Part shown: positions 1 through 64,000 of the stretch, piece after piece
Layout: every line of letters begins with the position of its first letter
How positions within the stretch are numbered: position 1 is the stretch's first letter
Source of the DNA: a bacterium
Lineage (GTDB): Bacteria; SAR324; JACQKK01
Length of the DNA stretch: 64,000 nucleotides
Reading direction: 5' to 3'
Assembly (NCBI GenBank): GCA_965240465.1
Contig: OZ251219.1
Coordinates: 1,216,001 to 1,280,000 of the forward strand
The notes under the pieces: generated by a model
Told to the model about the DNA's origin: nothing
The model's database searches: none
The model's input: only the letters and a program-made list of their open reading frames with translations
Program-made: the position numbers and the translations under genes

Positions 1-1
1 G

Positions 2-226
2 CTCAGGATTACTAGGCGGATGGTATTTTATGATCGGCAAGGTAGGAAGTTAAAAACTCTGGATAACACCGATATAACTAATGTGAAGGGTGCAAACATA
101 ATTACCAAGGCGGTAATGACTAATCATCAGAGTGGTGGATACTCCGAGGTGAACGTCAATGACATCAGTGTGGGGGTGGAGATTTCTCCTGATGAGGTAG
201 GGCTTCAATATTTTAGTTCTAATTAA
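2..226 (+). CDS. Outer-membrane lipoprotein-sorting (LolA-like) protein, C-terminal fragment (5' partial)
   Basis: Frame open from the window edge. FYDRQGRKLKTL...MTNHQSGGYSEV pattern is typical of LolA_like/DUF1329-type proteins; followed by a putative outer-membrane protein. Confidence 0.7.
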   Translation, partial: LRITRRMVFYDRQGRKLKTLDNTDITNVKGANIITKAVMTNHQSGGYSEVNVNDISVGVEISPDEVGLQYFSSN

Positions 227-246
227 ATGTTTTTTGGTTATATGTT

Positions 247-2373
247 TTGAGCATGAAGAATCTTTGTTTGAGTTTGTGGATGGCAGTGGTACTGGCTGTT
301 GTAGTGGGCAGTGCGATGCCTATTTACGCTCAGCCATTGCCTAAACCGCCAGAGGATGAAGAAGACGAATTGCTGGAAGATAAGGCATCAAAACCAGCTG
401 AGGAGCCAAAGCCCGTAGAGCTTGAGCCAGAGGTTGAGTTTCCCGTAGAGCCAGACGATAAATTAGATAAAGCTGGGTTAGGCTCTGAAGTTGAATTGGA
501 GCCTGAGATTGAATTGGAGCCTGAGATTGAATTTGATCCTGAAGCTGGGTTAGGTCCTGAGATTGAGTTGGAGTCTGAGATTGAATTGGATTTAGAATAT
601 GAGTTAGGTCCCGAGGTTGAATTGAAGCCTCCTTTGCTACCTGAAGAAATAGAGGCACTGATTGATGAGAGTGAGAAGGAGTACGAGGATAAGAGTAAAG
701 GTTCTAAAGATAAGGTTGAGGTTAAGAAAGGTGAAGATACTGAGGATGAGAGTGAGGAAGATAAAGATGCTGATGGGTTAGATTTTTCGGTTCAACCAGA
801 GGTTTTATTTATTGAGCCGCCGGGTTCTGGTTTTCTTGATAGTCCTAATCAGGAGGGATTTATTGGTAACGAGTTAGAATCTTATTCATTGTTTGAGCAG
901 GAATTTTTTCAAGATACTAGGGTTGAGATTGAGCCACTAGGTAATAAAGCGATAAAGAAAGCAGAGAAGAAGTTGTTTAAGAGGCTTGCCTTTTATGGAG
1001 GGAGTGGCAAGAAGAATTATTTTATCAATGGCAGATTTGGGGTTAGTTCTGTGTCTGGGGAGGCTACTCGGAGATTGCTTTACGCTAAGCTTGGAGGGGA
1101 TTATAGGGCAGGGATTTTTCGGTTTGGCTTAGGGGGTAGTTATACCCTCCAGCACATTGAGTACATAGAAGAATTAAGACCGATTTTTACCGAGAACGAT
1201 GTTTATAGTGGTTATGCAGGCAGTAAGCGGGTTTTGGATAAGGAAACAGCTGTTCCAGAGGGTACGTATTTTGGAATTTATTTGGATAAGTTAAGCCTCA
1301 GCGGCGGAGTGCAGACCATTGTTTGGGGGCAACTTGAAGGTTATTCTCCAGTAGATTCATTACTGCCAGAACGCAGTGATGCCATCAACCCTAGCTTTAG
1401 GAAGGAAAATAACCGCCTGCCGCAGACGGTTTATCGCCTTTCCTTGTTGATGCCCCTAAAGATAAGATTTGATTTGTATCAATTTCCCAAATACGAGGTG
1501 GATGGTATCACCGAGAAAGCCTTTACCCAAGCGCGAGAGTTCAATAGCTACAATGGAGGGAAACTTGCCAGAAAAGAGGCGACTTTACCAATCAAGCCCA
1601 GTGTTCCTAGCAGGGCGGTGCGTTTGATGCTCAATCCTGTTTGGGGTAAAGTGGGATATACTTACTATCGGGGGCAAGATAGTGCGGTGGAGGATTTCTC
1701 CAGCTTGGAGGTTGTCGCTAGGAGGGATGTATATCAAGCAGAGCCTCATCCTGGGGTTTCTGCTTTTGTGGGTCGGGGGATTGAGGTTTCTATTAGTCGT
1801 GACAACTATGTTTTCTACCTAGAGAGAATGCAACGCAATGGTCTTTTTACTAACATTTACTGGCCTTATCCTGATTCTTCCACAGTTGAGCTAAGTGAAC
1901 TGGCATTGCAACTAAGAGATTGGGTGCTAGAAAACAATGAAAAAAAGTTGTACTTGGAGCATAGCCAAGTAATCAATGCTGTCGGTATGAAGGTAAAAAC
2001 AGCAGTCCAAGAGGCATCATTTGCGGTGTATACGCTGAAAGAAGAATTCCTAGCTCCCCAAGCCCAAACAGGATTTGAAATATACAAACAACTTGATGAA
2101 CAAAAACCAGTCAGTACTACTACGGTCTACTTCAAATATCAGGGATATATTGATCCCGACCGAAAAACGCTGGCTGGACTGGCAACGGGCTTGTTAGGCC
2201 CGGCTTTCGGTAATCGGGTATATGTTTCTCACAACTTCGGTGGTTTGCGTGCCGTGCTTTCCTATGAGGATCTGGAATACATCAACGATAGAAACATCAG
2301 CAGCTCCATTGAGTACCAGCAAAAGCAAAATACCTTCCGAGGTTCTCGCCTCACCTTGATCTACGATCTGTGA
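247..2373 (+). CDS. Putative outer-membrane beta-barrel protein (DUF1302-like) with acidic, repetitive N-terminal region
   Basis: Signal peptide, ELEPEI-type acidic repeats, GVQTIVWGQLEGYSPVD motif, amphipathic C-terminal strand; context downstream of a LolA-like gene. Confidence 0.55.
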   Translation: MSMKNLCLSLWMAVVLAVVVGSAMPIYAQPLPKPPEDEEDELLEDKASKPAEEPKPVELEPEVEFPVEPDDKLDKAGLGSEVELEPEIELEPEIEFDPEAGLGPEIELESEIELDLEYELGPEVELKPPLLPEEIEALIDESEKEYEDKSKGSKDKVEVKKGEDTEDESEEDKDADGLDFSVQPEVLFIEPPGSGFLDSPNQEGFIGNELESYSLFEQEFFQDTRVEIEPLGNKAIKKAEKKLFKRLAFYGGSGKKNYFINGRFGVSSVSGEATRRLLYAKLGGDYRAGIFRFGLGGSYTLQHIEYIEELRPIFTENDVYSGYAGSKRVLDKETAVPEGTYFGIYLDKLSLSGGVQTIVWGQLEGYSPVDSLLPERSDAINPSFRKENNRLPQTVYRLSLLMPLKIRFDLYQFPKYEVDGITEKAFTQAREFNSYNGGKLARKEATLPIKPSVPSRAVRLMLNPVWGKVGYTYYRGQDSAVEDFSSLEVVARRDVYQAEPHPGVSAFVGRGIEVSISRDNYVFYLERMQRNGLFTNIYWPYPDSSTVELSELALQLRDWVLENNEKKLYLEHSQVINAVGMKVKTAVQEASFAVYTLKEEFLAPQAQTGFEIYKQLDEQKPVSTTTVYFKYQGYIDPDRKTLAGLATGLLGPAFGNRVYVSHNFGGLRAVLSYEDLEYINDRNISSSIEYQQKQNTFRGSRLTLIYDL

Positions 2374-2406
2374 TGTTCCAACAGCTAGAGGCTACGTGCT
2401 TAGGCT

Positions 2407-2469
2407 CTACTAGACACGCTGCTACTAGACACGCTGCTACTAGACACGCTGCTACTAGACACGCTGCTA
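2407..2469. repeat. Tandem repeat, 15-bp unit CTACTAGACACGCTG x4
   Basis: Read directly from the sequence. Confidence 0.95.
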
Positions 2470-2599
2470 AACGCTACTGGGCTTGTCCCCCCCGAGCTAT
2501 CCTGCCCCACCTGCTCCCCTCCTTTGCTGCTCTCCTCCTTTGCTCCTCCCCTCGCCATGCCCCTCCTGCCCTTAGCAGAAAGCTGCTGTTTAGCAATCA

Positions 2600-2641
2600 C
2601 AATGAGACCGCAATGAGACCGCAATGAGATCGCAATGAGAC
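2600..2641. repeat. Tandem repeat, 11-bp unit CAATGAGACCG x~4
   Basis: Read directly from the sequence. Confidence 0.9.
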
Positions 2642-2646
2642 TAGGT

Positions 2647-3096
2647 TTAGAAGTGGGTGCGTTTGAGGTCAGACGCCAATTTTTGCCATTCGGCGACTGC
2701 TTCTTCAGGCAAGTCCCGATAGCTAGACACTCGGCGATTAAATTTGGCACCTTCGTCTTGGTTCAATCTCAGCAAACGGAAGGCTTCTTCCACATCGCCT
2801 ATGCGTAGCGAGTTAATAGCGGTCAGCCGATCTTTCACTTTGGGTGTAAAATCGCAGAGTTCAACATTGACTTCTCTGTTACAAGAGAGGGAAAAGGACA
2901 GCACTGCCCCAGCCAAGCAAACGAAGCATTTATCATTTTTATGATTGTATTCATGCCAGAATTCCATTCTCAGTTCATACTCATTATCTTCTTGTACCAG
3001 CTGGAGGTCTCCAATGGCTATATCAAGCAGATCTGAAGGTTTGGCATCTAGGAATCTTTTTGATTTTTCGGTTGAGAAATCTAATTCAATATCCAT
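2647..3096 (-). CDS. Hypothetical protein (149 aa)
   Basis: ATG with AGGA-like RBS, globular composition, CFVCLAGAV motif; family not recognised. Confidence 0.7.
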   Translation of the reverse strand: MDIELDFSTEKSKRFLDAKPSDLLDIAIGDLQLVQEDNEYELRMEFWHEYNHKNDKCFVCLAGAVLSFSLSCNREVNVELCDFTPKVKDRLTAINSLRIGDVEEAFRLLRLNQDEGAKFNRRVSSYRDLPEEAVAEWQKLASDLKRTHF

Positions 3097-3206
3097 GGTT
3101 TCCTAAAAATAAAATAAATCGCTTAAATTAAACTATAGCAAGCTAACAGTAAAGAGTCAGACTATACAATACATTTTTCTACTGCCCCAGACAATTTATT
3201 TGGCAT

Positions 3207-3316
3207 GCAAGCTGATAAGCCCGCAAGCTGATAGCCCGCAAGCTGATAAGCCCGCAAGCTGATAAGCCCGCAAGCTGATAAGCCCGCAAGCTGATAAGCC
3301 CGCAAGCTGATAAGCC
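3207..3316. repeat. Tandem repeat, 16-bp unit GCAAGCTGATAAGCCC x~7
   Basis: Read directly; one copy has a 1-bp deletion. Confidence 0.95.
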
Positions 3317-3358
3317 GACAGGCTGACGATCCGATTTGGTGCAGGCAGTGTGCCATAT

Positions 3359-4303
3359 TTAACGCATCCAGGGAGTTGCCAACAAAGGATGAAAATAGCT
3401 GAGGAATTTTCTACAGCTATTTTCCGAAACGAAAGCTAGGTTAAGAGTTAGCATCAGCAGGTTAAAGAGTAGTGTATGCAAGATGATTCCCACTCCCAAA
3501 TGTACCACTACCGCCAGTAGTAAGGAAAAAACGCGGAGCTTGGGTAACCAAACAAAAATCGGATGTAGTATTTGAAACAATATGATCCCGATACTAAATA
3601 CCATCAATTTGGGTGCATTTATTATCCAGGATACTTGATCGGCGTTCAGCCAGTTTATTTGTTCAATTCGCCCCATTTTTTGTGATTGCAAGGGGCTCCA
3701 GAAGATTTCACCGAAGGCGAAATCGGTGGTAAGCAGTATCAGAAAGGAATGGAAATAGATGATGCAAAGATGGATTTGTAGGGCTCTCATCATCATGTTG
3801 CCCCAGATGAGGGGGTGATTTTTTGGGGGGTGAGGGATAGTCTGCTTGAGGGTGACTTTTGCGATTCCTCTGCGGGGTATAAAGGAAAGATATTTGGCAC
3901 AGGGCATTAGGCTCAGGTAGAACAAGGACACGGTAAGCAAGCCATCTAGGTTGGTCACCATAGCGGATTGGTAGTGCATGTAGACGAGGTGGAAAAATAA
4001 AGCCAAAGGACCAGTGAGCCAAGTAGCTAATCCTAGTAGAAATAAGATTGCGATCAATAGTGCTAGTGAGTAGAGGCTCCAGACCCAGAAAGGACTAGTG
4101 CTGGCTCCTAGCAAGCCGATGTTCCAGCTCAGCCCAGATACATCGGCGATTTCTTTGGGGAGGGCAATATATCCCAGCTGAAGGTCCATTCCCAGTATCA
4201 GCCAGCGATAAAGGAAAATGCTTCCAACACATACTCTCATCAAGGCGGAGGTGGCCTCGGCAGTGGGTTTGTTCCATATTTTCGTTAAGCGATAGGTGAA
4301 CAT
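3359..4303 (-). CDS. HTTM-domain membrane protein
   Basis: Multiple TM helices with HTTM-like motifs (LMRVCVG, RALQIHLCIIYFHS, HLGVGII). Confidence 0.7.
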   Translation of the reverse strand: MFTYRLTKIWNKPTAEATSALMRVCVGSIFLYRWLILGMDLQLGYIALPKEIADVSGLSWNIGLLGASTSPFWVWSLYSLALLIAILFLLGLATWLTGPLALFFHLVYMHYQSAMVTNLDGLLTVSLFYLSLMPCAKYLSFIPRRGIAKVTLKQTIPHPPKNHPLIWGNMMMRALQIHLCIIYFHSFLILLTTDFAFGEIFWSPLQSQKMGRIEQINWLNADQVSWIINAPKLMVFSIGIILFQILHPIFVWLPKLRVFSLLLAVVVHLGVGIILHTLLFNLLMLTLNLAFVSENSCRKFLSYFHPLLATPWMR

Positions 4304-4330
4304 GGTTAGAACGTATTCGGGTTTAGAAAG

Positions 4331-4921
4331 TTAGCGTTTTTTGGGACTCCAATGCCCCGAAAAAGTGTTGTACGTTCCTATAGAATTGAGCTTAAGCCTA
4401 GCATCCAGCTGATATGGTTTAGTGCTTGAGCGGATATTATTTCTATTCCATTGCCAGCGAGCCGAATATATTTTCACGCTCAGAGGGACCTTCTCCTGAT
4501 GTGCCGATAACTGATATGCAAACTTGGGAGATAAATTCGGATTATCCAACAGCACATTGCTAAAAGCAGCCCAGCGTTCAAAACGCAGCGAGGGCGAAGT
4601 CTGATGGCTGGGGAAATATCCATTACTGGTGGTGTTGTCCTGATGATACACTTTGTACACCAAAAAACGATCATAATCCCCAAATTGCTCTATCCCCAAG
4701 GCGTTCTTGGTGCTCATCCAGGTCAGCCAGCCAGCGGGCGATTTGGATACCTTAAAAACATGATTACGTCCACTGGGTAGAATAAACAAAATCCCTAAAT
4801 GAATTAATATCAAGATGGTAGGCAGTACCCGAAAAATAGGAGGCTGGCTCGGTAGACGCAAGAACCGCAATATCAAGGGCTGAGGACCATGCAAAACCCA
4901 AACTTGTAAAAACTTCAACAC
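4331..4921 (-). CDS. Hypothetical membrane-anchored protein, likely HTTM partner
   Basis: Single N-terminal TM segment, co-oriented directly upstream of the HTTM gene; start uncertain. Confidence 0.6.
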   Translation of the reverse strand: MLKFLQVWVLHGPQPLILRFLRLPSQPPIFRVLPTILILIHLGILFILPSGRNHVFKVSKSPAGWLTWMSTKNALGIEQFGDYDRFLVYKVYHQDNTTSNGYFPSHQTSPSLRFERWAAFSNVLLDNPNLSPKFAYQLSAHQEKVPLSVKIYSARWQWNRNNIRSSTKPYQLDARLKLNSIGTYNTFSGHWSPKKR

Positions 4922-5068
4922 CAGACCTTATCCTTGCTAATCCTTGTCCTTGCTAATTGATGATAAATAGCTCGCCGCAACATCACACACCCCAGCGATG
5001 CTTACACATATTAGCCACTCAATTCTAGTGAAAGCACTCCTTAGCTGGCAAGTAGACCCGAACTTGTT

Positions 5069-6526
5069 CTACTCAGGAGAACCAGAGGAAGCACGAGGCA
5101 CGATCTTCCATATCTGCCCCCTTTGATGTGCCAGCAAATAGAGCTCCCCAAGGCTGTCTTCTGCAAAGGAAGAAATATGTAGCTCGGTCTCCAACAGCAA
5201 CAATGGAGTACGCAATGGAGTACGCAATGGAGTACGCAATGGAGTACGCAATCCCAACGACCTAGCAGGAATACCACGAATACGACCCGAAACATAATCG
5301 GCAAATAAATAGTACCCAGCCATCCCAACCAGCTCTCCCCCCCGATATACATACCCGCCCGTAATAGAAGCATCAGGTCCGTGAGGGTACTCAGCGATCG
5401 GCAGGCGTAAGTTCGCCCGAGAGCACTTCCTTGGCGGACGATAGCAAAGACTACCCTCCATTCTAGACCAACCATAATTTCCCCCGCCCTCTATCAAATT
5501 GACCTCCTCCCGATGACTTTGTCCGACATCAGCAGCCCAAAGATTCCCGTTCTGGCGATCAAAAGCCATCCGCCATGGATTGCGTAGCCCAAAGGCCCAA
5601 ATCTCAGGACGAGCCGAGCGATGCCGAACAAAGGGATTGTCCGCAGGAATGGCATAGGGCTTTCCCTTTTGCGATTTGTCAATGTCTAACCGTAAAATAC
5701 TGCCCAGCAAACTAGATAAATTCTGACCATGACCAAAAGGATCGCCCTTATAACCACCATCGCCTAAACCCAAATACAATTTGCCATCAGGACCAAACAA
5801 CAATTGCCCGCCATTGTGATTATCATAAGGCTGCTTGATTTCCAATAAAACCTCCACAGCACCACGAGGACGCAAAGTCCTAGGATGCAACCTAATACGC
5901 GATAATTCAGTACGACTAGGATTAGACCGACTGCCATACAAAAATAACCATCCGTTACTGGCAAACTTAGGATGCAAAGCCAACGAAAGTAATCCCCGCT
6001 CTCCCCCATAACTGATGCGTGATCGCCAATCCAAGATCACCCGACCAGCACGATCTCCCCCCCCCAGCCGAACCCTTCGGACTAGACCCGCTTGCTCGCT
6101 GATTAACCACTGCTTATCAGGGAGGGGTCGCATATCGGTAGGCAAGCTCAAGGGCGGAGCGACCATCTGCTTGATGCCTATCTCTGAGGGAGTAGTCTTT
6201 TTAGTTTTTGAGGAAGTAGTCTTTTTAGTCTTTGAGGGACTGGTCTTACTTGTCTTGGTGGAAATTGCGGGAGCTGCGGGCTTGGTGGAGATTGCGGGAG
6301 TAATTGCGGGAGCTGCGGGCTTGGTGGAGATTGCGGGAGTAATTGCGGGGGGCTTGGTGGAGATTGCGGGAGTAATTGCGGGCTTGGTGGAGATTGCGGG
6401 AGTAATTGCGGGCTTGGTGGAGATTGCGGGAGTAATTGCGGGGCTGGGGGGGGAGTGGGCTGATAACAACATTGCAGCACCGACTACGATCAAGTTAGGC
6501 ATCAAGTTAGGCATCAAGTTAGGCAT
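5069..6526 (-). CDS. PQQ-dependent glucose/sorbosone dehydrogenase family protein
   Basis: GERGLLSLALHPKF, NHNGGQLLFGPDGKLY, GLRNPWR and GGNYGW motifs; in-frame repeats MPNL x3, PAITPAISTK and PLRT x4. Confidence 0.9.
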   Translation of the reverse strand: MPNLMPNLMPNLIVVGAAMLLSAHSPPSPAITPAISTKPAITPAISTKPAITPAISTKPPAITPAISTKPAAPAITPAISTKPAAPAISTKTSKTSPSKTKKTTSSKTKKTTPSEIGIKQMVAPPLSLPTDMRPLPDKQWLISEQAGLVRRVRLGGGDRAGRVILDWRSRISYGGERGLLSLALHPKFASNGWLFLYGSRSNPSRTELSRIRLHPRTLRPRGAVEVLLEIKQPYDNHNGGQLLFGPDGKLYLGLGDGGYKGDPFGHGQNLSSLLGSILRLDIDKSQKGKPYAIPADNPFVRHRSARPEIWAFGLRNPWRMAFDRQNGNLWAADVGQSHREEVNLIEGGGNYGWSRMEGSLCYRPPRKCSRANLRLPIAEYPHGPDASITGGYVYRGGELVGMAGYYLFADYVSGRIRGIPARSLGLRTPLRTPLRTPLRTPLLLLETELHISSFAEDSLGELYLLAHQRGQIWKIVPRASSGSPE

Positions 6527-6596
6527 GCGGAGTTGTTGGTGTTAGGCAGTCCAGTTGATGTTTTTTCTAATCCTAGCATTATGGTATGGATGGGGG

Positions 6597-7661
6597 TTAT
6601 TCAAGCAAGCGGCGTAGCAGGGTTGGTCCTTGGTAGACGAAGGCGGTGTATATTTGTACCGCTTGGGCACCATGGGAGAGCATTTTTTGCAGGTCTGCTT
6701 TGGTGGAGATTCCTCCACAGCCGATGACGCTCAGTTGCGGGGCGAGCTTTTTAATGGAGCTAAGCAGTTCCAAAGCCCGAGGAAATAAGCAGGGTCCGCT
6801 CAGTCCACCGATTTGCTGAGCCAGATGGGCGGGGCAATTAGGAGGTCTGGCAGTGGAGGTGTTGGAGGCTATCAGTCCCTGCCAGTCGTTTTCTGAGATG
6901 GTGTTGATGAGCGGCTTTAGGTCGGAGTTTTTCAGGTCGGGTGATATTTTCAGTAGCAGGGGAACGGAGTACCCATGTTTATCAGCTAGGCGGATACGCT
7001 CCTGACTACAGGCTTTGGCCAGCTGGGGAAGGTTTTGAGGTTTTAGCAGATCACGGAGGTCGGGGGTATTGGGACAACTCAGGTTGATGGCAATATAGTC
7101 GGCATAAGGATAAATTTCTTTCAGGCAGGTAATATAATCTTGGCTTGCCGACTTGGGATTGGAAGGGGTACGGGGATCTTTGCTGATGTTGACTCCCAAG
7201 ATGCCAGAGAGGGGTTTTTGTCGGAGTTTCTTCAATCGGGGTAGCATGCGTGCTAGTCCTTGGTTATTAAAGTTCATCCGATTGACAAGTAGCTGTTGTT
7301 CGGGGCTGTGGAATAATCGTGGAGTGGGGTTGCCGAATTGGGGCTGGGGGGTGACGGTGCCTACTTCTACCATCCCGAAGCCCAGTGCAAACAGGGCTTT
7401 TACGAAGTTGGCATCTTTGTCTAGACCAGCGGCTACTCCTAGGGGATTGGGGGCGATCTTGCCAAATAGCTTGATAGGCTGGGGAGGCGGTAGCCGATGG
7501 AGTTTACCTAATAGCTGGCAGAGAGGCTCAGCCGAGGCTATTCTAAGTCCAGTCCCGACTAGCTGATGAGCTGTTTCTGGTGGGAGGGTATGTAATAGTT
7601 TAAGCCACCATGGCGGTGGTGTTAAGGGAGGAGGGGAAGGAAGGGGAGAAAGGGAAGACAC
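6597..7661 (-). CDS. pyrD: Dihydroorotate dehydrogenase (quinone), class 2
   Basis: GVAAGLDKDA, EVGTVTPQPQFGNPTPRLF, LLKISPDL, GGLSG and VQIYTAFVYQGP motifs. Confidence 0.93.
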   Translation of the reverse strand: MSSLSPLPSPPPLTPPPWWLKLLHTLPPETAHQLVGTGLRIASAEPLCQLLGKLHRLPPPQPIKLFGKIAPNPLGVAAGLDKDANFVKALFALGFGMVEVGTVTPQPQFGNPTPRLFHSPEQQLLVNRMNFNNQGLARMLPRLKKLRQKPLSGILGVNISKDPRTPSNPKSASQDYITCLKEIYPYADYIAINLSCPNTPDLRDLLKPQNLPQLAKACSQERIRLADKHGYSVPLLLKISPDLKNSDLKPLINTISENDWQGLIASNTSTARPPNCPAHLAQQIGGLSGPCLFPRALELLSSIKKLAPQLSVIGCGGISTKADLQKMLSHGAQAVQIYTAFVYQGPTLLRRLLE

Positions 7662-7693
7662 TAGGGGGCTACTTTACTTTCTTTATGGTTGTC

Positions 7694-8095
7694 TTAATTT
7701 TTTGTTTGCTTGCGGCGGGAAATGGCTTTCTTCTTGAGGTAGGCTGCTTGTAGGATATTATTTTCGGTTTGGAAGTCCTTTTGAGTGAGTTTGCCTATTA
7801 GGTGATCGTTTTTCAAGTAATTTAATTCTTCCAGCAGGAGATTGGCATCGGAGGTGGCATCAGGGTCGGCATCGGGGTCGGCATCGGGGTCGGCATCGGA
7901 GGTGGCATCGGGGAAGGCATCGGGATCGGGGTTGGAGGTGGCATCGGCATCGGAGAAGGCATCAGGGTCGGCATCAGGGTCGGCATCAGGAGAGGAAATA
8001 CCCTTTTGCCAAGGATGATTAGGTCTTAGCAAGGGACGACTAATCCAAAAGGTACACAAGACTAAGAATGTCATTCCAAACCACAGCATTGGCAC
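7694..8095 (-). CDS. Small membrane protein of the ccm cluster (CcmI N-terminal-like) with DADP repeats
   Basis: N-terminal TM segment, LEELNYLKNDHLIGKLTQKDF motif, directly downstream of ccmH. Confidence 0.55.
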   Translation of the reverse strand: MPMLWFGMTFLVLCTFWISRPLLRPNHPWQKGISSPDADPDADPDAFSDADATSNPDPDAFPDATSDADPDADPDADPDATSDANLLLEELNYLKNDHLIGKLTQKDFQTENNILQAAYLKKKAISRRKQTKN

Positions 8096-8102
8096 TCCTT
8101 AG

Positions 8103-8567
8103 CTAAAAAAGCTTCTCCCAGTGTTGTAAATCCGCTTGCACCTGACGCTTCTGGGCTGCCGTCAACTTTGGGGAACGAGGCTTCCTATCCACACGAAGCA
8201 CGCTGGCTAAAATCCAAAATCCGCCCAAGGCTATAAATAATATCGGCAACAACCAAACTACCCATCCCCGAGGAGATCGCAATACCCACTCCCCATAACG
8301 AGAAACAAAATAGGCTCTAATCTGCTCCTCACTCTGTCCCTCACGAACCATCCGCTCCACCTGACCGCGAATCTGCAACGCAAAAGGAGCATTGGACTCC
8401 CATACCGAAATCGCCTGACAAGTAGGACAACGCAATGATCGCGAAATCCGCTTCACCTTATCCCCAACAACATCGCCTCCCCAAGCCACGGGGGATGCCA
8501 AACTTAACCATCCGCTCCCCAAAAGGATCGCTAGCAATCTGGCTGATCGATAACATGAAACGCTCAT
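8103..8567 (-). CDS. ccmH: Cytochrome c biogenesis protein CcmH
   Basis: LRCPTCQAISVWESNAP and YFVSRYGEWVL motifs. Confidence 0.92.
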   Translation of the reverse strand: MSVSCYRSARLLAILLGSGWLSLASPVAWGGDVVGDKVKRISRSLRCPTCQAISVWESNAPFALQIRGQVERMVREGQSEEQIRAYFVSRYGEWVLRSPRGWVVWLLPILFIALGGFWILASVLRVDRKPRSPKLTAAQKRQVQADLQHWEKLF

Positions 8568-9223
8568 TTTAATGCTCCTATTTGTCTGAATAGTAAATGA
8601 GGGATGCTGGGCGAGGGAGGGTGAGCGAGGGCAAGGGCAAGGGAGGGAGAGGGCGAGGGGGCAGCGAGGGGCAGCTCAGGGGGTGCTATGGTGAATAATA
8701 CTTGGAAGTATTTATCCAGAATTTTTCTATCTAGCGGTCCAGTATGTTTTCCCACCACGATGCCCTTAGAATTGATGAAAAAGGTTTCTGGGATTCCAAA
8801 GAGGCCGTATTTAAGTGCCATATATCCTTTTGCTCCATCCATAGCTAGGAAGTACTTTTTGTTGAATTCATTAGCAAAATCTCGGGCTGCCTTAGGAGTA
8901 TCCTGCACGGCTACTCCGATCATCTTCACACGCAAGCCATACACCTCATAGGCTTGGGAAAGCACTAGGGCTTCTTGACGACAAGGCTTACACCAGCTAG
9001 CCCAAAAGTTCATCATGTAGGGCTTGCCTAACAGGGATTGAGAAGAAATCTTCTCTTGGGTGCGAAATTCACGTAATTCAAAGCTCGGGGCGGTTTTTCC
9101 CATCAGTGGCGAGGATGGCTGGGCAGTAGGTTTTACCAAGGAGAAGGCGAGTAGGGCTATAAAGCCCAAGAGGGGAATGCTGATCAGCCAGAAGGGGAGG
9201 ATGGCTAGGGGATCTTTTTTCAT
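8564..9223 (-). CDS. ccmG: Thiol:disulfide interchange protein CcmG/DsbE (TlpA family)
   Basis: NFWASWCKPC and GIPETFFI motifs, N-terminal TM, position in the ccm operon. Confidence 0.85.
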   Translation of the reverse strand: MKKDPLAILPFWLISIPLLGFIALLAFSLVKPTAQPSSPLMGKTAPSFELREFRTQEKISSQSLLGKPYMMNFWASWCKPCRQEALVLSQAYEVYGLRVKMIGVAVQDTPKAARDFANEFNKKYFLAMDGAKGYMALKYGLFGIPETFFINSKGIVVGKHTGPLDRKILDKYFQVLFTIAPPELPLAAPSPSPSLALALAHPPSPSIPHLLFRQIGALK

Positions 9224-9243
9224 AAGACAAGTTATGGTGTGTG

Positions 9244-11238
9244 TTATAGGGCTGTTTTAATGGGAGGGAGGGGGAGGGGGGGGCTGCGAGGGGCATGTAG
9301 CAGTGCCAACAGGGTACCTAGTGCCAGAAATGGAAAGGAGAGCCAGATCATCAGTACCAGTGGATTTAACAATACTCTCAAGGTTATGGAGTTGTCATCG
9401 TTTTCTGAAGTTAGCACGATGTAGAGGTCTTGTGTAAGGGTGCGGTGGATGGCGACTTCGGTGAGTGGTTCGGGTTGGGTGGAATAGAAGCTACGGGCGG
9501 GTTTAAGAGTTTTGATTTTTTTTCCATTGCGAAAGATTTCCAATTCGGCATAGCGGAGGCGTACATTTTGCTGCTTTTCTTCGTTGAGTTGGCGGAAGTT
9601 TAGTTGATAAGCACCAGCCTCGGCTACCTGACCTGGGAGCATGGTAAAGAAGAATTCCTGCTTAAAGAAATTCCCAGCTAGTCCGATGAATAACACTACC
9701 ACTCCCAGATGAACCAAAGCACTGCCCGATTTTTGGCGATCGCGTTTGATGACATCCCTTAAGGCACGCGATAGGCTTAAGGAGCGTTGGCGAGCGAGGA
9801 GACGCACATGCTTGAAATAATCCGATAACAAGATGCTGGCAGTAAATCCTGCAATGGCGAATATCAGCAAGGCTGCCGCCGAACGTACTCCGCTGGCGAA
9901 GCCACTAGCTCCTACTAGAATGGCTACCAGAAAAGGTATTCGTGCATTGTGTAGTAATAGTTCTCCGCTGGAGCGATGCCAAGCTGCGAGATGTCCTAAG
10001 CCCATTAGCAACAGCAAGCCAATTCCTAGGGGAGCGGTTATCGTGTTAAAGAAGGGTGCCTGAATGGAGATCCTGACTCCCACTAGGGCTTCTGCCAGCA
10101 ACGGAAATATGGTACCCAGCAATACCGTGAAGGCTAATCCCATCAAAAGAAGGTTGTTTAACAGGAAGGCACTTTCGCGGCTGAGTAGATGATCTGCGGT
10201 ATGCTGAGATTCCAGCTGCTTAATTCTCCAACATAGCAACCAGAAGCTGCCAATCAGTATCACTGCTAAGAAGCCCAAAAACAGGGGGCCAATCTCGGAT
10301 TCTGCAAATGAATGTACCGAATTCAGTACTCCAGAGCGAACGATGAAGGTCCCCAAAATGCTGAGTGAAAAGGTGATAATAATTAAGGCGAGGTTCCACA
10401 CTTTCATCATGTGGCGTCGCTGTTGCAAAATCACGGAATGCAAAAACGCGGTGCTAGTGAACCAGGGTAATAAAGCCGAATTCTCTACGGGATCCCAACC
10501 CCAGTAGCCTCCCCAGCCAAGTTCTTCATAAGCCCATTGCCCGCCTAGCATCAAACCGCAGGTCAGGGAAAACCAAGCTACCAGCGTCCAACGGCGGGTA
10601 CTATTTACCCAGTCATTGTTGAGTTTGCCACTGATGAGGCTGGCAATCGCAAATGCAAAGGGTACGCTAAATCCAATATAACCCAAATACAGCATAGGAG
10701 GATGAATAGCCATAGCTGGATGTTGTAACAAGGGATTTAAACCACGACCATCGGTGGGAACGGGATGTTGCCAAACAATAGGATTGTTCCAAGTAAGCAA
10801 CAACAATAACAAAAATAACTGAATGGCATTCAAACAAACCAAAATCCAAGGATAAGTCTCATCATGCTTATCACGATGCAAATAAGCGGTCGCCGCCGCA
10901 AACCCCGATAGTATCAACTCCCAAAAGAGCAAAGAACCCTCCCGACCACCCCAAAAGGCAGCAAACTTGTAAAATAAGGGCAAATCTAAACTGGAATTCT
11001 CCCACACAAATCGCAGTGAAAAATCATCGGTGATCAAGGCACGCCACAAAACTAGGCTGGATAACAACACCAAACCAAAATTTAAATAAGTCGCCCGCCT
11101 AGCCGCTAAAACCAAATTCCCACTGTTACGATGTACCCCTAAAACTGGCATCCAAGTGCCACAAAAACTCACTCCCCACGCGGCTACCAAACTAAAATAC
11201 CCCACCTGATTCCAAAACTCGGTGCTTAATAATATCAA
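9244..11238 (-). CDS. ccmF: Heme lyase CcmF
   Basis: WGGREGSLLFW, GLNPLLQHP, HPPMLYLGY and WGGYWGWDPVEN motifs. Confidence 0.97.
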   Translation of the reverse strand: MILLSTEFWNQVGYFSLVAAWGVSFCGTWMPVLGVHRNSGNLVLAARRATYLNFGLVLLSSLVLWRALITDDFSLRFVWENSSLDLPLFYKFAAFWGGREGSLLFWELILSGFAAATAYLHRDKHDETYPWILVCLNAIQLFLLLLLLTWNNPIVWQHPVPTDGRGLNPLLQHPAMAIHPPMLYLGYIGFSVPFAFAIASLISGKLNNDWVNSTRRWTLVAWFSLTCGLMLGGQWAYEELGWGGYWGWDPVENSALLPWFTSTAFLHSVILQQRRHMMKVWNLALIIITFSLSILGTFIVRSGVLNSVHSFAESEIGPLFLGFLAVILIGSFWLLCWRIKQLESQHTADHLLSRESAFLLNNLLLMGLAFTVLLGTIFPLLAEALVGVRISIQAPFFNTITAPLGIGLLLLMGLGHLAAWHRSSGELLLHNARIPFLVAILVGASGFASGVRSAAALLIFAIAGFTASILLSDYFKHVRLLARQRSLSLSRALRDVIKRDRQKSGSALVHLGVVVLFIGLAGNFFKQEFFFTMLPGQVAEAGAYQLNFRQLNEEKQQNVRLRYAELEIFRNGKKIKTLKPARSFYSTQPEPLTEVAIHRTLTQDLYIVLTSENDDNSITLRVLLNPLVLMIWLSFPFLALGTLLALLHAPRSPPLPLPPIKTAL

Positions 11239-11267
11239 TTCTGATGCCCTTGCTTTCTCATGCTCAA

Positions 11268-11337
11268 CTAACGGATTCTGCTAATGGATTCTGCTAACGG
11301 ATTTCGCTAATGGATTCTGCTAATGGATTTCGCTAAT
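11268..11337. repeat. Tandem repeat, 13-bp unit CTAAYGGATTYYG x5
   Basis: Read directly; lies between ccmE and ccmF. Confidence 0.9.
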
Positions 11338-11339
11338 AA

Positions 11340-11789
11340 TTATTTGGATAACAAACTTTTATAGAGCAGTTTCTTATCGGCATGCCAAGTTTCGTCTGCT
11401 TGGTATTCCTCGCTATGCTTGACTAGTAGGCGTTCGGCCCGTAGCGTGCCATCTGCTTGCAGCCGACCTTCGGCTACCACTCCCTGTCCTTCCCTGAATA
11501 AATCGGGACGAGCCCCGACAAAATGTACCCGCAGCTCTTGCTGACCATCGGTCACCACGAATCTCAGGAGAACCTGCTGGGGATCCCAACTCACGCTACG
11601 CGGACGCACCAATCCGCCTATCCTCAGGCGACGACCAAGAAAACTGGCTGGCTCGGCTTGAACTTCGGCTGGAGTATGAAAAAATACCGCATTGTTCCAT
11701 CCTTGCCAAACTACGATCGCAAATATCGCCAGAGCCAGCAGACCATAAATGGCATATTGCAGCTGGTTCTTGCTCATTGCAATGCCCAT
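11340..11789 (-). CDS. ccmE: Heme chaperone CcmE
   Basis: RLRIGGLV, PDLFREGQGVVAEG and the KHSEEY heme-binding motif. Confidence 0.95.
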   Translation of the reverse strand: MGIAMSKNQLQYAIYGLLALAIFAIVVWQGWNNAVFFHTPAEVQAEPASFLGRRLRIGGLVRPRSVSWDPQQVLLRFVVTDGQQELRVHFVGARPDLFREGQGVVAEGRLQADGTLRAERLLVKHSEEYQADETWHADKKLLYKSLLSK

Positions 11790-11833
11790 TTATTTTTATA
11801 AAGGTTCAGTTAGTACCTATCTCTAGTTTTAGA

Positions 11834-12553
11834 CTAAACTTCTAAAGTTTGCTCGTCTAGGATTTCTTGTTCCCGAAGGACTTGCAAACGCAATCTAAGC
11901 AGAAACAAGTACCAAATGGTGAACACAAACATTGATGCCAATAAAGGCCAAAGCAATGATGGAGACATAGCAATACGCGGACCACCACTACCAATCTTAA
12001 ACAAGCTGGAAGGCTGATGCAACGTACGCCACCAGCTCACCGAAATATGCACTAAGGGAATGTTTAAAAACCCCACAATGCCTATGATGGCTGCCAATCG
12101 ACTCCGAACATCGCTATTTTCTCCAGCCAGCCGCAGTAAAACATAGGAGCAGTAAATCAACAGCAAGACCAGGGTAGTGGTCAAGCGGGCATCCCAGACC
12201 CAATATACGCCCCAAGTGGAGCGTCCCCAGATGGCACCGCTCGCCAAACCCAAAAAGCAGAACAATACTCCCACCTCGGCTGAAGATTTAGCTAAGCTAT
12301 CGGCTCTCTCGCTATCCTGCCACAAATACACAATGCTACTGACAAACACCACCGTAAAAGCCAAATAAGCCGTATAAATAGAAGGCACATGCACATACAT
12401 TATCTTTTGCAGAACACCCATTTCCACTGCAGGAGGAGTAAATAAAAATATCCACCCCCACACCAGAAACAAAAGCAATAAGCTGGCCACTCCCAGCAAA
12501 ACCGTGACTGCCCCCCCAACATTCATCCGTGCATCATCAAGTTTCTTATTCAT
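11834..12553 (-). CDS. ccmC: Heme exporter protein CcmC
   Basis: IMYVHVP, WGVYWVWDARLT (WWD motif) and WWRTLHQP; start uncertain. Confidence 0.93.
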   Translation of the reverse strand: MNKKLDDARMNVGGAVTVLLGVASLLLLFLVWGWIFLFTPPAVEMGVLQKIMYVHVPSIYTAYLAFTVVFVSSIVYLWQDSERADSLAKSSAEVGVLFCFLGLASGAIWGRSTWGVYWVWDARLTTTLVLLLIYCSYVLLRLAGENSDVRSRLAAIIGIVGFLNIPLVHISVSWWRTLHQPSSLFKIGSGGPRIAMSPSLLWPLLASMFVFTIWYLFLLRLRLQVLREQEILDEQTLEV

Positions 12554-12728
12554 TCGTCCAACACATCTCACATCTCTAACAAATCTCTAACACATCTCTA
12601 ACAAATCCCCGCCCAGATCGCCCTGAAAAACCTGACATATTCTAGTCTGAAACCATCATAAAAGATATGCTAGACCTCAATTGGATAAAAAACCTATCAA
12701 ATGCTTGACTAATGGCTTGACTAATGGC

Positions 12729-12757
12729 TTGACTAATGCCATCTGAGTATGTACTAT
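12729..12757 (+). promoter_or_regulatory. Putative sigma70 promoter TTGACT-N17-TACTAT
   Basis: Near-consensus hexamers with 17-bp spacer upstream of the lipoprotein gene; the -35 box lies in a 12-bp triplicated repeat. Confidence 0.5.
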
Positions 12758-12849
12758 GGGTCAGTGCTAACCGATGCATACCTTCACTGGGTGCATATTT
12801 GTATGCAATATGCTCGCTATTGACCGCCCGCGTCGTCAGAGGAGAACTA

Positions 12850-13317
12850 ATGAAAAATTATCTTTTAGGGGCATTCGTGGTGCTTTTGTTGACATCCTGC
12901 GTTGATGTGAGCGGCTCTGCATCTGCTACAAAAAGAGAAGAAGTGGTTCCGTCATATGAATACAAAGAGTGTAAATTAGAAAGGGTTGATTATAGTATTA
13001 CACTAATGAATTCTACCGGTACCGATAGAAAGTTGAGAATTGGTGATTCTACATCATCAAGTGGCTCTGTACGTAGCTCTGTTAGGTCCAGTGGTTTTTA
13101 TGTAGCCCAAATTTCCATCCGCGAAAGAGGTATATTGAGTATAACTGTCAAAAGTGATAACGGTAGATGGGAATTAATTTCAGCGAGCGACTGTTCTGAT
13201 TTTCACCCCTCTAGCACAACCGTAGCACCACTTGGAGCTTATTACTTAGTGGTGTATTCTCTGGCCGGTGGTGAACAAGTGCGATATTACTTTGAAGCTA
13301 CTCTAAGTAGTCCGTAG
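12850..13317 (+). CDS. Hypothetical lipoprotein
   Basis: GAGGAGA RBS before ATG at 12850; signal peptide with LLTSC lipobox. Confidence 0.75.
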   Translation: MKNYLLGAFVVLLLTSCVDVSGSASATKREEVVPSYEYKECKLERVDYSITLMNSTGTDRKLRIGDSTSSSGSVRSSVRSSGFYVAQISIRERGILSITVKSDNGRWELISASDCSDFHPSSTTVAPLGAYYLVVYSLAGGEQVRYYFEATLSSP

Positions 13318-13370
13318 TCATAGGTCACAGCCAGCCCTTCTTCGCAATGAGAGGGGGGTGGGTGAGGCTA

Positions 13371-14183
13371 TCAAGGTTTCGCGTGGCAGATGCGTCCATC
13401 TTGTAGCACTATCGTTTGACTAGCCAGTGGCTGGATAATTTCGGGCTGGTGGGAAGTTATCAGCACCGAGCCACCTATTTGCAAGTGATGGCGAATAATA
13501 TCCCTGAATTGAGTGCGGGCAGCGAGGTCTAGGTTGCTGAAGGGTTCATCCAGAAGCCAAATGCGGGGCTGATGTAAAAACAGTCGTGCCAAAGCTAAGC
13601 GTTGTATCATTCCCCGACTGAAATTGGCGACTGGCTCGGTAGCTACTGCTTGCAGTCTCAGGAGCTTGAGGGATTTCGCGACTACAGCTGGTGGCAAACC
13701 ATATAGGCCAGCCAGCAGTGATAGATTCTCCTTGGCACTAAGCTCCAAATAAAACCGATGCTCATGGGCAATCCAGCCGATATCTTGCCTCGCCCGAGCT
13801 GCTGCCTGTGACAGTAGTTCTCCTCGCCAGCGGATCTGCCCGAGGGCTAGTTTCTGTAGTCCACAGCAAGCTTGCAGCAGAGTGGTTTTACCAGCTCCAT
13901 TGGCACCCAATAGCAGACATAGTTGACCTTCCTTCAGGGTCATTGAAATGTTTTCAAGACCCCAGCCGCGGTTCCAGCGAACACCTATCTGGCTCAGCTG
14001 CAAGGGAGGGGCGTTCGAGTTTGGGGCAGTTGAGTTTGGGGCAGTTGAGTTTGGGGCGTTTGAGTTTGTATTGCAATCTGCAGTATTTTGGTACTCGGTA
14101 CTGCGAGAGCTGGTACTTTGCAAAGCAGTAGGCATGTTTTTTTGGTTTAGGCTGTGATAGTCTTGAATGGTTGTTGCTACCAT
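13371..14183 (-). CDS. ccmA: Heme ABC exporter ATPase CcmA
   Basis: GANGAGKTT Walker A, FSRGMIQR signature, WLLDEPF Walker B and ITSH; NSTAP repeats at the N-terminus; start uncertain. Confidence 0.85.
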   Translation of the reverse strand: MVATTIQDYHSLNQKNMPTALQSTSSRSTEYQNTADCNTNSNAPNSTAPNSTAPNSNAPPLQLSQIGVRWNRGWGLENISMTLKEGQLCLLLGANGAGKTTLLQACCGLQKLALGQIRWRGELLSQAAARARQDIGWIAHEHRFYLELSAKENLSLLAGLYGLPPAVVAKSLKLLRLQAVATEPVANFSRGMIQRLALARLFLHQPRIWLLDEPFSNLDLAARTQFRDIIRHHLQIGGSVLITSHQPEIIQPLASQTIVLQDGRICHAKP

Positions 14184-14261
14184 TTCAGATTAACATGGAG
14201 CAGCAGATAAGTGCCTTACTATCTTTTATGAGCGGCTGGCAATATCTCATAGGCGATTTTC

Positions 14262-15761
14262 TTGAACGTTGACAACCCTCAGCTCAGTTCTTTGCGGTCC
14301 CGTTCCCCAGAGGGATTACCTGCGAGTGTCCATTTGATTGGAATTTGTGGCACGGGGATGGCAGCCCTAGCCGCGGGATTACAAGCCCAAGGGGTGCGAG
14401 TTTCGGGTTCGGATGCTCGTAGGCAGCCTCCCATCAGTGAGTACTTGGACGCTCTCAAGATAAGCTTTAATCAGGGATATTGCCCTCAAAATTTGCCTGC
14501 TGAGGTGGATAGTATCGTGATCGGCAATGCGATTGTGAGCGATAATTCCGAAGCTCAAGCAGCCTTGAACAGCGGAAAGCCGTGCCTTTCCATGCCGCAT
14601 GCGGTGCGAGAATGGCTAATTCAGTCCCGCGATGCCTTGGTAGTGGTGGGTACCCATGGCAAGACTACCATCACTTCGTTAATGGCTCATGTGCTATCTG
14701 GTTTGGGAGAAGACCCTGGCTACTTGGTGGGGGGGATTTCTCGTGATTTACAAGGGGCAGGAGAGGGTCGTTGGTTCGTGGTGGAGGGCGATGAATATGA
14801 TAGTGCCTTTTTTGATAAGACCCCCAAGTTTTTTAAGTACCTACCTCATTGGTTGATATTCACTCAGCTGGAGTTTGACCATGCTGATATTTATTCTGAT
14901 CTGAGTGCCATCCGCGAGCAGTTTAGATTATTGTTACAGGGTCTCCCCGCCGATGGATTGCTAGTTGCCTGTTATGATGTTCCTGAGGTGCGTGCTTTGC
15001 TATCGGCATCCAACTGCGAGGTGGTGACCTATGGATTTGACCCTCAGGCTGATTTTCGTTTGCTGGATTGGCAAGCCGATGGCTGGTGGGGAACCTTTGG
15101 TACTAAAGGGGAGGGCGGTACTAAAGGGGAGGGCGGTACTAAAGGGGAGGGCAGTACTAAAGGGGAGGGCAGTACTAAAGGGGAGGGGCAAAATCGCTGG
15201 CGAATTCCCTTGGTCGGCAAGCACAATGCTCTGAATGCAGCCGCAACGATATTGGTAGCGCGGAGATTAGGATATTCAGCTGAGGATATTCAGTCGGTGC
15301 TAGCTAAGTTTTCAGGGGTGCGGCGGAGGATGGAGTTGCGTGGCGAAAAAAGAGGAATCTTGGTTCTGGATGATTTTGCTCATCATCCTACCGCAGTAGC
15401 TGTTGCCATTGAGGCGGCTTTGAAAGCTTGGCCTGAGCGTCGTTTATGGGCGGTATTTGAGCCTCGTAGTTGGACGGCTAGCAGTTCGTATTTCCAGCAG
15501 GAGTTTATCAAGGCATTTGAGGGAGCTCCACACGTAGTGATTGCTCCCGCATTTCGCTCAGCCGTGGGCGACAAACCTTTATTGGATGTTCAGGCCCTGG
15601 CGGATGCTCTAATTGCTCAGGGTCAAGATGCCCACAGCCCTACCGATACTAATGGCATTCTTAGCCTGCTTACCAAGCAACTACAAGCAGGAGACGCAGT
15701 ACTGATAATGTCCAATGGCGACTTTGAACAATTACATTCCCGCTTACTAGAAGCTCTTTAG
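14262..15761 (+). CDS. mpl: UDP-MurNAc:L-Ala-gamma-D-Glu-meso-DAP ligase (Mpl/MurC family)
   Basis: IGICGTGM, GTHGKTT, EGDEYDSAFFDK, DDFAHHPTA, FEPRS and MSNG motifs; TKGEGG x5 in-frame insert. Confidence 0.9.
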   Translation: MNVDNPQLSSLRSRSPEGLPASVHLIGICGTGMAALAAGLQAQGVRVSGSDARRQPPISEYLDALKISFNQGYCPQNLPAEVDSIVIGNAIVSDNSEAQAALNSGKPCLSMPHAVREWLIQSRDALVVVGTHGKTTITSLMAHVLSGLGEDPGYLVGGISRDLQGAGEGRWFVVEGDEYDSAFFDKTPKFFKYLPHWLIFTQLEFDHADIYSDLSAIREQFRLLLQGLPADGLLVACYDVPEVRALLSASNCEVVTYGFDPQADFRLLDWQADGWWGTFGTKGEGGTKGEGGTKGEGSTKGEGSTKGEGQNRWRIPLVGKHNALNAAATILVARRLGYSAEDIQSVLAKFSGVRRRMELRGEKRGILVLDDFAHHPTAVAVAIEAALKAWPERRLWAVFEPRSWTASSSYFQQEFIKAFEGAPHVVIAPAFRSAVGDKPLLDVQALADALIAQGQDAHSPTDTNGILSLLTKQLQAGDAVLIMSNGDFEQLHSRLLEAL

Positions 15762-15857
15762 CTATTTAGCTCCTTAGCTCTTTAGCTCCTTAGCTCTTTA
15801 GCTCTTTAGCTATTTAGCTCTTTAGCTATTTAGCTATTTAGCTCTTTAGCTATTTAG
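15752..15857. repeat. Tandem repeat, 8-bp unit AGCT(C/A)(T/C)TT x~13
   Basis: Read directly; begins across the mpl stop codon. Confidence 0.93.
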
Positions 15858-15939
15858 GAAGAAATGAGGGCGGGATGAGATGGGGGGAGATGGGCAGGGC
15901 AGGGCGGGGCGGGGGGGGTTAACAGGCAGGGCGGGGGGG

Positions 15940-16701
15940 TTAACAGGCGGTCCAGTGTACTCGCATGCCTTGACCAGAAAAAATTAGCTCGTCTATTCGG
16001 ACTCGCAATTTTTGCTGAAGGGGAATAACTAGCAAAATGCCCGGTCTAAAAGCAGGAATATAAGGCATTTCCATTATCCCTCGGCGGAGGTCAACATCGT
16101 TGATCAGCTCAGATTTTAGCTGTAAAGGCTGACCCACAAAGGGAGCACGCATCCAAGGTCCCCAATAAACACTACCATCTGGCAACTGACTCCAAACTGC
16201 CCCTGGCACCCCCCAAGCCTTCCCCACCAAAGATAATGCCTCCGAACCTAAATTACTCAGGTCAAACCTAGGACGCCTATTATTCAATAAGGACATCTCC
16301 TTAGGCATCACAAAGGTTAAACCACATTGCAAACCTATCTCAGCCACTACCTCGCGAGCATTGCAATCATCCATCTGCAAGTGTACCCGATTCCTCAGGG
16401 TATGCACCGCTTCTCGCACGTGGAGAATCCAATCGCTACTTCCTTTGCGTACCTGCCATACCACTCCTCTGATAACCTGATACCCCGCAGATCTCCCCGC
16501 ATCTCTCTCCCCCGCAGCTCCTCCTACTCCCACAAATAACTCCGCCAAAGCTCCCACTGGAGAACGACCCACCATGGGTACTCGCAATAGCCCCTCCCCC
16601 ACTCGTCCTAGACCCAAGCGAACTTGGTCTCCGCGTAGTTGGGCAATGCGACCATCTAGCAGCAGTCTTTTTTGTAATCTAAAAAGATTCTTTTTTTCCA
16701 T
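15940..16701 (-). CDS. Phage tail/baseplate-hub-like protein (HP1/K139-like myophage family), solitary
   Basis: Recalled similarity: LQKRLLLDG, GLTFVMP, ALSLVGKAWGVPGAVWSQLPDGSVYWG, IPAFRPG and terminal MRVHW; no search run. Confidence 0.55.
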   Translation of the reverse strand: MEKKNLFRLQKRLLLDGRIAQLRGDQVRLGLGRVGEGLLRVPMVGRSPVGALAELFVGVGGAAGERDAGRSAGYQVIRGVVWQVRKGSSDWILHVREAVHTLRNRVHLQMDDCNAREVVAEIGLQCGLTFVMPKEMSLLNNRRPRFDLSNLGSEALSLVGKAWGVPGAVWSQLPDGSVYWGPWMRAPFVGQPLQLKSELINDVDLRRGIMEMPYIPAFRPGILLVIPLQQKLRVRIDELIFSGQGMRVHWTAC

Positions 16702-16916
16702 TTGCCATCAGATATTTTTATCCTTCATTTTTGCGATGTGTTTTTACGACGTATTTTTGTGATGTATTTTTATGCTGTGTTTCTATAATGTATTTCTATA
16801 ATGTATCTTTATGACTTGCACCTATTTGATTATTATCTTAAAACAAGAGCAGGTCTTAGTAGTCCTATTTTTATTGATAAACACTTTTTTTGGTAATTAG
16901 TGTAGTCTTCGGTGTC

Positions 16917-17411
16917 ATGTCTCAAGAATTACTTAGCAAACTGGAAAGCAAAATCTCCCTAGCGGTGGATGCCATCAGAGAACTGCGTCAAGAGAACCAA
17001 ATCCTACGACAAGAAAGAACCACTCTGGAACAAAAATTACAAAGCCTGCTTGATAAAACCAGTGACCTCCAAAACACTGCTGAGGACATCAAAGAAAGCA
17101 CTCGCGACCAATCGGCTTTTAATTCCTCCAGCACAGAACAAGCTAATTCATTTACTCCAAATGATTTCAGCACTCCCTCCGATGATCAATCCCCTTCCAA
17201 TACTCCCGATAGATCCGCTGACGAACTACGCTCCAGCTTTGATTCAAACCTTCAAACACAGCTGGAAACACAACAAATAGCAGAAGCACCCGATAGTTCC
17301 ATTCTTACCGAAGACCCCGAACTGTCCGACCGACCGTCAGCCGATCTGCCGCCAGCCGATCTGCCGCCAGCCGATCTGCCAACCAGCTGGAGAAGTGGGG
17401 AGCAAGAGTAG
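16917..17411 (+). CDS. zapB: Cell division protein ZapB-like coiled coil with disordered C-terminal extension
   Basis: MSQELLSKLESKISLAVDAIRELRQEN...EQKLQSLL resembles ZapB; followed by an S/D/P-rich tail with ADLPP x3. Confidence 0.65.
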   Translation: MSQELLSKLESKISLAVDAIRELRQENQILRQERTTLEQKLQSLLDKTSDLQNTAEDIKESTRDQSAFNSSSTEQANSFTPNDFSTPSDDQSPSNTPDRSADELRSSFDSNLQTQLETQQIAEAPDSSILTEDPELSDRPSADLPPADLPPADLPTSWRSGEQE

Positions 17412-17518
17412 GACGCGGGAACAAGCGGGGAAAATCACAGGCACGGGAGGGTTGAGGGCGAAAAAGGGGATGCGAGAGGGTGGGGGGTGGGGGGTTGCGA
17501 GGGTGCGGGGAATAACAG

Positions 17519-17683
17519 GCGGGAATAAGGGAAAATCAGGTGCGGGAATAAGGGAAAATCAGGTGCGGGGATAAGGGAAAATCAGGCACGGGAGGGGCAG
17601 CCACTGATGCCTTGGCAGCCACTGATGCCTTGGCAGCCACTGCTGCCTTGGTAGCCACTGCTACCTCGGTAGCCACTACCTTG
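17519..17683. repeat. Two adjacent tandem arrays: 23-bp GCGGGAATAAGGGAAAATCAGGT x3 and 18-bp GGCAGCCACTGATGCCTT x~4.5
   Basis: Read directly from the sequence. Confidence 0.9.
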
Positions 17684-17714
17684 GACTGCTCCATACATAC
17701 TCTTTTCTGCCGTG

Positions 17715-20102
17715 CTAGCCTGCTTTATCGGCTTCTAGTAGTTCTTTGCGTATGGTGGGGAATATATTGGGACGGACGACTAGGGCACTAGCTAGTTGCA
17801 GTGGTCTCCAGTGTGCGAAGAAGCTGAGATTACCAGCGGAGATATTGCTAACGACGGCTGGCAAGTTAAGTTCTCTGGCTCTGCGGATGCCGTGTTCAAG
17901 CATGCTTAGTACGGCTGGATGTTTTTCGTCATAGAAGTCTCGTGCGAGTATATTGTTGGCGTCGGTGCCTTGTGCGAGTTGTGCGATATCGGCTACGCTG
18001 AATATGATTCCGTCCACCAAGTTTTTCAGTTCTTCTAGGATGTATATTTGGCATGGGGTTCGGATGAGTAGGTGTATATTCAGATTATCTTTGCTGGCTC
18101 TGAGTTTATTATTTGATAGAATATCCAGCAGTTTTTGGGTTTCTTTAGGGCTTTGTGTTGCGGGCAGGATGAGTTCTATTTGATTTTGCCCTAGTTCATT
18201 GCGAGCCCGAACGATGGCTTGAAGTTCCAGTTGGAAGGCTTTTTCGTAATCTAGGTCTTGGTAGCGGGAAACTCCTCTTGCTCCTAGGAGGGGGTTTTTT
18301 TCTATTTCGGTGAATTTAGTGCCTCCGATGAGCCGTGACATTTGGTCGCTGGTGGCATCAGAGAGCAGTACTCGGGTAGGTTTGGGGTATACTGAGGCGG
18401 CAATTTGGGCGATCATTTGAGAGAGTTTACGCAGGAAGAAATCTTTTTTATCGGGAAAGCCCACGCTGATTTCGTCCAGCTTATTTTTGTCATCAATGTA
18501 GGGGTAGTTGATAATTGCTAGCGGATGGACGGGCATTTCATGGGAGAGCAGTTCATCTACCCGCAGCAGACCGACCCCTTCATTAGGATAGCGAGCATCG
18601 GAGAAGCTTTGGTCGGGTTTAGCTTGGTGGAACATCAGTGATAGGGAGGGCATTTTCAGTTCGGAGAGTTTAACTGTTTCTTCTTTGAAGGGCAGCAAGC
18701 CATCATAGACTACTCCCTTGCTACCACCTGCACAGGATACGGTTATTTCCTGCCGATCATTTATGCTATTAGTTGCTCCTTCGGCTCCCACTATGCAGGG
18801 AATACCCAACTCGCGAGATATTATGGCAGCATGACTGGTGCGTCCACCCAGTTCGGTGACGATTGCAGAGGCGATGTTCATGATTGGTACCCAGTCGGGA
18901 TCGGTAATTTCTGTTACCAGCACCATGCCCTTCTTAAACATGTTGATGTCTCTGGCAGTCCTTAGTACGCAAGCTTGTCCACTGCCGACATAATCACCTA
19001 CAGCCATACCTGAACAGAGTATTCGGCTAGTTTTTTCCAGTTTTACTTGATGGATCAGGTCGGTATCGCGTCGGGAGATTACGGTTTCTGGTCGGGCTTG
19101 AACGATGAACAATTCCCCTGTTTTACCATCTTTAGCCCATTCTATGTCCATGGGTTTTCGGTAGCCGGCTTCTTGAGAATAGTGGTCTTCAATGATTTTC
19201 GCCCACTTAGCTAGTGTATAGACATCATCATCGCTGAGGCAAAATTGATCGCGTTCTGCTTGGGGGACGTCTTTATTTTCTATTCCCCTAGATCTCAGAT
19301 AGACCATCCGCTTTTGTTTTGCTCCCAGCAATGAGTAGATAATCGCCTTTTTGTTTAGGCTCAGGCTGGGCTTGTGAACGTACCATTCATCGGGATTGAT
19401 GGCTCCTTGTACGACATTTTCTCCTAGTCCATAACCGCCAGTGATGTAAATAGCGTCCTTAAAACCGCTTTCGGTATCAATGGAGAACATTACTCCTGCC
19501 GAGGCTAGGTCGCTACGCACCATTTTTTGTACTGCAATGGAAAGCGATACGGAGAAATGATCGAATTTCTTTTCCTGACGGTAAGCGATGGCTCTATTGG
19601 TGAACAAGGAGGCAAAGCAATTGCGGCATGATGTCAGTAGACATTTGTTTCCCTTTACGTTTAGGTAGCTTTCCTGTTGTCCTGCGAAGGAGGCATCGGG
19701 GAGGTCTTCTGCGGTAGCGGAGGATCTGATGGCAACATCTACATTTTTAGTTTTGTATTCATCACCCAGCTGCTCGTAAGCATCGGTGATGGAGTTGGCA
19801 AGCTCCTTAGACATGGATACCGAGCGAATTAAATCTCGGATATTCTTACCACGTTTAGCTAAATCCTTGATGTTTTTACCATCCAGACCTTTTAGGATGT
19901 CTACAATTTTTTCCTTAATGCCAGTACTTTCAACAAAATGATTGTAAGCATGTGCCGAAATAGCAAATCCACTGGGAATTCGTATGCCCCTGATGGTCAA
20001 ATTAGAGAACATTTCTCCTAAGGAAGCATTTTTGCCTCCCACGATGGGGACATCGCGGATGTCTAGATCTGCGAACCAATAAATGAAGTTGTTTCTTGCC
20101 AT
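17715..20102 (-). CDS. ppsA: PEP synthase (PpsA) homolog with degenerate C-terminal pyruvate/PEP domain
   Basis: VGGKNASLGEM, RSSATAEDLPDASFAGQQ, DIEWAKDG...VQARPETV and GGRTSHAAI are intact; C-terminal MCEIP, GSND and GICG motifs are absent. Confidence 0.9.
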   Translation of the reverse strand: MARNNFIYWFADLDIRDVPIVGGKNASLGEMFSNLTIRGIRIPSGFAISAHAYNHFVESTGIKEKIVDILKGLDGKNIKDLAKRGKNIRDLIRSVSMSKELANSITDAYEQLGDEYKTKNVDVAIRSSATAEDLPDASFAGQQESYLNVKGNKCLLTSCRNCFASLFTNRAIAYRQEKKFDHFSVSLSIAVQKMVRSDLASAGVMFSIDTESGFKDAIYITGGYGLGENVVQGAINPDEWYVHKPSLSLNKKAIIYSLLGAKQKRMVYLRSRGIENKDVPQAERDQFCLSDDDVYTLAKWAKIIEDHYSQEAGYRKPMDIEWAKDGKTGELFIVQARPETVISRRDTDLIHQVKLEKTSRILCSGMAVGDYVGSGQACVLRTARDINMFKKGMVLVTEITDPDWVPIMNIASAIVTELGGRTSHAAIISRELGIPCIVGAEGATNSINDRQEITVSCAGGSKGVVYDGLLPFKEETVKLSELKMPSLSLMFHQAKPDQSFSDARYPNEGVGLLRVDELLSHEMPVHPLAIINYPYIDDKNKLDEISVGFPDKKDFFLRKLSQMIAQIAASVYPKPTRVLLSDATSDQMSRLIGGTKFTEIEKNPLLGARGVSRYQDLDYEKAFQLELQAIVRARNELGQNQIELILPATQSPKETQKLLDILSNNKLRASKDNLNIHLLIRTPCQIYILEELKNLVDGIIFSVADIAQLAQGTDANNILARDFYDEKHPAVLSMLEHGIRRARELNLPAVVSNISAGNLSFFAHWRPLQLASALVVRPNIFPTIRKELLEADKAG

Positions 20103-20245
20103 GTTGCGTCAATCTCTGAGGGTGATAGGTACAATCTCTAAGGGTAATAGGTACAATCAGGGAACAAATATAATAATAGACAGATCTAATCAGGGATAAA
20201 TGCCATCTCTCTGTGAGAAATTTTCTTAAAGAACTTTAAGAAGCC

Positions 20246-20635
20246 TTAAGAAATAACGCCATCTGTAGTTAATTTGTCAATTATGGACTCCATTTCTTCT
20301 ACATCTTCCACATAGGGTATATCAAAGGTATCAGAAATCTTTTTATGTACGCTCCAGAGTTGTGAATGTACCGAATCGGGCTTGGTGGATAACAAAATCT
20401 CCTCATTTTTGCTTTCTTGAAACCTAGCCAGACCCTCAGCGATGTTGGTAAAGTAAGGGCGAAATTCCTTTTCGCCAAGTCCTGCTAGGGTTTTGGCGGT
20501 CTTAAATGCCATGTTAAAGTAGTTGGTCGCTGATTCCTGATCCTTATTCTGCAAGTCAGTGATGCCCTGCTTGACACACTTATTAAGGCGATTGAATAAT
20601 TTTAAGTTGCGTACCGTTTTAAGTGTATCGCTCAT
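20246..20635 (-). CDS. Hypothetical alpha-helical protein
   Basis: AAGGA RBS before ATG at 20635; co-oriented upstream of ppsA. Confidence 0.7.
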   Translation of the reverse strand: MSDTLKTVRNLKLFNRLNKCVKQGITDLQNKDQESATNYFNMAFKTAKTLAGLGEKEFRPYFTNIAEGLARFQESKNEEILLSTKPDSVHSQLWSVHKKISDTFDIPYVEDVEEMESIIDKLTTDGVIS

Positions 20636-20982
20636 ATGACAAAATTCCTTAAACAACTATTAAAAAAATCCAAATATGGACCAAATATAAAGCACCTTGA
20701 CCCAAAGCCAGCTACCTTGTCATTAAGCCACCAGCTACCTAAGCCACCAGCCACCTCTCGAGAAGCTACCAGCTACCTTTAAGGTCTTCATGTACTATGT
20801 AAGCATGATACTAATTTATTTACAAGCATTCTAGCTGGTAAGTATTAGAATGCCATAAGCAAGTACTCGTGCTAGATTTGGCATGGGAGCATGAATTCTC
20901 TCAGTAGCAGACCGAGAATAACACCTAAAAAGAACATCCGAACAGAACATCCGAACAGAACATCCAAAAATAACATCTAAGC

Positions 20983-22863
20983 ATGGACAAAAAAAGCAAG
21001 CAGCCAGTAAATAAGAGGGTTAAGAAAAATAAGATTGATGGGGGAATTCTGGTAATCAATTTTGGGGGTCAATATGCTCATTTGATTGCCAAGCAAATTC
21101 GTAGTTTGGGGGCAAGTGCAATCATGGATTCTCCTGAAGTGCTACCACATGATTATAGGGCGGAGGGATTAAAGGGTATCATTTTATCGGGTGGTCCGCG
21201 TTCGGTATGGGAGGGGGGATCGCCAGAATTAAATCCCTTTTTGTGGAGGACCAAGTTGCCGATCTTAGGGTTGTGTTATGGACATCAGTTAATTGCGAGG
21301 ATCTATGGTGGCGGAGTGAATACTCAGCAACAGGGAGAATATGGCAAGACCCGCTTGGAATCAGTAGATACTAGCCATCCGCTATTTAAGGGATTGGAAA
21401 ATGCCGTAAAGTCTAGGGGAAGCAGAATGCGGGAGGTCTGGATGAGCCATCAAGATACCGTCCGCGAGGCTCCCCCAGGATTTGAGGTTTTGGCAAGTAC
21501 CAGGGAATGCCCTGTGATAGCGATGGCTGATGATGAGCGAAAACGATATGGTTTGCAGTTTCATCCAGAGGTAAAGGACACTCCCTTTGGCAGGGATATC
21601 TTGGCTAATTTTTTAGAATTAGCAGAGGTAAAGATTGATCGGAGTATGAGGGATGTACAGGCTGATTTAGAAAAGCAATGCAAGATTCAAGTGGGTGAAC
21701 GCAAGGTGCTGATGTTCTTAAGTGGTGGGGTGGATAGCACGGTAGCATTTGCCTTATTGAATAATGCCTTGGGTGTGGATCGGGTACGGGGAATCTTTGT
21801 GGATAATGGCTTCTTGCGTTTGGGTGAGGTGGAGCAGGTACGGAAATCTTATGCTGCTTTGGGATGGAAGAATATCAAGTATGTAGATGCCTCAGCCTAT
21901 TTTTTGCGGGCTTTGAAGGGTTTGACTGATCCTCAGGAGAAGCGGATCGCGGTAGGGGAGGCATTTTTAAGAGTACGGGATATTCAGTTAAAGGAGATGG
22001 GATTAAATCCTGAGGAGTGGATGTTGGGGCAGGGGACTTTGTATCCTGATATTATTGAATCTGGCGGAGAGGAGCATGCGGCGGTAATCAAGTGGCATCA
22101 TAATCGGGTGCCTGCGATAGCTGACATGATTAAGGCTGGTTTGGTGATTGAACCCTTAAAGGATTTATACAAGGATGAGGTGCGTGAATTGGGGACGGAG
22201 CTGGGTTTGCCAAAGGAGTTGGTATGGCGACATCCTTTCCCGGGCCCGGGGTTATCCATCAATGTGATTTGCTCGCATTGGGGGGAACACTCAATCGTAG
22301 ATCCTGTTAAGGGATCGCAGATGGATGAGTTGCCAAGTGGCTGTGGCTATAAGGGGATGGTATTGCCAGTGTTTTCGGTGGGGGTACAGGGGGATGCCCG
22401 CACTTATGTTAATCCAGCGTGCTTGAGCGGTCTACCAGACTGGGAGGCTTTGGAGGATTTATCTACCAATATAACCAATGAGGTGAGTGAGGTTAATCGG
22501 GTGGTGTATTTATTGGGTGGGCAGTTGTCGGATTTGTCCTTGCAGGTGGGATTTTGCGACAAGGGGCGTTTGGATGTGCTTCGCGATGCGGATTGGCTAG
22601 CGACCACTGCTTTTGAAAAAGCTGGCTGGATGGAGAAGATTTTTCAGTTGTTGGTGATCTTGCTTCCATTTGGTAAGTCTGCTAAATCAGGTTCTGTGGT
22701 GTTGCGACCAGTCATTTCGGAGGATGTAATGACGGCTAGATTCGCCCAGCCTCCTTGGGAGTTATTGGAGGAATTAACTCCTCAGTTGTTGGAATTGCCA
22801 GCTATTGATGCGGTATTCTATGATATAACGCATAAGCCACCAGCTACTTTTGGCTGGGAATAG
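20983..22863 (+). CDS. guaA: GMP synthase (glutamine-hydrolysing)
   Basis: GIILSGGP, GLCYGHQ, QFHPEV, SGGVDS, QGTLYPD, HPFPGPGL and KPPATFGWE motifs. Confidence 0.97.
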   Translation: MDKKSKQPVNKRVKKNKIDGGILVINFGGQYAHLIAKQIRSLGASAIMDSPEVLPHDYRAEGLKGIILSGGPRSVWEGGSPELNPFLWRTKLPILGLCYGHQLIARIYGGGVNTQQQGEYGKTRLESVDTSHPLFKGLENAVKSRGSRMREVWMSHQDTVREAPPGFEVLASTRECPVIAMADDERKRYGLQFHPEVKDTPFGRDILANFLELAEVKIDRSMRDVQADLEKQCKIQVGERKVLMFLSGGVDSTVAFALLNNALGVDRVRGIFVDNGFLRLGEVEQVRKSYAALGWKNIKYVDASAYFLRALKGLTDPQEKRIAVGEAFLRVRDIQLKEMGLNPEEWMLGQGTLYPDIIESGGEEHAAVIKWHHNRVPAIADMIKAGLVIEPLKDLYKDEVRELGTELGLPKELVWRHPFPGPGLSINVICSHWGEHSIVDPVKGSQMDELPSGCGYKGMVLPVFSVGVQGDARTYVNPACLSGLPDWEALEDLSTNITNEVSEVNRVVYLLGGQLSDLSLQVGFCDKGRLDVLRDADWLATTAFEKAGWMEKIFQLLVILLPFGKSAKSGSVVLRPVISEDVMTARFAQPPWELLEELTPQLLELPAIDAVFYDITHKPPATFGWE

Positions 22864-22917
22864 CCTCCCCAGTGATTATACTCAGTGATTATACTCGGTT
22901 AGCATTGTCTAGTTTCA

Positions 22918-24108
22918 ATGAAAAAGAATTCTGATGGAGTAGTAGGGGTAGCAACAGAAAAGAGATTATTTGCTGCGAGGGTTATTGTAGATGCTAGGTT
23001 TTTGGGGAGTGGTTCTGGGTTAGACGCTTATGTGAGGCATTTATTGCCTGAGGTGGCTAGATTATTACCTAAGGTGGAATTCATATTATTAGCTGATCCT
23101 GAGGTTAGATTGCGATTTTCGTGGTTAGATGGCGAGCAGTTTTCTATTTATCCCATGTTGAGTAAGGCTTATTCTTGGGGGGAGCAGTGGAGATTTTTTG
23201 GTGTTCCTAGGGGTGATTTGTTTTGGTCTTGCAATTTCAACGTTCCTATTTTTTTTACTAGTCCTTTTTTTCCTACTAGGACTTTGCTAGTGACAATCCA
23301 TGATTTAATGCTTGATAATTTTTATGCTACCAAGTTGCCGTGGTACAAGCTCAGAATGTTGCGAGTTTATATGCGGACGATCATCAAGAAGGCGGCGGGG
23401 ATTATTTGTATTTCGGGATTTAGTAGAAATGAGATTGTATGGAGATATGGTTTACCTGCTGGTCGGCTAAAAGTAATTAGGTTGGGAGTAGCTGATAGTT
23501 GGTTTAGGCTACGGGCGGACAAGAGAACAGTCCATGCCCGCCCATTTTTTTTGTTTGTGGGTAATTTGAGGCAACACAAAAACTTAGTTAATCTTATTTA
23601 TGCTTTTCGTCAGGTGCGAGAAAAAACGAAACATGATTTGGTTATCATAGGCAGTGCAAAGGGAAAATTCGGCACTGATAGCGAGGTCTTGAAATTGATG
23701 CATTCTGAAACGAGGGTTTATTATAAGGGGTCTTTATCGCAAGAGCAGACGGAGCAGTTTTTTATTCAGTGCGATGCCTTTGTGTTTCCATCTTTGTACG
23801 AGGGGTTTGGTCTACCTCCCTTAGAGGCGATGGCTTGTGGAAAGCCCGTGGTAGCTTCTTATAGCACGGCAATTCCCGAGGTCTGTAATAAGGCGGTGCT
23901 GTACTTTGACCCTCTGGATGTTGATGACATCGCTGAAAAAATGTTGCGGGTAACGAAAGATAAAAATTTACGCCAACAGCTAGTGCATGATGGTCATTTG
24001 CGGGCGAGGCAGTTCACTTGGAAAAATTGTGCTAAGGAAACCAGTGAGCTATTGTTGGATGTCCTGCAAAAAACAAAAAAAGGTAGGCTAAGCCTAGCTA
24101 AACACTAA
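22918..24108 (+). CDS. Glycosyltransferase family 4
   Basis: VTIHDL, HKNL and FPSLYEGFGLPPLEAMACG motifs. Confidence 0.92.
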   Translation: MKKNSDGVVGVATEKRLFAARVIVDARFLGSGSGLDAYVRHLLPEVARLLPKVEFILLADPEVRLRFSWLDGEQFSIYPMLSKAYSWGEQWRFFGVPRGDLFWSCNFNVPIFFTSPFFPTRTLLVTIHDLMLDNFYATKLPWYKLRMLRVYMRTIIKKAAGIICISGFSRNEIVWRYGLPAGRLKVIRLGVADSWFRLRADKRTVHARPFFLFVGNLRQHKNLVNLIYAFRQVREKTKHDLVIIGSAKGKFGTDSEVLKLMHSETRVYYKGSLSQEQTEQFFIQCDAFVFPSLYEGFGLPPLEAMACGKPVVASYSTAIPEVCNKAVLYFDPLDVDDIAEKMLRVTKDKNLRQQLVHDGHLRARQFTWKNCAKETSELLLDVLQKTKKGRLSLAKH

Positions 24109-24123
24109 GAATGAGTCAGGGCA

Positions 24124-25245
24124 GTGAAAATTGCGGTTGTTTGTGATTGGCTGGATAGCTATTCGGGTGCAGAGCGGGTTCTAGAACAGATATTATATTT
24201 GTTCCCTGAGGCTACCTTGTATTCGCTGGTGGATTTTGTTCAAGAGAGAGAATTCTTACAGGGACATAAACCGCGAACTAGTCTTTTACAGCATTTTCCT
24301 TGGGCACGGAGGCATTTTCGGGCTTTTCTGCCTCTGATGCCCAGGATGATAGAAAGCCTCAATCTGCGAGATTATGACGTAATAATATCTAGTTCTCATG
24401 CGGTAGCAAAGGGAGTACGGGTTCGGGCTAATCAATTACATTTGTGTTACTGCCATACTCCGATGCGATATGCGTGGATATTTGAGTCGCAGTACTTAGC
24501 CAGCCTAGGCGGAGCAATGAATCCTGCGGTATGGGCTGCTCGGCTGCTGATGAGGCAGATCAGGCGTTGGGATGCGGGCTGTTGTGATAGGGTATCCAAA
24601 TTCGTAGCCAATTCTCACTATGTAGCGGCTCGGATTAAGACTGTTTATGGTCGCGTGGCGGAAGTGATTTATCCTCCGGTGGATGTGTCTCGCTTTCGGG
24701 TAGGAAAGTGGCCGCGACGAGGACCTTATTGCACGGCGTCGCGCTTGGTACCCTACAAAAGAATTGATCTGCTGAGTGAAGCTTTTTCGCAAATGCCAGC
24801 GCGTCAATTGGTGGTCATCGGAGGAGGAAAAGCTCTGCCTCATTTGCGTGCTAGGGCACCTGCCAATGTGAAATTTCTGGGTCACCTTCCTCCAGAGGAA
24901 ATGCAGCAGCACTTGCGTGAAGCCCGAGCCTTCTTATTTGCAGCCGAAGAAGATTTTGGTATTCTTCCCGTAGAAGCCCAAGCCAGCGGAACTCCAGTGC
25001 TTGCCTACGGCAAAGGAGGAGTGTTAGAGTCGGTCAGGGGCTTGGATAATCGGCATCCAACAGGGATATTCTTTCCTGAGCAAAGTGTTTCGTCAGTAAT
25101 CCAAGCAGTGGAAAAATTTGAACAACTGGAAGCCAACTTTTCGCCTGCTGCCTGTCGTAAAAATGCCGAACGCTTCTCTAATGAAATTTTCAGGCGTGCT
25201 TTCTTCAGAACTTTCTCTAAACTTGTCAATGATGCTCGCGGTTAA
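24124..25245 (+). CDS. Glycosyltransferase family 4 (WbaZ-like)
   Basis: DWLDSYSGAERV, YCHTPMRYAW, SRLVPYKRID and EEDFGILPVEAQASGTPV motifs. Confidence 0.92.
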   Translation: MKIAVVCDWLDSYSGAERVLEQILYLFPEATLYSLVDFVQEREFLQGHKPRTSLLQHFPWARRHFRAFLPLMPRMIESLNLRDYDVIISSSHAVAKGVRVRANQLHLCYCHTPMRYAWIFESQYLASLGGAMNPAVWAARLLMRQIRRWDAGCCDRVSKFVANSHYVAARIKTVYGRVAEVIYPPVDVSRFRVGKWPRRGPYCTASRLVPYKRIDLLSEAFSQMPARQLVVIGGGKALPHLRARAPANVKFLGHLPPEEMQQHLREARAFLFAAEEDFGILPVEAQASGTPVLAYGKGGVLESVRGLDNRHPTGIFFPEQSVSSVIQAVEKFEQLEANFSPAACRKNAERFSNEIFRRAFFRTFSKLVNDARG

Positions 25246-25319
25246 TCGCTGAAGCTCATTAAAAACAAAACGTAAGGCAGAACGTAAAGCAGAACATATC
25301 ACTTCGGATAATTGAAACA

Positions 25320-26072
25320 ATGAGAGCCTTAAAAAAGCAAACAGTAATGCCTATCGGTACCCAACCTAACAAGGTGATTGCGTCTGTATTTTCATCTATC
25401 AGGGAGGTTATACAACCAAGACTGGAATTGCCAAAGGGGATGCAATACAACCAGCGTCTAAAAATGGAGGGTCTCCATTTTCTTGGCAAAATACCAGATA
25501 AACAAATATCCGTTGCCTTTCTAGACCCTCAATATAGAGGGGTGCTAGACCATTTGAACTATGGCAATGAGGGAGAAAAACGCGGTAAATCACGAAGTTC
25601 ATTGCCACAAATGACCGACAACATACCCAAATTTGTGCAAGAAATAGATCGCGTCTTAATCCCCAGTGGTCACTTGTTTCTCTGGATGGATAAATTCCAT
25701 TTGTGTACTGGGTTTCAGGATTGGTTGGATGGCACCTCTTTAGATGTGGTTGACATGGTCACTTGGGATAAGGGCAGGATCGGCATGGGATACAGAACAC
25801 GCCGTACTGGGGAATATCTCATTGTGCTGCAAAAAGAGCCACGCAAGGCAAAGGGAGTATGGAAGGTCCATAATATCCCCGATGTTTATAAAGAAAAAGT
25901 ACCCAATGGAAATGGAGTACATCCAAAACCAGTAGGGCTACAGGGAGAACTCATAGAAGCCGTTTCAAACTCGGGAGATGTGGTGATAGACCCCGCGGCA
26001 GGGTCTTTTTCCGTGTTAAGGGCTTGCGAAAAACTGAGGCGTAATTTCTTGGGTTGTGATATTAACGGATAA
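25320..26072 (+). CDS. Site-specific DNA methyltransferase (N4/N6, beta class)
   Basis: Motif IV variant DPQY, HPKP, motif I DPAAGSFS and FLGCDI. Confidence 0.88.
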   Translation: MRALKKQTVMPIGTQPNKVIASVFSSIREVIQPRLELPKGMQYNQRLKMEGLHFLGKIPDKQISVAFLDPQYRGVLDHLNYGNEGEKRGKSRSSLPQMTDNIPKFVQEIDRVLIPSGHLFLWMDKFHLCTGFQDWLDGTSLDVVDMVTWDKGRIGMGYRTRRTGEYLIVLQKEPRKAKGVWKVHNIPDVYKEKVPNGNGVHPKPVGLQGELIEAVSNSGDVVIDPAAGSFSVLRACEKLRRNFLGCDING

Positions 26073-26534
26073 TGGCTCTTTTAAAAAATGCCCGTGGGAG
26101 AAAAAACGGGGAGAGTAGCAACTATTCTAGGCTGCTAGGCAATCCCGACTTAGGTAAGCTGATAAGTCGCGTACACGCATCAACTATCACAGCTGGATTG
26201 GAATTGGAGAAGATAATAGCTGCTCGTGTGAAATCCATTTCAGATCTAGACGATTTTCTGAGCCAAGAACTGATGCCTGATGGTGTGTTCTTAGTTACAA
26301 AGGAACAACAAGGAAGAAATACATAAAGGATTTAAGAAAAAAATATCTCTGGCTGAGTGCATGACTGGACGCGAGTTTTGCAAACTGTTAGAAATTGACT
26401 ATGATGATATTGTGGCGAATAGAAAGAAAGAAGACGCGAGTAAAAACTTTTTGTACTTCATCCAAGAATTACTAAAAATTGATGAGGTAAGGGAAGTCAT
26501 GAGAAAACATTTTGCAGACTTAAAAAATGAGTAA
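26072..26534 (+). pseudogene. Probable cognate restriction endonuclease pseudogene (internal deletion/frameshift)
   Basis: Coupled to the MTase stop (TAATG). The 84-aa frame ends at 26326; a second open frame 26304-26534 (NKEEIHKGFKKKISLAECMTGREFCKLLEIDYDDIV...) supplies a plausible C-terminus. Confidence 0.6.
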
Positions 26535-26567
26535 GCTTGTCCATAAGCCCTCAATTATTCATTAACA

Positions 26568-27485
26568 ATGGAATTTTATATGCCTTCTAAGCGTAAAAAA
26601 ACAAAAACTGCTCCCAAAATAGCCAAAAAGATCACTCCGATCCCAGCAGCTAGCCCTCCTGAATCCCAAGGGCCACGCGGATACTGGCTGGGACTGAAAA
26701 TTCTGGCTGGAACGGGTATCTTGCTGACCGCCTACTTGACAATCTTAGCTTGGCTGAATGTTTCACCATTGGCTTGTGTTGAAGGCTCCGCCTGCGAGGC
26801 AGTACAATCCAGCCGCTGGGGAAGCTTGTTGGGATTACCTACATCCCTGTTTGGATTTCTATTTTATGCCGCGATACTCGGAGTGCTATTGCGAGTTCCT
26901 AATCTGGAACGCCGTTGGCGTTTGTTGTGGCGTTTTTCCTTATCAGCCTTGGCGATAAGCCTATATCTGATGACAATATCGCTATTTGTTATCAAGGCTA
27001 CCTGCTTGTATTGTCTGGCTTCTTTGTTATTGGTGATTGCCATCTTGGTACTGGTGATCTTATCTCGCCCGCCTCAAGTGATTATTGGAAGGTGGTTAAA
27101 GTACTCTGGGGCTGGTTTTGTAGCGATATTGATAGCCGTTCATTCGGTATATGCGTTGCCAAACTTTCTGCCAGACTTTCTGCCAGGGAAGGAAGATCCC
27201 TATCTTAAGGGCTTAGCCGAGCATTTAAGTAAGAATGCCGTAATGTACGGTGCTTCTTGGTGTTCTGCCTGTAAGAAACAAAAATCTTACTTCAAGCGTT
27301 CTGCTAAACGCTTGAAATATGTGGAATGTAGCGAGAGGGGAATTAGAGGACCTCAATCACCACGCTGTATTATTAAGGGTATTAACAGCTACCCTACTTG
27401 GTTTATCAATGGAAAAAGGCATGCCCCTGGTATTATCAAGATAAAAGAGCTAGCTGAATTAACAGGGTATGAGCCTCCCCAGTAA
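26568..27485 (+). CDS. Vitamin K epoxide reductase (VKOR)-thioredoxin fusion
   Basis: Loop cysteines C-x5-C followed by SRWG, CLYC active site, C-terminal YGASWCSAC...YPTW Trx-like domain. Confidence 0.92.
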   Translation: MEFYMPSKRKKTKTAPKIAKKITPIPAASPPESQGPRGYWLGLKILAGTGILLTAYLTILAWLNVSPLACVEGSACEAVQSSRWGSLLGLPTSLFGFLFYAAILGVLLRVPNLERRWRLLWRFSLSALAISLYLMTISLFVIKATCLYCLASLLLVIAILVLVILSRPPQVIIGRWLKYSGAGFVAILIAVHSVYALPNFLPDFLPGKEDPYLKGLAEHLSKNAVMYGASWCSACKKQKSYFKRSAKRLKYVECSERGIRGPQSPRCIIKGINSYPTWFINGKRHAPGIIKIKELAELTGYEPPQ

Positions 27486-29126
27486 TCATTTTCTTTGCTT
27501 CTGGCTGGCTTGGTTAAATTGATTCGGGTGTTGTTGCGACAAATGTTTCTGCGACAAATGTTTTTGCAGCAAGTTTTGTTTTATCAGCTGTCGTTGTAGC
27601 TTGCCATTGCTTGTTCGGGGGAGGGCATTTTCTTTTTTAATCCAGATAAATCTCTTGGGATGCTTCCAAGCCGCCAATCTTGCCTGACAATGAACTTTGA
27701 GAGCTTCATCATCGGGCTTGACTTGGGAGTCGTCTGCCACCAAAACAGCCGTGATGGACTCTCCCCAGCGAGGATCGGGCATGCCTATTATGGCAGCATC
27801 GCGGATGGCAGCATGCTCTGTTAGGGCTTGCTCCAACTCAGCTGGATGAATGTTCACTCCGCCACTGATGAGCATATCGCCCAAGCGTCCCAAATAAAAA
27901 TAAAACCCATCGGGGTCTTGACGGAGTATGTCGTCACTGCGTCCGTACCTGTTGCCATCGCTGTCTACCGAAAAGAATGAAGTGCTGGGGTCGTTGAGAT
28001 AGCCATCCATCATGCAGGGGGTACGCATGGTGAGCTGCCCAGGCTGACCTTGAGAAACTGGATGATTAAGGTCATCGGTTAGCTGTAGCTGGCAATAAGG
28101 GCTGGCTCTTCCTAGGCTGTTAGGGTGACTTTGATGCCCATCTTCGTCTAAGCCTAAGCAAAAGCCAGCTTCTGTTTGTCCGAAGCCTTGGAACCATTTA
28201 ACGCCAGGGAGCAGGCGGCGTAATTGCAGGACGATATCCGTCTGGGTGGGAGCAGCACCATAAACGATGTACTCTAAAGCTAGGGCGGGAACTTTCTCGG
28301 GCAAGCAGCTAAGCAACTTGAAAAGCATGGTAGGTACCGCAGGCAGATGAGTAATCCCTTGCTGGGCTAAGTCCTCCCAACACTGAAAAGCATTAAAACG
28401 AGTACGAAAAAATAAAGCCGCCCCCGATAACACAGCTGCCCAAATCAACCACTGACCAAATTGATGATGCAAAGGCAAGGCACACCAAATGATATGGCTA
28501 TCATTCAACTGGAGATTCTCTACGTGCATAAATGCATGCGATAACTTGGCGCGTTGACTAATCACCACCCCCTTGGGCTGACCGCTGGCACTGCTGGTAC
28601 CGCTGGTAAATAAAACCTGCATGGGAGACTCAGTAGTAACCACAGGGCTCTCTACCCGAATATCATCAGCGCGAAGCCGTTCACCCAGAAGCAGATCGTC
28701 CAGTAGCAGATCGTCCAGTAGCAGCATCTCAATCTTTAGCTTAAGGCTCGCCAGCACCCCCTCAAAGATTGGTTGCTCGGGTTGCTCCAGCCAGAGCAAT
28801 CGGGGCTGCAACTTTGTTAGCATGTATTGCAACTCAGGAGGCTTGCTATTGATGGGAATATGACCCAGAACAACCCCCGCCATGGCAGCTCCAAACTGAA
28901 CCGCCAATGAGCCAAAACCAGCCCTAGCACAAATGGCTACTCGCGTACCTGCCTCCAAACCCTGCACTCTCAGCTGCTCGGCTACCCCCAGAGATGCTCG
29001 TTCTAGCTCTTGCCAAGTCCAGCTCCTCCCGCCTAAGTAGCAGCAAATCTTCGCTGGTGAACGCTCAGTCCGCTCTTTCAATATGCTTTTCAGCGAAATT
29101 GTGCTAGAAAGTGGAAGAGATAACAT
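27486..29126 (-). CDS. Acyl-CoA synthetase / AMP-binding enzyme
   Basis: FTSGTSS..PKG, GFGQTEAG, ISGGVNIHP and LPRTSNGK motifs. Confidence 0.9.
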   Translation of the reverse strand: MLSLPLSSTISLKSILKERTERSPAKICCYLGGRSWTWQELERASLGVAEQLRVQGLEAGTRVAICARAGFGSLAVQFGAAMAGVVLGHIPINSKPPELQYMLTKLQPRLLWLEQPEQPIFEGVLASLKLKIEMLLLDDLLLDDLLLGERLRADDIRVESPVVTTESPMQVLFTSGTSSASGQPKGVVISQRAKLSHAFMHVENLQLNDSHIIWCALPLHHQFGQWLIWAAVLSGAALFFRTRFNAFQCWEDLAQQGITHLPAVPTMLFKLLSCLPEKVPALALEYIVYGAAPTQTDIVLQLRRLLPGVKWFQGFGQTEAGFCLGLDEDGHQSHPNSLGRASPYCQLQLTDDLNHPVSQGQPGQLTMRTPCMMDGYLNDPSTSFFSVDSDGNRYGRSDDILRQDPDGFYFYLGRLGDMLISGGVNIHPAELEQALTEHAAIRDAAIIGMPDPRWGESITAVLVADDSQVKPDDEALKVHCQARLAAWKHPKRFIWIKKENALPRTSNGKLQRQLIKQNLLQKHLSQKHLSQQHPNQFNQASQKQRK

Positions 29127-29263
29127 TATGGCTCTGCAAAAGTCTCAAAATAACAAGTACCCTAGATACCAGCATGCTCTTTCATCAATATCAATGTGGA
29201 GTATTCTTGCTTAGTACATGAATTCCTAGTCGGTAATTCTGTTCGCAATTCTTATAAGGAAAT

Positions 29264-32041
29264 ATGGTATCTCAGCCTCTTAAGAAGCCTATCATCACGG
29301 AAATGTTAGCTGCCGAAGAGCAGATCACTCCCTTATTCAGTGAGGGAGGAAGAGGATGGGGATTAATAGCCCGCCAGCAAGTCACACTCGCTTCCTGTGG
29401 AGCCAATATCCTAGACGGCTTTGTTTTGTCTGCAGATCTGCTTAGCCAAATAACCGAAGAAAAATCAATCCCGCTGGATGCCAAAGAAAAGATTGCCGAA
29501 AGCATAAAGGCACTTGAAAAAAGCAGTGGCAAATCTTTTGGAGCTACCAATTCTCCTGAAAAAAGCAGTGGCAAATCTTTTGGAGCTACCAATTCTCCCC
29601 CACTATTATTAAGTCTGACATTGGAATATCCAAGAGAGCCTATGGATAGGGGACAAGAGGAAGGTTCTCCACTAATCTCTTATAATGAACGAAGACGACG
29701 TTTTGTTAACTTAGGTTTGGTTAACAGCACAATGGAGGCTTGGCTGAAAAGCGGTGCAGAACCGCGTCAGGTTTGGGATGCCTGCCGTCGGCAAGTGGAA
29801 CGCTGGGCAATCATTATGGCAGGGGAAAAAGAAGAGAAGTGGGAAGATGAGATGGCACGCCTCAGTCGGAAATATCTTGATTATGGCACGAGACACTATG
29901 CAGGGCTTTCAGCTACCGAGACGGAAAACTTCACTAAAGAAATTCAAGGGTTGTGTGAAGATTGTGAGATTGCTCAGTTGAAGGATGATCCGTGGGAGCA
30001 GCTATGGCAGGTGATTACCGAATTTTACCGTAAAGCACCAGAGAAGGAGCATTTGAAAAAAAAGGACTATCCAAGCATGTTGGTGCGGGAAGCACCCCAA
30101 GGTTTTAGCCCTACAGGAGGGGCAGGGGTTTTGCAATCGCGTATTCCCATGACAGGTGAGGTGGGTTGGCATGGTTCTTTTGCACCATTTGCACAATTGG
30201 ATGATTTATTCTATGGCAATCGGTTGCCTGAAAAAGCAGCCTATTTTTGTGAAAAATTTCCGAAAATATTGCAAGAACTATCGGCTTTGTCAAAAAAGCT
30301 GGAAGATAAGCAAAAAGAAGTAAAAAAAATATTTTTTGTGTTGGAATCAGAGCAAGGACGGTATCCTGAGTTGCTAGTCTTAAGTACACGGGAAGCAAGT
30401 TTTAGTCCTGAGGTTTCCTTTCATGTGGCTTTAGATATGCAAGCTAAGGGCATATTGGATGAAAAGGAAACCATGGCCCTAATCCAGCCTGAGTTTATTC
30501 GTAGCCACTTGCATTCCAAATTGGATGTCTCTAAGACCGCCTCCCTGTTTTGCCAAGGATTGCCCGCCTCGGCAGGATGCGCGGTGGGTCAGCTGGTACT
30601 ATTTGCAGAAAATGCCGAAAAATTGGTGGAGCAAGGCAAACAGGTGATCTTGGTGCGTCATGAAACCACCCCAGAAGATATTAATGGGCTGAAATCTGCT
30701 GATGGAGTACTGACTTCGGGTGGAGGTTATACTTCGCATGCGGCATTGGTGGCTCGGGGAATGGGTAAGCCCGCAATAGTAGGGGTGAATACCCTAGTGG
30801 TAGATTATCTGCTGAACGAGATCTGCTACCAAGGGATTACATTGCAACAAGGAGACTGGATTAGCATGGACGGAGCAACAGGTAAGGTATATGCGGGCAA
30901 ACTAGACACCATACCCCCTGTTATATCCCACGAGGTGCATAAAGTACTCAGGCTGGCTGATAAAACCAGAACCCTGAAAGTGCGTGCCAATGCAGATAAC
31001 GTAGCCGATGCCCGTTGTGCCTTAGAAAATGGGGCAGAAGGAATAGGACTATGTCGCACCGAACATATGTTTTTTGACATGGAAAGGATCACTACCTTTC
31101 GCAAAATGATCCTCTCGGACACCGAAGAAGAATGTGATAAAGCCCTAGCTGAACTGCTGCCTCTACAAAGAGAAGATTTCTTGGAAATATTTCGGGTGAT
31201 GAAGGAACTCCCAGTAACTATTAGGCTGCTAGACCCGCCTCTGCACGAATTCCTGCCCAGAGGAGATAGATCCCGATCCCGAATGTCCAAAGCTATGGGC
31301 TTATCGGTACAGGATATCCAAAGGAGAATAGATGTCATGGCAGAGCAAAACCCGATGATGGGTAGACGCGGTTGCCGATTGGCGTTCACTAATCCAGGTA
31401 TTTATAAAATGCAAACCCGTGCCATCGTGGAAGCCGTTTCCTTGGCATCTCAGGAGGGCATTAAGGTCAAGGCAGAGATCATGATCCCCCTCGTCAGTGA
31501 TTGTCGTGAACTATGGATGCTGCGTTCGCAGATAGATGAAATTATCTCAGAAGAAAAAAACAAGGAACTAAGCAAGGAACTAAACATAGAAATTGGTGCC
31601 ATGATAGAAACTCCGCGGGCTGCCTTGTGTGCTGGTGAACTGGCAGAACATGCCGATTTTCTCTCCTTTGGAACCAATGACCTCACCCAAATGACCTATG
31701 GGATTTCTCGTGATGATACGGAAAGTTTCCTCCCAACATACTTTCAAAAAGGAATATTAGATAAAAACCCCTTCGTGAATATTGATGTCCGTGGGGTAGG
31801 CGAATTGCTGGACATAGCAGTTCAAAGGGCTCGGTCGGTAAAAGAAAACATAAAACTAGGCATTTGTGGAGAACACGGTGGAGATGCCTATTCGGTGCGG
31901 GAATTTCACAAACTAGGCTTGGATTATGTCAGTTGTTCTCCCTTTCGCTTATTGGAGGCTCGCTTGGCAGCGGGTAATTCGGTAGCCAGAGGAACTAAAA
32001 TCAGGTATCAGCCCCCCCCCCCAAGGTCAATCCTTAGCTGA
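29264..32041 (+). CDS. ppdK: Pyruvate phosphate dikinase (PpdK) homolog with degenerate N-terminal nucleotide-binding domain
   Basis: GGYTSHAALVARGMG, GIGLCRTEHMFF, TIRLLDPPLHEFLP, MIETPRA, SFGTNDLTQ and GICGEHGGD are intact; GGKG, SVRSG and DIEF motifs are absent. Confidence 0.88.
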   Translation: MVSQPLKKPIITEMLAAEEQITPLFSEGGRGWGLIARQQVTLASCGANILDGFVLSADLLSQITEEKSIPLDAKEKIAESIKALEKSSGKSFGATNSPEKSSGKSFGATNSPPLLLSLTLEYPREPMDRGQEEGSPLISYNERRRRFVNLGLVNSTMEAWLKSGAEPRQVWDACRRQVERWAIIMAGEKEEKWEDEMARLSRKYLDYGTRHYAGLSATETENFTKEIQGLCEDCEIAQLKDDPWEQLWQVITEFYRKAPEKEHLKKKDYPSMLVREAPQGFSPTGGAGVLQSRIPMTGEVGWHGSFAPFAQLDDLFYGNRLPEKAAYFCEKFPKILQELSALSKKLEDKQKEVKKIFFVLESEQGRYPELLVLSTREASFSPEVSFHVALDMQAKGILDEKETMALIQPEFIRSHLHSKLDVSKTASLFCQGLPASAGCAVGQLVLFAENAEKLVEQGKQVILVRHETTPEDINGLKSADGVLTSGGGYTSHAALVARGMGKPAIVGVNTLVVDYLLNEICYQGITLQQGDWISMDGATGKVYAGKLDTIPPVISHEVHKVLRLADKTRTLKVRANADNVADARCALENGAEGIGLCRTEHMFFDMERITTFRKMILSDTEEECDKALAELLPLQREDFLEIFRVMKELPVTIRLLDPPLHEFLPRGDRSRSRMSKAMGLSVQDIQRRIDVMAEQNPMMGRRGCRLAFTNPGIYKMQTRAIVEAVSLASQEGIKVKAEIMIPLVSDCRELWMLRSQIDEIISEEKNKELSKELNIEIGAMIETPRAALCAGELAEHADFLSFGTNDLTQMTYGISRDDTESFLPTYFQKGILDKNPFVNIDVRGVGELLDIAVQRARSVKENIKLGICGEHGGDAYSVREFHKLGLDYVSCSPFRLLEARLAAGNSVARGTKIRYQPPPPRSILS

Positions 32042-32102
32042 AATACTGAAGAGAAGCCAAGTAAAGAGCCAAGTAAAGAGCCATGTAAAGCCAGAGAAAT
32101 CA

Positions 32103-32753
32103 TTATTGACTAGGATTGATAGTGATGAGTTCCACCTCGGGTGGGGGAGTGAAGGTGAAGTAGTTTTTGGGAAATTTGGTACGCCTTTTCATTTTTGTGA
32201 GTTTTAGAAGATGGATTTCGCCACCTGCAGTGGGTTGCAGGCGTAAAACCCGTAGCTGACCGTGCTTGAGTACTCCGACCTCAAATTCGCTAACGAGTGC
32301 CAAGGGTTTCAGGGGTTTTAGACGCAGGAAGGCAAGTTTTCCTTTTCGGCGTTGCGAGATACAAGCAAATGTTTCTTGTAAGTTAGCAAGTTCCAGTAGG
32401 AAGGTCAGCGGGGTTCCGCCAGTGAAGTTTGCTAGGGGTTGTGCCAGCACGCTTTTCAGCAAGGGATCGTAGAGCCAGACGGTTTTGTTGTCGGTGATTA
32501 CCAGCTGGCGATGGGGCTTTTGATAATCCCAACGCATGCCTCGTTTTTGCTGATACCATATTCTGCCACTAGCGGTGCTGGAAGTGCTTTCATGATGCTG
32601 TTGTTGTTCAAAGCGGGCTTCAAACCCTGACAGTTGTCGGTAATGACTTTCTATTCGGGCTAGCAAGTCTGTGTTACAGGGCAGAGCCCAAGCTGAGGTA
32701 CTCAGGATTGTCATAATGGCGATTAATCCTATTCGGGTAATTAGCATTGGCAT
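32103..32753 (-). CDS. lolA: Outer-membrane lipoprotein carrier protein LolA
   Basis: FEARFEQ, MRWDYQKP, TVWLYDP and FTFTPP motifs; signal peptide. Confidence 0.85.
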   Translation of the reverse strand: MPMLITRIGLIAIMTILSTSAWALPCNTDLLARIESHYRQLSGFEARFEQQQHHESTSSTASGRIWYQQKRGMRWDYQKPHRQLVITDNKTVWLYDPLLKSVLAQPLANFTGGTPLTFLLELANLQETFACISQRRKGKLAFLRLKPLKPLALVSEFEVGVLKHGQLRVLRLQPTAGGEIHLLKLTKMKRRTKFPKNYFTFTPPPEVELITINPSQ

Positions 32754-32821
32754 ATAGTGGTGCGGGTGGGATAGTTTAGGTATTATCGCTTAACCTATCA
32801 CTTATTGCAGATCGCGGCTGG

Positions 32822-33799
32822 ATGGTTTTTAATTTTTTAGCCAGTTTTTTTTCGGGCGTGAGAGCGGTTTATCTGATAGCGGTCCTGTTATTGCTGACAC
32901 CCTCACTAGCATTTGCTCAGCAGGGGATGATGGATGCTTGGTCTTGGGAGCGATTGGTAATTACTCTGTTGATATTTGCCTTTTTTTTAGGAGTGCTATC
33001 GGTTTTGGCTGGGGTAGGTGGGGCATTGATTTTTGTTCCTTTGATGACTTTATGGGCTCCTTTTTTACATGTGGATTTTATTCGGGCGACTGGTTTAATG
33101 ATGGCTCTGGTGGGAGCTTTGTTTGCGGGACCGCTCTTGATACGCCAGCGATTAGTCAATTTTCGGCTGGCAATTTTGATAGGAATGCTAAGTTCTACTG
33201 GGGCTATTTTCGGAGCGAAGATAGGATTGAGATTATCGGTACCTTTATTACAGCAGCTATTGGTGATGGTGATGCTAGTGGTAGTGTGTATGTATTTGGT
33301 ACGCATTTCTAGAGGAGCTAAGGCAGCTCGTCAGCTGAAAACAGAGGAGAATGTTAGTCGCTGGCAGGGTTGGCTGAGGTTGGAAGCTCAGCTTTATGAT
33401 TTTCCCAATCAACGCTGGTTAAGTTGGCAACCACGATTTTTATGGTTTTCGCTGGTGATGGTGGTGGGAGGAGGATTTCTTTCGGGCATGTTAGGGCTAG
33501 GAGGAGGATGGATTTATGTGCCGCTGTTAAATTTGGTGATGGGACTGCCATTGCGTTTTGCGGTAGCGACCAGTGGTTTTATCATTGCCATTGTGAACAC
33601 CGCGGCGGTGCCGATATACTTAAAACATGGGGCTTTGCAGCCATTGCTAAGTATCCCTTGTGTACTAGGAATGGTGTTGGGTGCGAGATTGGGGTCAAGA
33701 CTGTTGCGTGTTGCCGACCATTACTGGCTGCAGTGGCTAGTATTATTGGTATTGTGTTTTTCGGGATTTCGGATCTTATTGAGGAGCTTTGGCTGGTAA
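32822..33799 (+). CDS. Sulfite exporter TauE/SafE family membrane protein
   Basis: Duplicated GVGGA..VP / GLGGG..VP motifs and AVATS; many TM helices. Confidence 0.88.
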   Translation: MVFNFLASFFSGVRAVYLIAVLLLLTPSLAFAQQGMMDAWSWERLVITLLIFAFFLGVLSVLAGVGGALIFVPLMTLWAPFLHVDFIRATGLMMALVGALFAGPLLIRQRLVNFRLAILIGMLSSTGAIFGAKIGLRLSVPLLQQLLVMVMLVVVCMYLVRISRGAKAARQLKTEENVSRWQGWLRLEAQLYDFPNQRWLSWQPRFLWFSLVMVVGGGFLSGMLGLGGGWIYVPLLNLVMGLPLRFAVATSGFIIAIVNTAAVPIYLKHGALQPLLSIPCVLGMVLGARLGSRLLRVADHYWLQWLVLLVLCFSGFRILLRSFGW

Positions 33800-33809
33800 G
33801 ATTACCTTG

Positions 33810-34188
33810 CCTCCTCGGTGCTTTCCATACTTTCTCAATAGCTCCCTCAATACTTTCTCGGTGCTTCCTCAATACTTTCCAATACTTTCTCAATGTTTCC
33901 TCAATGCTTTCTCGGTGCTTAATGCTCCCTCAATATACTTTCTCAATAGCTCCCTCAATGCTTAATGCTCGGTGCTTCCTCAATACTTTCATACTTTCTC
34001 AATAGCTCCCTCAATGCTTAATGCTCGGTGCTTCCTCAATACTTTCATACTTTCTCAATGCTCCCTCAATATACTTTCTCAATGTTTCCTCAATGCTTAA
34101 TGCTCGGTGCTTCCTCAATACTTTCATACTTTCTCAATGCTCCCTCAATATACTTTCTCAATGCTTAATGCTCTCGGTGCTTCCTCAA
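33810..34188. repeat. Complex satellite of ~11-bp related monomers with higher-order repeats
   Basis: Monomers CTCAATACTTT / CTCGGTGCTTC / CTCAATGCTT; a ~50-bp block recurs three times. Confidence 0.9.
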
Positions 34189-34192
34189 AAGG

Positions 34193-34594
34193 ATGGTTAT
34201 GAAATCAAGAACTAGCGATGACTCACAACGCCAGCCATTGATAAAGTCCGAAGTGGGTTTGGATGCTTCATTTGCTCGGGTGTTGCGATTTTCCGTTTGG
34301 GGAACCTTGGGTTTTGCGATAATAAGTTTCGGGTTGTACCTAGCGGAATTTTCGGTAGTTCACTTGCCCTTGGAGCAGGTGATAGAGGGTTTGGCTCATA
34401 GGGATGGCGTAAAGCACCTCAATGGTGAGGGCGGCGACGATATTCTTGGTCTAACATCCTTGAGATTATTGAGTATGACCCTCTGGCTACCATATTTATT
34501 ATTGGTAGTGTTTTTTTATCGGCGAGGTGATTGGCTGTACTTGTTTTTATCCTTGTTACAGCTGGGAGTATTTGGTTTATCTTCTTTTATATAA
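34193..34594 (+). CDS. Small membrane protein (DUF1634-like TauE partner)
   Basis: Three hydrophobic segments and FFYRRGDWLY; downstream of TauE. Confidence 0.6.
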   Translation: MVMKSRTSDDSQRQPLIKSEVGLDASFARVLRFSVWGTLGFAIISFGLYLAEFSVVHLPLEQVIEGLAHRDGVKHLNGEGGDDILGLTSLRLLSMTLWLPYLLLVVFFYRRGDWLYLFLSLLQLGVFGLSSFI

Positions 34595-34654
34595 GCGATA
34601 GAAGCGAACGATTATTGAAAAGTAGTCTTGCTCCCCGTGAGATGAACGCCCAAT

Positions 34655-35761
34655 TTAAGAATGTTTCTCATAAGAATGTTTCTTGGCAAAATGTTCCAAA
34701 AATTCAGCCAAAGCATGTACTCCCTCCATGGACATTCCATTGTAAATGGAAGCCCGTAGGCCTCCAACAGCAGGATGCCCCTTGAGAAAATGTAATCGGT
34801 GCTGGCTGGCTGTGGTGATAAATTCCTCACGCAAAGATTCATCACGCAGGTAAAATGTAACATTCATCAAAGAGCGATCAATAGGGCGAGCATTAGTCCG
34901 ATAGCACGACTCGCACCGATCTAATATCTGATAAAGCACCTTGCTTCTCTCAATACTGAGACGCTGCATTTCTTTAACACCACCCATTTTTTTCAGCCAT
35001 TTCAATATCAAGTTTGCTACATAAATGGCAAAAGTATTGGGAGTGTTGAGCAAGGGATTCTCTACAAGATTGGTGTAGTTCAGAAGCAAGGGAGTCTTAG
35101 GAAGGACTTTTCCCAGCAGATCATCGCGGATGATCACAATGGATAAACCCGAAGCTCCCAAGTTCTTTTGAGCTCCCGCGTAAATCAGCCCAAATTTGCT
35201 GACATCAAAGGGATAGCTACAGATGTCTGAGGTCATATCTGCCACTAAGGGCGTTTTAAGGCGAGGAAATTCCTTCCACTGAGTACCAACTATGGTGTTA
35301 TTACTAGTTAGGTGAATATAACTAGTTTCACGGTCATCAACCTCCTCCCAATTGACAGTCGGCAGGTGGTCGTACTTAGTGTCCTTGCTGCTGGCAGGGA
35401 TGTCCACCTGACCAAACAATCGGGCTTCCTCAATTGCTCTGGTGGAAAACACGCCACTCTCTATGTACTTAGACTTATGCTGAGGACGATAATCCAGCAA
35501 ATTCAAAGGAACAGCAGAAAACTGCATCTGTCCGCCTCCATGGACAAAAAGTACTTGGTAATCGGCTGGGATGTTGAGTATCTCACGCAACAGAACCGCG
35601 GTATCCTCCAGCAATAACTTGAAGTCCTTACCATGGTGGCTAATCTCAATCAAAGATGCCCCTAGCCCCTGATAACTTAAAAACTCATCTTTTACCTGCT
35701 GCATCACAGGCAAAGGAATGGTTGCGGGACCAGCACAAAAATTAAAAAAACGCTCGCTCAT
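34655..35761 (-). CDS. serC: Phosphoserine aminotransferase
   Basis: NFCAGPA, NNTIVGTQ, DMTSD, GAQKNLG and GGLRASIYN motifs. Confidence 0.96.
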   Translation of the reverse strand: MSERFFNFCAGPATIPLPVMQQVKDEFLSYQGLGASLIEISHHGKDFKLLLEDTAVLLREILNIPADYQVLFVHGGGQMQFSAVPLNLLDYRPQHKSKYIESGVFSTRAIEEARLFGQVDIPASSKDTKYDHLPTVNWEEVDDRETSYIHLTSNNTIVGTQWKEFPRLKTPLVADMTSDICSYPFDVSKFGLIYAGAQKNLGASGLSIVIIRDDLLGKVLPKTPLLLNYTNLVENPLLNTPNTFAIYVANLILKWLKKMGGVKEMQRLSIERSKVLYQILDRCESCYRTNARPIDRSLMNVTFYLRDESLREEFITTASQHRLHFLKGHPAVGGLRASIYNGMSMEGVHALAEFLEHFAKKHSYEKHS

Positions 35762-35956
35762 AGAAAGTCAGTTAAAAAATTATCACCTCACAAAAACCAA
35801 ATGAAAAATAGCTCCATTGATGGTAAATGCAACTGCATAAAATGGCAAACATAAGATGGATAGTACGCATGGTAATACAGTTGCAAATGTTTATCCGCTA
35901 CACTAAACTGAACATCGGTGGTTGTGGTGAACTTAAGACTGCGGGGTAAAGCAAAA

Positions 35957-37492
35957 ATGACTCTTGAAAAAAATATTTCTCCACCCGCATCAAGCGATCT
36001 TAAGCAGTCTCGTCAGCAAAAACTAACCGCCTTGCGTTCGCTGGGAGTTCAGCCATATGCTCATCGGTTTCAGGTTTCTCATAGGGTGGAAGTTCTTCAG
36101 CGGGCAGGGGACTTGTTGAAAAGCGGACAAAGCATCACTATTGCGGGTCGTTTGGTTACCTCTCGCGATATGGGCAAAGCTGCATTTGCACACCTAAAGG
36201 ATGGTCTCTATCGGATGCAATTTTACATCCGTAGCGATGCTGTCTCGCCCCGTGATTTTCAGGTATTTCAGCTTGCCGACCTCGGTGATTACATCGGGCT
36301 GGAAGGCAGCCTCATGCGTACTCGGACTGGAGAGATCACCCTGCGAGTCACTCGCTTCACCATGCTGACAAAATCGGTCCGCCCCTTGCCGATCGCTAAG
36401 GTAGAAGAGCGAAAAGGAGAGCAAATAGTGCATGATGCTTTCAGCGATGTGGAACTCCGTTACCGACATCGCACGGCAGACCTGGCCACCAATGATTCCT
36501 CTGTTAAGGTATTTTTGCAGCGTTCAGAGATTATCCAAATACTACGCGGCTATTTGCTGGAGCAAGGTTTTTTAGAAGTGGAAACTCCAGTGCTACAAAA
36601 CATTTATGGCGGAGCAGCCGCGGCACCATTTACCACTCATCACAATAGCCTAGACCTTAAAATGTATCTTAGAATTGCCACCGAGCTTTATCTAAAGCGG
36701 TTGGTGGCTGGTGGTCTAGATAGAGTATTTGAGATCGGCAAGGTGTTTCGCAATGAAGGAATTGATAGCTCACACAATCCTGAGTTCACCATGGTGGAAT
36801 TTTATCAAGCCTACGCCGACTATAAGGACATGATGGAGCATGTGGAAAATATTTTTGTCCGCTGTGCCCAAGCCATTTGCGGAAAAAAAACTATTCCCTT
36901 TAGAGGGCATGAAATAGACTTAACTCCTCCTTGGAAACGCATGACCATGCTGGAGGCGGTCTCTAAATTAGGAAAAATTGATTTTGCATCTCTGGACGAT
37001 AAAGCCGTTGAAGCCTTACTATTAGATCGTGGTTGGAATCTGCCCTTAGGTTATCAGCGTGGCTTAGCTTTGGCGAAGCTATTTGAAGAGCTATGCGAAT
37101 CTCAACTGATTCAGCCTACTTTTATCACCGATTTCCCTGCTGAAACTACTCCATTATGTAAGCGTCATCGTCAGTTTCCCGAACTGGCGGAACGCTTTGA
37201 GCCTTTCATAGGCGGTTGGGAAATGGGTAATTCTTACTCCGAACTAACTGAGCCCGCCCTGCAGCGTCAGTTGTTGGAAGAACAAGCAAATAGGCTACAG
37301 CGTGGCGATGCCGAAGCACATCCCTTAGATGATGACTTCTTGTGTGCTATGGAATATGGCATGCCTCCTATGGGAGGAACAGGTCTGGGCGTAGACCGCC
37401 TAGTTATGCTGATCACGGGACAGCCATCCATTCGCGATGTGCTTTTTTTCCCCATTATGCGTCCGCAAAAAAAGGGCGATACTTCTCGATAG
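35957..37492 (+). CDS. lysS: Lysine--tRNA ligase (class II)
   Basis: EVETPVL, GGAAAAPF, LRIATELYLKRL, FRNEGID..HNPEF and GLGVDRL motifs. Confidence 0.97.
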   Translation: MTLEKNISPPASSDLKQSRQQKLTALRSLGVQPYAHRFQVSHRVEVLQRAGDLLKSGQSITIAGRLVTSRDMGKAAFAHLKDGLYRMQFYIRSDAVSPRDFQVFQLADLGDYIGLEGSLMRTRTGEITLRVTRFTMLTKSVRPLPIAKVEERKGEQIVHDAFSDVELRYRHRTADLATNDSSVKVFLQRSEIIQILRGYLLEQGFLEVETPVLQNIYGGAAAAPFTTHHNSLDLKMYLRIATELYLKRLVAGGLDRVFEIGKVFRNEGIDSSHNPEFTMVEFYQAYADYKDMMEHVENIFVRCAQAICGKKTIPFRGHEIDLTPPWKRMTMLEAVSKLGKIDFASLDDKAVEALLLDRGWNLPLGYQRGLALAKLFEELCESQLIQPTFITDFPAETTPLCKRHRQFPELAERFEPFIGGWEMGNSYSELTEPALQRQLLEEQANRLQRGDAEAHPLDDDFLCAMEYGMPPMGGTGLGVDRLVMLITGQPSIRDVLFFPIMRPQKKGDTSR

Positions 37493-37513
37493 GACTCCGC
37501 TAAGAGAAAGCCC

Positions 37514-37695
37514 TGCTGAGAGTGCTTGCTGAGAGTGCTTGCTGAGAGTGCTTGCTGGGATGCTCTTGCTGAGAGTGCTTGCTGGGATGCTCTTGCTGAG
37601 AGTGCTTGCTGGGATGCTCTTGCTGAGAGTGCTTGCTGGGATGCTCTTGCTGAGAGTGCTTGCTGGGAGCTCTTGCTGGGATGCTCTTGCTGAGA
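37514..37695. repeat. Tandem array of 13-bp (TGCTGAGAGTGCT) and 14-bp (TGCTGGGATGCTCT) monomers forming 27-bp higher-order units
   Basis: Pattern A A A B A B A B A B A B' B read directly. Confidence 0.93.
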
Positions 37696-37717
37696 CACCC
37701 TGCCTCTCAGATAGTGC

Positions 37718-38338
37718 TTAGTACAAACGATAGACGCCACGGGGGTCTATTTTTTCAAATTGTTCCCAACGACTTTGGCAGAGCATCAGGTTAAACATTA
37801 GCTCCGTGCTGGAATTGGATTGGCGACGCTGGGCTTGAGTGCGTTTTTTTATCAGGGATTCTACTTCTGCTGGGTGGATTATCATATAGTTAGAGAAGTA
37901 CATAATTCCGCGGTGATTTATCAGGCGGGTTTGTAGGACGCTATTTACATCTAGGAAGGCGGTTTGATCAGTAGCCAGTACTTTGTATTTATAGCCTTCA
38001 ACCATGTCTTTCAGCAGTATTTCTTTGGAGCTGTTGCGTATCAGCTGAAACACGGAATGGATATTTTCTGTCAGTTCTTGATATCCTGTTTTTTGTTCGG
38101 GAGTGAGCTTGTTGCTTTTACGTTCTAGATAACAAGCTATAGGGGTCTGCCCGTTAAAAAGAGAGCGGTCTAAAACAAACCAATTGAGAAAAGCATTACA
38201 GCGAATCCCAAAAGAAGGTGCTTCTGGACGCATCGTACCTGCGCGTTCAAATTCCTCTCTGGCAGTGCCTACTTCTGCAGCACAGATGGGTAATTTGGTA
38301 ACTTCCTCCAGCAAGGGAGCAATGTAAGGGCTTTCCAT
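37718..38338 (-). CDS. Hypothetical protein
   Basis: 206-aa ATG ORF, globular composition, FLNWFVLDR motif. Confidence 0.75.
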   Translation of the reverse strand: MESPYIAPLLEEVTKLPICAAEVGTAREEFERAGTMRPEAPSFGIRCNAFLNWFVLDRSLFNGQTPIACYLERKSNKLTPEQKTGYQELTENIHSVFQLIRNSSKEILLKDMVEGYKYKVLATDQTAFLDVNSVLQTRLINHRGIMYFSNYMIIHPAEVESLIKKRTQAQRRQSNSSTELMFNLMLCQSRWEQFEKIDPRGVYRLY

Positions 38339-38476
38339 TAAATTAATCCTATCTCATCAATTTTTATCAGTCACCTTCGGCATCGCTTTTATTCTTAGAA
38401 CGCCTGCTCCCAGCTGGCATTGTATTCCTCTTGATTGACGCTTGGCAACCAACTTCCGTAGCTATTATAACACTAA

Positions 38477-38614
38477 CAGCCCCTACTCTCCCCTTTTTCT
38501 TCCAGCCCCCTACTCTCCCCTTTTTCTTCCAGCCCCCTACTCTCCCCTTTTTCTTCCAGCCCCCTACTCTCCCCTTTTTCTTCCAGCCCCTACTCTCCCC
38601 CTTTTTCTTCCAGC
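38477..38614. repeat. Tandem repeat, 27-bp unit CAGCCCCCTACTCTCCCCTTTTTCTTC x5
   Basis: Read directly; immediately downstream of the pnp stop. Confidence 0.95.
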
Positions 38615-38618
38615 CAGC

Positions 38619-40691
38619 CTATTCTTGATAGCGAGTAAGTTTCAGCTTGCCCCTTTTATCGGTGCCAGATACGCGTACGCTGACGATATCTCCTTCCCGC
38701 ATGAAGTCTTCCACTCGTTCTACTCTTCCTTCTGCCATTTGTGAGATGTGTAGTAGGCCATCGGTACCGGGCAGTAGTTCTATGAATGCTCCAAAATCGG
38801 TCACTTTTTTTACGGGTCCTTTGTAGACGGCCCCGATTTCCACTTCTGCGGTGATATTTTCCACCATTTTCAGTGCTTCTCTAGCTGCTTCGGGGTTTTC
38901 GGAGTGAATTTGAACTGTGCCATCATCTTGTACGTCTACTTTGGCACCTGTTTTTTCAATTATGCTCTTAATGGTTTTTCCGCTGGGGCCGATAAGTTCT
39001 CCGATGCGTCCTGGCTTGATGCGATGTACCAGCATGACGGGGGCATAGGGAGATAGTTCTTTTTTGGATGAAGTGATGGTTTTTTCCATTTCATCCAGAA
39101 TGTTAATACGACCGTCAAGGGCTTGTTTCAGTGCTTGAGCGAGAATATTTTTATCAATTCCGCTGACCTTGATATCCATTTGCAAGGCGGTGATCCCCTC
39201 ACGGGTGCCTGCGACTTTAAAATCCATGTCGCCCAGATGGTCTTCATCTCCCAAGATATCGGAGAGGATGACGGTGATTGTTCCTTCTTTAATCAAGCCC
39301 ATGGCGATACCTGCGGCGTGTTTAGAGATGGGTACTCCAGCATCCATCAGTGCCAGAGAGGCTCCACAGACAGAAGCCATAGAGGAAGAGCCATTGGATT
39401 CCAGAATTTCGGAAGTAATTCTGATAGTGTAGGGAAATTTTTCCTTACTGGGTAATAGTGGTTTGATGCCTTTTTGAGCCAGCATGCCATGCCCGATTTC
39501 TCTTCGTCCTGGGCCTCGCAAGAAGGAGGCTTCCCCGACACAAAAGGGAGGAAAATTGTAGTGAAAAAGAAAATCTTTGAAGCTGACACCATGGAGGTTG
39601 TCAATCAATTGTTGGTCTGAGCGGGCTCCCAGAGTGACGTTGACCAGGGCTTGTGTTTCTCCGCGGGTGAAAAGGGCAGAGCCATGGCAACGCGGCAGCA
39701 AGCCAATTTCGCTATTAATTTCTCTGATATCGGTCTGTGAGCGTCCATCCACCCGAGTGCCTTGGGAGGTGATTTGCTCTCTCATCAGGCGTTTTTTCAG
39801 GTTGCCAAAGATTTTTTCTACCTCTTTTTTGCGAGGTTCTTCATCGGATTGTGGATCATAAAATTTCTCCAGAGCCTGCTTTGACAGGGCATTCAAGGAG
39901 CCATAGCGAGCAAGTTTCTCTTTTTCGCTTAGGCTCTTAAGCAATGGTTCTGAAAACTGAGCTTCCATATTTTTTGCCAAAGCTTCATCAGTTTTGACCT
40001 CAGGTAAAGCACGCTTAGACAAACCAACTTTCTTTTGCAATTCTTCCTGAAGCTCAATCACTGGCAAAAGCTGTTGCTGAGCGAACAAAATAGATTCCAA
40101 AGCCAAATCCTCAGATATCTCATTAGCTTCCCCTTCCACCATCAATAGGCCTTCCTTGGAGCAAGTGACGAATATATCCAGCTCACTTTCAGCCAGCTGA
40201 TCAGGGGTAGGATTAACAATCAGCTTGCCGTCAATTCTGCCTACTCGCATGCCAGCAATGGGTCCTGCAAAAGGGATGTCAGATATGCTCAAGGCGACTG
40301 AAGTACCAATCATGGCTGCTACTCCAGCCTCATTTTTCTTATCGTAGCTAAGCACCGTGGCGATGATTTGGGTCTCATACTGAAATTCTGTGGGGAACAG
40401 CGGACGAATGGAGCGATCAATAAAGCGTGATATTAGGGTTTCATTATCCGAAAGGCGTCCTTCTCGGCGTAAGAACCCGCCAGGGATGCGACCAGCAGCA
40501 TAATGTTTCTCCACATAATGCACCGAAAGCGGAAAGAAGGGTAAGTCTTTAGACTCTTTTTCCGCTACCGCAGTGACAAGTACTACCGTTTCGCCATAAC
40601 GCACTAAGGCGGAACCAGATGCCTGACGAGCAATTCGTCCAACTTCAATTTTTAGGGGATTACCACCCAATTCAGTGGAAACAATTTCCAT
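38619..40691 (-). CDS. pnp: Polyribonucleotide nucleotidyltransferase
   Basis: GRIPGGFLRREG, HGSALFTRGETQ, SNGSSSMASVCG and DHLGDMDFKVAGT motifs; KH and S1 domains. Confidence 0.98.
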   Translation of the reverse strand: MEIVSTELGGNPLKIEVGRIARQASGSALVRYGETVVLVTAVAEKESKDLPFFPLSVHYVEKHYAAGRIPGGFLRREGRLSDNETLISRFIDRSIRPLFPTEFQYETQIIATVLSYDKKNEAGVAAMIGTSVALSISDIPFAGPIAGMRVGRIDGKLIVNPTPDQLAESELDIFVTCSKEGLLMVEGEANEISEDLALESILFAQQQLLPVIELQEELQKKVGLSKRALPEVKTDEALAKNMEAQFSEPLLKSLSEKEKLARYGSLNALSKQALEKFYDPQSDEEPRKKEVEKIFGNLKKRLMREQITSQGTRVDGRSQTDIREINSEIGLLPRCHGSALFTRGETQALVNVTLGARSDQQLIDNLHGVSFKDFLFHYNFPPFCVGEASFLRGPGRREIGHGMLAQKGIKPLLPSKEKFPYTIRITSEILESNGSSSMASVCGASLALMDAGVPISKHAAGIAMGLIKEGTITVILSDILGDEDHLGDMDFKVAGTREGITALQMDIKVSGIDKNILAQALKQALDGRINILDEMEKTITSSKKELSPYAPVMLVHRIKPGRIGELIGPSGKTIKSIIEKTGAKVDVQDDGTVQIHSENPEAAREALKMVENITAEVEIGAVYKGPVKKVTDFGAFIELLPGTDGLLHISQMAEGRVERVEDFMREGDIVSVRVSGTDKRGKLKLTRYQE

Positions 40692-40697
40692 ATATAG

Positions 40698-40964
40698 CTA
40701 CCTACGCAACTGCAATTCAGTTATCAACTTTTGGTATCGTTGATAATTCTTGCGACCGAGATAATTCAACAATCGCCGGCGTTTGCTAACCATCTTAAGT
40801 AGCCCTCGTCGTGAATGATGATCCTTTAAATGAGCTTTGAAATGTCCAGTCAGCTCTTTTATCCGAGTAGATAACAAAGCTACCTGTACCTCCGAAGTGC
40901 CAGTATCTCCCGCATTCTTGCCAAATTTCTTAATGATTTCTTTTGTCTTTTCAGGGTCTAACAT
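40698..40964 (-). CDS. rpsO: 30S ribosomal protein S15
   Basis: [12 protein letters not shown] and [23 protein letters not shown] motifs. Confidence 0.98.
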
Positions 40965-41009
40965 GCAAATCTGCTTAGGGGGAACATTTCTTCTCTACTC
41001 TAGAAGACC

Positions 41010-41038
41010 ACCCTACCTACCTTTTCATGACTTGTCAA
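41010..41038 (-). promoter_or_regulatory. Putative rpsO promoter TTGACA-N17-TAGGGT
   Basis: Consensus -35, 17-bp spacer, weak -10. Confidence 0.35.
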
Positions 41039-41122
41039 GCATATTAAAGTAAAAAAAATGCTAATTCACTTATTATAATAATTGTATAACTAATCTAGTT
41101 CAAATTCTTTGATATCTGGTGC

Positions 41123-42040
41123 CTAGGATCTCTCAGCAAATTCAGGCTGATAGCACTCAATTCCCACTACTTCATTATCACGCGAGCGTACTACTCCTTC
41201 GCACTTTTTAGCAGATATACAAATCCTACCAGGGAAATAAAATCTTAACTCACCCGCTGGTGCTGTATCAGGTACGCGACATATCATTGCAGTAGGGGTT
41301 AGCATTGGGCAGGTAATAGTTTGTTTCTTAGAATCATAGTGGCTCTTCAGATAATAATCGGGGACCACAATAAACTTAGTCCCCATAAACTTCTCATCTA
41401 TATTATCACCAATTATTAGATTGAAGGATGGATAACGCTTGTTGATGGATTTTTGTAGATTGCTACGCTGATGATCAGTAATTATCACATACCTCCCATT
41501 TATCAAACTTATCTGTGAAATTTGGGAAGTGGCTAGCTCGAGCTTATCAAAATTAAGAGGTTCGGCATCTCCAGTTCCGCTAGGGTTTGCCGAGGTTGCA
41601 TTTATGGGAATGATATTTTCCTTTGGAAATGGAATATCCTCATCTATCCCCACACGTGCATCTCCTAAAATTGCAGGTATTCTAACTGAAATATCCATCT
41701 CCTCTTCTATAGCCTGATTCAGACAATCAACAATCTTGGGATGTTTTTTTGTATCAGGCACACCAGTGGCTAATGAAACGTTTACGCAACATTGTAGGGT
41801 TATGTGACGGTTTATCCGTGTAACAACAATGTTACAATGATCGGTTTTAGATTCCCTTGTATAACTGTAATCATTGATTTGTTCAAAAACATTCTCCACC
41901 ACTTCTACATTGCCAAACAACAGCTTGGCAACTGGAGATTTATCCCCACGGGGTAAGCCTTGGAACTTAGCATTAAGGGCTTGCTCTGCTGCTGCTTTTA
42001 CTTCTTCATCAGTTAGTTTATTATGATCTATTTCTGTCAT
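41123..42040 (-). CDS. Divergent phage major-capsid-like protein, solitary
   Basis: GGAGG RBS. Recalled capsid-like segments: AIEEEMD..AILGDA.VG, LNFDKL, RYVIITDHQ..L, FMGTKFI and terminal GVVRSRDNEVVGIEC; no search run. Confidence 0.45.
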   Translation of the reverse strand: MTEIDHNKLTDEEVKAAAEQALNAKFQGLPRGDKSPVAKLLFGNVEVVENVFEQINDYSYTRESKTDHCNIVVTRINRHITLQCCVNVSLATGVPDTKKHPKIVDCLNQAIEEEMDISVRIPAILGDARVGIDEDIPFPKENIIPINATSANPSGTGDAEPLNFDKLELATSQISQISLINGRYVIITDHQRSNLQKSINKRYPSFNLIIGDNIDEKFMGTKFIVVPDYYLKSHYDSKKQTITCPMLTPTAMICRVPDTAPAGELRFYFPGRICISAKKCEGVVRSRDNEVVGIECYQPEFAERS

Positions 42041-42126
42041 TTTACCTCCTTGTAAAAATAAAAACATCCGTGTCCGCCCTCTCAAATAGAGTGGGTTTTC
42101 ATTATTTGCCAGTTTCCTTTGCCGCG

Positions 42127-42156
42127 AGGATATAACACACTAAAAGCCCATGTCAA
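42127..42156 (-). promoter_or_regulatory. Putative sigma70 promoter TTGACA-N18-TATCCT for the capsid-like gene
   Basis: Consensus -35 and TAnnnT -10 about 90 bp upstream of the start. Confidence 0.45.
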
Positions 42157-42190
42157 CACTTTCTTAAAAAAAATACCCCCCCCTCCTTCC

Positions 42191-43192
42191 TTACTCCACC
42201 AGCACGCAGCGAGGTTGGATTTGCAATCCAGCTGATGTTTGAATGGCAGTTCCGATAGCGAGGAGGCGTCCTTGTTGATTGAGAGCTTTGAGGGGTTTGT
42301 CAATGGTGAGGTTATCAGGGGTTGTAAAGGGTGTCAGCCTGCCTTGTAGTAGGTGCGGGAGGTTTTCGGGGTTAATTTCCACTGGGGCGTGGTTGGTGAG
42401 GAAGGGGACGGGGTTGAGGATATACTGGCAGGGTGGGGATTTTAGCAGTTCGCTGAGGTTGACGGCTTGTTTGATATTCCATGACGGGCTATCGGAGCCT
42501 ATTGCGGTTCGTTTAAGGGAGGTGAGATGAGCACCTACTTTTAGAGAGGTGCCGATGTCGTTAGCGAGCGAGCGGATGTAAGTTCCAGCACTACAGAGGA
42601 CATCCAGATGCAGGTAGGGGAGTTTGATTTTTTGTACTTCTAGGAGATGGAAGCATACTTTTCGGGTGCGGTGATGTGCTATTTCTCCTTTTCTGGCGAG
42701 TTTATAAGCGGGGATGCCATTTTTTTTCACGGCAGAGAAGTCAGGGGTTTGCTGATTGTGTTCGCCGTGCCAAGCGAGGACTGCGTCGTTTATTTGCTGA
42801 GGAGTGAGGTGATCAGGCGATTTACAGGAAAGCATGGTGCCTTCAGCGTCTAGGGTATCGGTTTGTTCGCCTAGTTTTATGATGGCTTGGTATCGTTTTG
42901 GGAGTTTTTCAAACAGGTGGATGAGTCGGGTGGCATTGCCGATAAACATAACTAGGACTCCCGTAGCTAGGGGGTCGAGCGTGCCTAAGTAGCCGACCCT
43001 GAAACGAGTTTTTGTTTGGCGGATTTTTTTATCGTGGTAGAAGTGCCTTTTCACTTTTTGAAGTACCTGATTAGAAGATAATCCTGGGGGTTTATCTAGC
43101 ACCAGTATGCCCGATGGGACATTTGTGGTGGTGTCAGCAGAATTTGCGACATCAGTTTCAGTTGCAGGTGTGGTGAGCAGAATTTGCGACAT
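42191..43192 (-). CDS. truB: tRNA pseudouridine(55) synthase
   Basis: GILVLDKPPG, GTLDPLATGVL, FSAVKKNG and CSAGTYIRSLANDIG motifs. Confidence 0.96.
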   Translation of the reverse strand: MSQILLTTPATETDVANSADTTTNVPSGILVLDKPPGLSSNQVLQKVKRHFYHDKKIRQTKTRFRVGYLGTLDPLATGVLVMFIGNATRLIHLFEKLPKRYQAIIKLGEQTDTLDAEGTMLSCKSPDHLTPQQINDAVLAWHGEHNQQTPDFSAVKKNGIPAYKLARKGEIAHHRTRKVCFHLLEVQKIKLPYLHLDVLCSAGTYIRSLANDIGTSLKVGAHLTSLKRTAIGSDSPSWNIKQAVNLSELLKSPPCQYILNPVPFLTNHAPVEINPENLPHLLQGRLTPFTTPDNLTIDKPLKALNQQGRLLAIGTAIQTSAGLQIQPRCVLVE

Positions 43193-43237
43193 CAGTTTCA
43201 GTTGCAGGTGTGGTGGTATGCACTGCAGAGGTAGGGG

Positions 43238-43594
43238 TTAATTTTCTTTGGAGATGGGGGAGGATTTTTTGAGTAGGCGATCAATGTTATCGGCATGTGA
43301 GAAGCCAAGGTCGGGGATAAATTGCAGTCGAGGAGTATTGCGGGTATGTAGCGAGCGTCCCAATAAACGACTGAAGAACCCGGCGGCTTGATTAAGGGCT
43401 TTGGCGACATTTTGCAAGTTTTGGGGAGGGTAGCAGCTAAAATGGATTTTAGCGGATGAAACATCTGGGGAAGTTTTAACTCGGCTGATGGTAACGGAGT
43501 TAAAGCGAGGGTCATGGGCTTCCTCTTGCAGCAGCCGTCCCAGTTTATGATGTATCAGCTGAGAAATATGGGCTTGTTTGCGTGATGGGGTCAT
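43238..43594 (-). CDS. rbfA: Ribosome-binding factor A
   Basis: DPRFNSVTISRV..SPD.S.AK, ALNQAAGF and TPRLQF motifs; operon position. The upstream ORF extension is repeat-derived. Confidence 0.9.
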   Translation of the reverse strand: MTPSRKQAHISQLIHHKLGRLLQEEAHDPRFNSVTISRVKTSPDVSSAKIHFSCYPPQNLQNVAKALNQAAGFFSRLLGRSLHTRNTPRLQFIPDLGFSHADNIDRLLKKSSPISKEN

Positions 43595-43616
43595 TATCAG
43601 TCTAGAAAGCGACATT

Positions 43617-43808
43617 GAAAAAGGAGCACTGAGAAAGGAGCACTGAGAAAGGAGCACTGAGAAAGGAGCACTGAGAAAGGAGCACTGAGAAAGGAGCACT
43701 GAGAAAGGAGCACTGAGAAAGGAGCACTGAGAAAGGAGCACTGAGAAAGGAGCACTGAGAAAGGAGCACTGAGAAAGGAGCACTGAGAAAGGAACACTGA
43801 GAAAGGAA
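43617..43808. repeat. Tandem repeat, 14-bp unit GAGAAAGGAGCACT x~13
   Basis: Nearly perfect array between infB and rbfA. Confidence 0.97.
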
Positions 43809-43836
43809 TATTTATTGGCTTATGTGGTAGCGAGAA

Positions 43837-46365
43837 CTATACCCGAGCTTCTTCTGGAGTTTCTGCTACGGGTTCTGGTTCTTCTGTCTTGAGGATTCTA
43901 CCGCCGCGCTTGAGGGTGGCTTTTTCTTCGGTTTGAATATATGCCTCTAGCATATCGCCGGGTTTAACATCATTTAGTCCTTTCAGTCGGAAGCCACATT
44001 CTACGCCTTGTTTGATGCTGGAAACATCCTCTTTGTTGCGTCTCAAGGAGAGTAAAGAGGCTTCTCCTAGGAGGACATCATCTCGGTATAGACGTAATTT
44101 GGCATTGCGTTCCAGTTTGCCATCTTCCACATTGCCTCCAGCGATGATACTGTCCTTGGATTTGGCAAAGACCTCACGAACCAAGCAACGCCCGACTATT
44201 TGCTCTTTAACAATGGGTTTAAGCAATCCCTCTAAGGCTAGGTGTATGTCATTGGTAAGCTCGTAAATGATATTATAAGTTTTTATGTCTATTTCATCCG
44301 CCCTCGCAGCACTAGCCGCCCGAAAATCGGCCCGTACACTAAATCCGATTACCACCGCGTTGGAAACATTTGCTAGGGATATATCGGCTTGAGTAATTCC
44401 TCCAACTCCACTGCGGACAATTTGCACCGAAACATTCTCATTGCCCTCTTTTTCCAGAGTACCGATGATTGATTCTAACGACCCTTGGGCATCGGCTTTG
44501 AGTACTATATTCAAGGTGCGAGCTTGGTTTTCTGCGACTGGAGTTTCCATGAATGTTTCCAAGCTAATGCGATTGCTAGGTCGCAAGGATGCAGCTCTTT
44601 TACGCTGAGTACGCCAAGTTGCCAACCGAGAAGCATCTTGTTCCGAATCTAAGGTTTGGAACATATCCCCTGCTTCAGGCATGGAGTTATATCCTATTAG
44701 TTTTACTGGAGTGCTAGGTATGGCACGGCTGATTTTTTTTCCTTGGTCGTTATACATGGAACGCACTCTGCCACTGCAAGAACCAGCGACAAAATAATCG
44801 CCAATACTTAGGCATCCTCTTTGTACCAGCACCGAACCTACCACTCCTTTGGTGGAATCCAGATTAGATTCAATCACCACCCCGCTACAAGCACCTTTTG
44901 AGGTGGATTTTAACTCCAGCAATTCTGCCTGTACGTGGATAGATTCCAATAGATCTTCAATACCTTTTCCTGTTTTGGCTGAGATAGCTACCAGCATAGT
45001 TTCGCCCCCGAGTTCTTCCACCACCAATTTATGCTGCAATAGTTGTTGCTTCACCTTGTCTATATCAGCATTAGGCCTGTCAATTTTATTCACCACCACC
45101 ACTATAGGAACCTCAGCAGCTTGTGCATGCTGAATGGCTTCAATGGTTTGAGGCATGATGCCATCATCAGCTGCGACCAATAATGCGACGATGTCGGTCA
45201 CACGGGCGCCTCGCTGACGCAGAGAGGTAAAGGCTTCATGGCCTGGGGTATCCAGAAACACCATGGGACCGAATTTACTTTTCACCCAATAAGCTCCGAT
45301 ATGCTGGGTGATGCCGCCAGCTTCTTTGGAGGCAATTTGGCTGGTGCGGATTTTATCCAGCAAGGTAGTTTTTCCGTGATCCACATGCCCCATGATGGTA
45401 ATGATCGGAGGGCGATATTCCAGTTGCTCGGTGGGGATGTCTTCCATTTTCAAAATATCTTCCATGCTGGAAGTATCCACTTCTACTTGTACTCCGTATT
45501 CCGAAGCCACTAATTCGGCAGTTGAGCCATCAATGAAATCGTTCATGGTAGCGGTTATTTCTAGTTCCAGCAGTTTTTTGATGATTTGAGCTCCCTTGAT
45601 GCCTATCAGGCTAGCGAGTTTGGAAACTGTGATGGTATCGCTCAATTTGATAGCTTTTTGTCTGGGTTTGAAGGTATGTTTTTCTTCTGAGGTTGCGATT
45701 CTTTTATGTTTTATGGTGTGCCTAGGACGTCTGGGACGCACCCATCCTTCGTGCTGTAGGAAATCCAAATCGCGGGCATTACCGCGTACGTCTCGCCATT
45801 CTGGGCTTTCGGTGATTTCGGGTCTTTTGTGATCGCTGCGTTTTTCCCGTCGTCGGGCGGGTTTTTCGTCATCGGGGGTTATTTTTTTATCTTCTGGAGT
45901 GGTTTCAGTTTGGGCGGTGGATTTATCTGTTTGGTTTGTTTGAGCGGGGCTAGTTTCTGTTTGTGGCGAGGCGGCATCATTTTTTATTTGTTCCTCGGGT
46001 TGCTCTGGAGGTTCTGTGGTGGGGATAATTTCTTCTTTTTGGGTTTCCACACGATGTACTTCGCCGGTAGAACTTATTGAGACCAACCTACGCCGTACTT
46101 TGGGTTGTTCGGTGTTTGCTATTTCTTCATCGGGTGTGGGCTGGACGGCTTTGGCGGTGGTTTCTGCGGTAGTTTTTATGGTGGTTTTGGAGGTGATTTT
46201 TGTTACTAGTTGGGGGGATTTTTTTAGTTGTTCTCTAATATCTTTGACTGTTTTATCACTTAGTATTTGAAATATACCAGTAGCTTCCAGTCCCCATTTT
46301 TTTGTCAATGCCAGCAAATCATTGCTGTGCATGTTGATATCTCTAGCCAGTTCAAACAGTTTCAT
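43837..46365 (-). CDS. infB: Translation initiation factor IF-2
   Basis: GHVDHGKTT, EAGGITQHIGA, DTPGHEAF and NKID motifs. Confidence 0.98.
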   Translation of the reverse strand: MKLFELARDINMHSNDLLALTKKWGLEATGIFQILSDKTVKDIREQLKKSPQLVTKITSKTTIKTTAETTAKAVQPTPDEEIANTEQPKVRRRLVSISSTGEVHRVETQKEEIIPTTEPPEQPEEQIKNDAASPQTETSPAQTNQTDKSTAQTETTPEDKKITPDDEKPARRREKRSDHKRPEITESPEWRDVRGNARDLDFLQHEGWVRPRRPRHTIKHKRIATSEEKHTFKPRQKAIKLSDTITVSKLASLIGIKGAQIIKKLLELEITATMNDFIDGSTAELVASEYGVQVEVDTSSMEDILKMEDIPTEQLEYRPPIITIMGHVDHGKTTLLDKIRTSQIASKEAGGITQHIGAYWVKSKFGPMVFLDTPGHEAFTSLRQRGARVTDIVALLVAADDGIMPQTIEAIQHAQAAEVPIVVVVNKIDRPNADIDKVKQQLLQHKLVVEELGGETMLVAISAKTGKGIEDLLESIHVQAELLELKSTSKGACSGVVIESNLDSTKGVVGSVLVQRGCLSIGDYFVAGSCSGRVRSMYNDQGKKISRAIPSTPVKLIGYNSMPEAGDMFQTLDSEQDASRLATWRTQRKRAASLRPSNRISLETFMETPVAENQARTLNIVLKADAQGSLESIIGTLEKEGNENVSVQIVRSGVGGITQADISLANVSNAVVIGFSVRADFRAASAARADEIDIKTYNIIYELTNDIHLALEGLLKPIVKEQIVGRCLVREVFAKSKDSIIAGGNVEDGKLERNAKLRLYRDDVLLGEASLLSLRRNKEDVSSIKQGVECGFRLKGLNDVKPGDMLEAYIQTEEKATLKRGGRILKTEEPEPVAETPEEARV

Positions 46366-46440
46366 GGACTTTACAACAAGGGATAGGGGGGGCTAACAAG
46401 AGGAAGAATTATCGCAGGGGAGGGGGGAGGGGGGGGGGGG

Positions 46441-48192
46441 TTAGTCTGTGGCGGGGACTTCTTCAGTTTTTTTTGCGGTGCCTTCTTCAGTGCCTTCTTT
46501 AGAGCTTTGTGCAGGGATTTCTTCAGTGCCTTCTTTAGAGCTTTGTGCAGGGATTTCTTCAGTGCCTTCTTTAGAGCTTTGTGCAGGGATTTCTTCAGTG
46601 CCTTCTTCAGTGCCTTCTTCAGTGCTTTGTGCGGGGATTTCTTCAGTGCCTTCTTTAGAGCTTTGAGCAGGGATTTCTTCAGTGCCTTCTTTAGAGCTTT
46701 GAGCAGGGATTTCTTCAGTGCCTTCTTTAGAGCTTTGTGCAGGGATTTCTTCAGTGCCTTCTTTAGAGCTTTGTGCAGGGATTTCTTCAGTGCCTTCTTC
46801 AGTGCCTTCTTCAGTGCTTTTTGCAGGGATTTCTTCAGTGCCTTCTTCAGTGCCTTCTTTAGAGCTCTGTGCGGTGCCTTCTTTAGTGCCTTCTTTAGTG
46901 CCTTCTTTAGAGCTTTGTGCAGGGATTTCTTCAGTGCCTTCTTTAGAGCTTTGTGCGGGGATTTCTTCAGTGCCTTCTTTAGAGCTTTTTGCAGGGATTT
47001 CTTCAGTGCCTTTTTTAGAGCTTTGTGCAGTCTGCTCTGGATCCTGGGATTTATTTAGGTTATTTTTATTATCTTTTTGATTAAGTTCTGATTGTTTATC
47101 CAGTTCGGCTTGTGAAGCGAGCAGGCGTTCTCTGATTTGTGCTTCTATGCTGAGGGTTTGGTCTACGGTGGAGGAGATGTTTATTTTTTTATTGAGCAGT
47201 TTGGAAGCCAAGCGAACATTTTGTCCTTGCCGACCAATGGCGAGCGATAGTTGTTCTGGTTCTACCTGAACATCTATTTCTTCACTTTCCTCGTTGAATT
47301 TCACTCGGCTCAGTTCAGCAGGTGCGAGGGCGTTGGCTAGGTAGATAAGGGGATCTTCGCTGTATTGGACGATGTCTATTTTTTCGCCTCGCAGTTCATT
47401 TACGATTGATTGTACTCGGGAGCCTCTCATACCCACGCAGGCTCCTACGGGATCGACATCGGAGTCATTGGAACGTACGGCTACTTTGGCACGTTTGCCG
47501 GGTTCTCGTGCGGCTAGGACTATTTCCACCACGTTGTCATAGATTTCGGGTACTTCAGTTTCAAACAGCTTCATCAGCAGACTGGGATGGGATCGCGAAA
47601 CCACTAATTGAGCTGGTTCTTTGGGATCGTTGCGTACTTCCAGCAAAATCACGCGGATGTGGTCTCCGCTGGAGTATCTTTCGGTAGGAATTTGTTCTCT
47701 GGGGTATAGAATGGCTTCTGTCTGGTTGAAATTAATATAAGTGCGACCGCGTTCACTACGGCTAATTACCCCATTGATTATATCCCCTATCCGATTCTTA
47801 AATTTTTCGTAGATGAATTCGCGTTCGGCTTCACGCACCTTTTGAAATACCATGTGACGAGCAGTTTGGGCGATTACTTTGCGTAGATCTTCGTTATCTA
47901 TTTCGTATTCCACCACATCTCCCAGTTGAGCGGAGTCGTCTAGGGATTTGGCTTCTTGCAGAGAAAGATTATTATCGGGGTCATCGGATTCTTCTACTAC
48001 GGTTTTGTAGTGAAAGACCTCCAAGGAGCCAGTATTTTGGTTAATGCGAGTTTCTAGATCGTTATACTGGGAAAACTTGCGTTTGGCAGCCAGGGTGATG
48101 GCTTCTTGAACGACCTGTATCAGACGATCTTTGTTAATTCCCTTAGCGTAGGAAATATCACTAAGGGCTTTAAGCAGTTCTTCTTGTTGCAT
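46441..48192 (-). CDS. nusA: Transcription factor NusA with long repeat-derived acidic C-terminal tail
   Basis: S1/KH core (AREPGKRAKVAV, GACVGMRGSRV, AIGRQGQNVRLA) followed by GTEEIPAQSSKE repeats. Confidence 0.96.
   Translation of the reverse strand: MQQEELLKALSDISYAKGINKDRLIQVVQEAITLAAKRKFSQYNDLETRINQNTGSLEVFHYKTVVEESDDPDNNLSLQEAKSLDDSAQLGDVVEYEIDNEDLRKVIAQTARHMVFQKVREAEREFIYEKFKNRIGDIINGVISRSERGRTYINFNQTEAILYPREQIPTERYSSGDHIRVILLEVRNDPKEPAQLVVSRSHPSLLMKLFETEVPEIYDNVVEIVLAAREPGKRAKVAVRSNDSDVDPVGACVGMRGSRVQSIVNELRGEKIDIVQYSEDPLIYLANALAPAELSRVKFNEESEEIDVQVEPEQLSLAIGRQGQNVRLASKLLNKKINISSTVDQTLSIEAQIRERLLASQAELDKQSELNQKDNKNNLNKSQDPEQTAQSSKKGTEEIPAKSSKEGTEEIPAQSSKEGTEEIPAQSSKEGTKEGTKEGTAQSSKEGTEEGTEEIPAKSTEEGTEEGTEEIPAQSSKEGTEEIPAQSSKEGTEEIPAQSSKEGTEEIPAQSSKEGTEEIPAQSTEEGTEEGTEEIPAQSSKEGTEEIPAQSSKEGTEEIPAQSSKEGTEEGTAKKTEEVPATD
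46455..47030. repeat. In-frame 36-bp tandem repeat (GTEEIPAQSSKE) with 12-bp sub-repeats inside nusA
   Basis: Read directly from the sequence. Confidence 0.95.
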
Positions 48193-48334
48193 ATGGCGGT
48201 GTGTTCCTTAAAAGGAAAAAAACTTGTTGATGATTACATAAATAATTAATAAAAGGCACAAAATCAAGGACTAATGACACGTCCTAATGATATGTCCTAT
48301 ATTACACGGACTAATGACACGGACTAATGACACG

Positions 48335-48913
48335 TTAGTGATAGTCCAACTTGGGTTCTAAGTGGGCAGTATGTACCTTTTCTAGAGGGATGATTAGGGT
48401 TTCTGTGGTTACTCTCAGGTGAAGCAGATTTTCTTGTACATTCTCAATTATTCCTGTTTGGACAGGCTGCATGGTCTTATCACAGCCAGAATTGCGAGCC
48501 CATTCAGTGTCTAAGAATATCTTGGCTCTCTTGCCGATTGATTGCACAAAATGACCCACTTGACGCAAACGACGAAATAATCCAGGTGAAGTGACCTCCA
48601 AACGATAACTCCCCTGCACTAAATCCTCCACATCCAAAAAACGACCAACCAGCTCACTCACCTTACTACAATCTTTCAAGCCGATTCCGTCATCTTTGTC
48701 AATCATAACGCGTACTACCGTCCTACGCGTTCTGACAAACTGCACTTCCAGCAATTGATACCCTAATCCAGCTATTGGCTCAGTCAGCAAGGTTTTGGCG
48801 GTTTCCTCCAGCGAAACCGTAGGAGCTGCTTGAGGATCACGACAATCTGAAGCAGACACAGGGGAAGAATCAGGCAGTTTTTCCATGGCAGAACTGAAAG
48901 TACTAGAAGACAT
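48335..48913 (-). CDS. rimP: Ribosome maturation factor RimP
   Basis: VRVMIDKDDGI...DC, LDVED and YRLEVTSPG motifs; upstream of nusA. Confidence 0.92.
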   Translation of the reverse strand: MSSSTFSSAMEKLPDSSPVSASDCRDPQAAPTVSLEETAKTLLTEPIAGLGYQLLEVQFVRTRRTVVRVMIDKDDGIGLKDCSKVSELVGRFLDVEDLVQGSYRLEVTSPGLFRRLRQVGHFVQSIGKRAKIFLDTEWARNSGCDKTMQPVQTGIIENVQENLLHLRVTTETLIIPLEKVHTAHLEPKLDYH

Positions 48914-49014
48914 CTTTTTGTTTTTATATCAGCGGACAATACAGGGTACCTTAACCCTCAGCAATATGCCCGAACTGGAAACAATCTTTATCTTCCACCC
49001 ATACCTGTAAAAAA

Positions 49015-49207
49015 AGAATTCTGCAAGCCAAAAGAGTTTGGCGAGCCAAAAGAGTTCTGCAAGCCAAAAGAATTCGGCAAGCCAAAAGAATCTGGCAAGC
49101 CAGAAGAATCTGGCAAGCCAAAAGAATCTGGCAAGCCAAAAGAATCTGGCAAGCCAAAAGAATCTGGCAAGCCAAAAGAGTTCTGCAAGCCAGAAGAATT
49201 CGGCAAA
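49015..49207. repeat. Tandem repeat, 18-bp unit TCTGGCAAGCCA(A/G)AAGAA x~10
   Basis: Read directly from the sequence. Confidence 0.93.
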
Positions 49208-49212
49208 CCCTC

Positions 49213-49941
49213 CTACTCAGCTATAAATTTATTTACCAGCAAGATCAGAAATGCCAATAAGTTAAATCCCGCATGAAAGAAAATGGGCGACCAAAGAGAT
49301 TTATGGCGTTCACGCAAATAGCAAAGAATTAAGCTGGCTACAAAAATAACTATTATCGCAGGCCAATACAGCCCAAAAGATAATATATGCAAAATAGCAA
49401 ATATCAGGCTCACCAGCACCACGGTTAACGGAAAAGAAAACCTGCTGCGAAGTGACCCTTGTAACAAACCTCTAAAAAGAGTTTCCTCCAGTAAGGGTGC
49501 CATCAATACCACTGCCAAAGCAACCAAAATGGTCTCTAATAGCCCTTGCTCCATCAGCTGTTTGATCGGATTGATAGGCGGCAAAGGCAAGGGTAAAAAA
49601 TATGTCATCCCAACTAATAGCAAGGATAATAACAAATGTACCGCCATCCCCGCTAATATCAGCCACGCACTGGTACGCCTAAAATTGATAAATCCCACCC
49701 GAACCCTTGCTCCTTTATAAGAAAGAATCTTCCACAGCATCCCCCAAGTGATCAAATGAGTGAACATCAACGGTAACAAGGTGTTTCTCAGCGATATCAG
49801 CTCTCCGTTGGGCAATACAATGGCAACCAACAATGAAGAAAAAACAGTCGCTAATAACCATACCACCAGAACCACGGTAGTCAGTAACCAATCGGGGCGA
49901 GTTATATCTGTGGTGCGGTTAGAGAATCTACGGTTCTGCAA
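49213..49941 (-). CDS. CPBP (CAAX/Abi) family intramembrane glutamic endopeptidase
   Basis: APLLEETLFRG, FAILH and HAGFN motifs. Confidence 0.9.
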   Translation of the reverse strand: MQNRRFSNRTTDITRPDWLLTTVVLVVWLLATVFSSLLVAIVLPNGELISLRNTLLPLMFTHLITWGMLWKILSYKGARVRVGFINFRRTSAWLILAGMAVHLLLSLLLVGMTYFLPLPLPPINPIKQLMEQGLLETILVALAVVLMAPLLEETLFRGLLQGSLRSRFSFPLTVVLVSLIFAILHILSFGLYWPAIIVIFVASLILCYLRERHKSLWSPIFFHAGFNLLAFLILLVNKFIAE

Positions 49942-50141
49942 TATGATGGCGTCTTAACTAATTGAAACAACGGGTGAAGCAACTGGCTAATTGAAGCGAA
50001 GCAACTGGCTAATTGAAGCAATGGGCTATTGAAGCAATGGGGATGTCAAAGGCGAAATAGAACCAAGCGGAAGATGGCTACATCAGTCAACCCTCAGTGG
50101 CTTAAGTTATTGCGATGAGCCGATGCACGGTGATATGGATG

Positions 50142-51047
50142 CTAGGAAGTGACTTGTTGGTCATAGATTTTCATATAATCCTTGCAGACATGTTTTGGGT
50201 CCAGCCCTACGGTATCGCAAATGAGTGCCAAAAAGCCTCTGACATAGATTCTGGAAGGCAAAGCACGAAAATCTTCTTTTTCCAAGCAGTCTAGGTAGGT
50301 GTAGCGGATTTTTGTTTCTTCTGCCATGCCAGCCAAGCTGTAGCCACAGGCTTCGCGAGCTCGTTTAAGTGTTTCTCCGTTAAAGGTTTGTCCTGGTTCT
50401 AACAGGTTGCCGAGTTGTTCTTTTTGTTTGATAAGATGGGATTTGCTCCTCAGATTATCAGCTTCGGATCTAGCTGCATGATACCGCAAGGAGATACTGC
50501 CAGAATCTATGGTACTGGGCTTATGGGCGATATTTTTGGTTGGTTTCTTTTTGGGTTCTGCAAAGAAAACGCGGGGACTAGGAATAGATTCAGCTTGAGA
50601 AAAAGTGCTTGGTACATCGGGAGCAATACTGCGAGAAGCATTGGCAATAGCAACACTGCGAGAAGCATTGGCGTGGAAAGCATCGGTACGGGAACCGTTA
50701 GTACGGGAGCCATTGACATGATGTTTCTCACTGGCAGGGGAAACACTATGATAACCATTAGCAGGGGGTATATGATTTTCATCGGGGTTATCGGCGATGC
50801 TATTTTGTGACATTTTGGCATCGTACGCTTGGCGTAGTTTGGGGTCGCTCAAGGTATAGAAGGCTTCTGATATCAGGCTAAAGACCTCGTGGGTTTCTTT
50901 GTCATTGAAGAGGGAATAGGTAGCAAGCGAGTGACCTTGGAAGGTTTCTTTAGAAATTTCATAAGCACGTTGGATTTCTTTCATGCTGGCGTTGCATGGG
51001 ACACTTAGAAGTTCATAGTAATTTTTTTCTTGCAAACCTGATAGCAT
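50142..51047 (-). CDS. Atypical J-domain protein with C-terminal RodZ-like HTH
   Basis: NYYELL...IQRAY...EAFYTLSDP..RQAYD without HPD; C-terminal GETLKRARE...YVRGFL HTH. Confidence 0.8.
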   Translation of the reverse strand: MLSGLQEKNYYELLSVPCNASMKEIQRAYEISKETFQGHSLATYSLFNDKETHEVFSLISEAFYTLSDPKLRQAYDAKMSQNSIADNPDENHIPPANGYHSVSPASEKHHVNGSRTNGSRTDAFHANASRSVAIANASRSIAPDVPSTFSQAESIPSPRVFFAEPKKKPTKNIAHKPSTIDSGSISLRYHAARSEADNLRSKSHLIKQKEQLGNLLEPGQTFNGETLKRAREACGYSLAGMAEETKIRYTYLDCLEKEDFRALPSRIYVRGFLALICDTVGLDPKHVCKDYMKIYDQQVTS

Positions 51048-51171
51048 GGGCGTTTTTGTTCAACTAATATAAAGGAAGAAGATAAAAGTAAAGGAATCGT
51101 ATTAAACTCACAATCTCTAATTTATAACATATTAAATATAGATTTTCCAATATAAATAATAATAAAAAAGC

Positions 51172-52143
51172 TTACATTTGTGGGGATCTGTTATCGTAGC
51201 TGGCAGGGGTAGGATCCTGATACTTTGTTAAGGGCGTGTTTTGGATAAGGTTGCGAGCGATTTGTCCAATTAGTTGCGAAGTACGGCTGTGCTGGTGGGT
51301 AGACATAAAGGGCTTGCAACTACGGATGGTTTTCCAGACTAAGTCATCGTTGTATAGGTGACCGATAAAGGTAGCTCTGACTCCGAAAAATTTCTCACAA
51401 GCCATTTGCATAGAATAGCCGACCCGTAAATCCGATTCTGAACGTACTTGGTTCAGCACAATTAGAGGTTGAAATCTGCGTATTAGGTTATCCATGGTAG
51501 CACTTATGCGATAATCGGTACGCTTGATGTATTCTATTAAATCCAACGGCGAACGAATGCCTAGATCATTTTTCATATCCATGGCACGTTCAATGATAGC
51601 ACGTACTCTGGAATCGGTACTGATCATTTTTAGATGGCGGTATAAGGAGCTTTTAATAAAGCGGTAGGCGTTTTCAATTGAGGTTGGCTCGGGAAGAACC
51701 ACTAGTACGCCCTTGTCTGCGATAAGGAAGAAATCCAAAGTATTGTTATTGGTGCCTGCCCCGAGGTCTAGAATAACATAGTCCACATCAATGGTTTGCA
51801 GGGAACGCAACAGACGCATCTTTTGAGTGTACTTTGGGTTAGCGATTCCTAGGAAATCTTGGGCTCCGCTGATAAGCATCAGATTTGGCTGATGAGTGGG
51901 CGTCATTACGTCTTCGAGATTGGCATTGGTGTTGTATAGGAAGTCAGAAAGGGTTTTATCGGGGGTGGGAATGCCTAAACAGGTATGTAAATTAGCACCG
52001 CCTAGGTCTGCATCCACCAGTACTACTCGGTGATTATTTTGGGCCAAGAAGGTCCCCAAATTACTGGCTATCAGACTTTTTCCCACCCCACCTTTTCCTC
52101 CTCCGATAGCAATAATTTCTTTTGATTTGATTATATTGCCCAA
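51172..52143 (-). CDS. FlhG/MinD-family P-loop ATPase
   Basis: GGKGGVGKS, DADLGGANL, DLGAG and PEPTSIENAY motifs. Confidence 0.88.
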   Translation of the reverse strand: MGNIIKSKEIIAIGGGKGGVGKSLIASNLGTFLAQNNHRVVLVDADLGGANLHTCLGIPTPDKTLSDFLYNTNANLEDVMTPTHQPNLMLISGAQDFLGIANPKYTQKMRLLRSLQTIDVDYVILDLGAGTNNNTLDFFLIADKGVLVVLPEPTSIENAYRFIKSSLYRHLKMISTDSRVRAIIERAMDMKNDLGIRSPLDLIEYIKRTDYRISATMDNLIRRFQPLIVLNQVRSESDLRVGYSMQMACEKFFGVRATFIGHLYNDDLVWKTIRSCKPFMSTHQHSRTSQLIGQIARNLIQNTPLTKYQDPTPASYDNRSPQM

Positions 52144-52319
52144 TATCAGCTCCTCAATTTGTCACACTTCGAGCTTATCGCATTCTGAGATACTTTGACA
52201 GACTAACTTCATTATAAGTTTTCAACTGCAGATTAGCAATAGCAAAGCAATATTCCAGCCATTATAGACCTCAATTTCATATAACAGCCAAAATAAATTA
52301 AGGTAAGGCATGCCAACGA

Positions 52320-53432
52320 CTAGTTAATCTTTTTTATGACTAGCCCCAATAAAATGCTCGCCAGCAATACCGCGCCATTTGTCCCCCAAGCTGCCACTAA
52401 GAAATGCAGTTTTTCCAATTTCCCCAACAGAAAAAATATTTCTTGTCCAAAATAAAAAAGGATCCCTATTAACAACACAAATAGCATGTCGGTAGTTCGG
52501 ATTCGCTTAGGTGAAGGGTTAACAATCATCAGTGCTAGCCATCCTAAAAGGAACGGAGCGACCATCAATGCCAATTCCTGATGAAACCCCAGCCAGTACA
52601 AATTTGAGTTTTTCTCTTGTCGCCTATTTTGACGGATTTCTTGCCACAAACCTATCAACCCTAGGGTTTGCAAGTTGACATATGTCTTCTCAAAGATAAT
52701 GTTTAGTGCTTTTTGAGGTAAAACTATCTCTGCAGCTATCTGGGAGACCTTATCCGTCTGGCGAAGATCTGCATTATCCGTCTGGCGAAGATCTGCATTG
52801 TCGGTCTGGCGAGATATCAAAGGGGTGTAATGTTTTGCCTGCTGGGTTGTTTGCCACAGACCATCCACTTGGTACAATTCCTTAAAATGCGATATCCTAG
52901 GCGTTCTCCCAGAATTGGCGATTCCGTGCAAGACAAAGACACCTTGGGCTAGGGCTTCTTCAAACAAAATCTTGCGAACGTATATCACATCCGAGTCGTG
53001 CAACTGCCAAATATGATGGCGAACCTTATCAACCGAGCCCTGCTGCCGTGAATCCACCCAAGCACTAAGCTGATTCTGATTCAGGACTCCTAATAAGCTC
53101 ACCAATAGCAACACTGGCCACATCAGGGTATACAAACGAAACAAGCTCAACCCCGCACCTTGCATGGGATACCACTCATGAGTGCGTAAAAAAGCATTGT
53201 GCGTTAAACGCACCGCAAATAATAAGGTCAGCGGCAATAATATCTTTAGCGTCGCTGGCATAATGATTAATAAATCTCTAAGCCACTCTAGTAGCCCTTC
53301 CCATCCCGACAAAAACAAATTAAGATTATCAAAACTGTCGCCCAGCAACACCAACCCAAGTGTTACTGACAAACATAATAGCCAAAACCCAAATAGCCTC
53401 AAGGCCACATATCGCGATATTAAACTCATCAC
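52320..53432 (-). CDS. LptF/LptG family LPS export permease
   Basis: LISRYV start, three N-terminal TMs, EWYPMQGAGLS, periplasmic domain, three C-terminal TMs ending AAWGTN; 24-bp in-frame repeat RQTDNADL. Confidence 0.8.
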   Translation of the reverse strand: MMSLISRYVALRLFGFWLLCLSVTLGLVLLGDSFDNLNLFLSGWEGLLEWLRDLLIIMPATLKILLPLTLLFAVRLTHNAFLRTHEWYPMQGAGLSLFRLYTLMWPVLLLVSLLGVLNQNQLSAWVDSRQQGSVDKVRHHIWQLHDSDVIYVRKILFEEALAQGVFVLHGIANSGRTPRISHFKELYQVDGLWQTTQQAKHYTPLISRQTDNADLRQTDNADLRQTDKVSQIAAEIVLPQKALNIIFEKTYVNLQTLGLIGLWQEIRQNRRQEKNSNLYWLGFHQELALMVAPFLLGWLALMIVNPSPKRIRTTDMLFVLLIGILFYFGQEIFFLLGKLEKLHFLVAAWGTNGAVLLASILLGLVIKKIN

Positions 53433-53596
53433 TGGGTACCTTTACATCTATGAATAATCACTTGCCCTGCCGTACATCTTCCAGCAATTGCGGTGCTGGG
53501 CAATATATTATAAAACCAGTTAGCAAAAGATTATTTTCATTCGTACTGGTATATCAAACAGATGTCCATTTTGTTGCATTTGCAATTATCATTGTT

Positions 53597-53658
53597 GGCT
53601 TGCCAGATTCTTCTGGTTTGCCAGATTCCTCTGGTTTGCCAGATTCTTCTGGCTTGCC
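53597..53658. repeat. Tandem repeat, 18-bp unit GG(C/T)TTGCCAGATTC(T/C)TCT x~3.5
   Basis: Reverse complement of the unit at 49015-49207. Confidence 0.9.
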
Positions 53659-53738
53659 TCATTGTTGGCTGGCAGGCTGATTGGGTGTATACTCGGCAAA
53701 GGTATTTTTTTGCATGAAGACTTGCAATATTGGTGTAT

Positions 53739-53834
53739 AATGTCGGTGTGCAATGTCGGTGTGCAATGTCGGTGTGCAATGTCGGTGTGCAATGTCGGTG
53801 TGCAATGTCGGTGTGCAATGTCGGTGTGCAATGT
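53739..53834. repeat. Tandem repeat, 13-bp unit CAATGTCGGTGTG x7
   Basis: Read directly from the sequence. Confidence 0.96.
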
Positions 53835-53905
53835 GAACGCACTTTGCTAATCATTAAATAAGATGTGAACGACATCTGCATATATGATCCACCAGATGCT
53901 ACAAT

Positions 53906-53998
53906 CATCTACCAAAGGCATCTACCAAAGGCATCTACCAAAGGCATCTACCAAAGGCATCTACCAAAGGCATCTACCAAAGGCATCTACCAAAGGCA
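53906..53998. repeat. Tandem repeat, 13-bp unit CATCTACCAAAGG x7
   Basis: Read directly; ends at the RBS region of the next gene. Confidence 0.96.
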
Positions 53999-54002
53999 AA
54001 AA

Positions 54003-56363
54003 ATGGATAAAACAGTACTAGTGCTAGATGAAAATCCCATCGTACACAGGGTGATCGCCACGGCTCTGGAAGGAGGGGCAGTGGCGGTGCATCATGAATT
54101 TAATCCCAGCCGTTTTCTGGAAAAAGCCCAATCCATCTTGCCAAACGTGATACTACTCAGCGCGCTGGATTATGATACCGAGTTTTCCATGCATTCTCGT
54201 TTTGCAAAAGCAGAAAAACTGAAGAACATTCCTCGGGTAGCCCTGCTGAGCCCTAAAACTCCGCTTGATGAAAACTTGAAAAAAAGCCTGTCCCTATCGG
54301 GAATACTCCTAAAACCATTGGAAGTCTCCCAAGTACAACAAGAAATAACCAAACAACTAAAGGTGAACTTTCAAACTCCCGATGACTTAAGCGAAATACG
54401 CCTGCAAGCAGTAGGCGACATCATGGATGAAGAAGTATCCAAAATGCTGGAATCTGTCGGAGCTCCATTGCCAACTGACCCGCAAGCCCCTCCCCCGCAA
54501 GCCCCTCCCCCACAGGTCTCTCAGCTCCCCACCGAGGATGTCTATCAACTGGGAACTGAGGAAATGGAAGTACCACCAATTACTACGCCTCCTGATTTCG
54601 CACCCGCCAGCACTGCAAACACAGGTAATCTACCCAATAGCGTCATCGTCCCCGAGGGAGTACAAGCACCTGTCATGCCTGTGGGAGTTCTGCCAGACAG
54701 TATCCCAGACAGTATCCCAGACAATGTTCCAGACAATGTTCCAGACAAGGCTATTGATAAGGTTACTGATAAGGTTACTGATAATGTCATGCCTGTGGTA
54801 TCCTCTGTGGGTGAGAAAAGTAAGGCGGTGATCCGCAGTGTTCCTGCTTTTAAGGCAGACCCACTCACCCCAGATGAAAAACCCATGGATGAGGCCTTCC
54901 CCTACTTGCCCCACGTATATGAAAGCCAATTTGGTAGAGCTCCCGCTCGCGTTATAATTTTTCCAGAGAAAACCATGAATCAGGACAAAACTCGTTCCTT
55001 ACTGCATCTCAAACCTGTCAATCCCCCGCGACCATCGGTGCTGCCGATTAAATCATCGGATGGTCAGCCCTGGATTACTCCGACTACCAATGTTCCCGCG
55101 GGTGTGCTTGATCGGGCATTTGAGGAGGCTCGTAAGCTGAAAGATGAGGAACCGCAAGCTGAAGAGCCAAAAAAATCCGCCACCTCAAAAGATGCTCTTA
55201 AAGATGCTCTTGAATATACTCTTGAATATACTCTTGAAGATACTCATCCGATACCGCCTGAGACTCCAGCTGCTACTTTTAACCCCTTCGGTACTGATAC
55301 GGGCAAAACTGAAGAAAAAAACGAGGAAAATACCGAAAATGTTGCAAGCACTGGAAGCACTGGAAGCACTGCAAGCGACGCAGAAGATGGAGAAGAAGAG
55401 GACGACACAGATTTTCAAACCCAGCCTGCAGCTTTGGCGGCCCTGAAAACACCCAAAACAGAAGACATCAAGGTTGAGCAATTTAAGGAAACGGTGCTAC
55501 GTCCTTTGTCAAAAGATGAGGAATCTTTGGTAGCCCCAACTACAGAAGCCGATGACCAATTTTATGACTCAGCAGAAGTTCAGAAAACCGATATTTCCTC
55601 TTCAGTGGAGGCATCGGAATCGGTGGGAAAGCCAGAGGTAGTGGGGAAGCCAGAGGCAGTGGGAAATCCAGAAGCAGTGAGAATTGATGGTTCTCAGCTG
55701 ACTTTGGAAGATGAAGAACAAGGACACGAAGAATTTATCTTGCTGGGAGTAGAAGAAGATGATGACCTGATAGAACTATCTATCTCTCAAATTAAAAATG
55801 TCACCGCAAAAGGAGATATATTTCCTCATAAAGAAATTATTGAGGCAGAGGAAGTTACTGAGGTAGTAGCAGAGGAAGTAGCAGAGGTAGACTCTCCTGA
55901 GACCACTGGCAATAATTCCTCACCCACAAGCGAGGAAGAACCTTTGGATTTGGATCCTCCTGAGGCGGAGCGGATGATTTCGGTATCGGGAGATAAGGGG
56001 GAGACATATGAGGCGGTCGTGAAAGAGGCAGGTTTGGAAGGGACAATTTTGGATGAAGCAGGTTTGGATGAGGCGGTCGTGGGTGAGGCAGGTTTGGAAG
56101 GGGCAGGTTCGGAAGGGGCAGGTTCGGAAGGGGCAGGTTCGGAAGGGGCAGGTTTGGATGAGGCAGGTTTGGATGAGGCGGATTTGGATGAGCTTAGTCA
56201 AGATGGCGAAATTTCTGAGACTGCCTCGCTAGCGAATTATCTCCTGCCAAAGGATTCTGAGCTTCTGACGGGGGTTTTGGATGATATTATTTCTCAGTCT
56301 ATAGATGATGCCATGCAGGCTCAGGAGTCCAATATCTTGGAGCTGGAAAAGGGGGAAGGCTAA
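54003..56363 (+). CDS. Atypical receiver-domain protein with long acidic/Pro-rich disordered region (RomR-like architecture)
   Basis: KTVLVLDEN...PNVILLS...LLKP receiver fold with the phospho-Asp replaced by Ser; about 650 aa of low-complexity tail; abuts valS. Confidence 0.7.
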   Translation: MDKTVLVLDENPIVHRVIATALEGGAVAVHHEFNPSRFLEKAQSILPNVILLSALDYDTEFSMHSRFAKAEKLKNIPRVALLSPKTPLDENLKKSLSLSGILLKPLEVSQVQQEITKQLKVNFQTPDDLSEIRLQAVGDIMDEEVSKMLESVGAPLPTDPQAPPPQAPPPQVSQLPTEDVYQLGTEEMEVPPITTPPDFAPASTANTGNLPNSVIVPEGVQAPVMPVGVLPDSIPDSIPDNVPDNVPDKAIDKVTDKVTDNVMPVVSSVGEKSKAVIRSVPAFKADPLTPDEKPMDEAFPYLPHVYESQFGRAPARVIIFPEKTMNQDKTRSLLHLKPVNPPRPSVLPIKSSDGQPWITPTTNVPAGVLDRAFEEARKLKDEEPQAEEPKKSATSKDALKDALEYTLEYTLEDTHPIPPETPAATFNPFGTDTGKTEEKNEENTENVASTGSTGSTASDAEDGEEEDDTDFQTQPAALAALKTPKTEDIKVEQFKETVLRPLSKDEESLVAPTTEADDQFYDSAEVQKTDISSSVEASESVGKPEVVGKPEAVGNPEAVRIDGSQLTLEDEEQGHEEFILLGVEEDDDLIELSISQIKNVTAKGDIFPHKEIIEAEEVTEVVAEEVAEVDSPETTGNNSSPTSEEEPLDLDPPEAERMISVSGDKGETYEAVVKEAGLEGTILDEAGLDEAVVGEAGLEGAGSEGAGSEGAGSEGAGLDEAGLDEADLDELSQDGEISETASLANYLLPKDSELLTGVLDDIISQSIDDAMQAQESNILELEKGEG

Positions 56364-56365
56364 AG

Positions 56366-59059
56366 TTGAGGAGCTATGTTCCCGCCGAGATTGAGCCACG
56401 GATCTACGAAGAATGGTTGCGGGGTAATCATTTTGCTCCTGTTGGGGAGCGAGGAGAGTTAGAGAAGGGTTCTAAATATTTTTGCATTGTTGTTCCTCCC
56501 CCGAATGTTACTGGTTCTCTGCATTTAGGGCATGCTTGGGATAGCACCCTACAGGATATTCTCGTTCGCTGGATGCGGATGGATGGTTGTCCTACGCTTT
56601 GGCTGCCGGGGACTGACCATGCGGGGATTGCTACTCAGTGGATGGTGGAGTCTCAGTTGCAAGAAGAGGGATGCAGTAAGGAGCAGCTGGGGCGAGAAGC
56701 ATTTTTGAAGCGGGTGTGGCAATTTAAGGAGACATCGCAGCAAAATATTACTAATCAATTGAAGCAGCTGGGGGTTTCTTGCGATTGGGGTCGGGAACGC
56801 TTTACGCTGGATGAGACTCTTTCCCGAGCGGTGCGGTGTGCCTTTGTAAAGCTGTATCAGGCGGGGTTGATTTATCGGGGGCTACGGATGGTCAATTGGA
56901 GTCCTCGTTTGAGGTCGGCAGTTTCTGATCTGGAAGTAGAACATCGTGATGTGCAAGGAAGCATGTATCACCTGCTTTATCCCTTTGAAGATGGTCCCCT
57001 ACCAGATGGTCGTCAGGGGGTAGTGATTGCTACCACCCGACCAGAGACCATGCTGGCTGATGGAGCAGTGGCTTTTAATCCCGCTGATGAACGCTATGCG
57101 GGACTGGAAGAAAAAAACTTGATCCTGCCAATCATAAAACGCAAGCTCCCTTTGATAAAAGATGAACAGGTCAAGCAAGATTTTGGCACTGGGGCAGTGA
57201 AAATTTCGGTGGGGCATGATTTCAATGATTTTGAGATCGGCAAACGACATAACATTCCCGTCTATGAAGTGATGGATAAAAAAGGCTGCATGTGCGGTGA
57301 TATTCCTCAGCGATATCAGGGGCTTGATCGTTATGTGGCTCGGAAAAAGATTGTAGCAGAACTTAAAGAGCAGGGGGTACTAGTGAAAATAGAGCCTCAT
57401 GAGCACTCGGTTGGGTATTGTGGTCGGAGTGGGGAGCCTGTGGAGCCTTGTGTTTCTACTCAATGGTTTGTGAGTACCAAGGATATGGCAATTCAAGCTC
57501 TGGAAGTAGTTAATAGCAGGCGAGTTAGGTTAATCCCTCAATTTCAGGAAAAAATATTCGCTGAATGGATGGATAACATTCAAGAGTGGTGTATTTCGCG
57601 TCAGCTTTGGTGGGGACATCGCATTCCCGCTTGGTACTGTGAGGACTGCAAAGGGGTAACCGTGGCTGAAGACATTCCTAATTGTTGTCAGCATTGTCAA
57701 TCCAAGCAAATAGAGCAGGATAGGGATGTACTGGATACTTGGTTTAGCTCGTCCCTGTGGCCTTTCAGCGTTATGGGTTGGCCTGAGGAAACTTCCGACC
57801 TAAAAACCTTCTTTCCCACTACGGTGCTAGTTACTGGGTATGACATCCTATTCTTCTGGGTAGCCCGAATGATAATGATGTCCTTACAGCTGTTGGAGAC
57901 CATCCCTTTTGATGAAGTACTGCTGCACGGCTTGCTACGGGATGAAAAAGGAATAAAAATGTCAAAAACCAAGGGCAATGGACTTGACCCCTTAAAGCTA
58001 ATCAACATCCATGGTGCCGATGCCCTAAGGATGGCTCTGGCAGCTGGCACCAACCTTGGACATGACATGTCGCTGGCGGAAAGCTCTTGTGAGGCGATGC
58101 GGAATTTTGTCAACAAGCTTTGGAATGCCTCTCGTTTTGTTTTGGGTCATAAGGAGCGTCTGGGAGAGCCACCTGCTCTTATGTCTGCTCTTACGTCTGA
58201 TGTGTCTGCTCTACCTGAGTTTCCTTTGTTTGAGGCTTGGATTTTTTCCCGTTTGCAACAGGTGACCGTAGAAACTCGCCAGTTTTTAGAGGCTAGGCGT
58301 TTTAATGAAGCTGCCAAGCTTTTGTATAATTTCGTTTGGCGTGAGTACTGCGATTGGTACTTGGAATCGGTCAAGCCGACTCTTCTTTCGGACAAGGAGG
58401 TGTTTCGGCAGGCGGGGTGGGCGGTATCTCATCAGGTATTGGTGGAGGTGCTGAAGCTATTGCATCCTTTTATTCCCTTTGTGACGGAGCATTTATGGGG
58501 GATCCTCCAGCCTCAGGCAAAACCCCTGATCATGTGTACCTATCCTCAAGGTATGGAGTTAGCTAAGCAGCCTGATAGCTTGCGGCGAACCGCTAAGGAA
58601 GCCGATCGCCTTATCGCAGTGATAAGGGAAGTACGCACCGTCCGCAGTGAGAGCGTAGTGCCTCCTCAGGCGAGGATCCCCGTTCAGATTAGCAGTGCCG
58701 ATGAGGATATTTGTCAGCTACTGGAGCGACACAAAGCCTTATTTATGAATTTAGCCAAGTTGAGCTCGGTGGGATTTGGGGGTCAGGACACCAAAAACTG
58801 GGTGCGTGGAGTAGGAGACGGATTTGAAGTGGCTTTGTGCTTGGAGGGGGTGATGGATACAGCCAAAGAGCTACAGAGATTGGAAAAAGAAAAGATAAAA
58901 TTGTATGCTGAACTTCAGCAAGTGCGTATCAAGTTAGAAAATAAGTTATTTATGAGTAAAGCTCCTCCGCTGGTGGTGAAGAAAAATCGTGAACGCAATG
59001 ATTCTCTGAAAACCCAATTATCTAAGCTAGACCGCAGCTTAAGAAGATTATCCACTTGA
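56366..59059 (+). CDS. valS: Valine--tRNA ligase
   Basis: PPPNVTGSLHLGHA, GTDHAGIATQ, WCISRQLWWGHRIP and KMSKT motifs. Confidence 0.98.
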   Translation: MRSYVPAEIEPRIYEEWLRGNHFAPVGERGELEKGSKYFCIVVPPPNVTGSLHLGHAWDSTLQDILVRWMRMDGCPTLWLPGTDHAGIATQWMVESQLQEEGCSKEQLGREAFLKRVWQFKETSQQNITNQLKQLGVSCDWGRERFTLDETLSRAVRCAFVKLYQAGLIYRGLRMVNWSPRLRSAVSDLEVEHRDVQGSMYHLLYPFEDGPLPDGRQGVVIATTRPETMLADGAVAFNPADERYAGLEEKNLILPIIKRKLPLIKDEQVKQDFGTGAVKISVGHDFNDFEIGKRHNIPVYEVMDKKGCMCGDIPQRYQGLDRYVARKKIVAELKEQGVLVKIEPHEHSVGYCGRSGEPVEPCVSTQWFVSTKDMAIQALEVVNSRRVRLIPQFQEKIFAEWMDNIQEWCISRQLWWGHRIPAWYCEDCKGVTVAEDIPNCCQHCQSKQIEQDRDVLDTWFSSSLWPFSVMGWPEETSDLKTFFPTTVLVTGYDILFFWVARMIMMSLQLLETIPFDEVLLHGLLRDEKGIKMSKTKGNGLDPLKLINIHGADALRMALAAGTNLGHDMSLAESSCEAMRNFVNKLWNASRFVLGHKERLGEPPALMSALTSDVSALPEFPLFEAWIFSRLQQVTVETRQFLEARRFNEAAKLLYNFVWREYCDWYLESVKPTLLSDKEVFRQAGWAVSHQVLVEVLKLLHPFIPFVTEHLWGILQPQAKPLIMCTYPQGMELAKQPDSLRRTAKEADRLIAVIREVRTVRSESVVPPQARIPVQISSADEDICQLLERHKALFMNLAKLSSVGFGGQDTKNWVRGVGDGFEVALCLEGVMDTAKELQRLEKEKIKLYAELQQVRIKLENKLFMSKAPPLVVKKNRERNDSLKTQLSKLDRSLRRLST

Positions 59060-59080
59060 GCAGAGTACAAGAGTAGTCAT

Positions 59081-59152
59081 TGTTTCACCTATGTTTCACT
59101 TAGCTTTTACCTATGTTTCACTTAGCTTTCACCTATGTTTCACCTAAGTTTC
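59081..59152. repeat. Tandem repeat of alternating 11-bp monomers TTTCACCTATG / TTTCACTTAGC
   Basis: Read directly from the sequence. Confidence 0.85.
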
Positions 59153-59268
59153 CCTGAATTTTTGAGTAGTAGCTGATGAGTTGGATTATCGGAATTGTGG
59201 GGGTAATGTTAATATCTCATTGGTATTTTCATCGTGGCTTGAGTGCTAGTAGGCGGTCTCCAGATCGC

Positions 59269-60708
59269 TCACCCTCCAAAAAATGAGCCTGAAAAGGATT
59301 TGATTCTCTCGATGCGTCCGCTCTTGCGGACATTATGTATTGGCAATCTTGGTTTCTTTCTTTTTAACATGTCTTCAACACTCAATCCTTGTATCACGGG
59401 ATATGTCCCTGCACTATCAGAAAACACTTCCTTGTTTCGGTTGTTTTCTACCGTTTTCATGTACTTTTCAAAGCAGATCATTACTCCAGCAAGGGCATTG
59501 AATTCTTTAACCGTGGAATATAATCGCCCTACCGCGTCTGGAGTAACTCCTCCTCCCTTTACTTGAATAATGACAATCTCTTTTTTAGGCTTCTTGCCAA
59601 AATTGAAGGGATAGGTTTCCAATATTCCATCAACGCCCCCATCAGCACCTTTATCTCCTGGATTATGGTACATCCCACTGGCTCCGATGTAACCACAGAC
59701 CCATTTCTCAAATTCAAACTTGTCTTGCTCGGCTAATTTAATGGCTTCTGTGGTGGTTGTCGGGGTACCATATAATTTTATATTCAGTCCCTGAAAATTA
59801 CTTGTCAGTCTTTCATTGACTAAGCCAGTAGAGAATTTGGATATGTCAATGCCGATCCATTGGCGTTTTAGTTTTTCTGCTGCGTGAAGAGTAGTGCCAC
59901 AGCCGCAAAAGGGGTCAAGGATGAGATCGCCCTTATTTGAAGAAGCCTTAATGATGCGGTCCATAAGAGATAGCGGCTTTTGGGTCGGGTAGCCAAGACG
60001 TTCTTTTTCTTGAGAATTTAATGCTTGTATATCTGTCCAAACATCCATCGGCAATTTTTTATCATCATCTTTTGTTATCCTTGCTCCTTTAAATTGTGCT
60101 CTTCGAATAGATTTTTCTGTTCTGCTTACTTTTACTCTTTGAAGGTTTATCTCGTAGTTTTTACTTTTAGAATAAATAAATATCGTGTCATGCTTTTTTG
60201 CAAACCATTTCTCACATGCTCCACCTGTTTGATAATGCCAAATAATTTCATTCCTAAAATTACCAGCCCCGAAAATAGCATCCATCAAGAGCTTTATGTA
60301 ATGACTGGCGGTCGGGTCACAATGCAGGTAAATGCTGCCCGTCCCCTTTAGTACCCGATGCATTTGGACCAAGCGGAGTGCCATGTTGGTAAGATAGGCA
60401 GCTAGGCTTACCTTCCCAAGTGATTTATTGATCTGATCCGATAAAGACACAATATCAGCCAGTATTCTTGTTTTGGGACCTTTCTTAAGTTGCTCAAGAA
60501 TCTCTATTTCTGTTTCACCCCAATCCCAAGTGTCTTTGAAGGCTTCTACTGCCTTGATATCTTTGCCGAGTTTCTTAAACGGAAGATTGTAAGTACTATT
60601 TGAATTGAAGGGAGGGTCAAGGTAGATTAAATCAACGCTTCCAGTTGGTAATGCCAGTTCATCATTTAAGGTGTTTAGACAATCATCAGCATAAAGTTCT
60701 CGTTTCAT
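59269..60708 (-). CDS. Beta-class DNA methyltransferase fused to Mrr-like PD-(D/E)XK domain, copy 1
   Basis: DPPF, GYPTQKP and DPFCGCGTT motifs; C-terminal FEFE...ADGGVDG...IQVK. Confidence 0.9.
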   Translation of the reverse strand: MKRELYADDCLNTLNDELALPTGSVDLIYLDPPFNSNSTYNLPFKKLGKDIKAVEAFKDTWDWGETEIEILEQLKKGPKTRILADIVSLSDQINKSLGKVSLAAYLTNMALRLVQMHRVLKGTGSIYLHCDPTASHYIKLLMDAIFGAGNFRNEIIWHYQTGGACEKWFAKKHDTIFIYSKSKNYEINLQRVKVSRTEKSIRRAQFKGARITKDDDKKLPMDVWTDIQALNSQEKERLGYPTQKPLSLMDRIIKASSNKGDLILDPFCGCGTTLHAAEKLKRQWIGIDISKFSTGLVNERLTSNFQGLNIKLYGTPTTTTEAIKLAEQDKFEFEKWVCGYIGASGMYHNPGDKGADGGVDGILETYPFNFGKKPKKEIVIIQVKGGGVTPDAVGRLYSTVKEFNALAGVMICFEKYMKTVENNRNKEVFSDSAGTYPVIQGLSVEDMLKRKKPRLPIHNVRKSGRIERIKSFSGSFFGG

Positions 60709-60772
60709 TTTGGTATCCTTATTTCTTTTAACCAGGGGGACATCTTCGCCAAAAGGATCGCAACGCCAGCAG

Positions 60773-60856
60773 TGCCCAAGAGAGGACTTGAACCTCCACT
60801 AGTGTTACCTCACTAGAACCCGAATCTAGTGCGTCTGCCAATTCTGCCACTTAGGC
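60773..60856 (-). tRNA. tRNA-Leu-derived copy with CGG (Pro) anticodon; possibly a pseudo-tRNA
   Basis: 84-nt type II cloverleaf, 5 substitutions versus the 62423-62506 copy; anticodon loop TTCGGGT; discriminator A. Confidence 0.8.
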
Positions 60857-60867
60857 TGACAGCCCTC

Positions 60868-60896
60868 ATTATGTCAGGGGAGTTATCAAGCAGCAA
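60868..60896 (-). promoter_or_regulatory. Putative promoter TTGCTG-N17-CATAAT (cassette 1)
   Basis: Identical in both cassettes, immediately upstream of the tRNA. Confidence 0.5.
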
Positions 60897-60933
60897 GTAT
60901 TTGTGTTTTAGTGCTTAATTTATTGTATAGCCA

Positions 60934-62364
60934 TTATTTGATCCCCTTGATGCGTCCGCTCTTGCGAGTATAACTTGCGGGCAATCTTGGTTTCTTTCTT
61001 TTTAACATGTCTTCAATGCTTAATCCCTGTATTACTGGATAGCTTCCAACACTGTCGTGAAACTTTTCCTTGTTTCGGTTGTTTTCCACCGTTTTCATGT
61101 ACTTTTCAAAGCAGATCATTACTCCAGCAAGGGCGTTGAATTCTTTAACCGTGGAATATAATCGCCCTACCGCGTCTGGAGTAACTCCTCCTCCCTTTAC
61201 TTGAATAATGACAGTTTCTTTTTCAGGATTCTTGCCAAAATTGATTGTATAAATTTCCAATACTCCATCAACGCCTCCATCAGCACCTTTATCTCCTGGA
61301 TTGTGGTACATCCCATTGGCTCCGATGTGACCACAGACCCATTTCTCAAATTCAAACTTGTCTTGCTTGGCTAATTCCATGGCTTCTGTGGTGGTTGTCG
61401 GGGTACCATATAATTTTATATTCAGTCCCTGAAAATTACTTGTCAGTCTTTCATTGACTAAACCATTAGAGAATTTGGATATGTCAATGCCGATCCATTG
61501 GCGTTTTAGTTTTTCTGCTGCGTGAAGAGTAGTGCCACAGCCGCAAAAGGGGTCAAGGATGAGATCACCCTTATTTGAAGAAGCCTTAATGATACGCTCC
61601 ATAAGAGCTAGCGGCTTTTGGGTTGGGTAGCCAAGATGCTCTTTTTTACTTTTAATATGAGGAATATCCCAAACGGTGTCAGGTATTTTTCCATTCTTGG
61701 TAAGGTAGCCTGCCTCACCTTCCTGCCTAGTGAAACCAGCACCCCCGTACTTTGCACGTGATAAGGTACTCTTAGCATAAGGGATTAATACATCCTGATG
61801 ATTAAATATGAAGTTTTTACTCTTTGTGTATCTGAATAACACATCATGTTTTTTGGGAAAATCTGTTTCGGTTCTACTCATACTAGGGTAGTGCCAAATA
61901 ATTTCATTCCTAAAATTACCAGCCCCGAAAATAGCATCCATCAAGAGCTTTAGATAATGACTGGCGGTCGGGTCACAATGCAGGTAAATGCTACCCGTCC
62001 CCTTTAGTACCCGATGCATTTGGACCAAGCGGAGTGCCATGTTGATAAGGTAGGCAGGCAGGCTTATCTTGCCAAGTGATTTATTCACCTGATCCGATAA
62101 AGACACAATATCAGCTAGTATTTTTGTTTGAGGACTCTTTTTAAGTTGCTCAATAATCTCTATTTCTGTTTCACCCCAATCCCAAGTGTCCTTGAAGGCC
62201 TCTACCGCTCGGACATTTTCTCTGAATTTCTTAAACGGAAGATTGTAAGTACTATTTGAATTGAAGGGAGGGTCAAGATAGATTAAATCAACGCTTTCAG
62301 TTGGTAATGCCAGTTCATCATTTAAGATGTTTAGACAATCATCAGCATAAAGTTCTTGTTTCAC
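60934..62364 (-). CDS. Beta-class DNA methyltransferase fused to Mrr-like PD-(D/E)XK domain, copy 2
   Basis: Same motifs as copy 1; different central target-recognition segment. Confidence 0.9.
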   Translation of the reverse strand: MKQELYADDCLNILNDELALPTESVDLIYLDPPFNSNSTYNLPFKKFRENVRAVEAFKDTWDWGETEIEIIEQLKKSPQTKILADIVSLSDQVNKSLGKISLPAYLINMALRLVQMHRVLKGTGSIYLHCDPTASHYLKLLMDAIFGAGNFRNEIIWHYPSMSRTETDFPKKHDVLFRYTKSKNFIFNHQDVLIPYAKSTLSRAKYGGAGFTRQEGEAGYLTKNGKIPDTVWDIPHIKSKKEHLGYPTQKPLALMERIIKASSNKGDLILDPFCGCGTTLHAAEKLKRQWIGIDISKFSNGLVNERLTSNFQGLNIKLYGTPTTTTEAMELAKQDKFEFEKWVCGHIGANGMYHNPGDKGADGGVDGVLEIYTINFGKNPEKETVIIQVKGGGVTPDAVGRLYSTVKEFNALAGVMICFEKYMKTVENNRNKEKFHDSVGSYPVIQGLSIEDMLKRKKPRLPASYTRKSGRIKGIK

Positions 62365-62422
62365 GTCCTTATTTCTTTTAACTAGGGGGATATTTTCGCC
62401 AAAAGGATCGCAACGCCAGCAG

Positions 62423-62506
62423 TGCCCAAGAGAGGACTTGAACCTCCACGAGTGTTACCTCACTAGAACCTGAATCTAGCGCGTCTGCCAATTCCGCCAC
62501 TTGGGC
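62423..62506 (-). tRNA. tRNA-Leu(CAG)
   Basis: GCCCAAG/CTTGGGC acceptor stem, CTAGA-TTCAGGT-TCTAG anticodon arm, long variable arm, GGTTCAAGTCC T-arm. Confidence 0.96.
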
Positions 62507-62517
62507 TGACGGTTTTC

Positions 62518-62546
62518 ATTATGTCAGGGGAGTTATCAAGCAGCAA
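62518..62546 (-). promoter_or_regulatory. Putative promoter TTGCTG-N17-CATAAT (cassette 2)
   Basis: Upstream of tRNA-Leu(CAG). Confidence 0.5.
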
Positions 62547-62738
62547 GTATTTGTGTTTTAGGACTTAATTTATTGGCTCGGTATGGTTGATGGCTAGGTG
62601 GTTTAAATTATTTTTATAAGCGTTGACAAAGGGCGTCTTCTGCTGTTGTGATGTGCGTGGGGGTTGAGTTGGGGGGTTGGGGGGTTGGGTGAGTCAGCCT
62701 GTGTACTAGTTATGTAGGACACCTTTATTCCTTAAAGC

Positions 62739-62954
62739 ATGGGAGTTGTTATAATGACGATGGATCCGTCCAAATGGATAAAAGTTGAGGGCCTGAGTGC
62801 AGAGGCAAAAGAGAAGATCAATCAGCGTTATCCTCATTTACAGTTGAATAATTGCCAATTTCAAGAAAAGCCCACTGGGGTTTTTGTACGGCAGGAAAAT
62901 AGTGTCAAGGTGGAAAAATTGCTAGATCCGCCTAGCATTCCTGTTGGTAGTTGA
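62739..62954 (+). CDS. Small hypothetical protein
   Basis: 71-aa ATG ORF with natural-looking composition; start uncertain. Confidence 0.4.
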   Translation: MGVVIMTMDPSKWIKVEGLSAEAKEKINQRYPHLQLNNCQFQEKPTGVFVRQENSVKVEKLLDPPSIPVGS

Positions 62955-63180
62955 CAACCGATAAATTGATAGCTGCAAGAAATTGGTGGCTGCAAGAAAT
63001 TGGTGGTTGCAAGAAATTGGTGATTAATTGCAGAGAAACAGGTTCTGTATTCGCTCGGTACTTCTGGGTGTCAATGGAGGTTCTTGGTGAGGAAAAGTTC
63101 GGGGGGGGGGCTTTATGGGCTAGCATTGTTTGGCTATCTGGAGTAGGATGCTGGGTGGCTTAAGCGGACTTTATTGGAGT

Positions 63181-63254
63181 GCGTCCGTAGCTCAGCTGGA
63201 TAGAGCAATGGCCTTCGAAGCCATGTGTCGCAGGTTCGAATCCTGCCGGACGCG
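63181..63254 (+). tRNA. tRNA-Arg(TCG)
   Basis: GCGTCCG/CGGACGC acceptor stem, ATGGC-CTTCGAA-GCCAT anticodon arm, GGTTCGAATCC T-arm. Confidence 0.96.
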
Positions 63255-63306
63255 TATTTTTTTGAGGTTGAGAGTAGGCTTGATAACTAGTGTTTCGCAA
63301 ATAAAG

Positions 63307-63390
<84 letters not shown>

Positions 63391-63452
63391 TTGTTTTTCC
63401 AGCCTGATTGGCACATCGCGAACCGATAGCATATATTTTCAAGGAAAAAACC

Positions 63453-64000
63453 ATGTCTCCAGCTTCTCCGCCATCCTCTTCTCCGCCATCCTCTTCTCCG
63501 CCATCCTCGGAATCGGGGTCTGAATTTGCAGTCGGCATGCGGGTGAAGGTCTTAAATAATAAGCGATTACAAAGGGTACTACATATTGATGCCCCCTTAG
63601 AGCGAGTACAAAAAGCATACAATGACGTCTACGATAACTTGAAAAAAAACATGCGAGTGCCTGGATTTCGGGCAGGAAGATTTCCTAAGGAAATGGCTAA
63701 TAAACGCTTTCGTGAGGTGATGTCGCAAAAAGTTTTAGGAGGCTTGGCACCTAAGTATTTTCAAGCTGCGATAGAACAATTGAAGTTATCTCCAGCCACT
63801 CCGCCTAGCTTTTCCAAGCTGGAGGTAGATATCCAAAAACCGCTCTCTTTTGAAGTGGAATTTGAAGTAGTCCCAGAATTTCGGCTGCTGGACCCCAGCA
63901 AGTTTAAGCTAAAAAGAGAATCCCTCCCCCCAGCTGAACCAGCAGAAATAGATGGACAAATTGATAAACTGCGGCGAGAAAAAGCTCAGTTTAAGCCAAG
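63453..64000 (+). CDS. tig: Trigger factor (3' partial; not in ORF track)
   Basis: Manual translation gives MSPASPPSSSPPSSSPP...KKNMRVPGFRAGRFP...FEVEFEVVPEF; follows tRNA-Leu as is common. Confidence 0.9.
   Translation, partial: MSPASPPSSSPPSSSPPSSESGSEFAVGMRVKVLNNKRLQRVLHIDAPLERVQKAYNDVYDNLKKNMRVPGFRAGRFPKEMANKRFREVMSQKVLGGLAPKYFQAAIEQLKLSPATPPSFSKLEVDIQKPLSFEVEFEVVPEFRLLDPSKFKLKRESLPPAEPAEIDGQIDKLRREKAQFKP

What the first reader, a model, noticed from the sequence alone, without database searches (positions are those of the whole stretch)
2400..62700. Kilobase-scale sawtooth of G/T versus C/A strand skew independent of gene orientation
Seen: the + strand repeatedly drifts from G/T-rich to C/A-rich and then flips abruptly back to G-rich. 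Approximate flip points are 2.65, 6.15, 8.59, 13.34, 15.86, 17.39, 21.0, 42.19, 53.58 and 58.09 kb. Polarity also reverses within single genes: in ccmF, 9421-9480 has 29 G / 6 C but 11161-11220 has 4 G / 24 C. It imprints proteins (Pro-rich termini of PyrD, CcmG, CcmF, PpdK), and repeat arrays and G/C runs often lie near flips. Known: bacterial skew normally switches only at ori/ter, and a C-rich to G-rich flip is the origin signature. Inference: a strand-asymmetric mutational process radiating from many fixed sites (frequent nicks or breaks with resection or re-synthesis, or dispersed initiation), possibly the same process that seeds the tandem repeats.
Basis: partly seen in the sequence, partly recalled or inferred. 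Interest (0 to 1): 0.7.

Follow-up and report, generated by a model that had tools for sequence, protein, structure and literature searches.

The report
Gene-anchored G-to-C strand skew switching
In this small bacterial genome and its sister species, most genes start G-rich and end C-rich on their own coding strand even at silent codon positions, a strong and conserved pattern of unknown cause that follows gene borders, with no sign of extra replication origins or DNA break sites.

Summary
The kb-scale skew flips are real.

They are not independent of genes. Coding-strand skew at silent sites falls from 5' to 3' within genes. That polarity is unchanged by reverse-complementing, so both gene orientations give the same + strand sawtooth, and every kind of gene border gives a C-to-G flip. 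Of 90 strong upward flips, 74% lie within 100 bp of an ORF border (23% for random positions).

Downward changes are often equally sharp steps inside genes. Their presence and position are conserved in the sister species, although silent sites are near saturation.

At 4-fold sites G and C swap while A and T stay put, so this is not a plain deamination signature.

The skew is twice as strong at coding silent sites as in intergenic DNA, and it tracks protein hydrophobicity.

Tandem repeats are a separate matter: the sister genome has the skew but few repeats. I found no motif at flips and no lineage-specific loss among 12 repair or transcription families.

The most likely cause is an expression-linked strand-asymmetric substitution bias. 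The molecular cause is open.

The scan noted this pattern before in two other windows of this genome.

The parts
9244..11238 (-). ccmF: textbook intragenic polarity. Coding-strand GC3 skew per 300 bp from 5' to 3' runs +0.42 +0.40 -0.10 0.00 -0.32 -0.45 -0.35.
   Evidence: The G001 ortholog shows the same quartile trend (+0.25 +0.08 +0.12 -0.31).
8103..12571 (-). ccmC-E-F-G-H gene run. Overall G-to-C decline from ccmC (+0.61) to ccmG (-0.35), then a sharp restart at ccmH (+0.59, +0.53).
   Evidence: Upward flip of 0.93 at about 8470-8590, at the 4-bp overlap of ccmG and ccmH.
6150..6300 (.). Upward flip (0.86) near the probable true start of the PQQ-dehydrogenase-like gene. The ORF 5069-6526 is probably over-extended at its 5' end through a repeat array.
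   Evidence: the G001 ortholog is 82 aa shorter.
17330..17715 (.). Upward flip (0.88) in the convergent gap between ORF 16890-17411 (+) and ppsA 17715-20102 (-).
   Evidence: ppsA is C-rich on its sense strand throughout (-0.27 to -0.79), as in G001.
20983..26072 (+). guaA plus three downstream genes. The run starts with an upward flip (0.69) at the guaA start and declines from about +0.6 to about 0, with partial restarts at gene starts.
42085..42260 (.). Strongest upward flip in the window (1.00), between ORF 41123-42085 (-) and the 3' end of truB (42191-43192, -).
42191..48913 (-). rimP-nusA-infB-rbfA-truB gene run. rimP starts G-rich (+0.43); everything downstream is C-rich on the sense strand (-0.2 to -1.0).
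   Evidence: Same signs in G001.
38619..40691 (-). pnp: sharp internal G-to-C step near 39690 (jump -0.82), and an upward flip (1.01) at its 3' border near 38660.
27486..29126 (-). Acyl-CoA ligase gene with a sharp internal step near 28310 (+0.43 +0.32 +0.20 then -0.50 -0.08).
53480..53600 (.). Upward flip (0.76) at the border next to the lptG-like gene (52320-53432, -).
53865..56363 (+). Exception: a repeat-laden ORF of unknown family with a rising skew (-0.17 to +0.79). No ortholog was listed in the 800 kb of G001 that I sampled.
56366..59059 (+). valS: G-rich on the sense strand throughout (+0.02 to +0.73). The stated flip at 58.09 kb is internal and moderate (0.58).
2373..2647 (.). Moderate upward flip (0.54) in a convergent gap that also holds three short tandem arrays.

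Best explanation
The sawtooth is the + strand view of a polarity anchored on genes and, in part, on transcription units. In this genus the sense strand is G-rich in the promoter-proximal part of most genes and C-rich in the distal part, most strongly at silent codon positions. Reverse-complementing leaves that polarity unchanged. Genes on either strand therefore give the same falling + strand skew, and tandem, divergent and convergent gene borders all give a C-to-G flip.

Shown: the pattern is genome-wide, is shared with the sister species, is absent from two larger-genome family relatives, and is held at similar levels and similar switch points in orthologs although silent sites are near saturation.

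Inferred: it is an expression-linked, strand-asymmetric substitution bias kept at equilibrium, with opposite sign near the start and near the end of a gene.

My favoured mechanism is inference only, at roughly one chance in four. Near gene starts and in membrane-protein segments the nascent RNA is poorly covered by ribosomes and the DNA behind RNA polymerase is underwound. The sense strand is then more exposed and loses C. Further along, repair directed to the template strand (Mfd is present) leaves sense-strand G damage unrepaired, so G is lost.
For: - Gradient within genes. Coding-strand GC3 skew falls by decile from +0.10 to -0.16/-0.18 in genes >=900 bp, in leading- and lagging-strand genes alike. 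At 4-fold sites only it falls from -0.02 to -0.35. It persists after correcting for codon family.
- Slopes. 73% of 449 genes have a negative slope.
- Internal steps. 116 of 453 genes >=1.2 kb have a strong internal step. Of these, 101 run G-to-C and 15 run C-to-G, with median levels +0.41 then -0.35.
- Location of flips. 74% of 90 strong upward flips lie within 100 bp of an ORF border, against 23% of random positions and 15% of 59 downward jumps.
- Border types. Mean jump is 0.18 at divergent, 0.16 at convergent and 0.08 at tandem borders, but 0.036 where the gap is under 10 bp, which points to a transcription-unit component.
- Neighbours. Same-strand neighbouring genes correlate (r=0.38); opposite-strand neighbours do not.
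- Lineage specificity. The decile gradient and gene-level SD are 0.32 in G000 and 0.30 in G001, against no gradient and SD 0.13 in G008 and G009.
- Conservation in orthologs. Gene-level r=0.73 (n=194) and 5'-half minus 3'-half r=0.55. Quartile-level r=0.58 across 408 genes and 0.62 in this window.
- Conserved step positions. Steps differ by a median of 34 codons in 21 ortholog pairs (relative 0.05 against 0.16 in the null; 0 of 2000 permutations as low). 20 of 29 G000 step genes also have a step in G001.
- Saturation. At 4-fold sites in identical residues the third base is the same in 36% of cases, against 25.5-27% expected.
- Coding versus intergenic. Excess SD is 0.35 at coding silent sites and 0.17 in intergenic DNA; the controls give 0.10-0.12 in both.
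- Hydrophobicity. It predicts G-richness. Genes with >=4 TM-like segments average +0.21 against -0.035. The within-gene correlation is r=0.28 after family correction. The hydropathy of the G008 ortholog also predicts G000 skew (r=0.33, p=0.002, n=89; windows r=0.17, p=0.003).
Against: - Not a deamination signature. At 4-fold sites the two states differ by a G/C swap with A and T nearly unchanged (A .236/.219, C .152/.379, G .291/.108, T .321/.294). Plain cytosine deamination would raise T. A direct preference on G against C, such as selection on the RNA, fits as well.
- Highly expressed genes. The few I checked (rpoB, rpoC, tuf, fusA, rpsL-rplB) have weak skew, so the effect does not simply scale with transcription.
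- Shape of the change. Sharp, conserved internal steps are not what a smooth decay from a promoter predicts.
- Restarts inside runs. Tight junctions still restart sometimes; 8% have a jump above 0.5, for example at the ccmG/ccmH overlap.
- Variance explained. Replication strand plus position explain only about 16% of 300-bp window variance. Most is unexplained between-gene variation.
- No gene-content cause found. No lineage-specific loss among 12 repair or transcription families.
Confidence: 0.75

Rival explanations
1. Selection on the RNA rather than mutation. RNA read towards a gene border, whether sense RNA in the 3' part or antisense RNA in the 5' part, is C-rich and G-poor, which is the composition that Rho loads on. 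RNA read inwards from a border is G-rich and Rho-resistant. Genes would then be insulated from read-through and antisense transcription, and 5' parts would be protected from premature termination.
For: - The state difference acts on G and C themselves, with A and T unchanged at 4-fold sites and similar fold-changes in all eight 4-fold families.
- It is stronger in coding than in intergenic DNA.
- It is reverse-complement symmetric.
- Rho and NusG are present.
- Levels and switch points are conserved in orthologs.
- Membrane-protein segments, where coupling may lapse, are G-rich.
Against: - It would need selection on hundreds of silent sites per gene in a small, probably low-population-size genome.
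- There is no YC-specific context effect.
- Family relatives with the same Rho and NusG show nothing.
- First and second codon positions shift too.
- There is no expression or termination data.
Confidence: 0.2
2. One reading: a gene-independent DNA process radiating from many fixed sites (nicks or breaks with resection and resynthesis, or dispersed replication starts), possibly the same process that makes the tandem repeats.
For: Upward flips have the origin-like polarity (C-rich to G-rich), are sharp, and occur at all three border types, including convergent ones without promoters.
Against: - Anchors are gene borders.
- Downward changes are as sharp as upward ones and lie inside genes at conserved codons.
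- The effect is half as strong outside coding DNA.
- No motif is found at flips.
- There is one ordinary origin/terminus pair.
- Repeats are decoupled: G001 has 0.8% in arrays against 6.6% in G000, with equal skew, and a repeat has no effect on jump size.
Confidence: 0.04
3. A relic: the pattern arose once in the common ancestor of the two species and is now only decaying. The ortholog conservation would then be inheritance rather than maintenance.
For: 4-fold identity of 36% against 25.5-27% expected shows that silent sites are not fully randomised. The window is fully collinear with G001.
Against: Both species have nearly the same amplitude (gene SD 0.32 and 0.30; 4-fold excess SD 0.30 and 0.28), despite roughly 1.6 substitutions per 4-fold site by my rough estimate. 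A decaying relic would need an implausibly extreme ancestor.
Confidence: 0.05

Closest known systems
[quoted passage not shown]
   Same: The skew is anchored on genes, has opposite sign at the two ends, is seen at 4-fold sites, extends into flanking DNA, shifts amino-acid use at protein ends, and correlates only weakly with expression. The authors leave both a mutational and an adaptive reading open.
   Different: The polarity is reversed: fungi are C-rich at 5' and G-rich at 3', whereas here it is G at 5' and C at 3'. This is a bacterium without RNA polymerase II. Here the effect is much stronger at third positions than at first and second, whereas the paper reports similar size at all positions. 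Here it often takes the form of a sharp mid-gene step at a conserved codon.
Transcription-associated strand asymmetry in bacteria (excess C-to-T on the non-transcribed strand). Recalled from Francino/Ochman and Beletskii/Bhagwat; the latter was seen only as a reference-list entry in PMC10030826.
   Same: It is anchored on the sense strand, and the G-rich (and slightly T-rich) sense strand near gene starts fits it.
   Different: The known effect is uniform along a gene and is a transition signature. Here the sign reverses within genes, and at 4-fold sites T and A hardly move.
5'-localised transcription-linked asymmetries and bidirectional asymmetries around CpG islands in human genes (Polak & Arndt; PMC2817419 and PMC2927911 seen as search listings only), and replication 'N-domains' (recalled)
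   Same: Sharp upward skew jumps at fixed sites with a decline between them, and asymmetry strongest near transcription starts.
   Different: Those operate at kb-to-Mb scale in mammals and are tied to CpG islands or replication origins. Here the unit is a bacterial gene of about 1-3 kb, and the 3' end carries an equally strong opposite skew.
Replication-associated GC skew with a switch at oriC and ter
   Same: It has the same keto/amino axis and the same C-to-G polarity at upward flips. It is present in this genome as a weak background of about +-0.10 at third positions.
   Different: There is one origin/terminus pair only. The local effect is about 3 times larger (gene SD 0.32) and follows genes.

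Membership tests
Replication origin-type skew switch | The flip coincides with the global minimum of cumulative GC skew, or with one of a few replication start sites | tested here: not met
   There is a single minimum at about 607,845 and a single maximum at about 1,562,156 of the 1.6-Mb contig. The window (1,216,001-1,280,000) lies inside one replichore. There are 157 upward flips >=0.6 per Mb.
Replication origin-type skew switch | The flips are independent of gene borders | tested here: not met
   74% of 90 strong upward flips lie within 100 bp of an ORF border, against 23% of random positions.
Uniform transcription-associated asymmetry (sense-strand C-to-T excess) | The skew is defined relative to the sense strand | tested here: met
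   The same decile gradient is seen in leading- and lagging-strand genes. Same-strand neighbours correlate and opposite-strand neighbours do not.
Uniform transcription-associated asymmetry (sense-strand C-to-T excess) | One sign along the whole transcript | tested here: not met
   The sign reverses within genes: 101 G-to-C steps among 453 genes, with median levels +0.41 then -0.35.
Uniform transcription-associated asymmetry (sense-strand C-to-T excess) | Transition signature: loss of C is balanced by gain of T | tested here: not met
   At 4-fold sites T is .321 against .294 and A is .236 against .219, while C is .152 against .379 and G is .291 against .108.
Uniform transcription-associated asymmetry (sense-strand C-to-T excess) | Strength rises with expression | not testable with these tools
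   No RNA run is listed. The few genes presumed to be highly expressed show weak skew.
Fungal-type opposite GC skews at gene ends (McLean & Tirosh 2011) | Opposite skew signs at the 5' and 3' ends of genes, seen at 4-fold sites | tested here: met
   Relative to the flat level of relative G008 (-0.2), 4-fold skew here runs from -0.02 at 5' to -0.35 at 3'.
Fungal-type opposite GC skews at gene ends (McLean & Tirosh 2011) | Polarity: C-biased at 5', G-biased at 3' | tested here: not met
   The polarity is reversed here.
Fungal-type opposite GC skews at gene ends (McLean & Tirosh 2011) | The skew extends into flanking non-coding DNA | tested here: met
   The sense strand is G-rich to about 250 bp upstream of starts, C-rich for about 40-50 bp after stops, and flips mid-gap in divergent pairs.
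Motif-anchored skew sawtooth (GGCC-anchored cases noted earlier by this scan in archaeal DNA) | Flips sit on a short recurrent DNA word | tested here: not met
   No 6-mer and no clear 4-mer is enriched within +-100 bp of 210 upward or 180 downward jumps, compared with matched controls. The best raw p is 2-6e-4 over 135-1716 tests.

The most novel reading that the evidence does not exclude
Silent sites in this lineage record a physical polarity of bacterial gene expression that has not been described. Each gene would be split at a conserved switch point into a G-phase and a C-phase. These would correspond to two states of the transcribing complex, for example before and after ribosome-polymerase coupling, or Rho-resistant against Rho-exposed RNA. 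The states would be self-reinforcing through the composition they create, and some still unidentified lineage-specific change in DNA repair or transcription would make them visible.
Probability: 0.2. Interest if true: 0.85.

Novelty: new variant of a known kind. Interest (0 to 1): 0.7.

Why it matters
- Bacterial strand composition is taught as a replication signal with a uniform transcription overlay. Here a gene-internal reversal is about three times larger than the replication signal.
- It is maintained in two species and absent from their larger-genome relatives. It also shifts amino-acid use and, in some genes, makes proline-rich protein tails.
- If it is mutational, it exposes a position-dependent strand bias of damage or repair along bacterial genes.
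- If it is selective, it implies genome-wide tuning of RNA G/C content along genes, for example for Rho surveillance.
- In practice, such genomes will mislead skew-based origin finders and codon-usage or horizontal-transfer detectors.
- The 5'-half minus 3'-half 4-fold skew is a simple statistic that could be surveyed across all genomes.

Tried and rejected
- **Expression data.** No RNA holder is listed among public runs. Five runs were listed, two hold the stretch, and all are kept as contigs. I laid none of them.
- **Gene inventory**, 12 families across G000, G001 and relatives.
  - Mfd (12 relatives) and Rho, RNase HI, MutS, family-4 UDG, Fpg, TopA and NusG (G001, G004, G008, G009) are present in every genome searched.
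  - Family-1 Ung was found in none of 13 genomes.
  - The only RecG hits are the Mfd gene itself, in all 5 genomes.
  - MutY was not found in G000 only.
  - A Y-family polymerase was not found in G000, G001 or G009, and G009 has no skew pattern.
  - None of these separates the two skewed genomes from the unskewed ones.
- **Motifs at flips.** Nothing convincing.
- **Tandem repeats as cause or partner.** Rejected.
- **Protein composition as driver.** The skew at first and second codon positions of the G008 ortholog does not predict G000 third-position skew (r=0.11, n=89).
- **Amino-acid artefact.** GC3 skew is partly set by amino-acid content. 21 of the 60 genes >=2.7 kb are Asp/Gly-rich paralogs with skew of -0.4 to -0.98, which had made long genes look flat. 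With 4-fold sites only, or with codon-family correction, the gradient remains. In the other 39 long genes the fall comes later, after about 600 codons.
- **Frame check of my ORF calls.** 1191 of 1202 were best in the called frame, but this is nearly circular because other frames carry stops. The ortholog-backed subset gives the same gradient.
- **Two-state idea.** Skew in 600-bp windows is broad and unimodal, not bimodal.
- **Close relatives through the search for related loci.** The best hit was 49% identical, from assorted phyla. Relatives came from the genome search instead.
- **Literature.** Searches for a bacterial precedent (plus passages of PMC10030826) listed none. This is a limited search of open-access text, not proof of absence.

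Full report
**Setting.** The window is G000:C1:1,216,001-1,280,000 of a closed 1,599,138-bp genome with 45.4% G+C. Cumulative GC skew has one minimum (about 607,845) and one maximum (about 1,562,156). The window therefore lies in a replichore where the + strand is the leading strand, and the replication skew is weak, about 0.06-0.08 per 40 kb here. I called 1202 ORF-based genes covering 88% of the genome, 49 of them in the window. NCBIfam names pyrD, ccmA/C/E/F/G/H, mpl/murC, ppsA, guaA, ppdK, lolA, serC, lysS, pnp, truB, rbfA, infB, nusA, rimP, valS and two adenine methyltransferases. The closest public ValRS outside its own family is at most 49% identical. The genome search finds one same-genus genome (G001, 1.72 Mb, ValRS 61% identical) and family relatives of 2.3-5.2 Mb.

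- One-kb GC skew in the window swings between -0.24 and +0.38.
- I measured skew on third codon positions plus intergenic sites with 450-bp flanks. By that measure six of the ten stated flips are strong (0.69-1.00; the 90th percentile of random positions is 0.63), two are moderate and two are weak. Eight lie within 100 bp of an ORF border.
- Jumps >=0.6 occur at 157 up / 151 down per Mb in G000 and 134/115 in G001. Relatives G008 and G009 have 5/10 and 12/2. A global shuffle of G000 gives 9/6 in the whole genome.
- The variance of 300-bp third-position skew is 0.153, against 0.023 expected from sampling.
- The shape is less of a sawtooth than described. Upward and downward jumps are nearly equally frequent: 251 vs 242 at >=0.6 and 90 vs 59 at >=0.8. 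Both are sharp at 75-bp resolution.

**What it is.**
- Oriented by gene, third-position GC skew falls monotonically from the first to the last decile (+0.10 to about -0.17), in leading- and lagging-strand genes alike. First and second positions follow weakly.
- With 4-fold sites only, the fall is -0.02 to -0.35. It survives correction for codon family.
- A sense-strand fall from G-rich to C-rich reads the same on the other strand. Both gene orientations therefore give a falling + strand skew, and every border type gives a C-to-G flip. That is why the pattern looked independent of orientation.
- 74% of 90 strong upward flips lie within 100 bp of an ORF border (random 23%), while downward jumps lie inside genes (15%).
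- The mean border jump is 0.18 at divergent, 0.16 at convergent and 0.08 at tandem borders. It is 0.13-0.15 at gaps of 60-400 bp but 0.036 at gaps under 10 bp. Borders inside probable operons therefore restart less, although some do, such as the ccmG/ccmH overlap.
- In intergenic DNA the C-rich phase ends about 40-50 bp after the stop codon, the sense strand is G-rich for about 250 bp upstream of starts, and divergent gaps flip in the middle.

**Steps rather than ramps.**
- In 116 of 453 genes >=1.2 kb a single step fits strongly. 101 of these run G-to-C, with median levels +0.41 then -0.35. The step beats a linear trend by more than 4 likelihood-ratio units in 92 of the 116. That comparison favours the step model somewhat, because it has more freedom.
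- G001 shows 31 of 108 genes with a step (28 G-to-C); G008 shows 1 of 94.
- The average gradient is thus largely an average over steps at different places. The step codon scales with gene length (slope 0.44, n=101), although detection favours mid-gene positions.

**Lineage specificity and conservation.**
- The decile gradient and the large between-gene spread (SD 0.32 in G000, 0.30 in G001; sampling alone gives 0.07-0.08) are absent from G008 and G009, which have no gradient and SD 0.13. The 4-fold-only figures agree.
- Orthologs of G000 and G001 share gene-level skew (r=0.73, n=194) and the 5'-half minus 3'-half difference (r=0.55). G008 orthologs do not (r=0.12, n=86).
- At quartile level r=0.58 over 408 genes, and r=0.62 for the 39 window genes. 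The window is collinear with G001 580-642 kb.
- Among 92 ortholog pairs >=1.2 kb, 21 have a step in both species. Positions differ by a median of 34 codons (relative 0.05 against 0.16 in the null; 0 of 2000 permutations as low). 20 of 29 G000 step genes have a step in G001.
- Yet 4-fold sites in identical residues match in only 36% of 25,492 cases, against 25.5-27% expected. Silent sites are close to saturation. Equal amplitude in both species argues for maintenance rather than a fading relic.

**Signature.**
- Between G-rich and C-rich neighbourhoods, 4-fold sites change from A .236, C .152, G .291, T .321 to A .219, C .379, G .108, T .294. All eight 4-fold families shift alike.
- Two-fold sites shift C/(C+T) from about 0.2 to 0.45, and G/(A+G) from about 0.56 to 0.22.
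- This behaves like independent weights on C and on G. It is not the C-to-T / G-to-A exchange expected from plain deamination. TA skew moves only about 0.1 across jumps.

**Where it acts.**
- Excess SD is 0.35 at coding silent sites and 0.17 in repeat-free intergenic DNA in G000 (0.30 and 0.16 in G001). In the two controls both classes give 0.10-0.12. The process is therefore concentrated in coding, transcribed DNA.
- Same-strand neighbours correlate (r=0.38 at lag 1, fading by lag 10); opposite-strand neighbours do not.
- Replication orientation explains 6% of window variance. Adding position raises this to 11-16%. Gene identity explains 70%.

**A partial predictor.**
- Hydrophobic proteins and segments are G-rich at silent sites. 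Genes with at least four TM-like segments average +0.21 against -0.035. The within-gene correlation is r=0.26-0.28, also after codon-family correction.
- Hydropathy is higher before than after the step in 70 of 101 G-to-C genes, and lower before than after in 14 of 15 C-to-G genes.
- The hydropathy of the G008 ortholog predicts G000 skew as well as G000's own hydropathy does (gene r=0.33, p=0.002, n=89; windows r=0.17 vs 0.16). The association is therefore not just a by-product of mutation pressure on amino acids.
- By contrast, the first- and second-position skew of G008 orthologs does not predict G000 third-position skew (r=0.11).

**What it is not.**
- Tandem repeats cover 6.6% of G000 but 0.8% of the sampled G001 and 3.5% of G008. 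A repeat in the gap does not change the jump size. The repeat load is a separate, G000-specific trait.
- No short DNA word marks the flips.
- Twelve repair or transcription families show no loss that separates G000 and G001 from unskewed relatives.
- rpoB, rpoC, tuf, fusA and nearby ribosomal-protein genes have weak skew, so strength does not simply follow expression.
- The flat, very C-rich profile of long genes came from 21 Asp/Gly-rich paralogs. Their third positions are C-rich partly because Asp codons can end only in C or T. The other 39 long genes do fall, but later.

**Mechanism.**
- Shown: a sense-strand-anchored, gene-border-reset, lineage-specific G/C polarity that is maintained at equilibrium.
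- Inferred: an expression-linked strand-asymmetric substitution bias with opposite sign in proximal and distal parts of genes.
- My preferred concrete version is this. Sense-strand exposure where RNA is poorly covered and DNA is underwound causes loss of C. Template-directed repair further along causes loss of sense G. This accounts for the 5' bias, the membrane-protein link and the weaker resets inside operons. It does not account well for sharp conserved steps or for the unchanged A and T.
- The main rival is selection on RNA G/C content, for example insulation of genes by Rho. It fits the G/C-only signature and the symmetry, but it demands selection on very many silent sites.
- Polymorphism spectra and transcript-end maps would decide between the two. 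I could obtain neither, because no RNA run is listed and the DNA runs are kept only as contigs.

**Comparison with what is known.**
- The closest described pattern is the opposite GC skew at gene ends in unicellular fungi (PMC3315797; abstract and passages read). It has the reverse polarity and similar strength at all codon positions.
- My literature searches (passages of a 2023 review) listed no bacterial report.
- Earlier notes of this scan describe the same pattern in two other windows of this genome and reached the same basic reading. The present work agrees. It adds the step structure and its conservation, the G/C-swap signature, the coding-versus-intergenic contrast, the hydrophobicity link, the decoupling from repeats, a second unskewed relative, and the gene inventory.

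Noticed in passing
window 46483-47030 (inside nusA, 46441-48192, - strand): A 36-bp tandem array of about 15 copies lies inside the 3' part of nusA and lengthens the protein to 583 aa. The G001 ortholog ORF is about 455 aa, so the array looks specific to G000. Third-position skew there reaches -0.93 to -1.00.
   Followed up: partly
whole genome G000 compared with G001 and G008: Tandem-repeat load is specific to G000: 645 merged arrays covering 6.6% of the genome (12.6% of intergenic DNA). The sampled sister genome has 0.8% and a family relative has 3.5%.
   Followed up: partly
G000:C1, outside the window: MutY was not found in this closed genome at E<=1e-20, although it is present in G001 and three family relatives. 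This might bear on the G000-specific repeat load or base composition. I did not examine it further.
   Followed up: no
G000:C1:261288-261404, 264802-264918, 271375-271494 (outside the window): Three short fragments matching only the C-terminal 40 residues of RNase H, each with a stop codon, lie between four large paralogous genes (256160-271283). The intact rnhA is at 255696-256100.
   Followed up: no
G000:C1 about 310-338 kb, 691-714 kb, 793-810 kb, 886-905 kb, 1344-1355 kb (outside the window): Arrays of 21 large paralogous genes (900-2600 aa) are very rich in Asp (12-23%) and Gly. Their third-position skew is extremely C-rich (-0.4 to -0.98) whatever the replication orientation.
   Followed up: partly
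window 59269-60708 and 60934-62364 (- strand), with tRNA-Pro at 60772-60856 between them: Two adjacent paralogous adenine-specific DNA methyltransferase genes are separated by a tRNA gene. Both best-match a single G001 gene at a non-syntenic place (525 kb).
   Followed up: no
window 53865-56363 (+): An 832-aa ORF with no family match is full of short tandem arrays (periods 9-18). Its skew rises from C-rich to G-rich, the reverse of the usual polarity. No ortholog was listed in the 800 kb of G001 that I sampled.
   Followed up: partly
G000:C1:75760-84694 (outside the window): The ribosomal-protein region looks broken up. rpsL-rpsG-fusA-tuf-rpsJ-rplC and rplB are followed by genes on the opposite strand rather than by the usual long S10-spc run. 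The rplB match carries one TAG within the matched span.
   Followed up: no

Follow-up and report, generated by a model that had tools for sequence, protein, structure and literature searches.

Genes and features of the locus

The window, i.e., the whole 64-kb stretch of DNA that was analysed, comes from an uncultured bacterium of SAR324, a widespread deep-ocean group. It carries two genes, P0001 and P0002, whose products resemble phosphoenolpyruvate (PEP) synthase (PpsA) and pyruvate phosphate dikinase (PPDK), respectively. PpsA and PPDK are textbook single-chain enzymes with a swivelling domain. The genome of the window is named G000; G000 and its 18 relatives constitute family f1, and f2 is the sister family. 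The features are the following:

17715..20102, minus strand: PpsA-like gene P0001, 795 aa, whole ORF with stop (NCBIfam PpsA equivalogs)
17718..18635, minus strand: remodelled C-terminal barrel of P0001, aa 490-795 (alignments, dN/dS)
18708..18950, minus strand: mobile phospho-His domain of P0001, aa 385-465, with the GGRTSHAA loop (PF00391, 95 bits)
19068..20102, minus strand: canonical ATP-grasp nucleotide-binding domain of P0001, aa 1-345 (PF01326, 398 bits; motifs invariant across the family)
20249..20635, minus strand: orphan 129-aa gene, predicted four-helix bundle, immediately upstream of P0001 and co-oriented with it
29264..32041, plus strand: PPDK-like gene P0002, 925 aa, whole ORF with stop (Pfam, NCBIfam and PDB alignments)
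29264..30508, plus strand: degenerate ATP-grasp domain of P0002, aa 1-415, nucleotide/Mg motifs gone (motif alignments)
29515..29598, plus strand: perfect in-frame tandem duplication, 42 bp x2 (14 aa repeated), inside the degenerate domain of P0002
30521..30913, plus strand: mobile phospho-His domain of P0002, aa 420-550, with the GGYTSHAA loop (PF00391, 80 bits)
30941..31978, plus strand: canonical PEP/pyruvate barrel of P0002, aa 560-905 (PF02896, 251 bits)

The translations bear out the first-pass annotation in that both reading frames are full length and uninterrupted, the PpsA-like gene being on the minus strand. A distance of 9 kb, occupied by unrelated genes, separates the two genes, which are on opposite strands and do not form an operon. 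Promoter and terminator scans return the same counts as shuffled sequence. Literature searches for SAR324 pyruvate phosphate dikinase and SAR324 phosphoenolpyruvate synthase gave nothing relevant, and no paper was found on a "PEP-utilizing enzyme" as pseudoenzyme.

The PpsA-like protein P0001

P0001 passes the cut-offs of both NCBIfam models, i.e., NF005057 (883.9, cut-off 598) and TIGR01418 (870.3, cut-off 739.75). It shares with PpsA (PDB 2ols) the three-domain order, the canonical ATP-grasp domain and the His loop, and it aligns with 2ols_A across residues 4-766. The Pfam scores are uneven along the chain: 398 bits for PPDK_N and 95 for the mobile His domain, and only 79 for PEP-utilizers_C.

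Alignment with 2ols_A and seven canonical PpsA sequences shows where the protein differs. In the barrel, R.SDFK is replaced by LLSDA, EIPSN by RTPCQ, GSNDLTQL by VADIAQL and GICGQ by VSNIS, so that the PEP/pyruvate site no longer has its Arg, its EIP Glu (now Arg), its Asn and its Cys. The motifs GGKNASLGEM, RSSATAEDLP, MDIEW, VQARPET and GGRTSHAA are unchanged. Of the columns invariant in canonical PpsA sequences, P0001 retains 79/87 in the N-domain, 26/31 in the His domain and 52/106 in the barrel. The roles of the motifs lost in the two proteins (nucleotide/Mg ligands, catalytic Cys) are those which we take over from the C. symbiosum PPDK literature. P0001 is thus predicted to move phosphate from ATP to its own His, and its barrel has lost the residue positions (Arg, Glu, Asn, Cys) on which phosphate transfer to pyruvate depends.

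The barrel has family-conserved motifs of its own, RTP.Q and LL[SP]D, and the change from Glu to Arg at the metal-ligand position is invariant in the 17 PpsA-like sequences of alignment A1. Its dN/dS is 0.16-0.20 and its mean pairwise identity 55%. The first-pass annotation had described this barrel as dead. The loss of the catalytic motifs, with ATP-grasp domain and His loop kept, stands; a simply dead domain does not, since the new motif set is conserved under purifying selection. From its sequence, the barrel looks repurposed.

The PPDK-like protein P0002

P0002 has the length and domain order of PPDK (TIGR01828; PDB 1kbl, 2r82), with canonical His loop and barrel, and aligns with 1kbl and 2r82 across residues 147-906. 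It differs from PPDK in scoring below the family cut-off (769.8 with TIGR01828, cut-off 843.45) and in having no PF01326 (PPDK_N) match at E <= 0.01; the His domain and the barrel are the only two Pfam families matched.

With reference to canonical sister-family PPDKs, GxKGANL has become GWGLIAR, SVRSGA SLTLEY, DLEFTIE KIFFVLE and LQTR LSTR. These changes remove the Lys of GxKG, the Arg of SVRSG, both acidic residues of DxEF and the Gln of LQTR. GGYTSHAA, CRTEHMFF, IRLLDPPLHEF, IETPRA, GTNDLTQ and GICGEHG are unchanged, and the sister-family-invariant columns retained amount to 54/152 in the N-domain, 49/66 in the His domain and 129/165 in the barrel. The loss of nucleotide motifs from an otherwise canonical protein, claimed at first pass, is therefore corroborated. 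P0002 is predicted to exchange phosphate between PEP/pyruvate and its own His, and to be unable to use a nucleotide. Its N-domain is predicted to fold still (pLDDT mostly 80-93, low at aa 97-108 in the duplicated stretch).

P0002 may also be compared with Enzyme I of the PTS, which is phosphorylated on His from PEP, lacks a nucleotide half-reaction and has a homologous His domain and barrel. P0002 alone would work in this way (the matches are weak), but Pfam detects no HPr-binding EIN subdomain in it, and HPr (PF00381) was not found in G000.

Distribution, selection and linkage

Co-occurrence of the two forms, proposed as a check in the first-pass annotation, is observed. The altered-barrel PpsA-like form is present in G000 and in 18/18 f1 relatives, versus 0/45 sister-family genomes, with one weaker match among 24 genomes of other families. 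The PPDK-like form is present in 17/18 f1 relatives; the genome where it was not found, G005, is 84% complete. It must be stressed that this co-occurrence carries little statistical weight, because it represents a single evolutionary event.

Complete copies from 15 genera were examined, and in all of them the ORF is intact. The pairwise identity of the PPDK N-domain is 0.36 in f1 vs. 0.65 in f2, while that of the barrels is nearly the same (0.68 vs. 0.67); the N-domain thus appears relaxed family-wide in f1. The DLEF glutamate position differs from the canonical residue in all 16 f1 PPDK orthologs aligned. The less degenerate orthologs retain the Lys of GxKG and the Arg of the RS motif, and more N-domain motifs are gone in genus g1 and G008 than in other f1 members. 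Between G000 and its relative G001, the N-domain is 36% identical despite saturated synonymous sites. Since this saturation makes the G000/G001 dN/dS unusable, same-genus pairs of other genera were taken instead, which gave 0.40-0.49 for the N-domain and the above 0.16-0.20 for the PpsA-like barrel. Neither altered domain evolves neutrally, and recent decay, named at the outset as an objection, is made improbable by the dN/dS values of both domains.

Outside genus g1 there is no linkage between the two dikinase-like genes; in G008 and G009 the counterparts of P0001 and P0002 are on separate contigs. The His domains have not converged: 0/9 changed columns of the PPDK-like form match the PpsA type, and 0/2 in the reverse comparison. 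A search of 41 genomes belonging to the order detected PDRP/PpsR in none, hence their absence from a given genome is uninformative.

The orphan 129-aa protein and the third paralog

The PpsA-like gene differs from those of canonical PpsA in having a dedicated neighbour. The orphan 129-aa gene adjoins it in 16/16 loci, and its product (mean column identity 80%) is more conserved than the PpsA-like enzyme itself. The protein has two invariant His residues, a predicted structure with pLDDT 91, and 157 homologs, of which the named ones are all hypothetical. It has no Pfam or NCBIfam match, no useful neighbours in the ESM Atlas (best score 0.85, viral hypothetical proteins), and no Foldseek match in the PDB at E <= 0.001. 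A wide VIA-align search yields generic helical bundles only, with designed proteins on top (Z 11.3). The HPt domains of CheA (P1, Z 9.8) and HptB (Z 8.5) are below the noise level of about 13 for helical bundles. Its profile does not match the PpsA-like alignment. A relationship with the helical insert of the PPDK N-domain was considered and rejected (profile comparison probability 0.6%, E 0.099, not significant).

G000 contains a third, PPDK-like paralog, P0003, which is altered at both ends. P0003 falls within a PPDK-like subfamily of Spirochaetota and others (35-41% identity, about 600-700 bits, common N-domain motifs), the members of which are annotated as "PEP-utilizing enzyme" or "putative PEP-binding protein" and are uncharacterised. 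The Spirochaetota members combine a non-canonical but conserved N-domain with a canonical barrel; those of SAR324, among them P0003, no longer have the canonical barrel either. P0002 is not a member. PPDK-like proteins with a non-canonical, conserved N-domain thus appear widespread.

PEP-pyruvate enzymes in G000 and its relatives

The profile counts in G000 are three for PF02896, one for PF01326 and three for PF00391, all of them in P0001, P0002 and the third paralog. The single strong ATP-grasp domain is that of P0001, and the single canonical barrel that of P0002. No intact PpsA or PPDK paralog was found in G000, a point which the first-pass annotation had proposed to check.

Moreover, the searches of G000 detected: (i) no pyruvate kinase, the gene being cleanly deleted between syntenic neighbours in comparison with G001; (ii) neither ATP-PEPCK nor GTP-PEPCK; (iii) no PEP carboxylase; (iv) no domain of pyruvate carboxylase or oxaloacetate decarboxylase. 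Enolase and malic enzyme were both found. With pyruvate kinase, PEPCK, PEP carboxylase and pyruvate carboxylase missing, the barrel of P0002 is the only recognisable PEP-pyruvate link in G000.

ATP-PEPCK occurs in 0/18 f1 relatives vs. 17/22 f2 genomes. Pyruvate kinase is present in 18/18 f1 relatives and GTP-PEPCK in 9/18; only G000 thus shows the whole metabolic gap, and f1 genomes other than G000 depend less on the pair.

A proposed dikinase split across two polypeptides

It can be held with great assurance that P0001 and P0002 are intact, selectively maintained His-swivel PEP-utilising proteins with one half-reaction each. Selection keeps both half-altered forms across the family, so that the two may cooperate as one split enzyme. 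The best reading, which is put forward tentatively, is that of a trans-acting dikinase: phosphate would be exchanged across the two chains, the His domain of either protein serving the intact catalytic domain of its partner. P0001, probably together with the 129-aa four-helix protein, would provide the ATP/AMP half, and P0002 the PEP/pyruvate half. The pair would then be the sole link between PEP and pyruvate in G000.

In favour of such cooperation are the reciprocal motif losses, the lack of an intact paralog in G000, the family-wide character of the trait, the non-neutral evolution of the altered domains and the metabolic gap of G000. On the opposite side are: (i) the absence of linkage; (ii) a repurposed-looking barrel with its own orphan partner; (iii) the lack of convergence of the His domains; (iv) the single evolutionary event behind the co-occurrence; (v) the lesser dependence of the other f1 genomes; (vi) the existence of a third paralog. 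The balance of these points leaves the trans-acting dikinase somewhat short of an even chance.

We know of no case in which phosphate is passed in trans from one full-length three-domain protein to another. PPS and PPDK proceed by separable partial reactions and can operate in the pyruvate direction, according to an excerpt of PMC8100219. The closest working analogy is found in phenylphosphate synthase and phenylphosphoamidate synthase, PpsA relatives of two or three subunits. As far as the excerpted text of PMC7500099 describes them, the ATP-binding module is on a polypeptide separate from the module that carries the His and binds the substrate, and phosphate moves in trans between the subunits of phenylphosphate synthase. 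These subunits, however, are truncated, single-function and encoded in one cluster, with phenol or aniline as acceptor, whereas P0001 and P0002 are full length, have each their own His domain and are encoded by unlinked genes. The analogy is thus functional only.

Alternative readings

Independent repurposing of the two proteins is nearly as likely as the trans-acting dikinase. P0001 and the 129-aa protein would form an ATP-driven His-phosphotransferase or sensor for a new acceptor or ligand bound at the remodelled barrel. P0002 would be a separate PEP-dependent enzyme, either autophosphorylating like Enzyme I or acting as a PEP-to-pyruvate valve, with the phospho-His hydrolysed or passed on. 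The new barrel motifs under purifying selection, with the invariant change from Glu to Arg, and the conserved orphan partner adjacent in all 16 loci are at least as readily explained by a separate function. The unlinked genes outside genus g1 and the His domains without convergence also favour repurposing, and the Spirochaetota subfamily, with altered N-domain and canonical barrel, suggests that the domains diversify independently. Nevertheless, no acceptor was identified, neither HPr nor PtsP was found in G000, and the orphan protein has no match among known phosphocarriers, its HPt scores being within helical-bundle noise. Repurposing would also leave G000 without an energy-conserving PEP-to-pyruvate route and without any route from pyruvate to PEP.

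A more elaborate scheme, which must be regarded as speculative and rather unlikely, is that in this SAR324 family the PEP-pyruvate node has been reconstructed from PEP-utilising-enzyme paralogs into a His-phosphorelay of several proteins. ATP would charge P0001, and the phosphate would reach P0002 and then pyruvate, possibly by way of the four-helix orphan, docked on the remodelled barrel, and/or of P0003, or would travel in the reverse direction. Such a relay would correspond to the PTS cascade in an ATP-linked form and would connect the flux of central carbon with signalling.

It is very unlikely that either protein, or both, still carries out the complete reaction by means of non-canonical residues, in which case the PpsA/PPDK annotation would be functionally right. 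The equivalog scores of P0001, the Lys and Arg retained by the less degenerate PPDK orthologs and the predicted folding of the P0002 N-domain are in agreement with such activity. They are outweighed by the five separate nucleotide/Mg motif positions replaced in P0002 of G000, with 54 of 152 invariant columns left, by the DLEF glutamate position altered in every aligned f1 ortholog, and by the loss from P0001 of the metal-ligand Glu (now Arg) and of the Arg, Asn and Cys positions.

Least probable of all is the view that, in a reduced genome, redundant genes are still decaying and their altered domains have no function left: G000 is indeed small (1.6 Mb vs. 2.3-5.2 Mb in most relatives) and rich in tandem repeats, one perfect duplication lies in the degenerate domain of P0002, and motif loss is more advanced in genus g1 and G008, but the ORFs are intact in 15 genera, the PpsA-like barrel combines low dN/dS with 55% identity, and the N-domain has a dN/dS that is not near 1 and keeps 36% identity between G000 and G001 in spite of saturated synonymous sites.

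Significance

Automatic annotation calls both genes functional, and P0001 even passes an equivalog cut-off. Yet one family keeps a copy with only the ATP half and a copy with only the PEP/pyruvate half, and for at least one of its genomes, complete and reduced, the searches detected no further enzyme that links PEP and pyruvate. The doubly altered third paralog, the conserved orphan gene and the gap in PEP-pyruvate enzymes of G000 are newly found here. If the two halves cooperate, they would represent an experiment of nature in which a swivelling-domain enzyme is divided between polypeptides, and would call for caution in the metabolic reconstruction of SAR324. If they do not, the remodelled barrel and its orphan partner would point to an unknown ATP-driven phosphotransfer function in this family.

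Domain and motif composition of the two proteins

The genome (G000) is a single contig (C1) of 1,599,138 bases, and the window corresponds to C1:1216001-1280000. Three ORFs of the window are considered here:

17715-20102, minus strand: P0001, PpsA-like protein, 795 aa, uninterrupted
20249-20635, minus strand (same strand as P0001): orphan ORF of 129 aa, directly upstream of the PpsA-like gene
29264-32041, plus strand: P0002, PPDK-like protein, 925 aa, uninterrupted

The genes of P0001 and P0002 are separated by unrelated genes (guaA, two glycosyltransferases, a DNA methylase, a VKOR-family protein and an acyl-CoA ligase), thus they do not form an operon. Dense short tandem repeats occupy the intergenic gaps flanking both genes (17334-17677, 20110-20158, 20724-20980 and 32055-32090), and P0002 itself contains a 42-bp x2 tandem duplication, perfect and in frame (29515-29598).

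P0001 has a strong match to the ATP-grasp domain (PF01326, 398 bits), a match of 95 bits to the phospho-His domain (PF00391) and a weak one to the PEP/pyruvate barrel (PF02896, 79 bits). It was compared with PDB 2ols_A and 7 canonical PpsA sequences. The motifs of the N-domain and of the His loop are preserved, and all 4 barrel motifs are replaced: Arg to Leu in R.SDFK, Glu to Arg in EIPSN, Asn to Ala in GSND and Cys to Ser/Asn in GICGQ. In C. symbiosum PPDK the residues altered here act as ligands and as the general acid. Canonical-invariant columns are retained at 79/87 in the N-domain, 26/31 in the His domain and 52/106 in the barrel. P0001 passes both NCBIfam PpsA equivalog cut-offs and is filed as PpsA by HMM score, yet it would not be called a PEP synthase since the defining barrel motifs fail.

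P0002 shows the opposite pattern: no match to PF01326, 80 bits for the His domain and a strong match to the barrel (251 bits). Its alignment to PPDK structures starts only at residue 147. With reference to 8 canonical PPDKs of the sister family (f2), GxKG, SVRSG, DLEF and LQTR are all replaced, with a canonical His loop and canonical barrel motifs throughout; f2-invariant columns are retained at 54/152 (N-domain), 49/66 (His domain) and 129/165 (barrel). P0002 falls below the PPDK cut-off (769.8 vs. 843.45) and fails the nucleotide-domain test as well. The first-pass annotation had described two full-length ORFs, P0001 without pyruvate-site motifs and P0002 without ATP-side motifs, each keeping the rest; alignments and column counts bear this out.

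The N-domain of P0002 is predicted to be folded (AlphaFold2, family alignment), with block pLDDT mostly 80-93 except for residues 1-18, 97-108 (the site of the 42-bp duplication) and 125-145; this prediction leans on homology, since the input alignment contains canonical sequences. The decay of this domain is graded within the family of G000 (f1): in the first two motifs, Lys and Arg are kept by most members and lost in the genus of G000 and G001 and in G008, and at the site of the DLEF glutamate all 16 aligned PPDK-like orthologs depart from the canonical sequence.

Distribution and selection

Forty relatives were searched (18 of f1, 22 of f2). The PpsA-like protein occurs in 18/18 f1 relatives, full length or as contig-end fragments (56-72% identity), and the PPDK-like protein in 17/18. 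The latter was not found in G005 (84% complete), where the best match is the third paralog. In f2, the PpsA-like matches (7/22) are all N-domain-only proteins and canonical PPDK is present in 8/22 genomes. Both altered forms thus characterise the family as a whole rather than reflecting recent decay.

The f1 PpsA-like proteins share the barrel motifs RVLL[SP]D, HLLCRTPAQ, V[GA][ED]LAQL and NI[AS]P. A profile of the altered barrel matched G000 and 18/18 f1 relatives (457-536 bits), 0/45 f2 genomes and 1/24 genomes of five other families (254 bits). Among 1.84 billion representative proteins only two score in the f1 range, at 436 and 421 bits, followed by one at 282, and RTP.Q is present in only 2 of the best 150. 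The altered barrel is thus confined to f1 and rare in public protein space. It must be noticed that P0127-P0251, from the best 150 representatives, include other PpsA-like proteins, not related to this subfamily, with at least one degenerate domain; PpsA-like pseudo-domains may be recurrent in metagenomes.

Mean pairwise identity and dN/dS by domain (identity: N-domain, His domain, barrel; dN/dS: same-genus pairs of other genera)
PPDK-like, f1: identity 0.36, 0.65, 0.68; dN/dS 0.49, 0.40 (altered N-domain) and 0.16, 0.07 (intact barrel)
Canonical PPDK, f2 (calibrated control for f1): identity 0.65, 0.68, 0.67
PpsA-like, f1: identity 0.73, 0.78, 0.55; dN/dS 0.20, 0.16 (altered barrel) and 0.15, 0.07 (intact N-domain)

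Compared with the f2 control, the N-domain of the PPDK-like protein is relaxed throughout f1. Pairs of other genera were used for dN/dS because synonymous sites are saturated between G000 and G001. Neither altered domain is neutral: the remodelled PpsA-like barrel is strongly constrained (0.16-0.20), and the degenerate PPDK-like N-domain (0.40-0.49) is relaxed three- to six-fold, yet not neutral.

Orphan gene upstream of the PpsA-like gene

The 129-aa orphan gene is found at the equivalent place in 15 further f1 loci (16/16 with G000). Its product (60-84% identity, 80% mean column identity) is more conserved in these loci than the PpsA-like enzyme itself. Neither Pfam nor NCBIfam gave a match for it. 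Among its 157 homologs, the 120 listed have 124-171 aa and, where named, are annotated as hypothetical proteins of MAGs belonging to the same group. The protein is predicted to be a four-helix bundle (pLDDT 91), for which fold searches returned generic bundles only. Two His residues are among the invariant positions of its polar patches, which point to a putative binding surface. The gene, newly found here, is a probable conserved partner of the PpsA-like gene.

Paralogs and metabolic context

G000 has 3, 1 and 3 matches to PF02896, PF01326 and PF00391, respectively; these searches found no intact paralog of either protein. A third, degenerate PPDK-like paralog, P0003, lies outside the window (G000:C1:394393-396909; TIGR01828, 391 bits). 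It carries altered motifs in the N-domain, a His loop with no Thr ahead of Ser-His, and a barrel that is degenerate too. P0003 belongs to a wide, uncharacterised PPDK-like subfamily (P0057-P0123; source names Spirochaetota, Leptospiraceae and others) scoring below the PPDK cut-off, with a conserved, non-canonical N-domain (GIRGRR, KVVLSS, EIREIKF, VEQR.VDEKSTQ) and a His loop lacking the regulatory Thr; P0003 shares the altered N-domain motifs, whereas the subfamily's PEP/pyruvate barrel is canonical. The P0003 cluster (G000:C1:392320-400077) is conserved across f1, its other ORFs of 645, 109, 168 and 607 aa, all without significant Pfam match, being present in 18/18, 16/18, 14/18 and 18/18 loci. 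The 109-aa ORF has 77-86% identity among the matches shown, and the 645-aa protein appears to be a paralog of the 607-aa one.

Six-frame family searches of this single genome (one contig, marker completeness 84%) did not find pyruvate kinase, ATP- or GTP-dependent PEPCK, PEP carboxylase, the pyruvate carboxylase/oxaloacetate decarboxylase domain, HPr, PtsP or PDRP. Enolase and malic enzyme were both found. Since the other linking enzymes were not found, the P0002 barrel is the only recognisable PEP-pyruvate catalyst in G000. Pyruvate kinase is present in 40/40 relatives and is cleanly missing at G000:C1:87480-88798, where the neighbours are syntenic with G001:C1:450500-458000. ATP-PEPCK is present in 0/18 f1 relatives and 17/22 f2 genomes, GTP-PEPCK in 9/18 and 2/22, respectively. 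An EIIA-Ntr-like domain occurs at G000:C1:1133928-1134308 despite the lack of HPr and PtsP matches in G000; most larger f1 members have PtsP-sized matches.

Possible function of the pair

P0001 and P0002 each retain exactly one half-reaction site plus a phospho-His carrier, and family searches of G000 found no complete dikinase. Phosphate would pass in trans between the two proteins, which together would act as a dikinase. We hold this tentatively, at somewhat less than even confidence. It is favoured by (i) the complementarity of the two proteins; (ii) the metabolic gap in G000; (iii) the precedent of phenylphosphate synthase, whose ATP-binding and His-carrying modules are on separate subunits (PMC7500099); (iv) the separable partial reactions of PPS and PPDK and their physiological use in both directions (PMC8100219). 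On the contrary, the genes are unlinked, the His domains are not adapted to each other's type (0/9 and 0/2 changed columns), the co-occurrence represents a single evolutionary event, and the PpsA-like barrel, together with its orphan partner, gives the impression of a separate function. Independent repurposing of both proteins is nearly as likely. Residual full activity is improbable, one set of motifs being replaced in each protein, and plain decay of these constrained, family-wide forms is more improbable still.

Neither protein qualifies as PTS Enzyme I. Split PpsA-type synthases are the closest working analogy, although P0001 and P0002 do not have their architecture. A literature search, confined to journals without subscription, found no publication on these altered proteins. 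The earlier observation is thus confirmed and extended; its interpretation is supported in part. Researchers in central metabolism or in SAR324 biology should find the pair of real interest, and a small number of purified proteins would suffice for a direct test.
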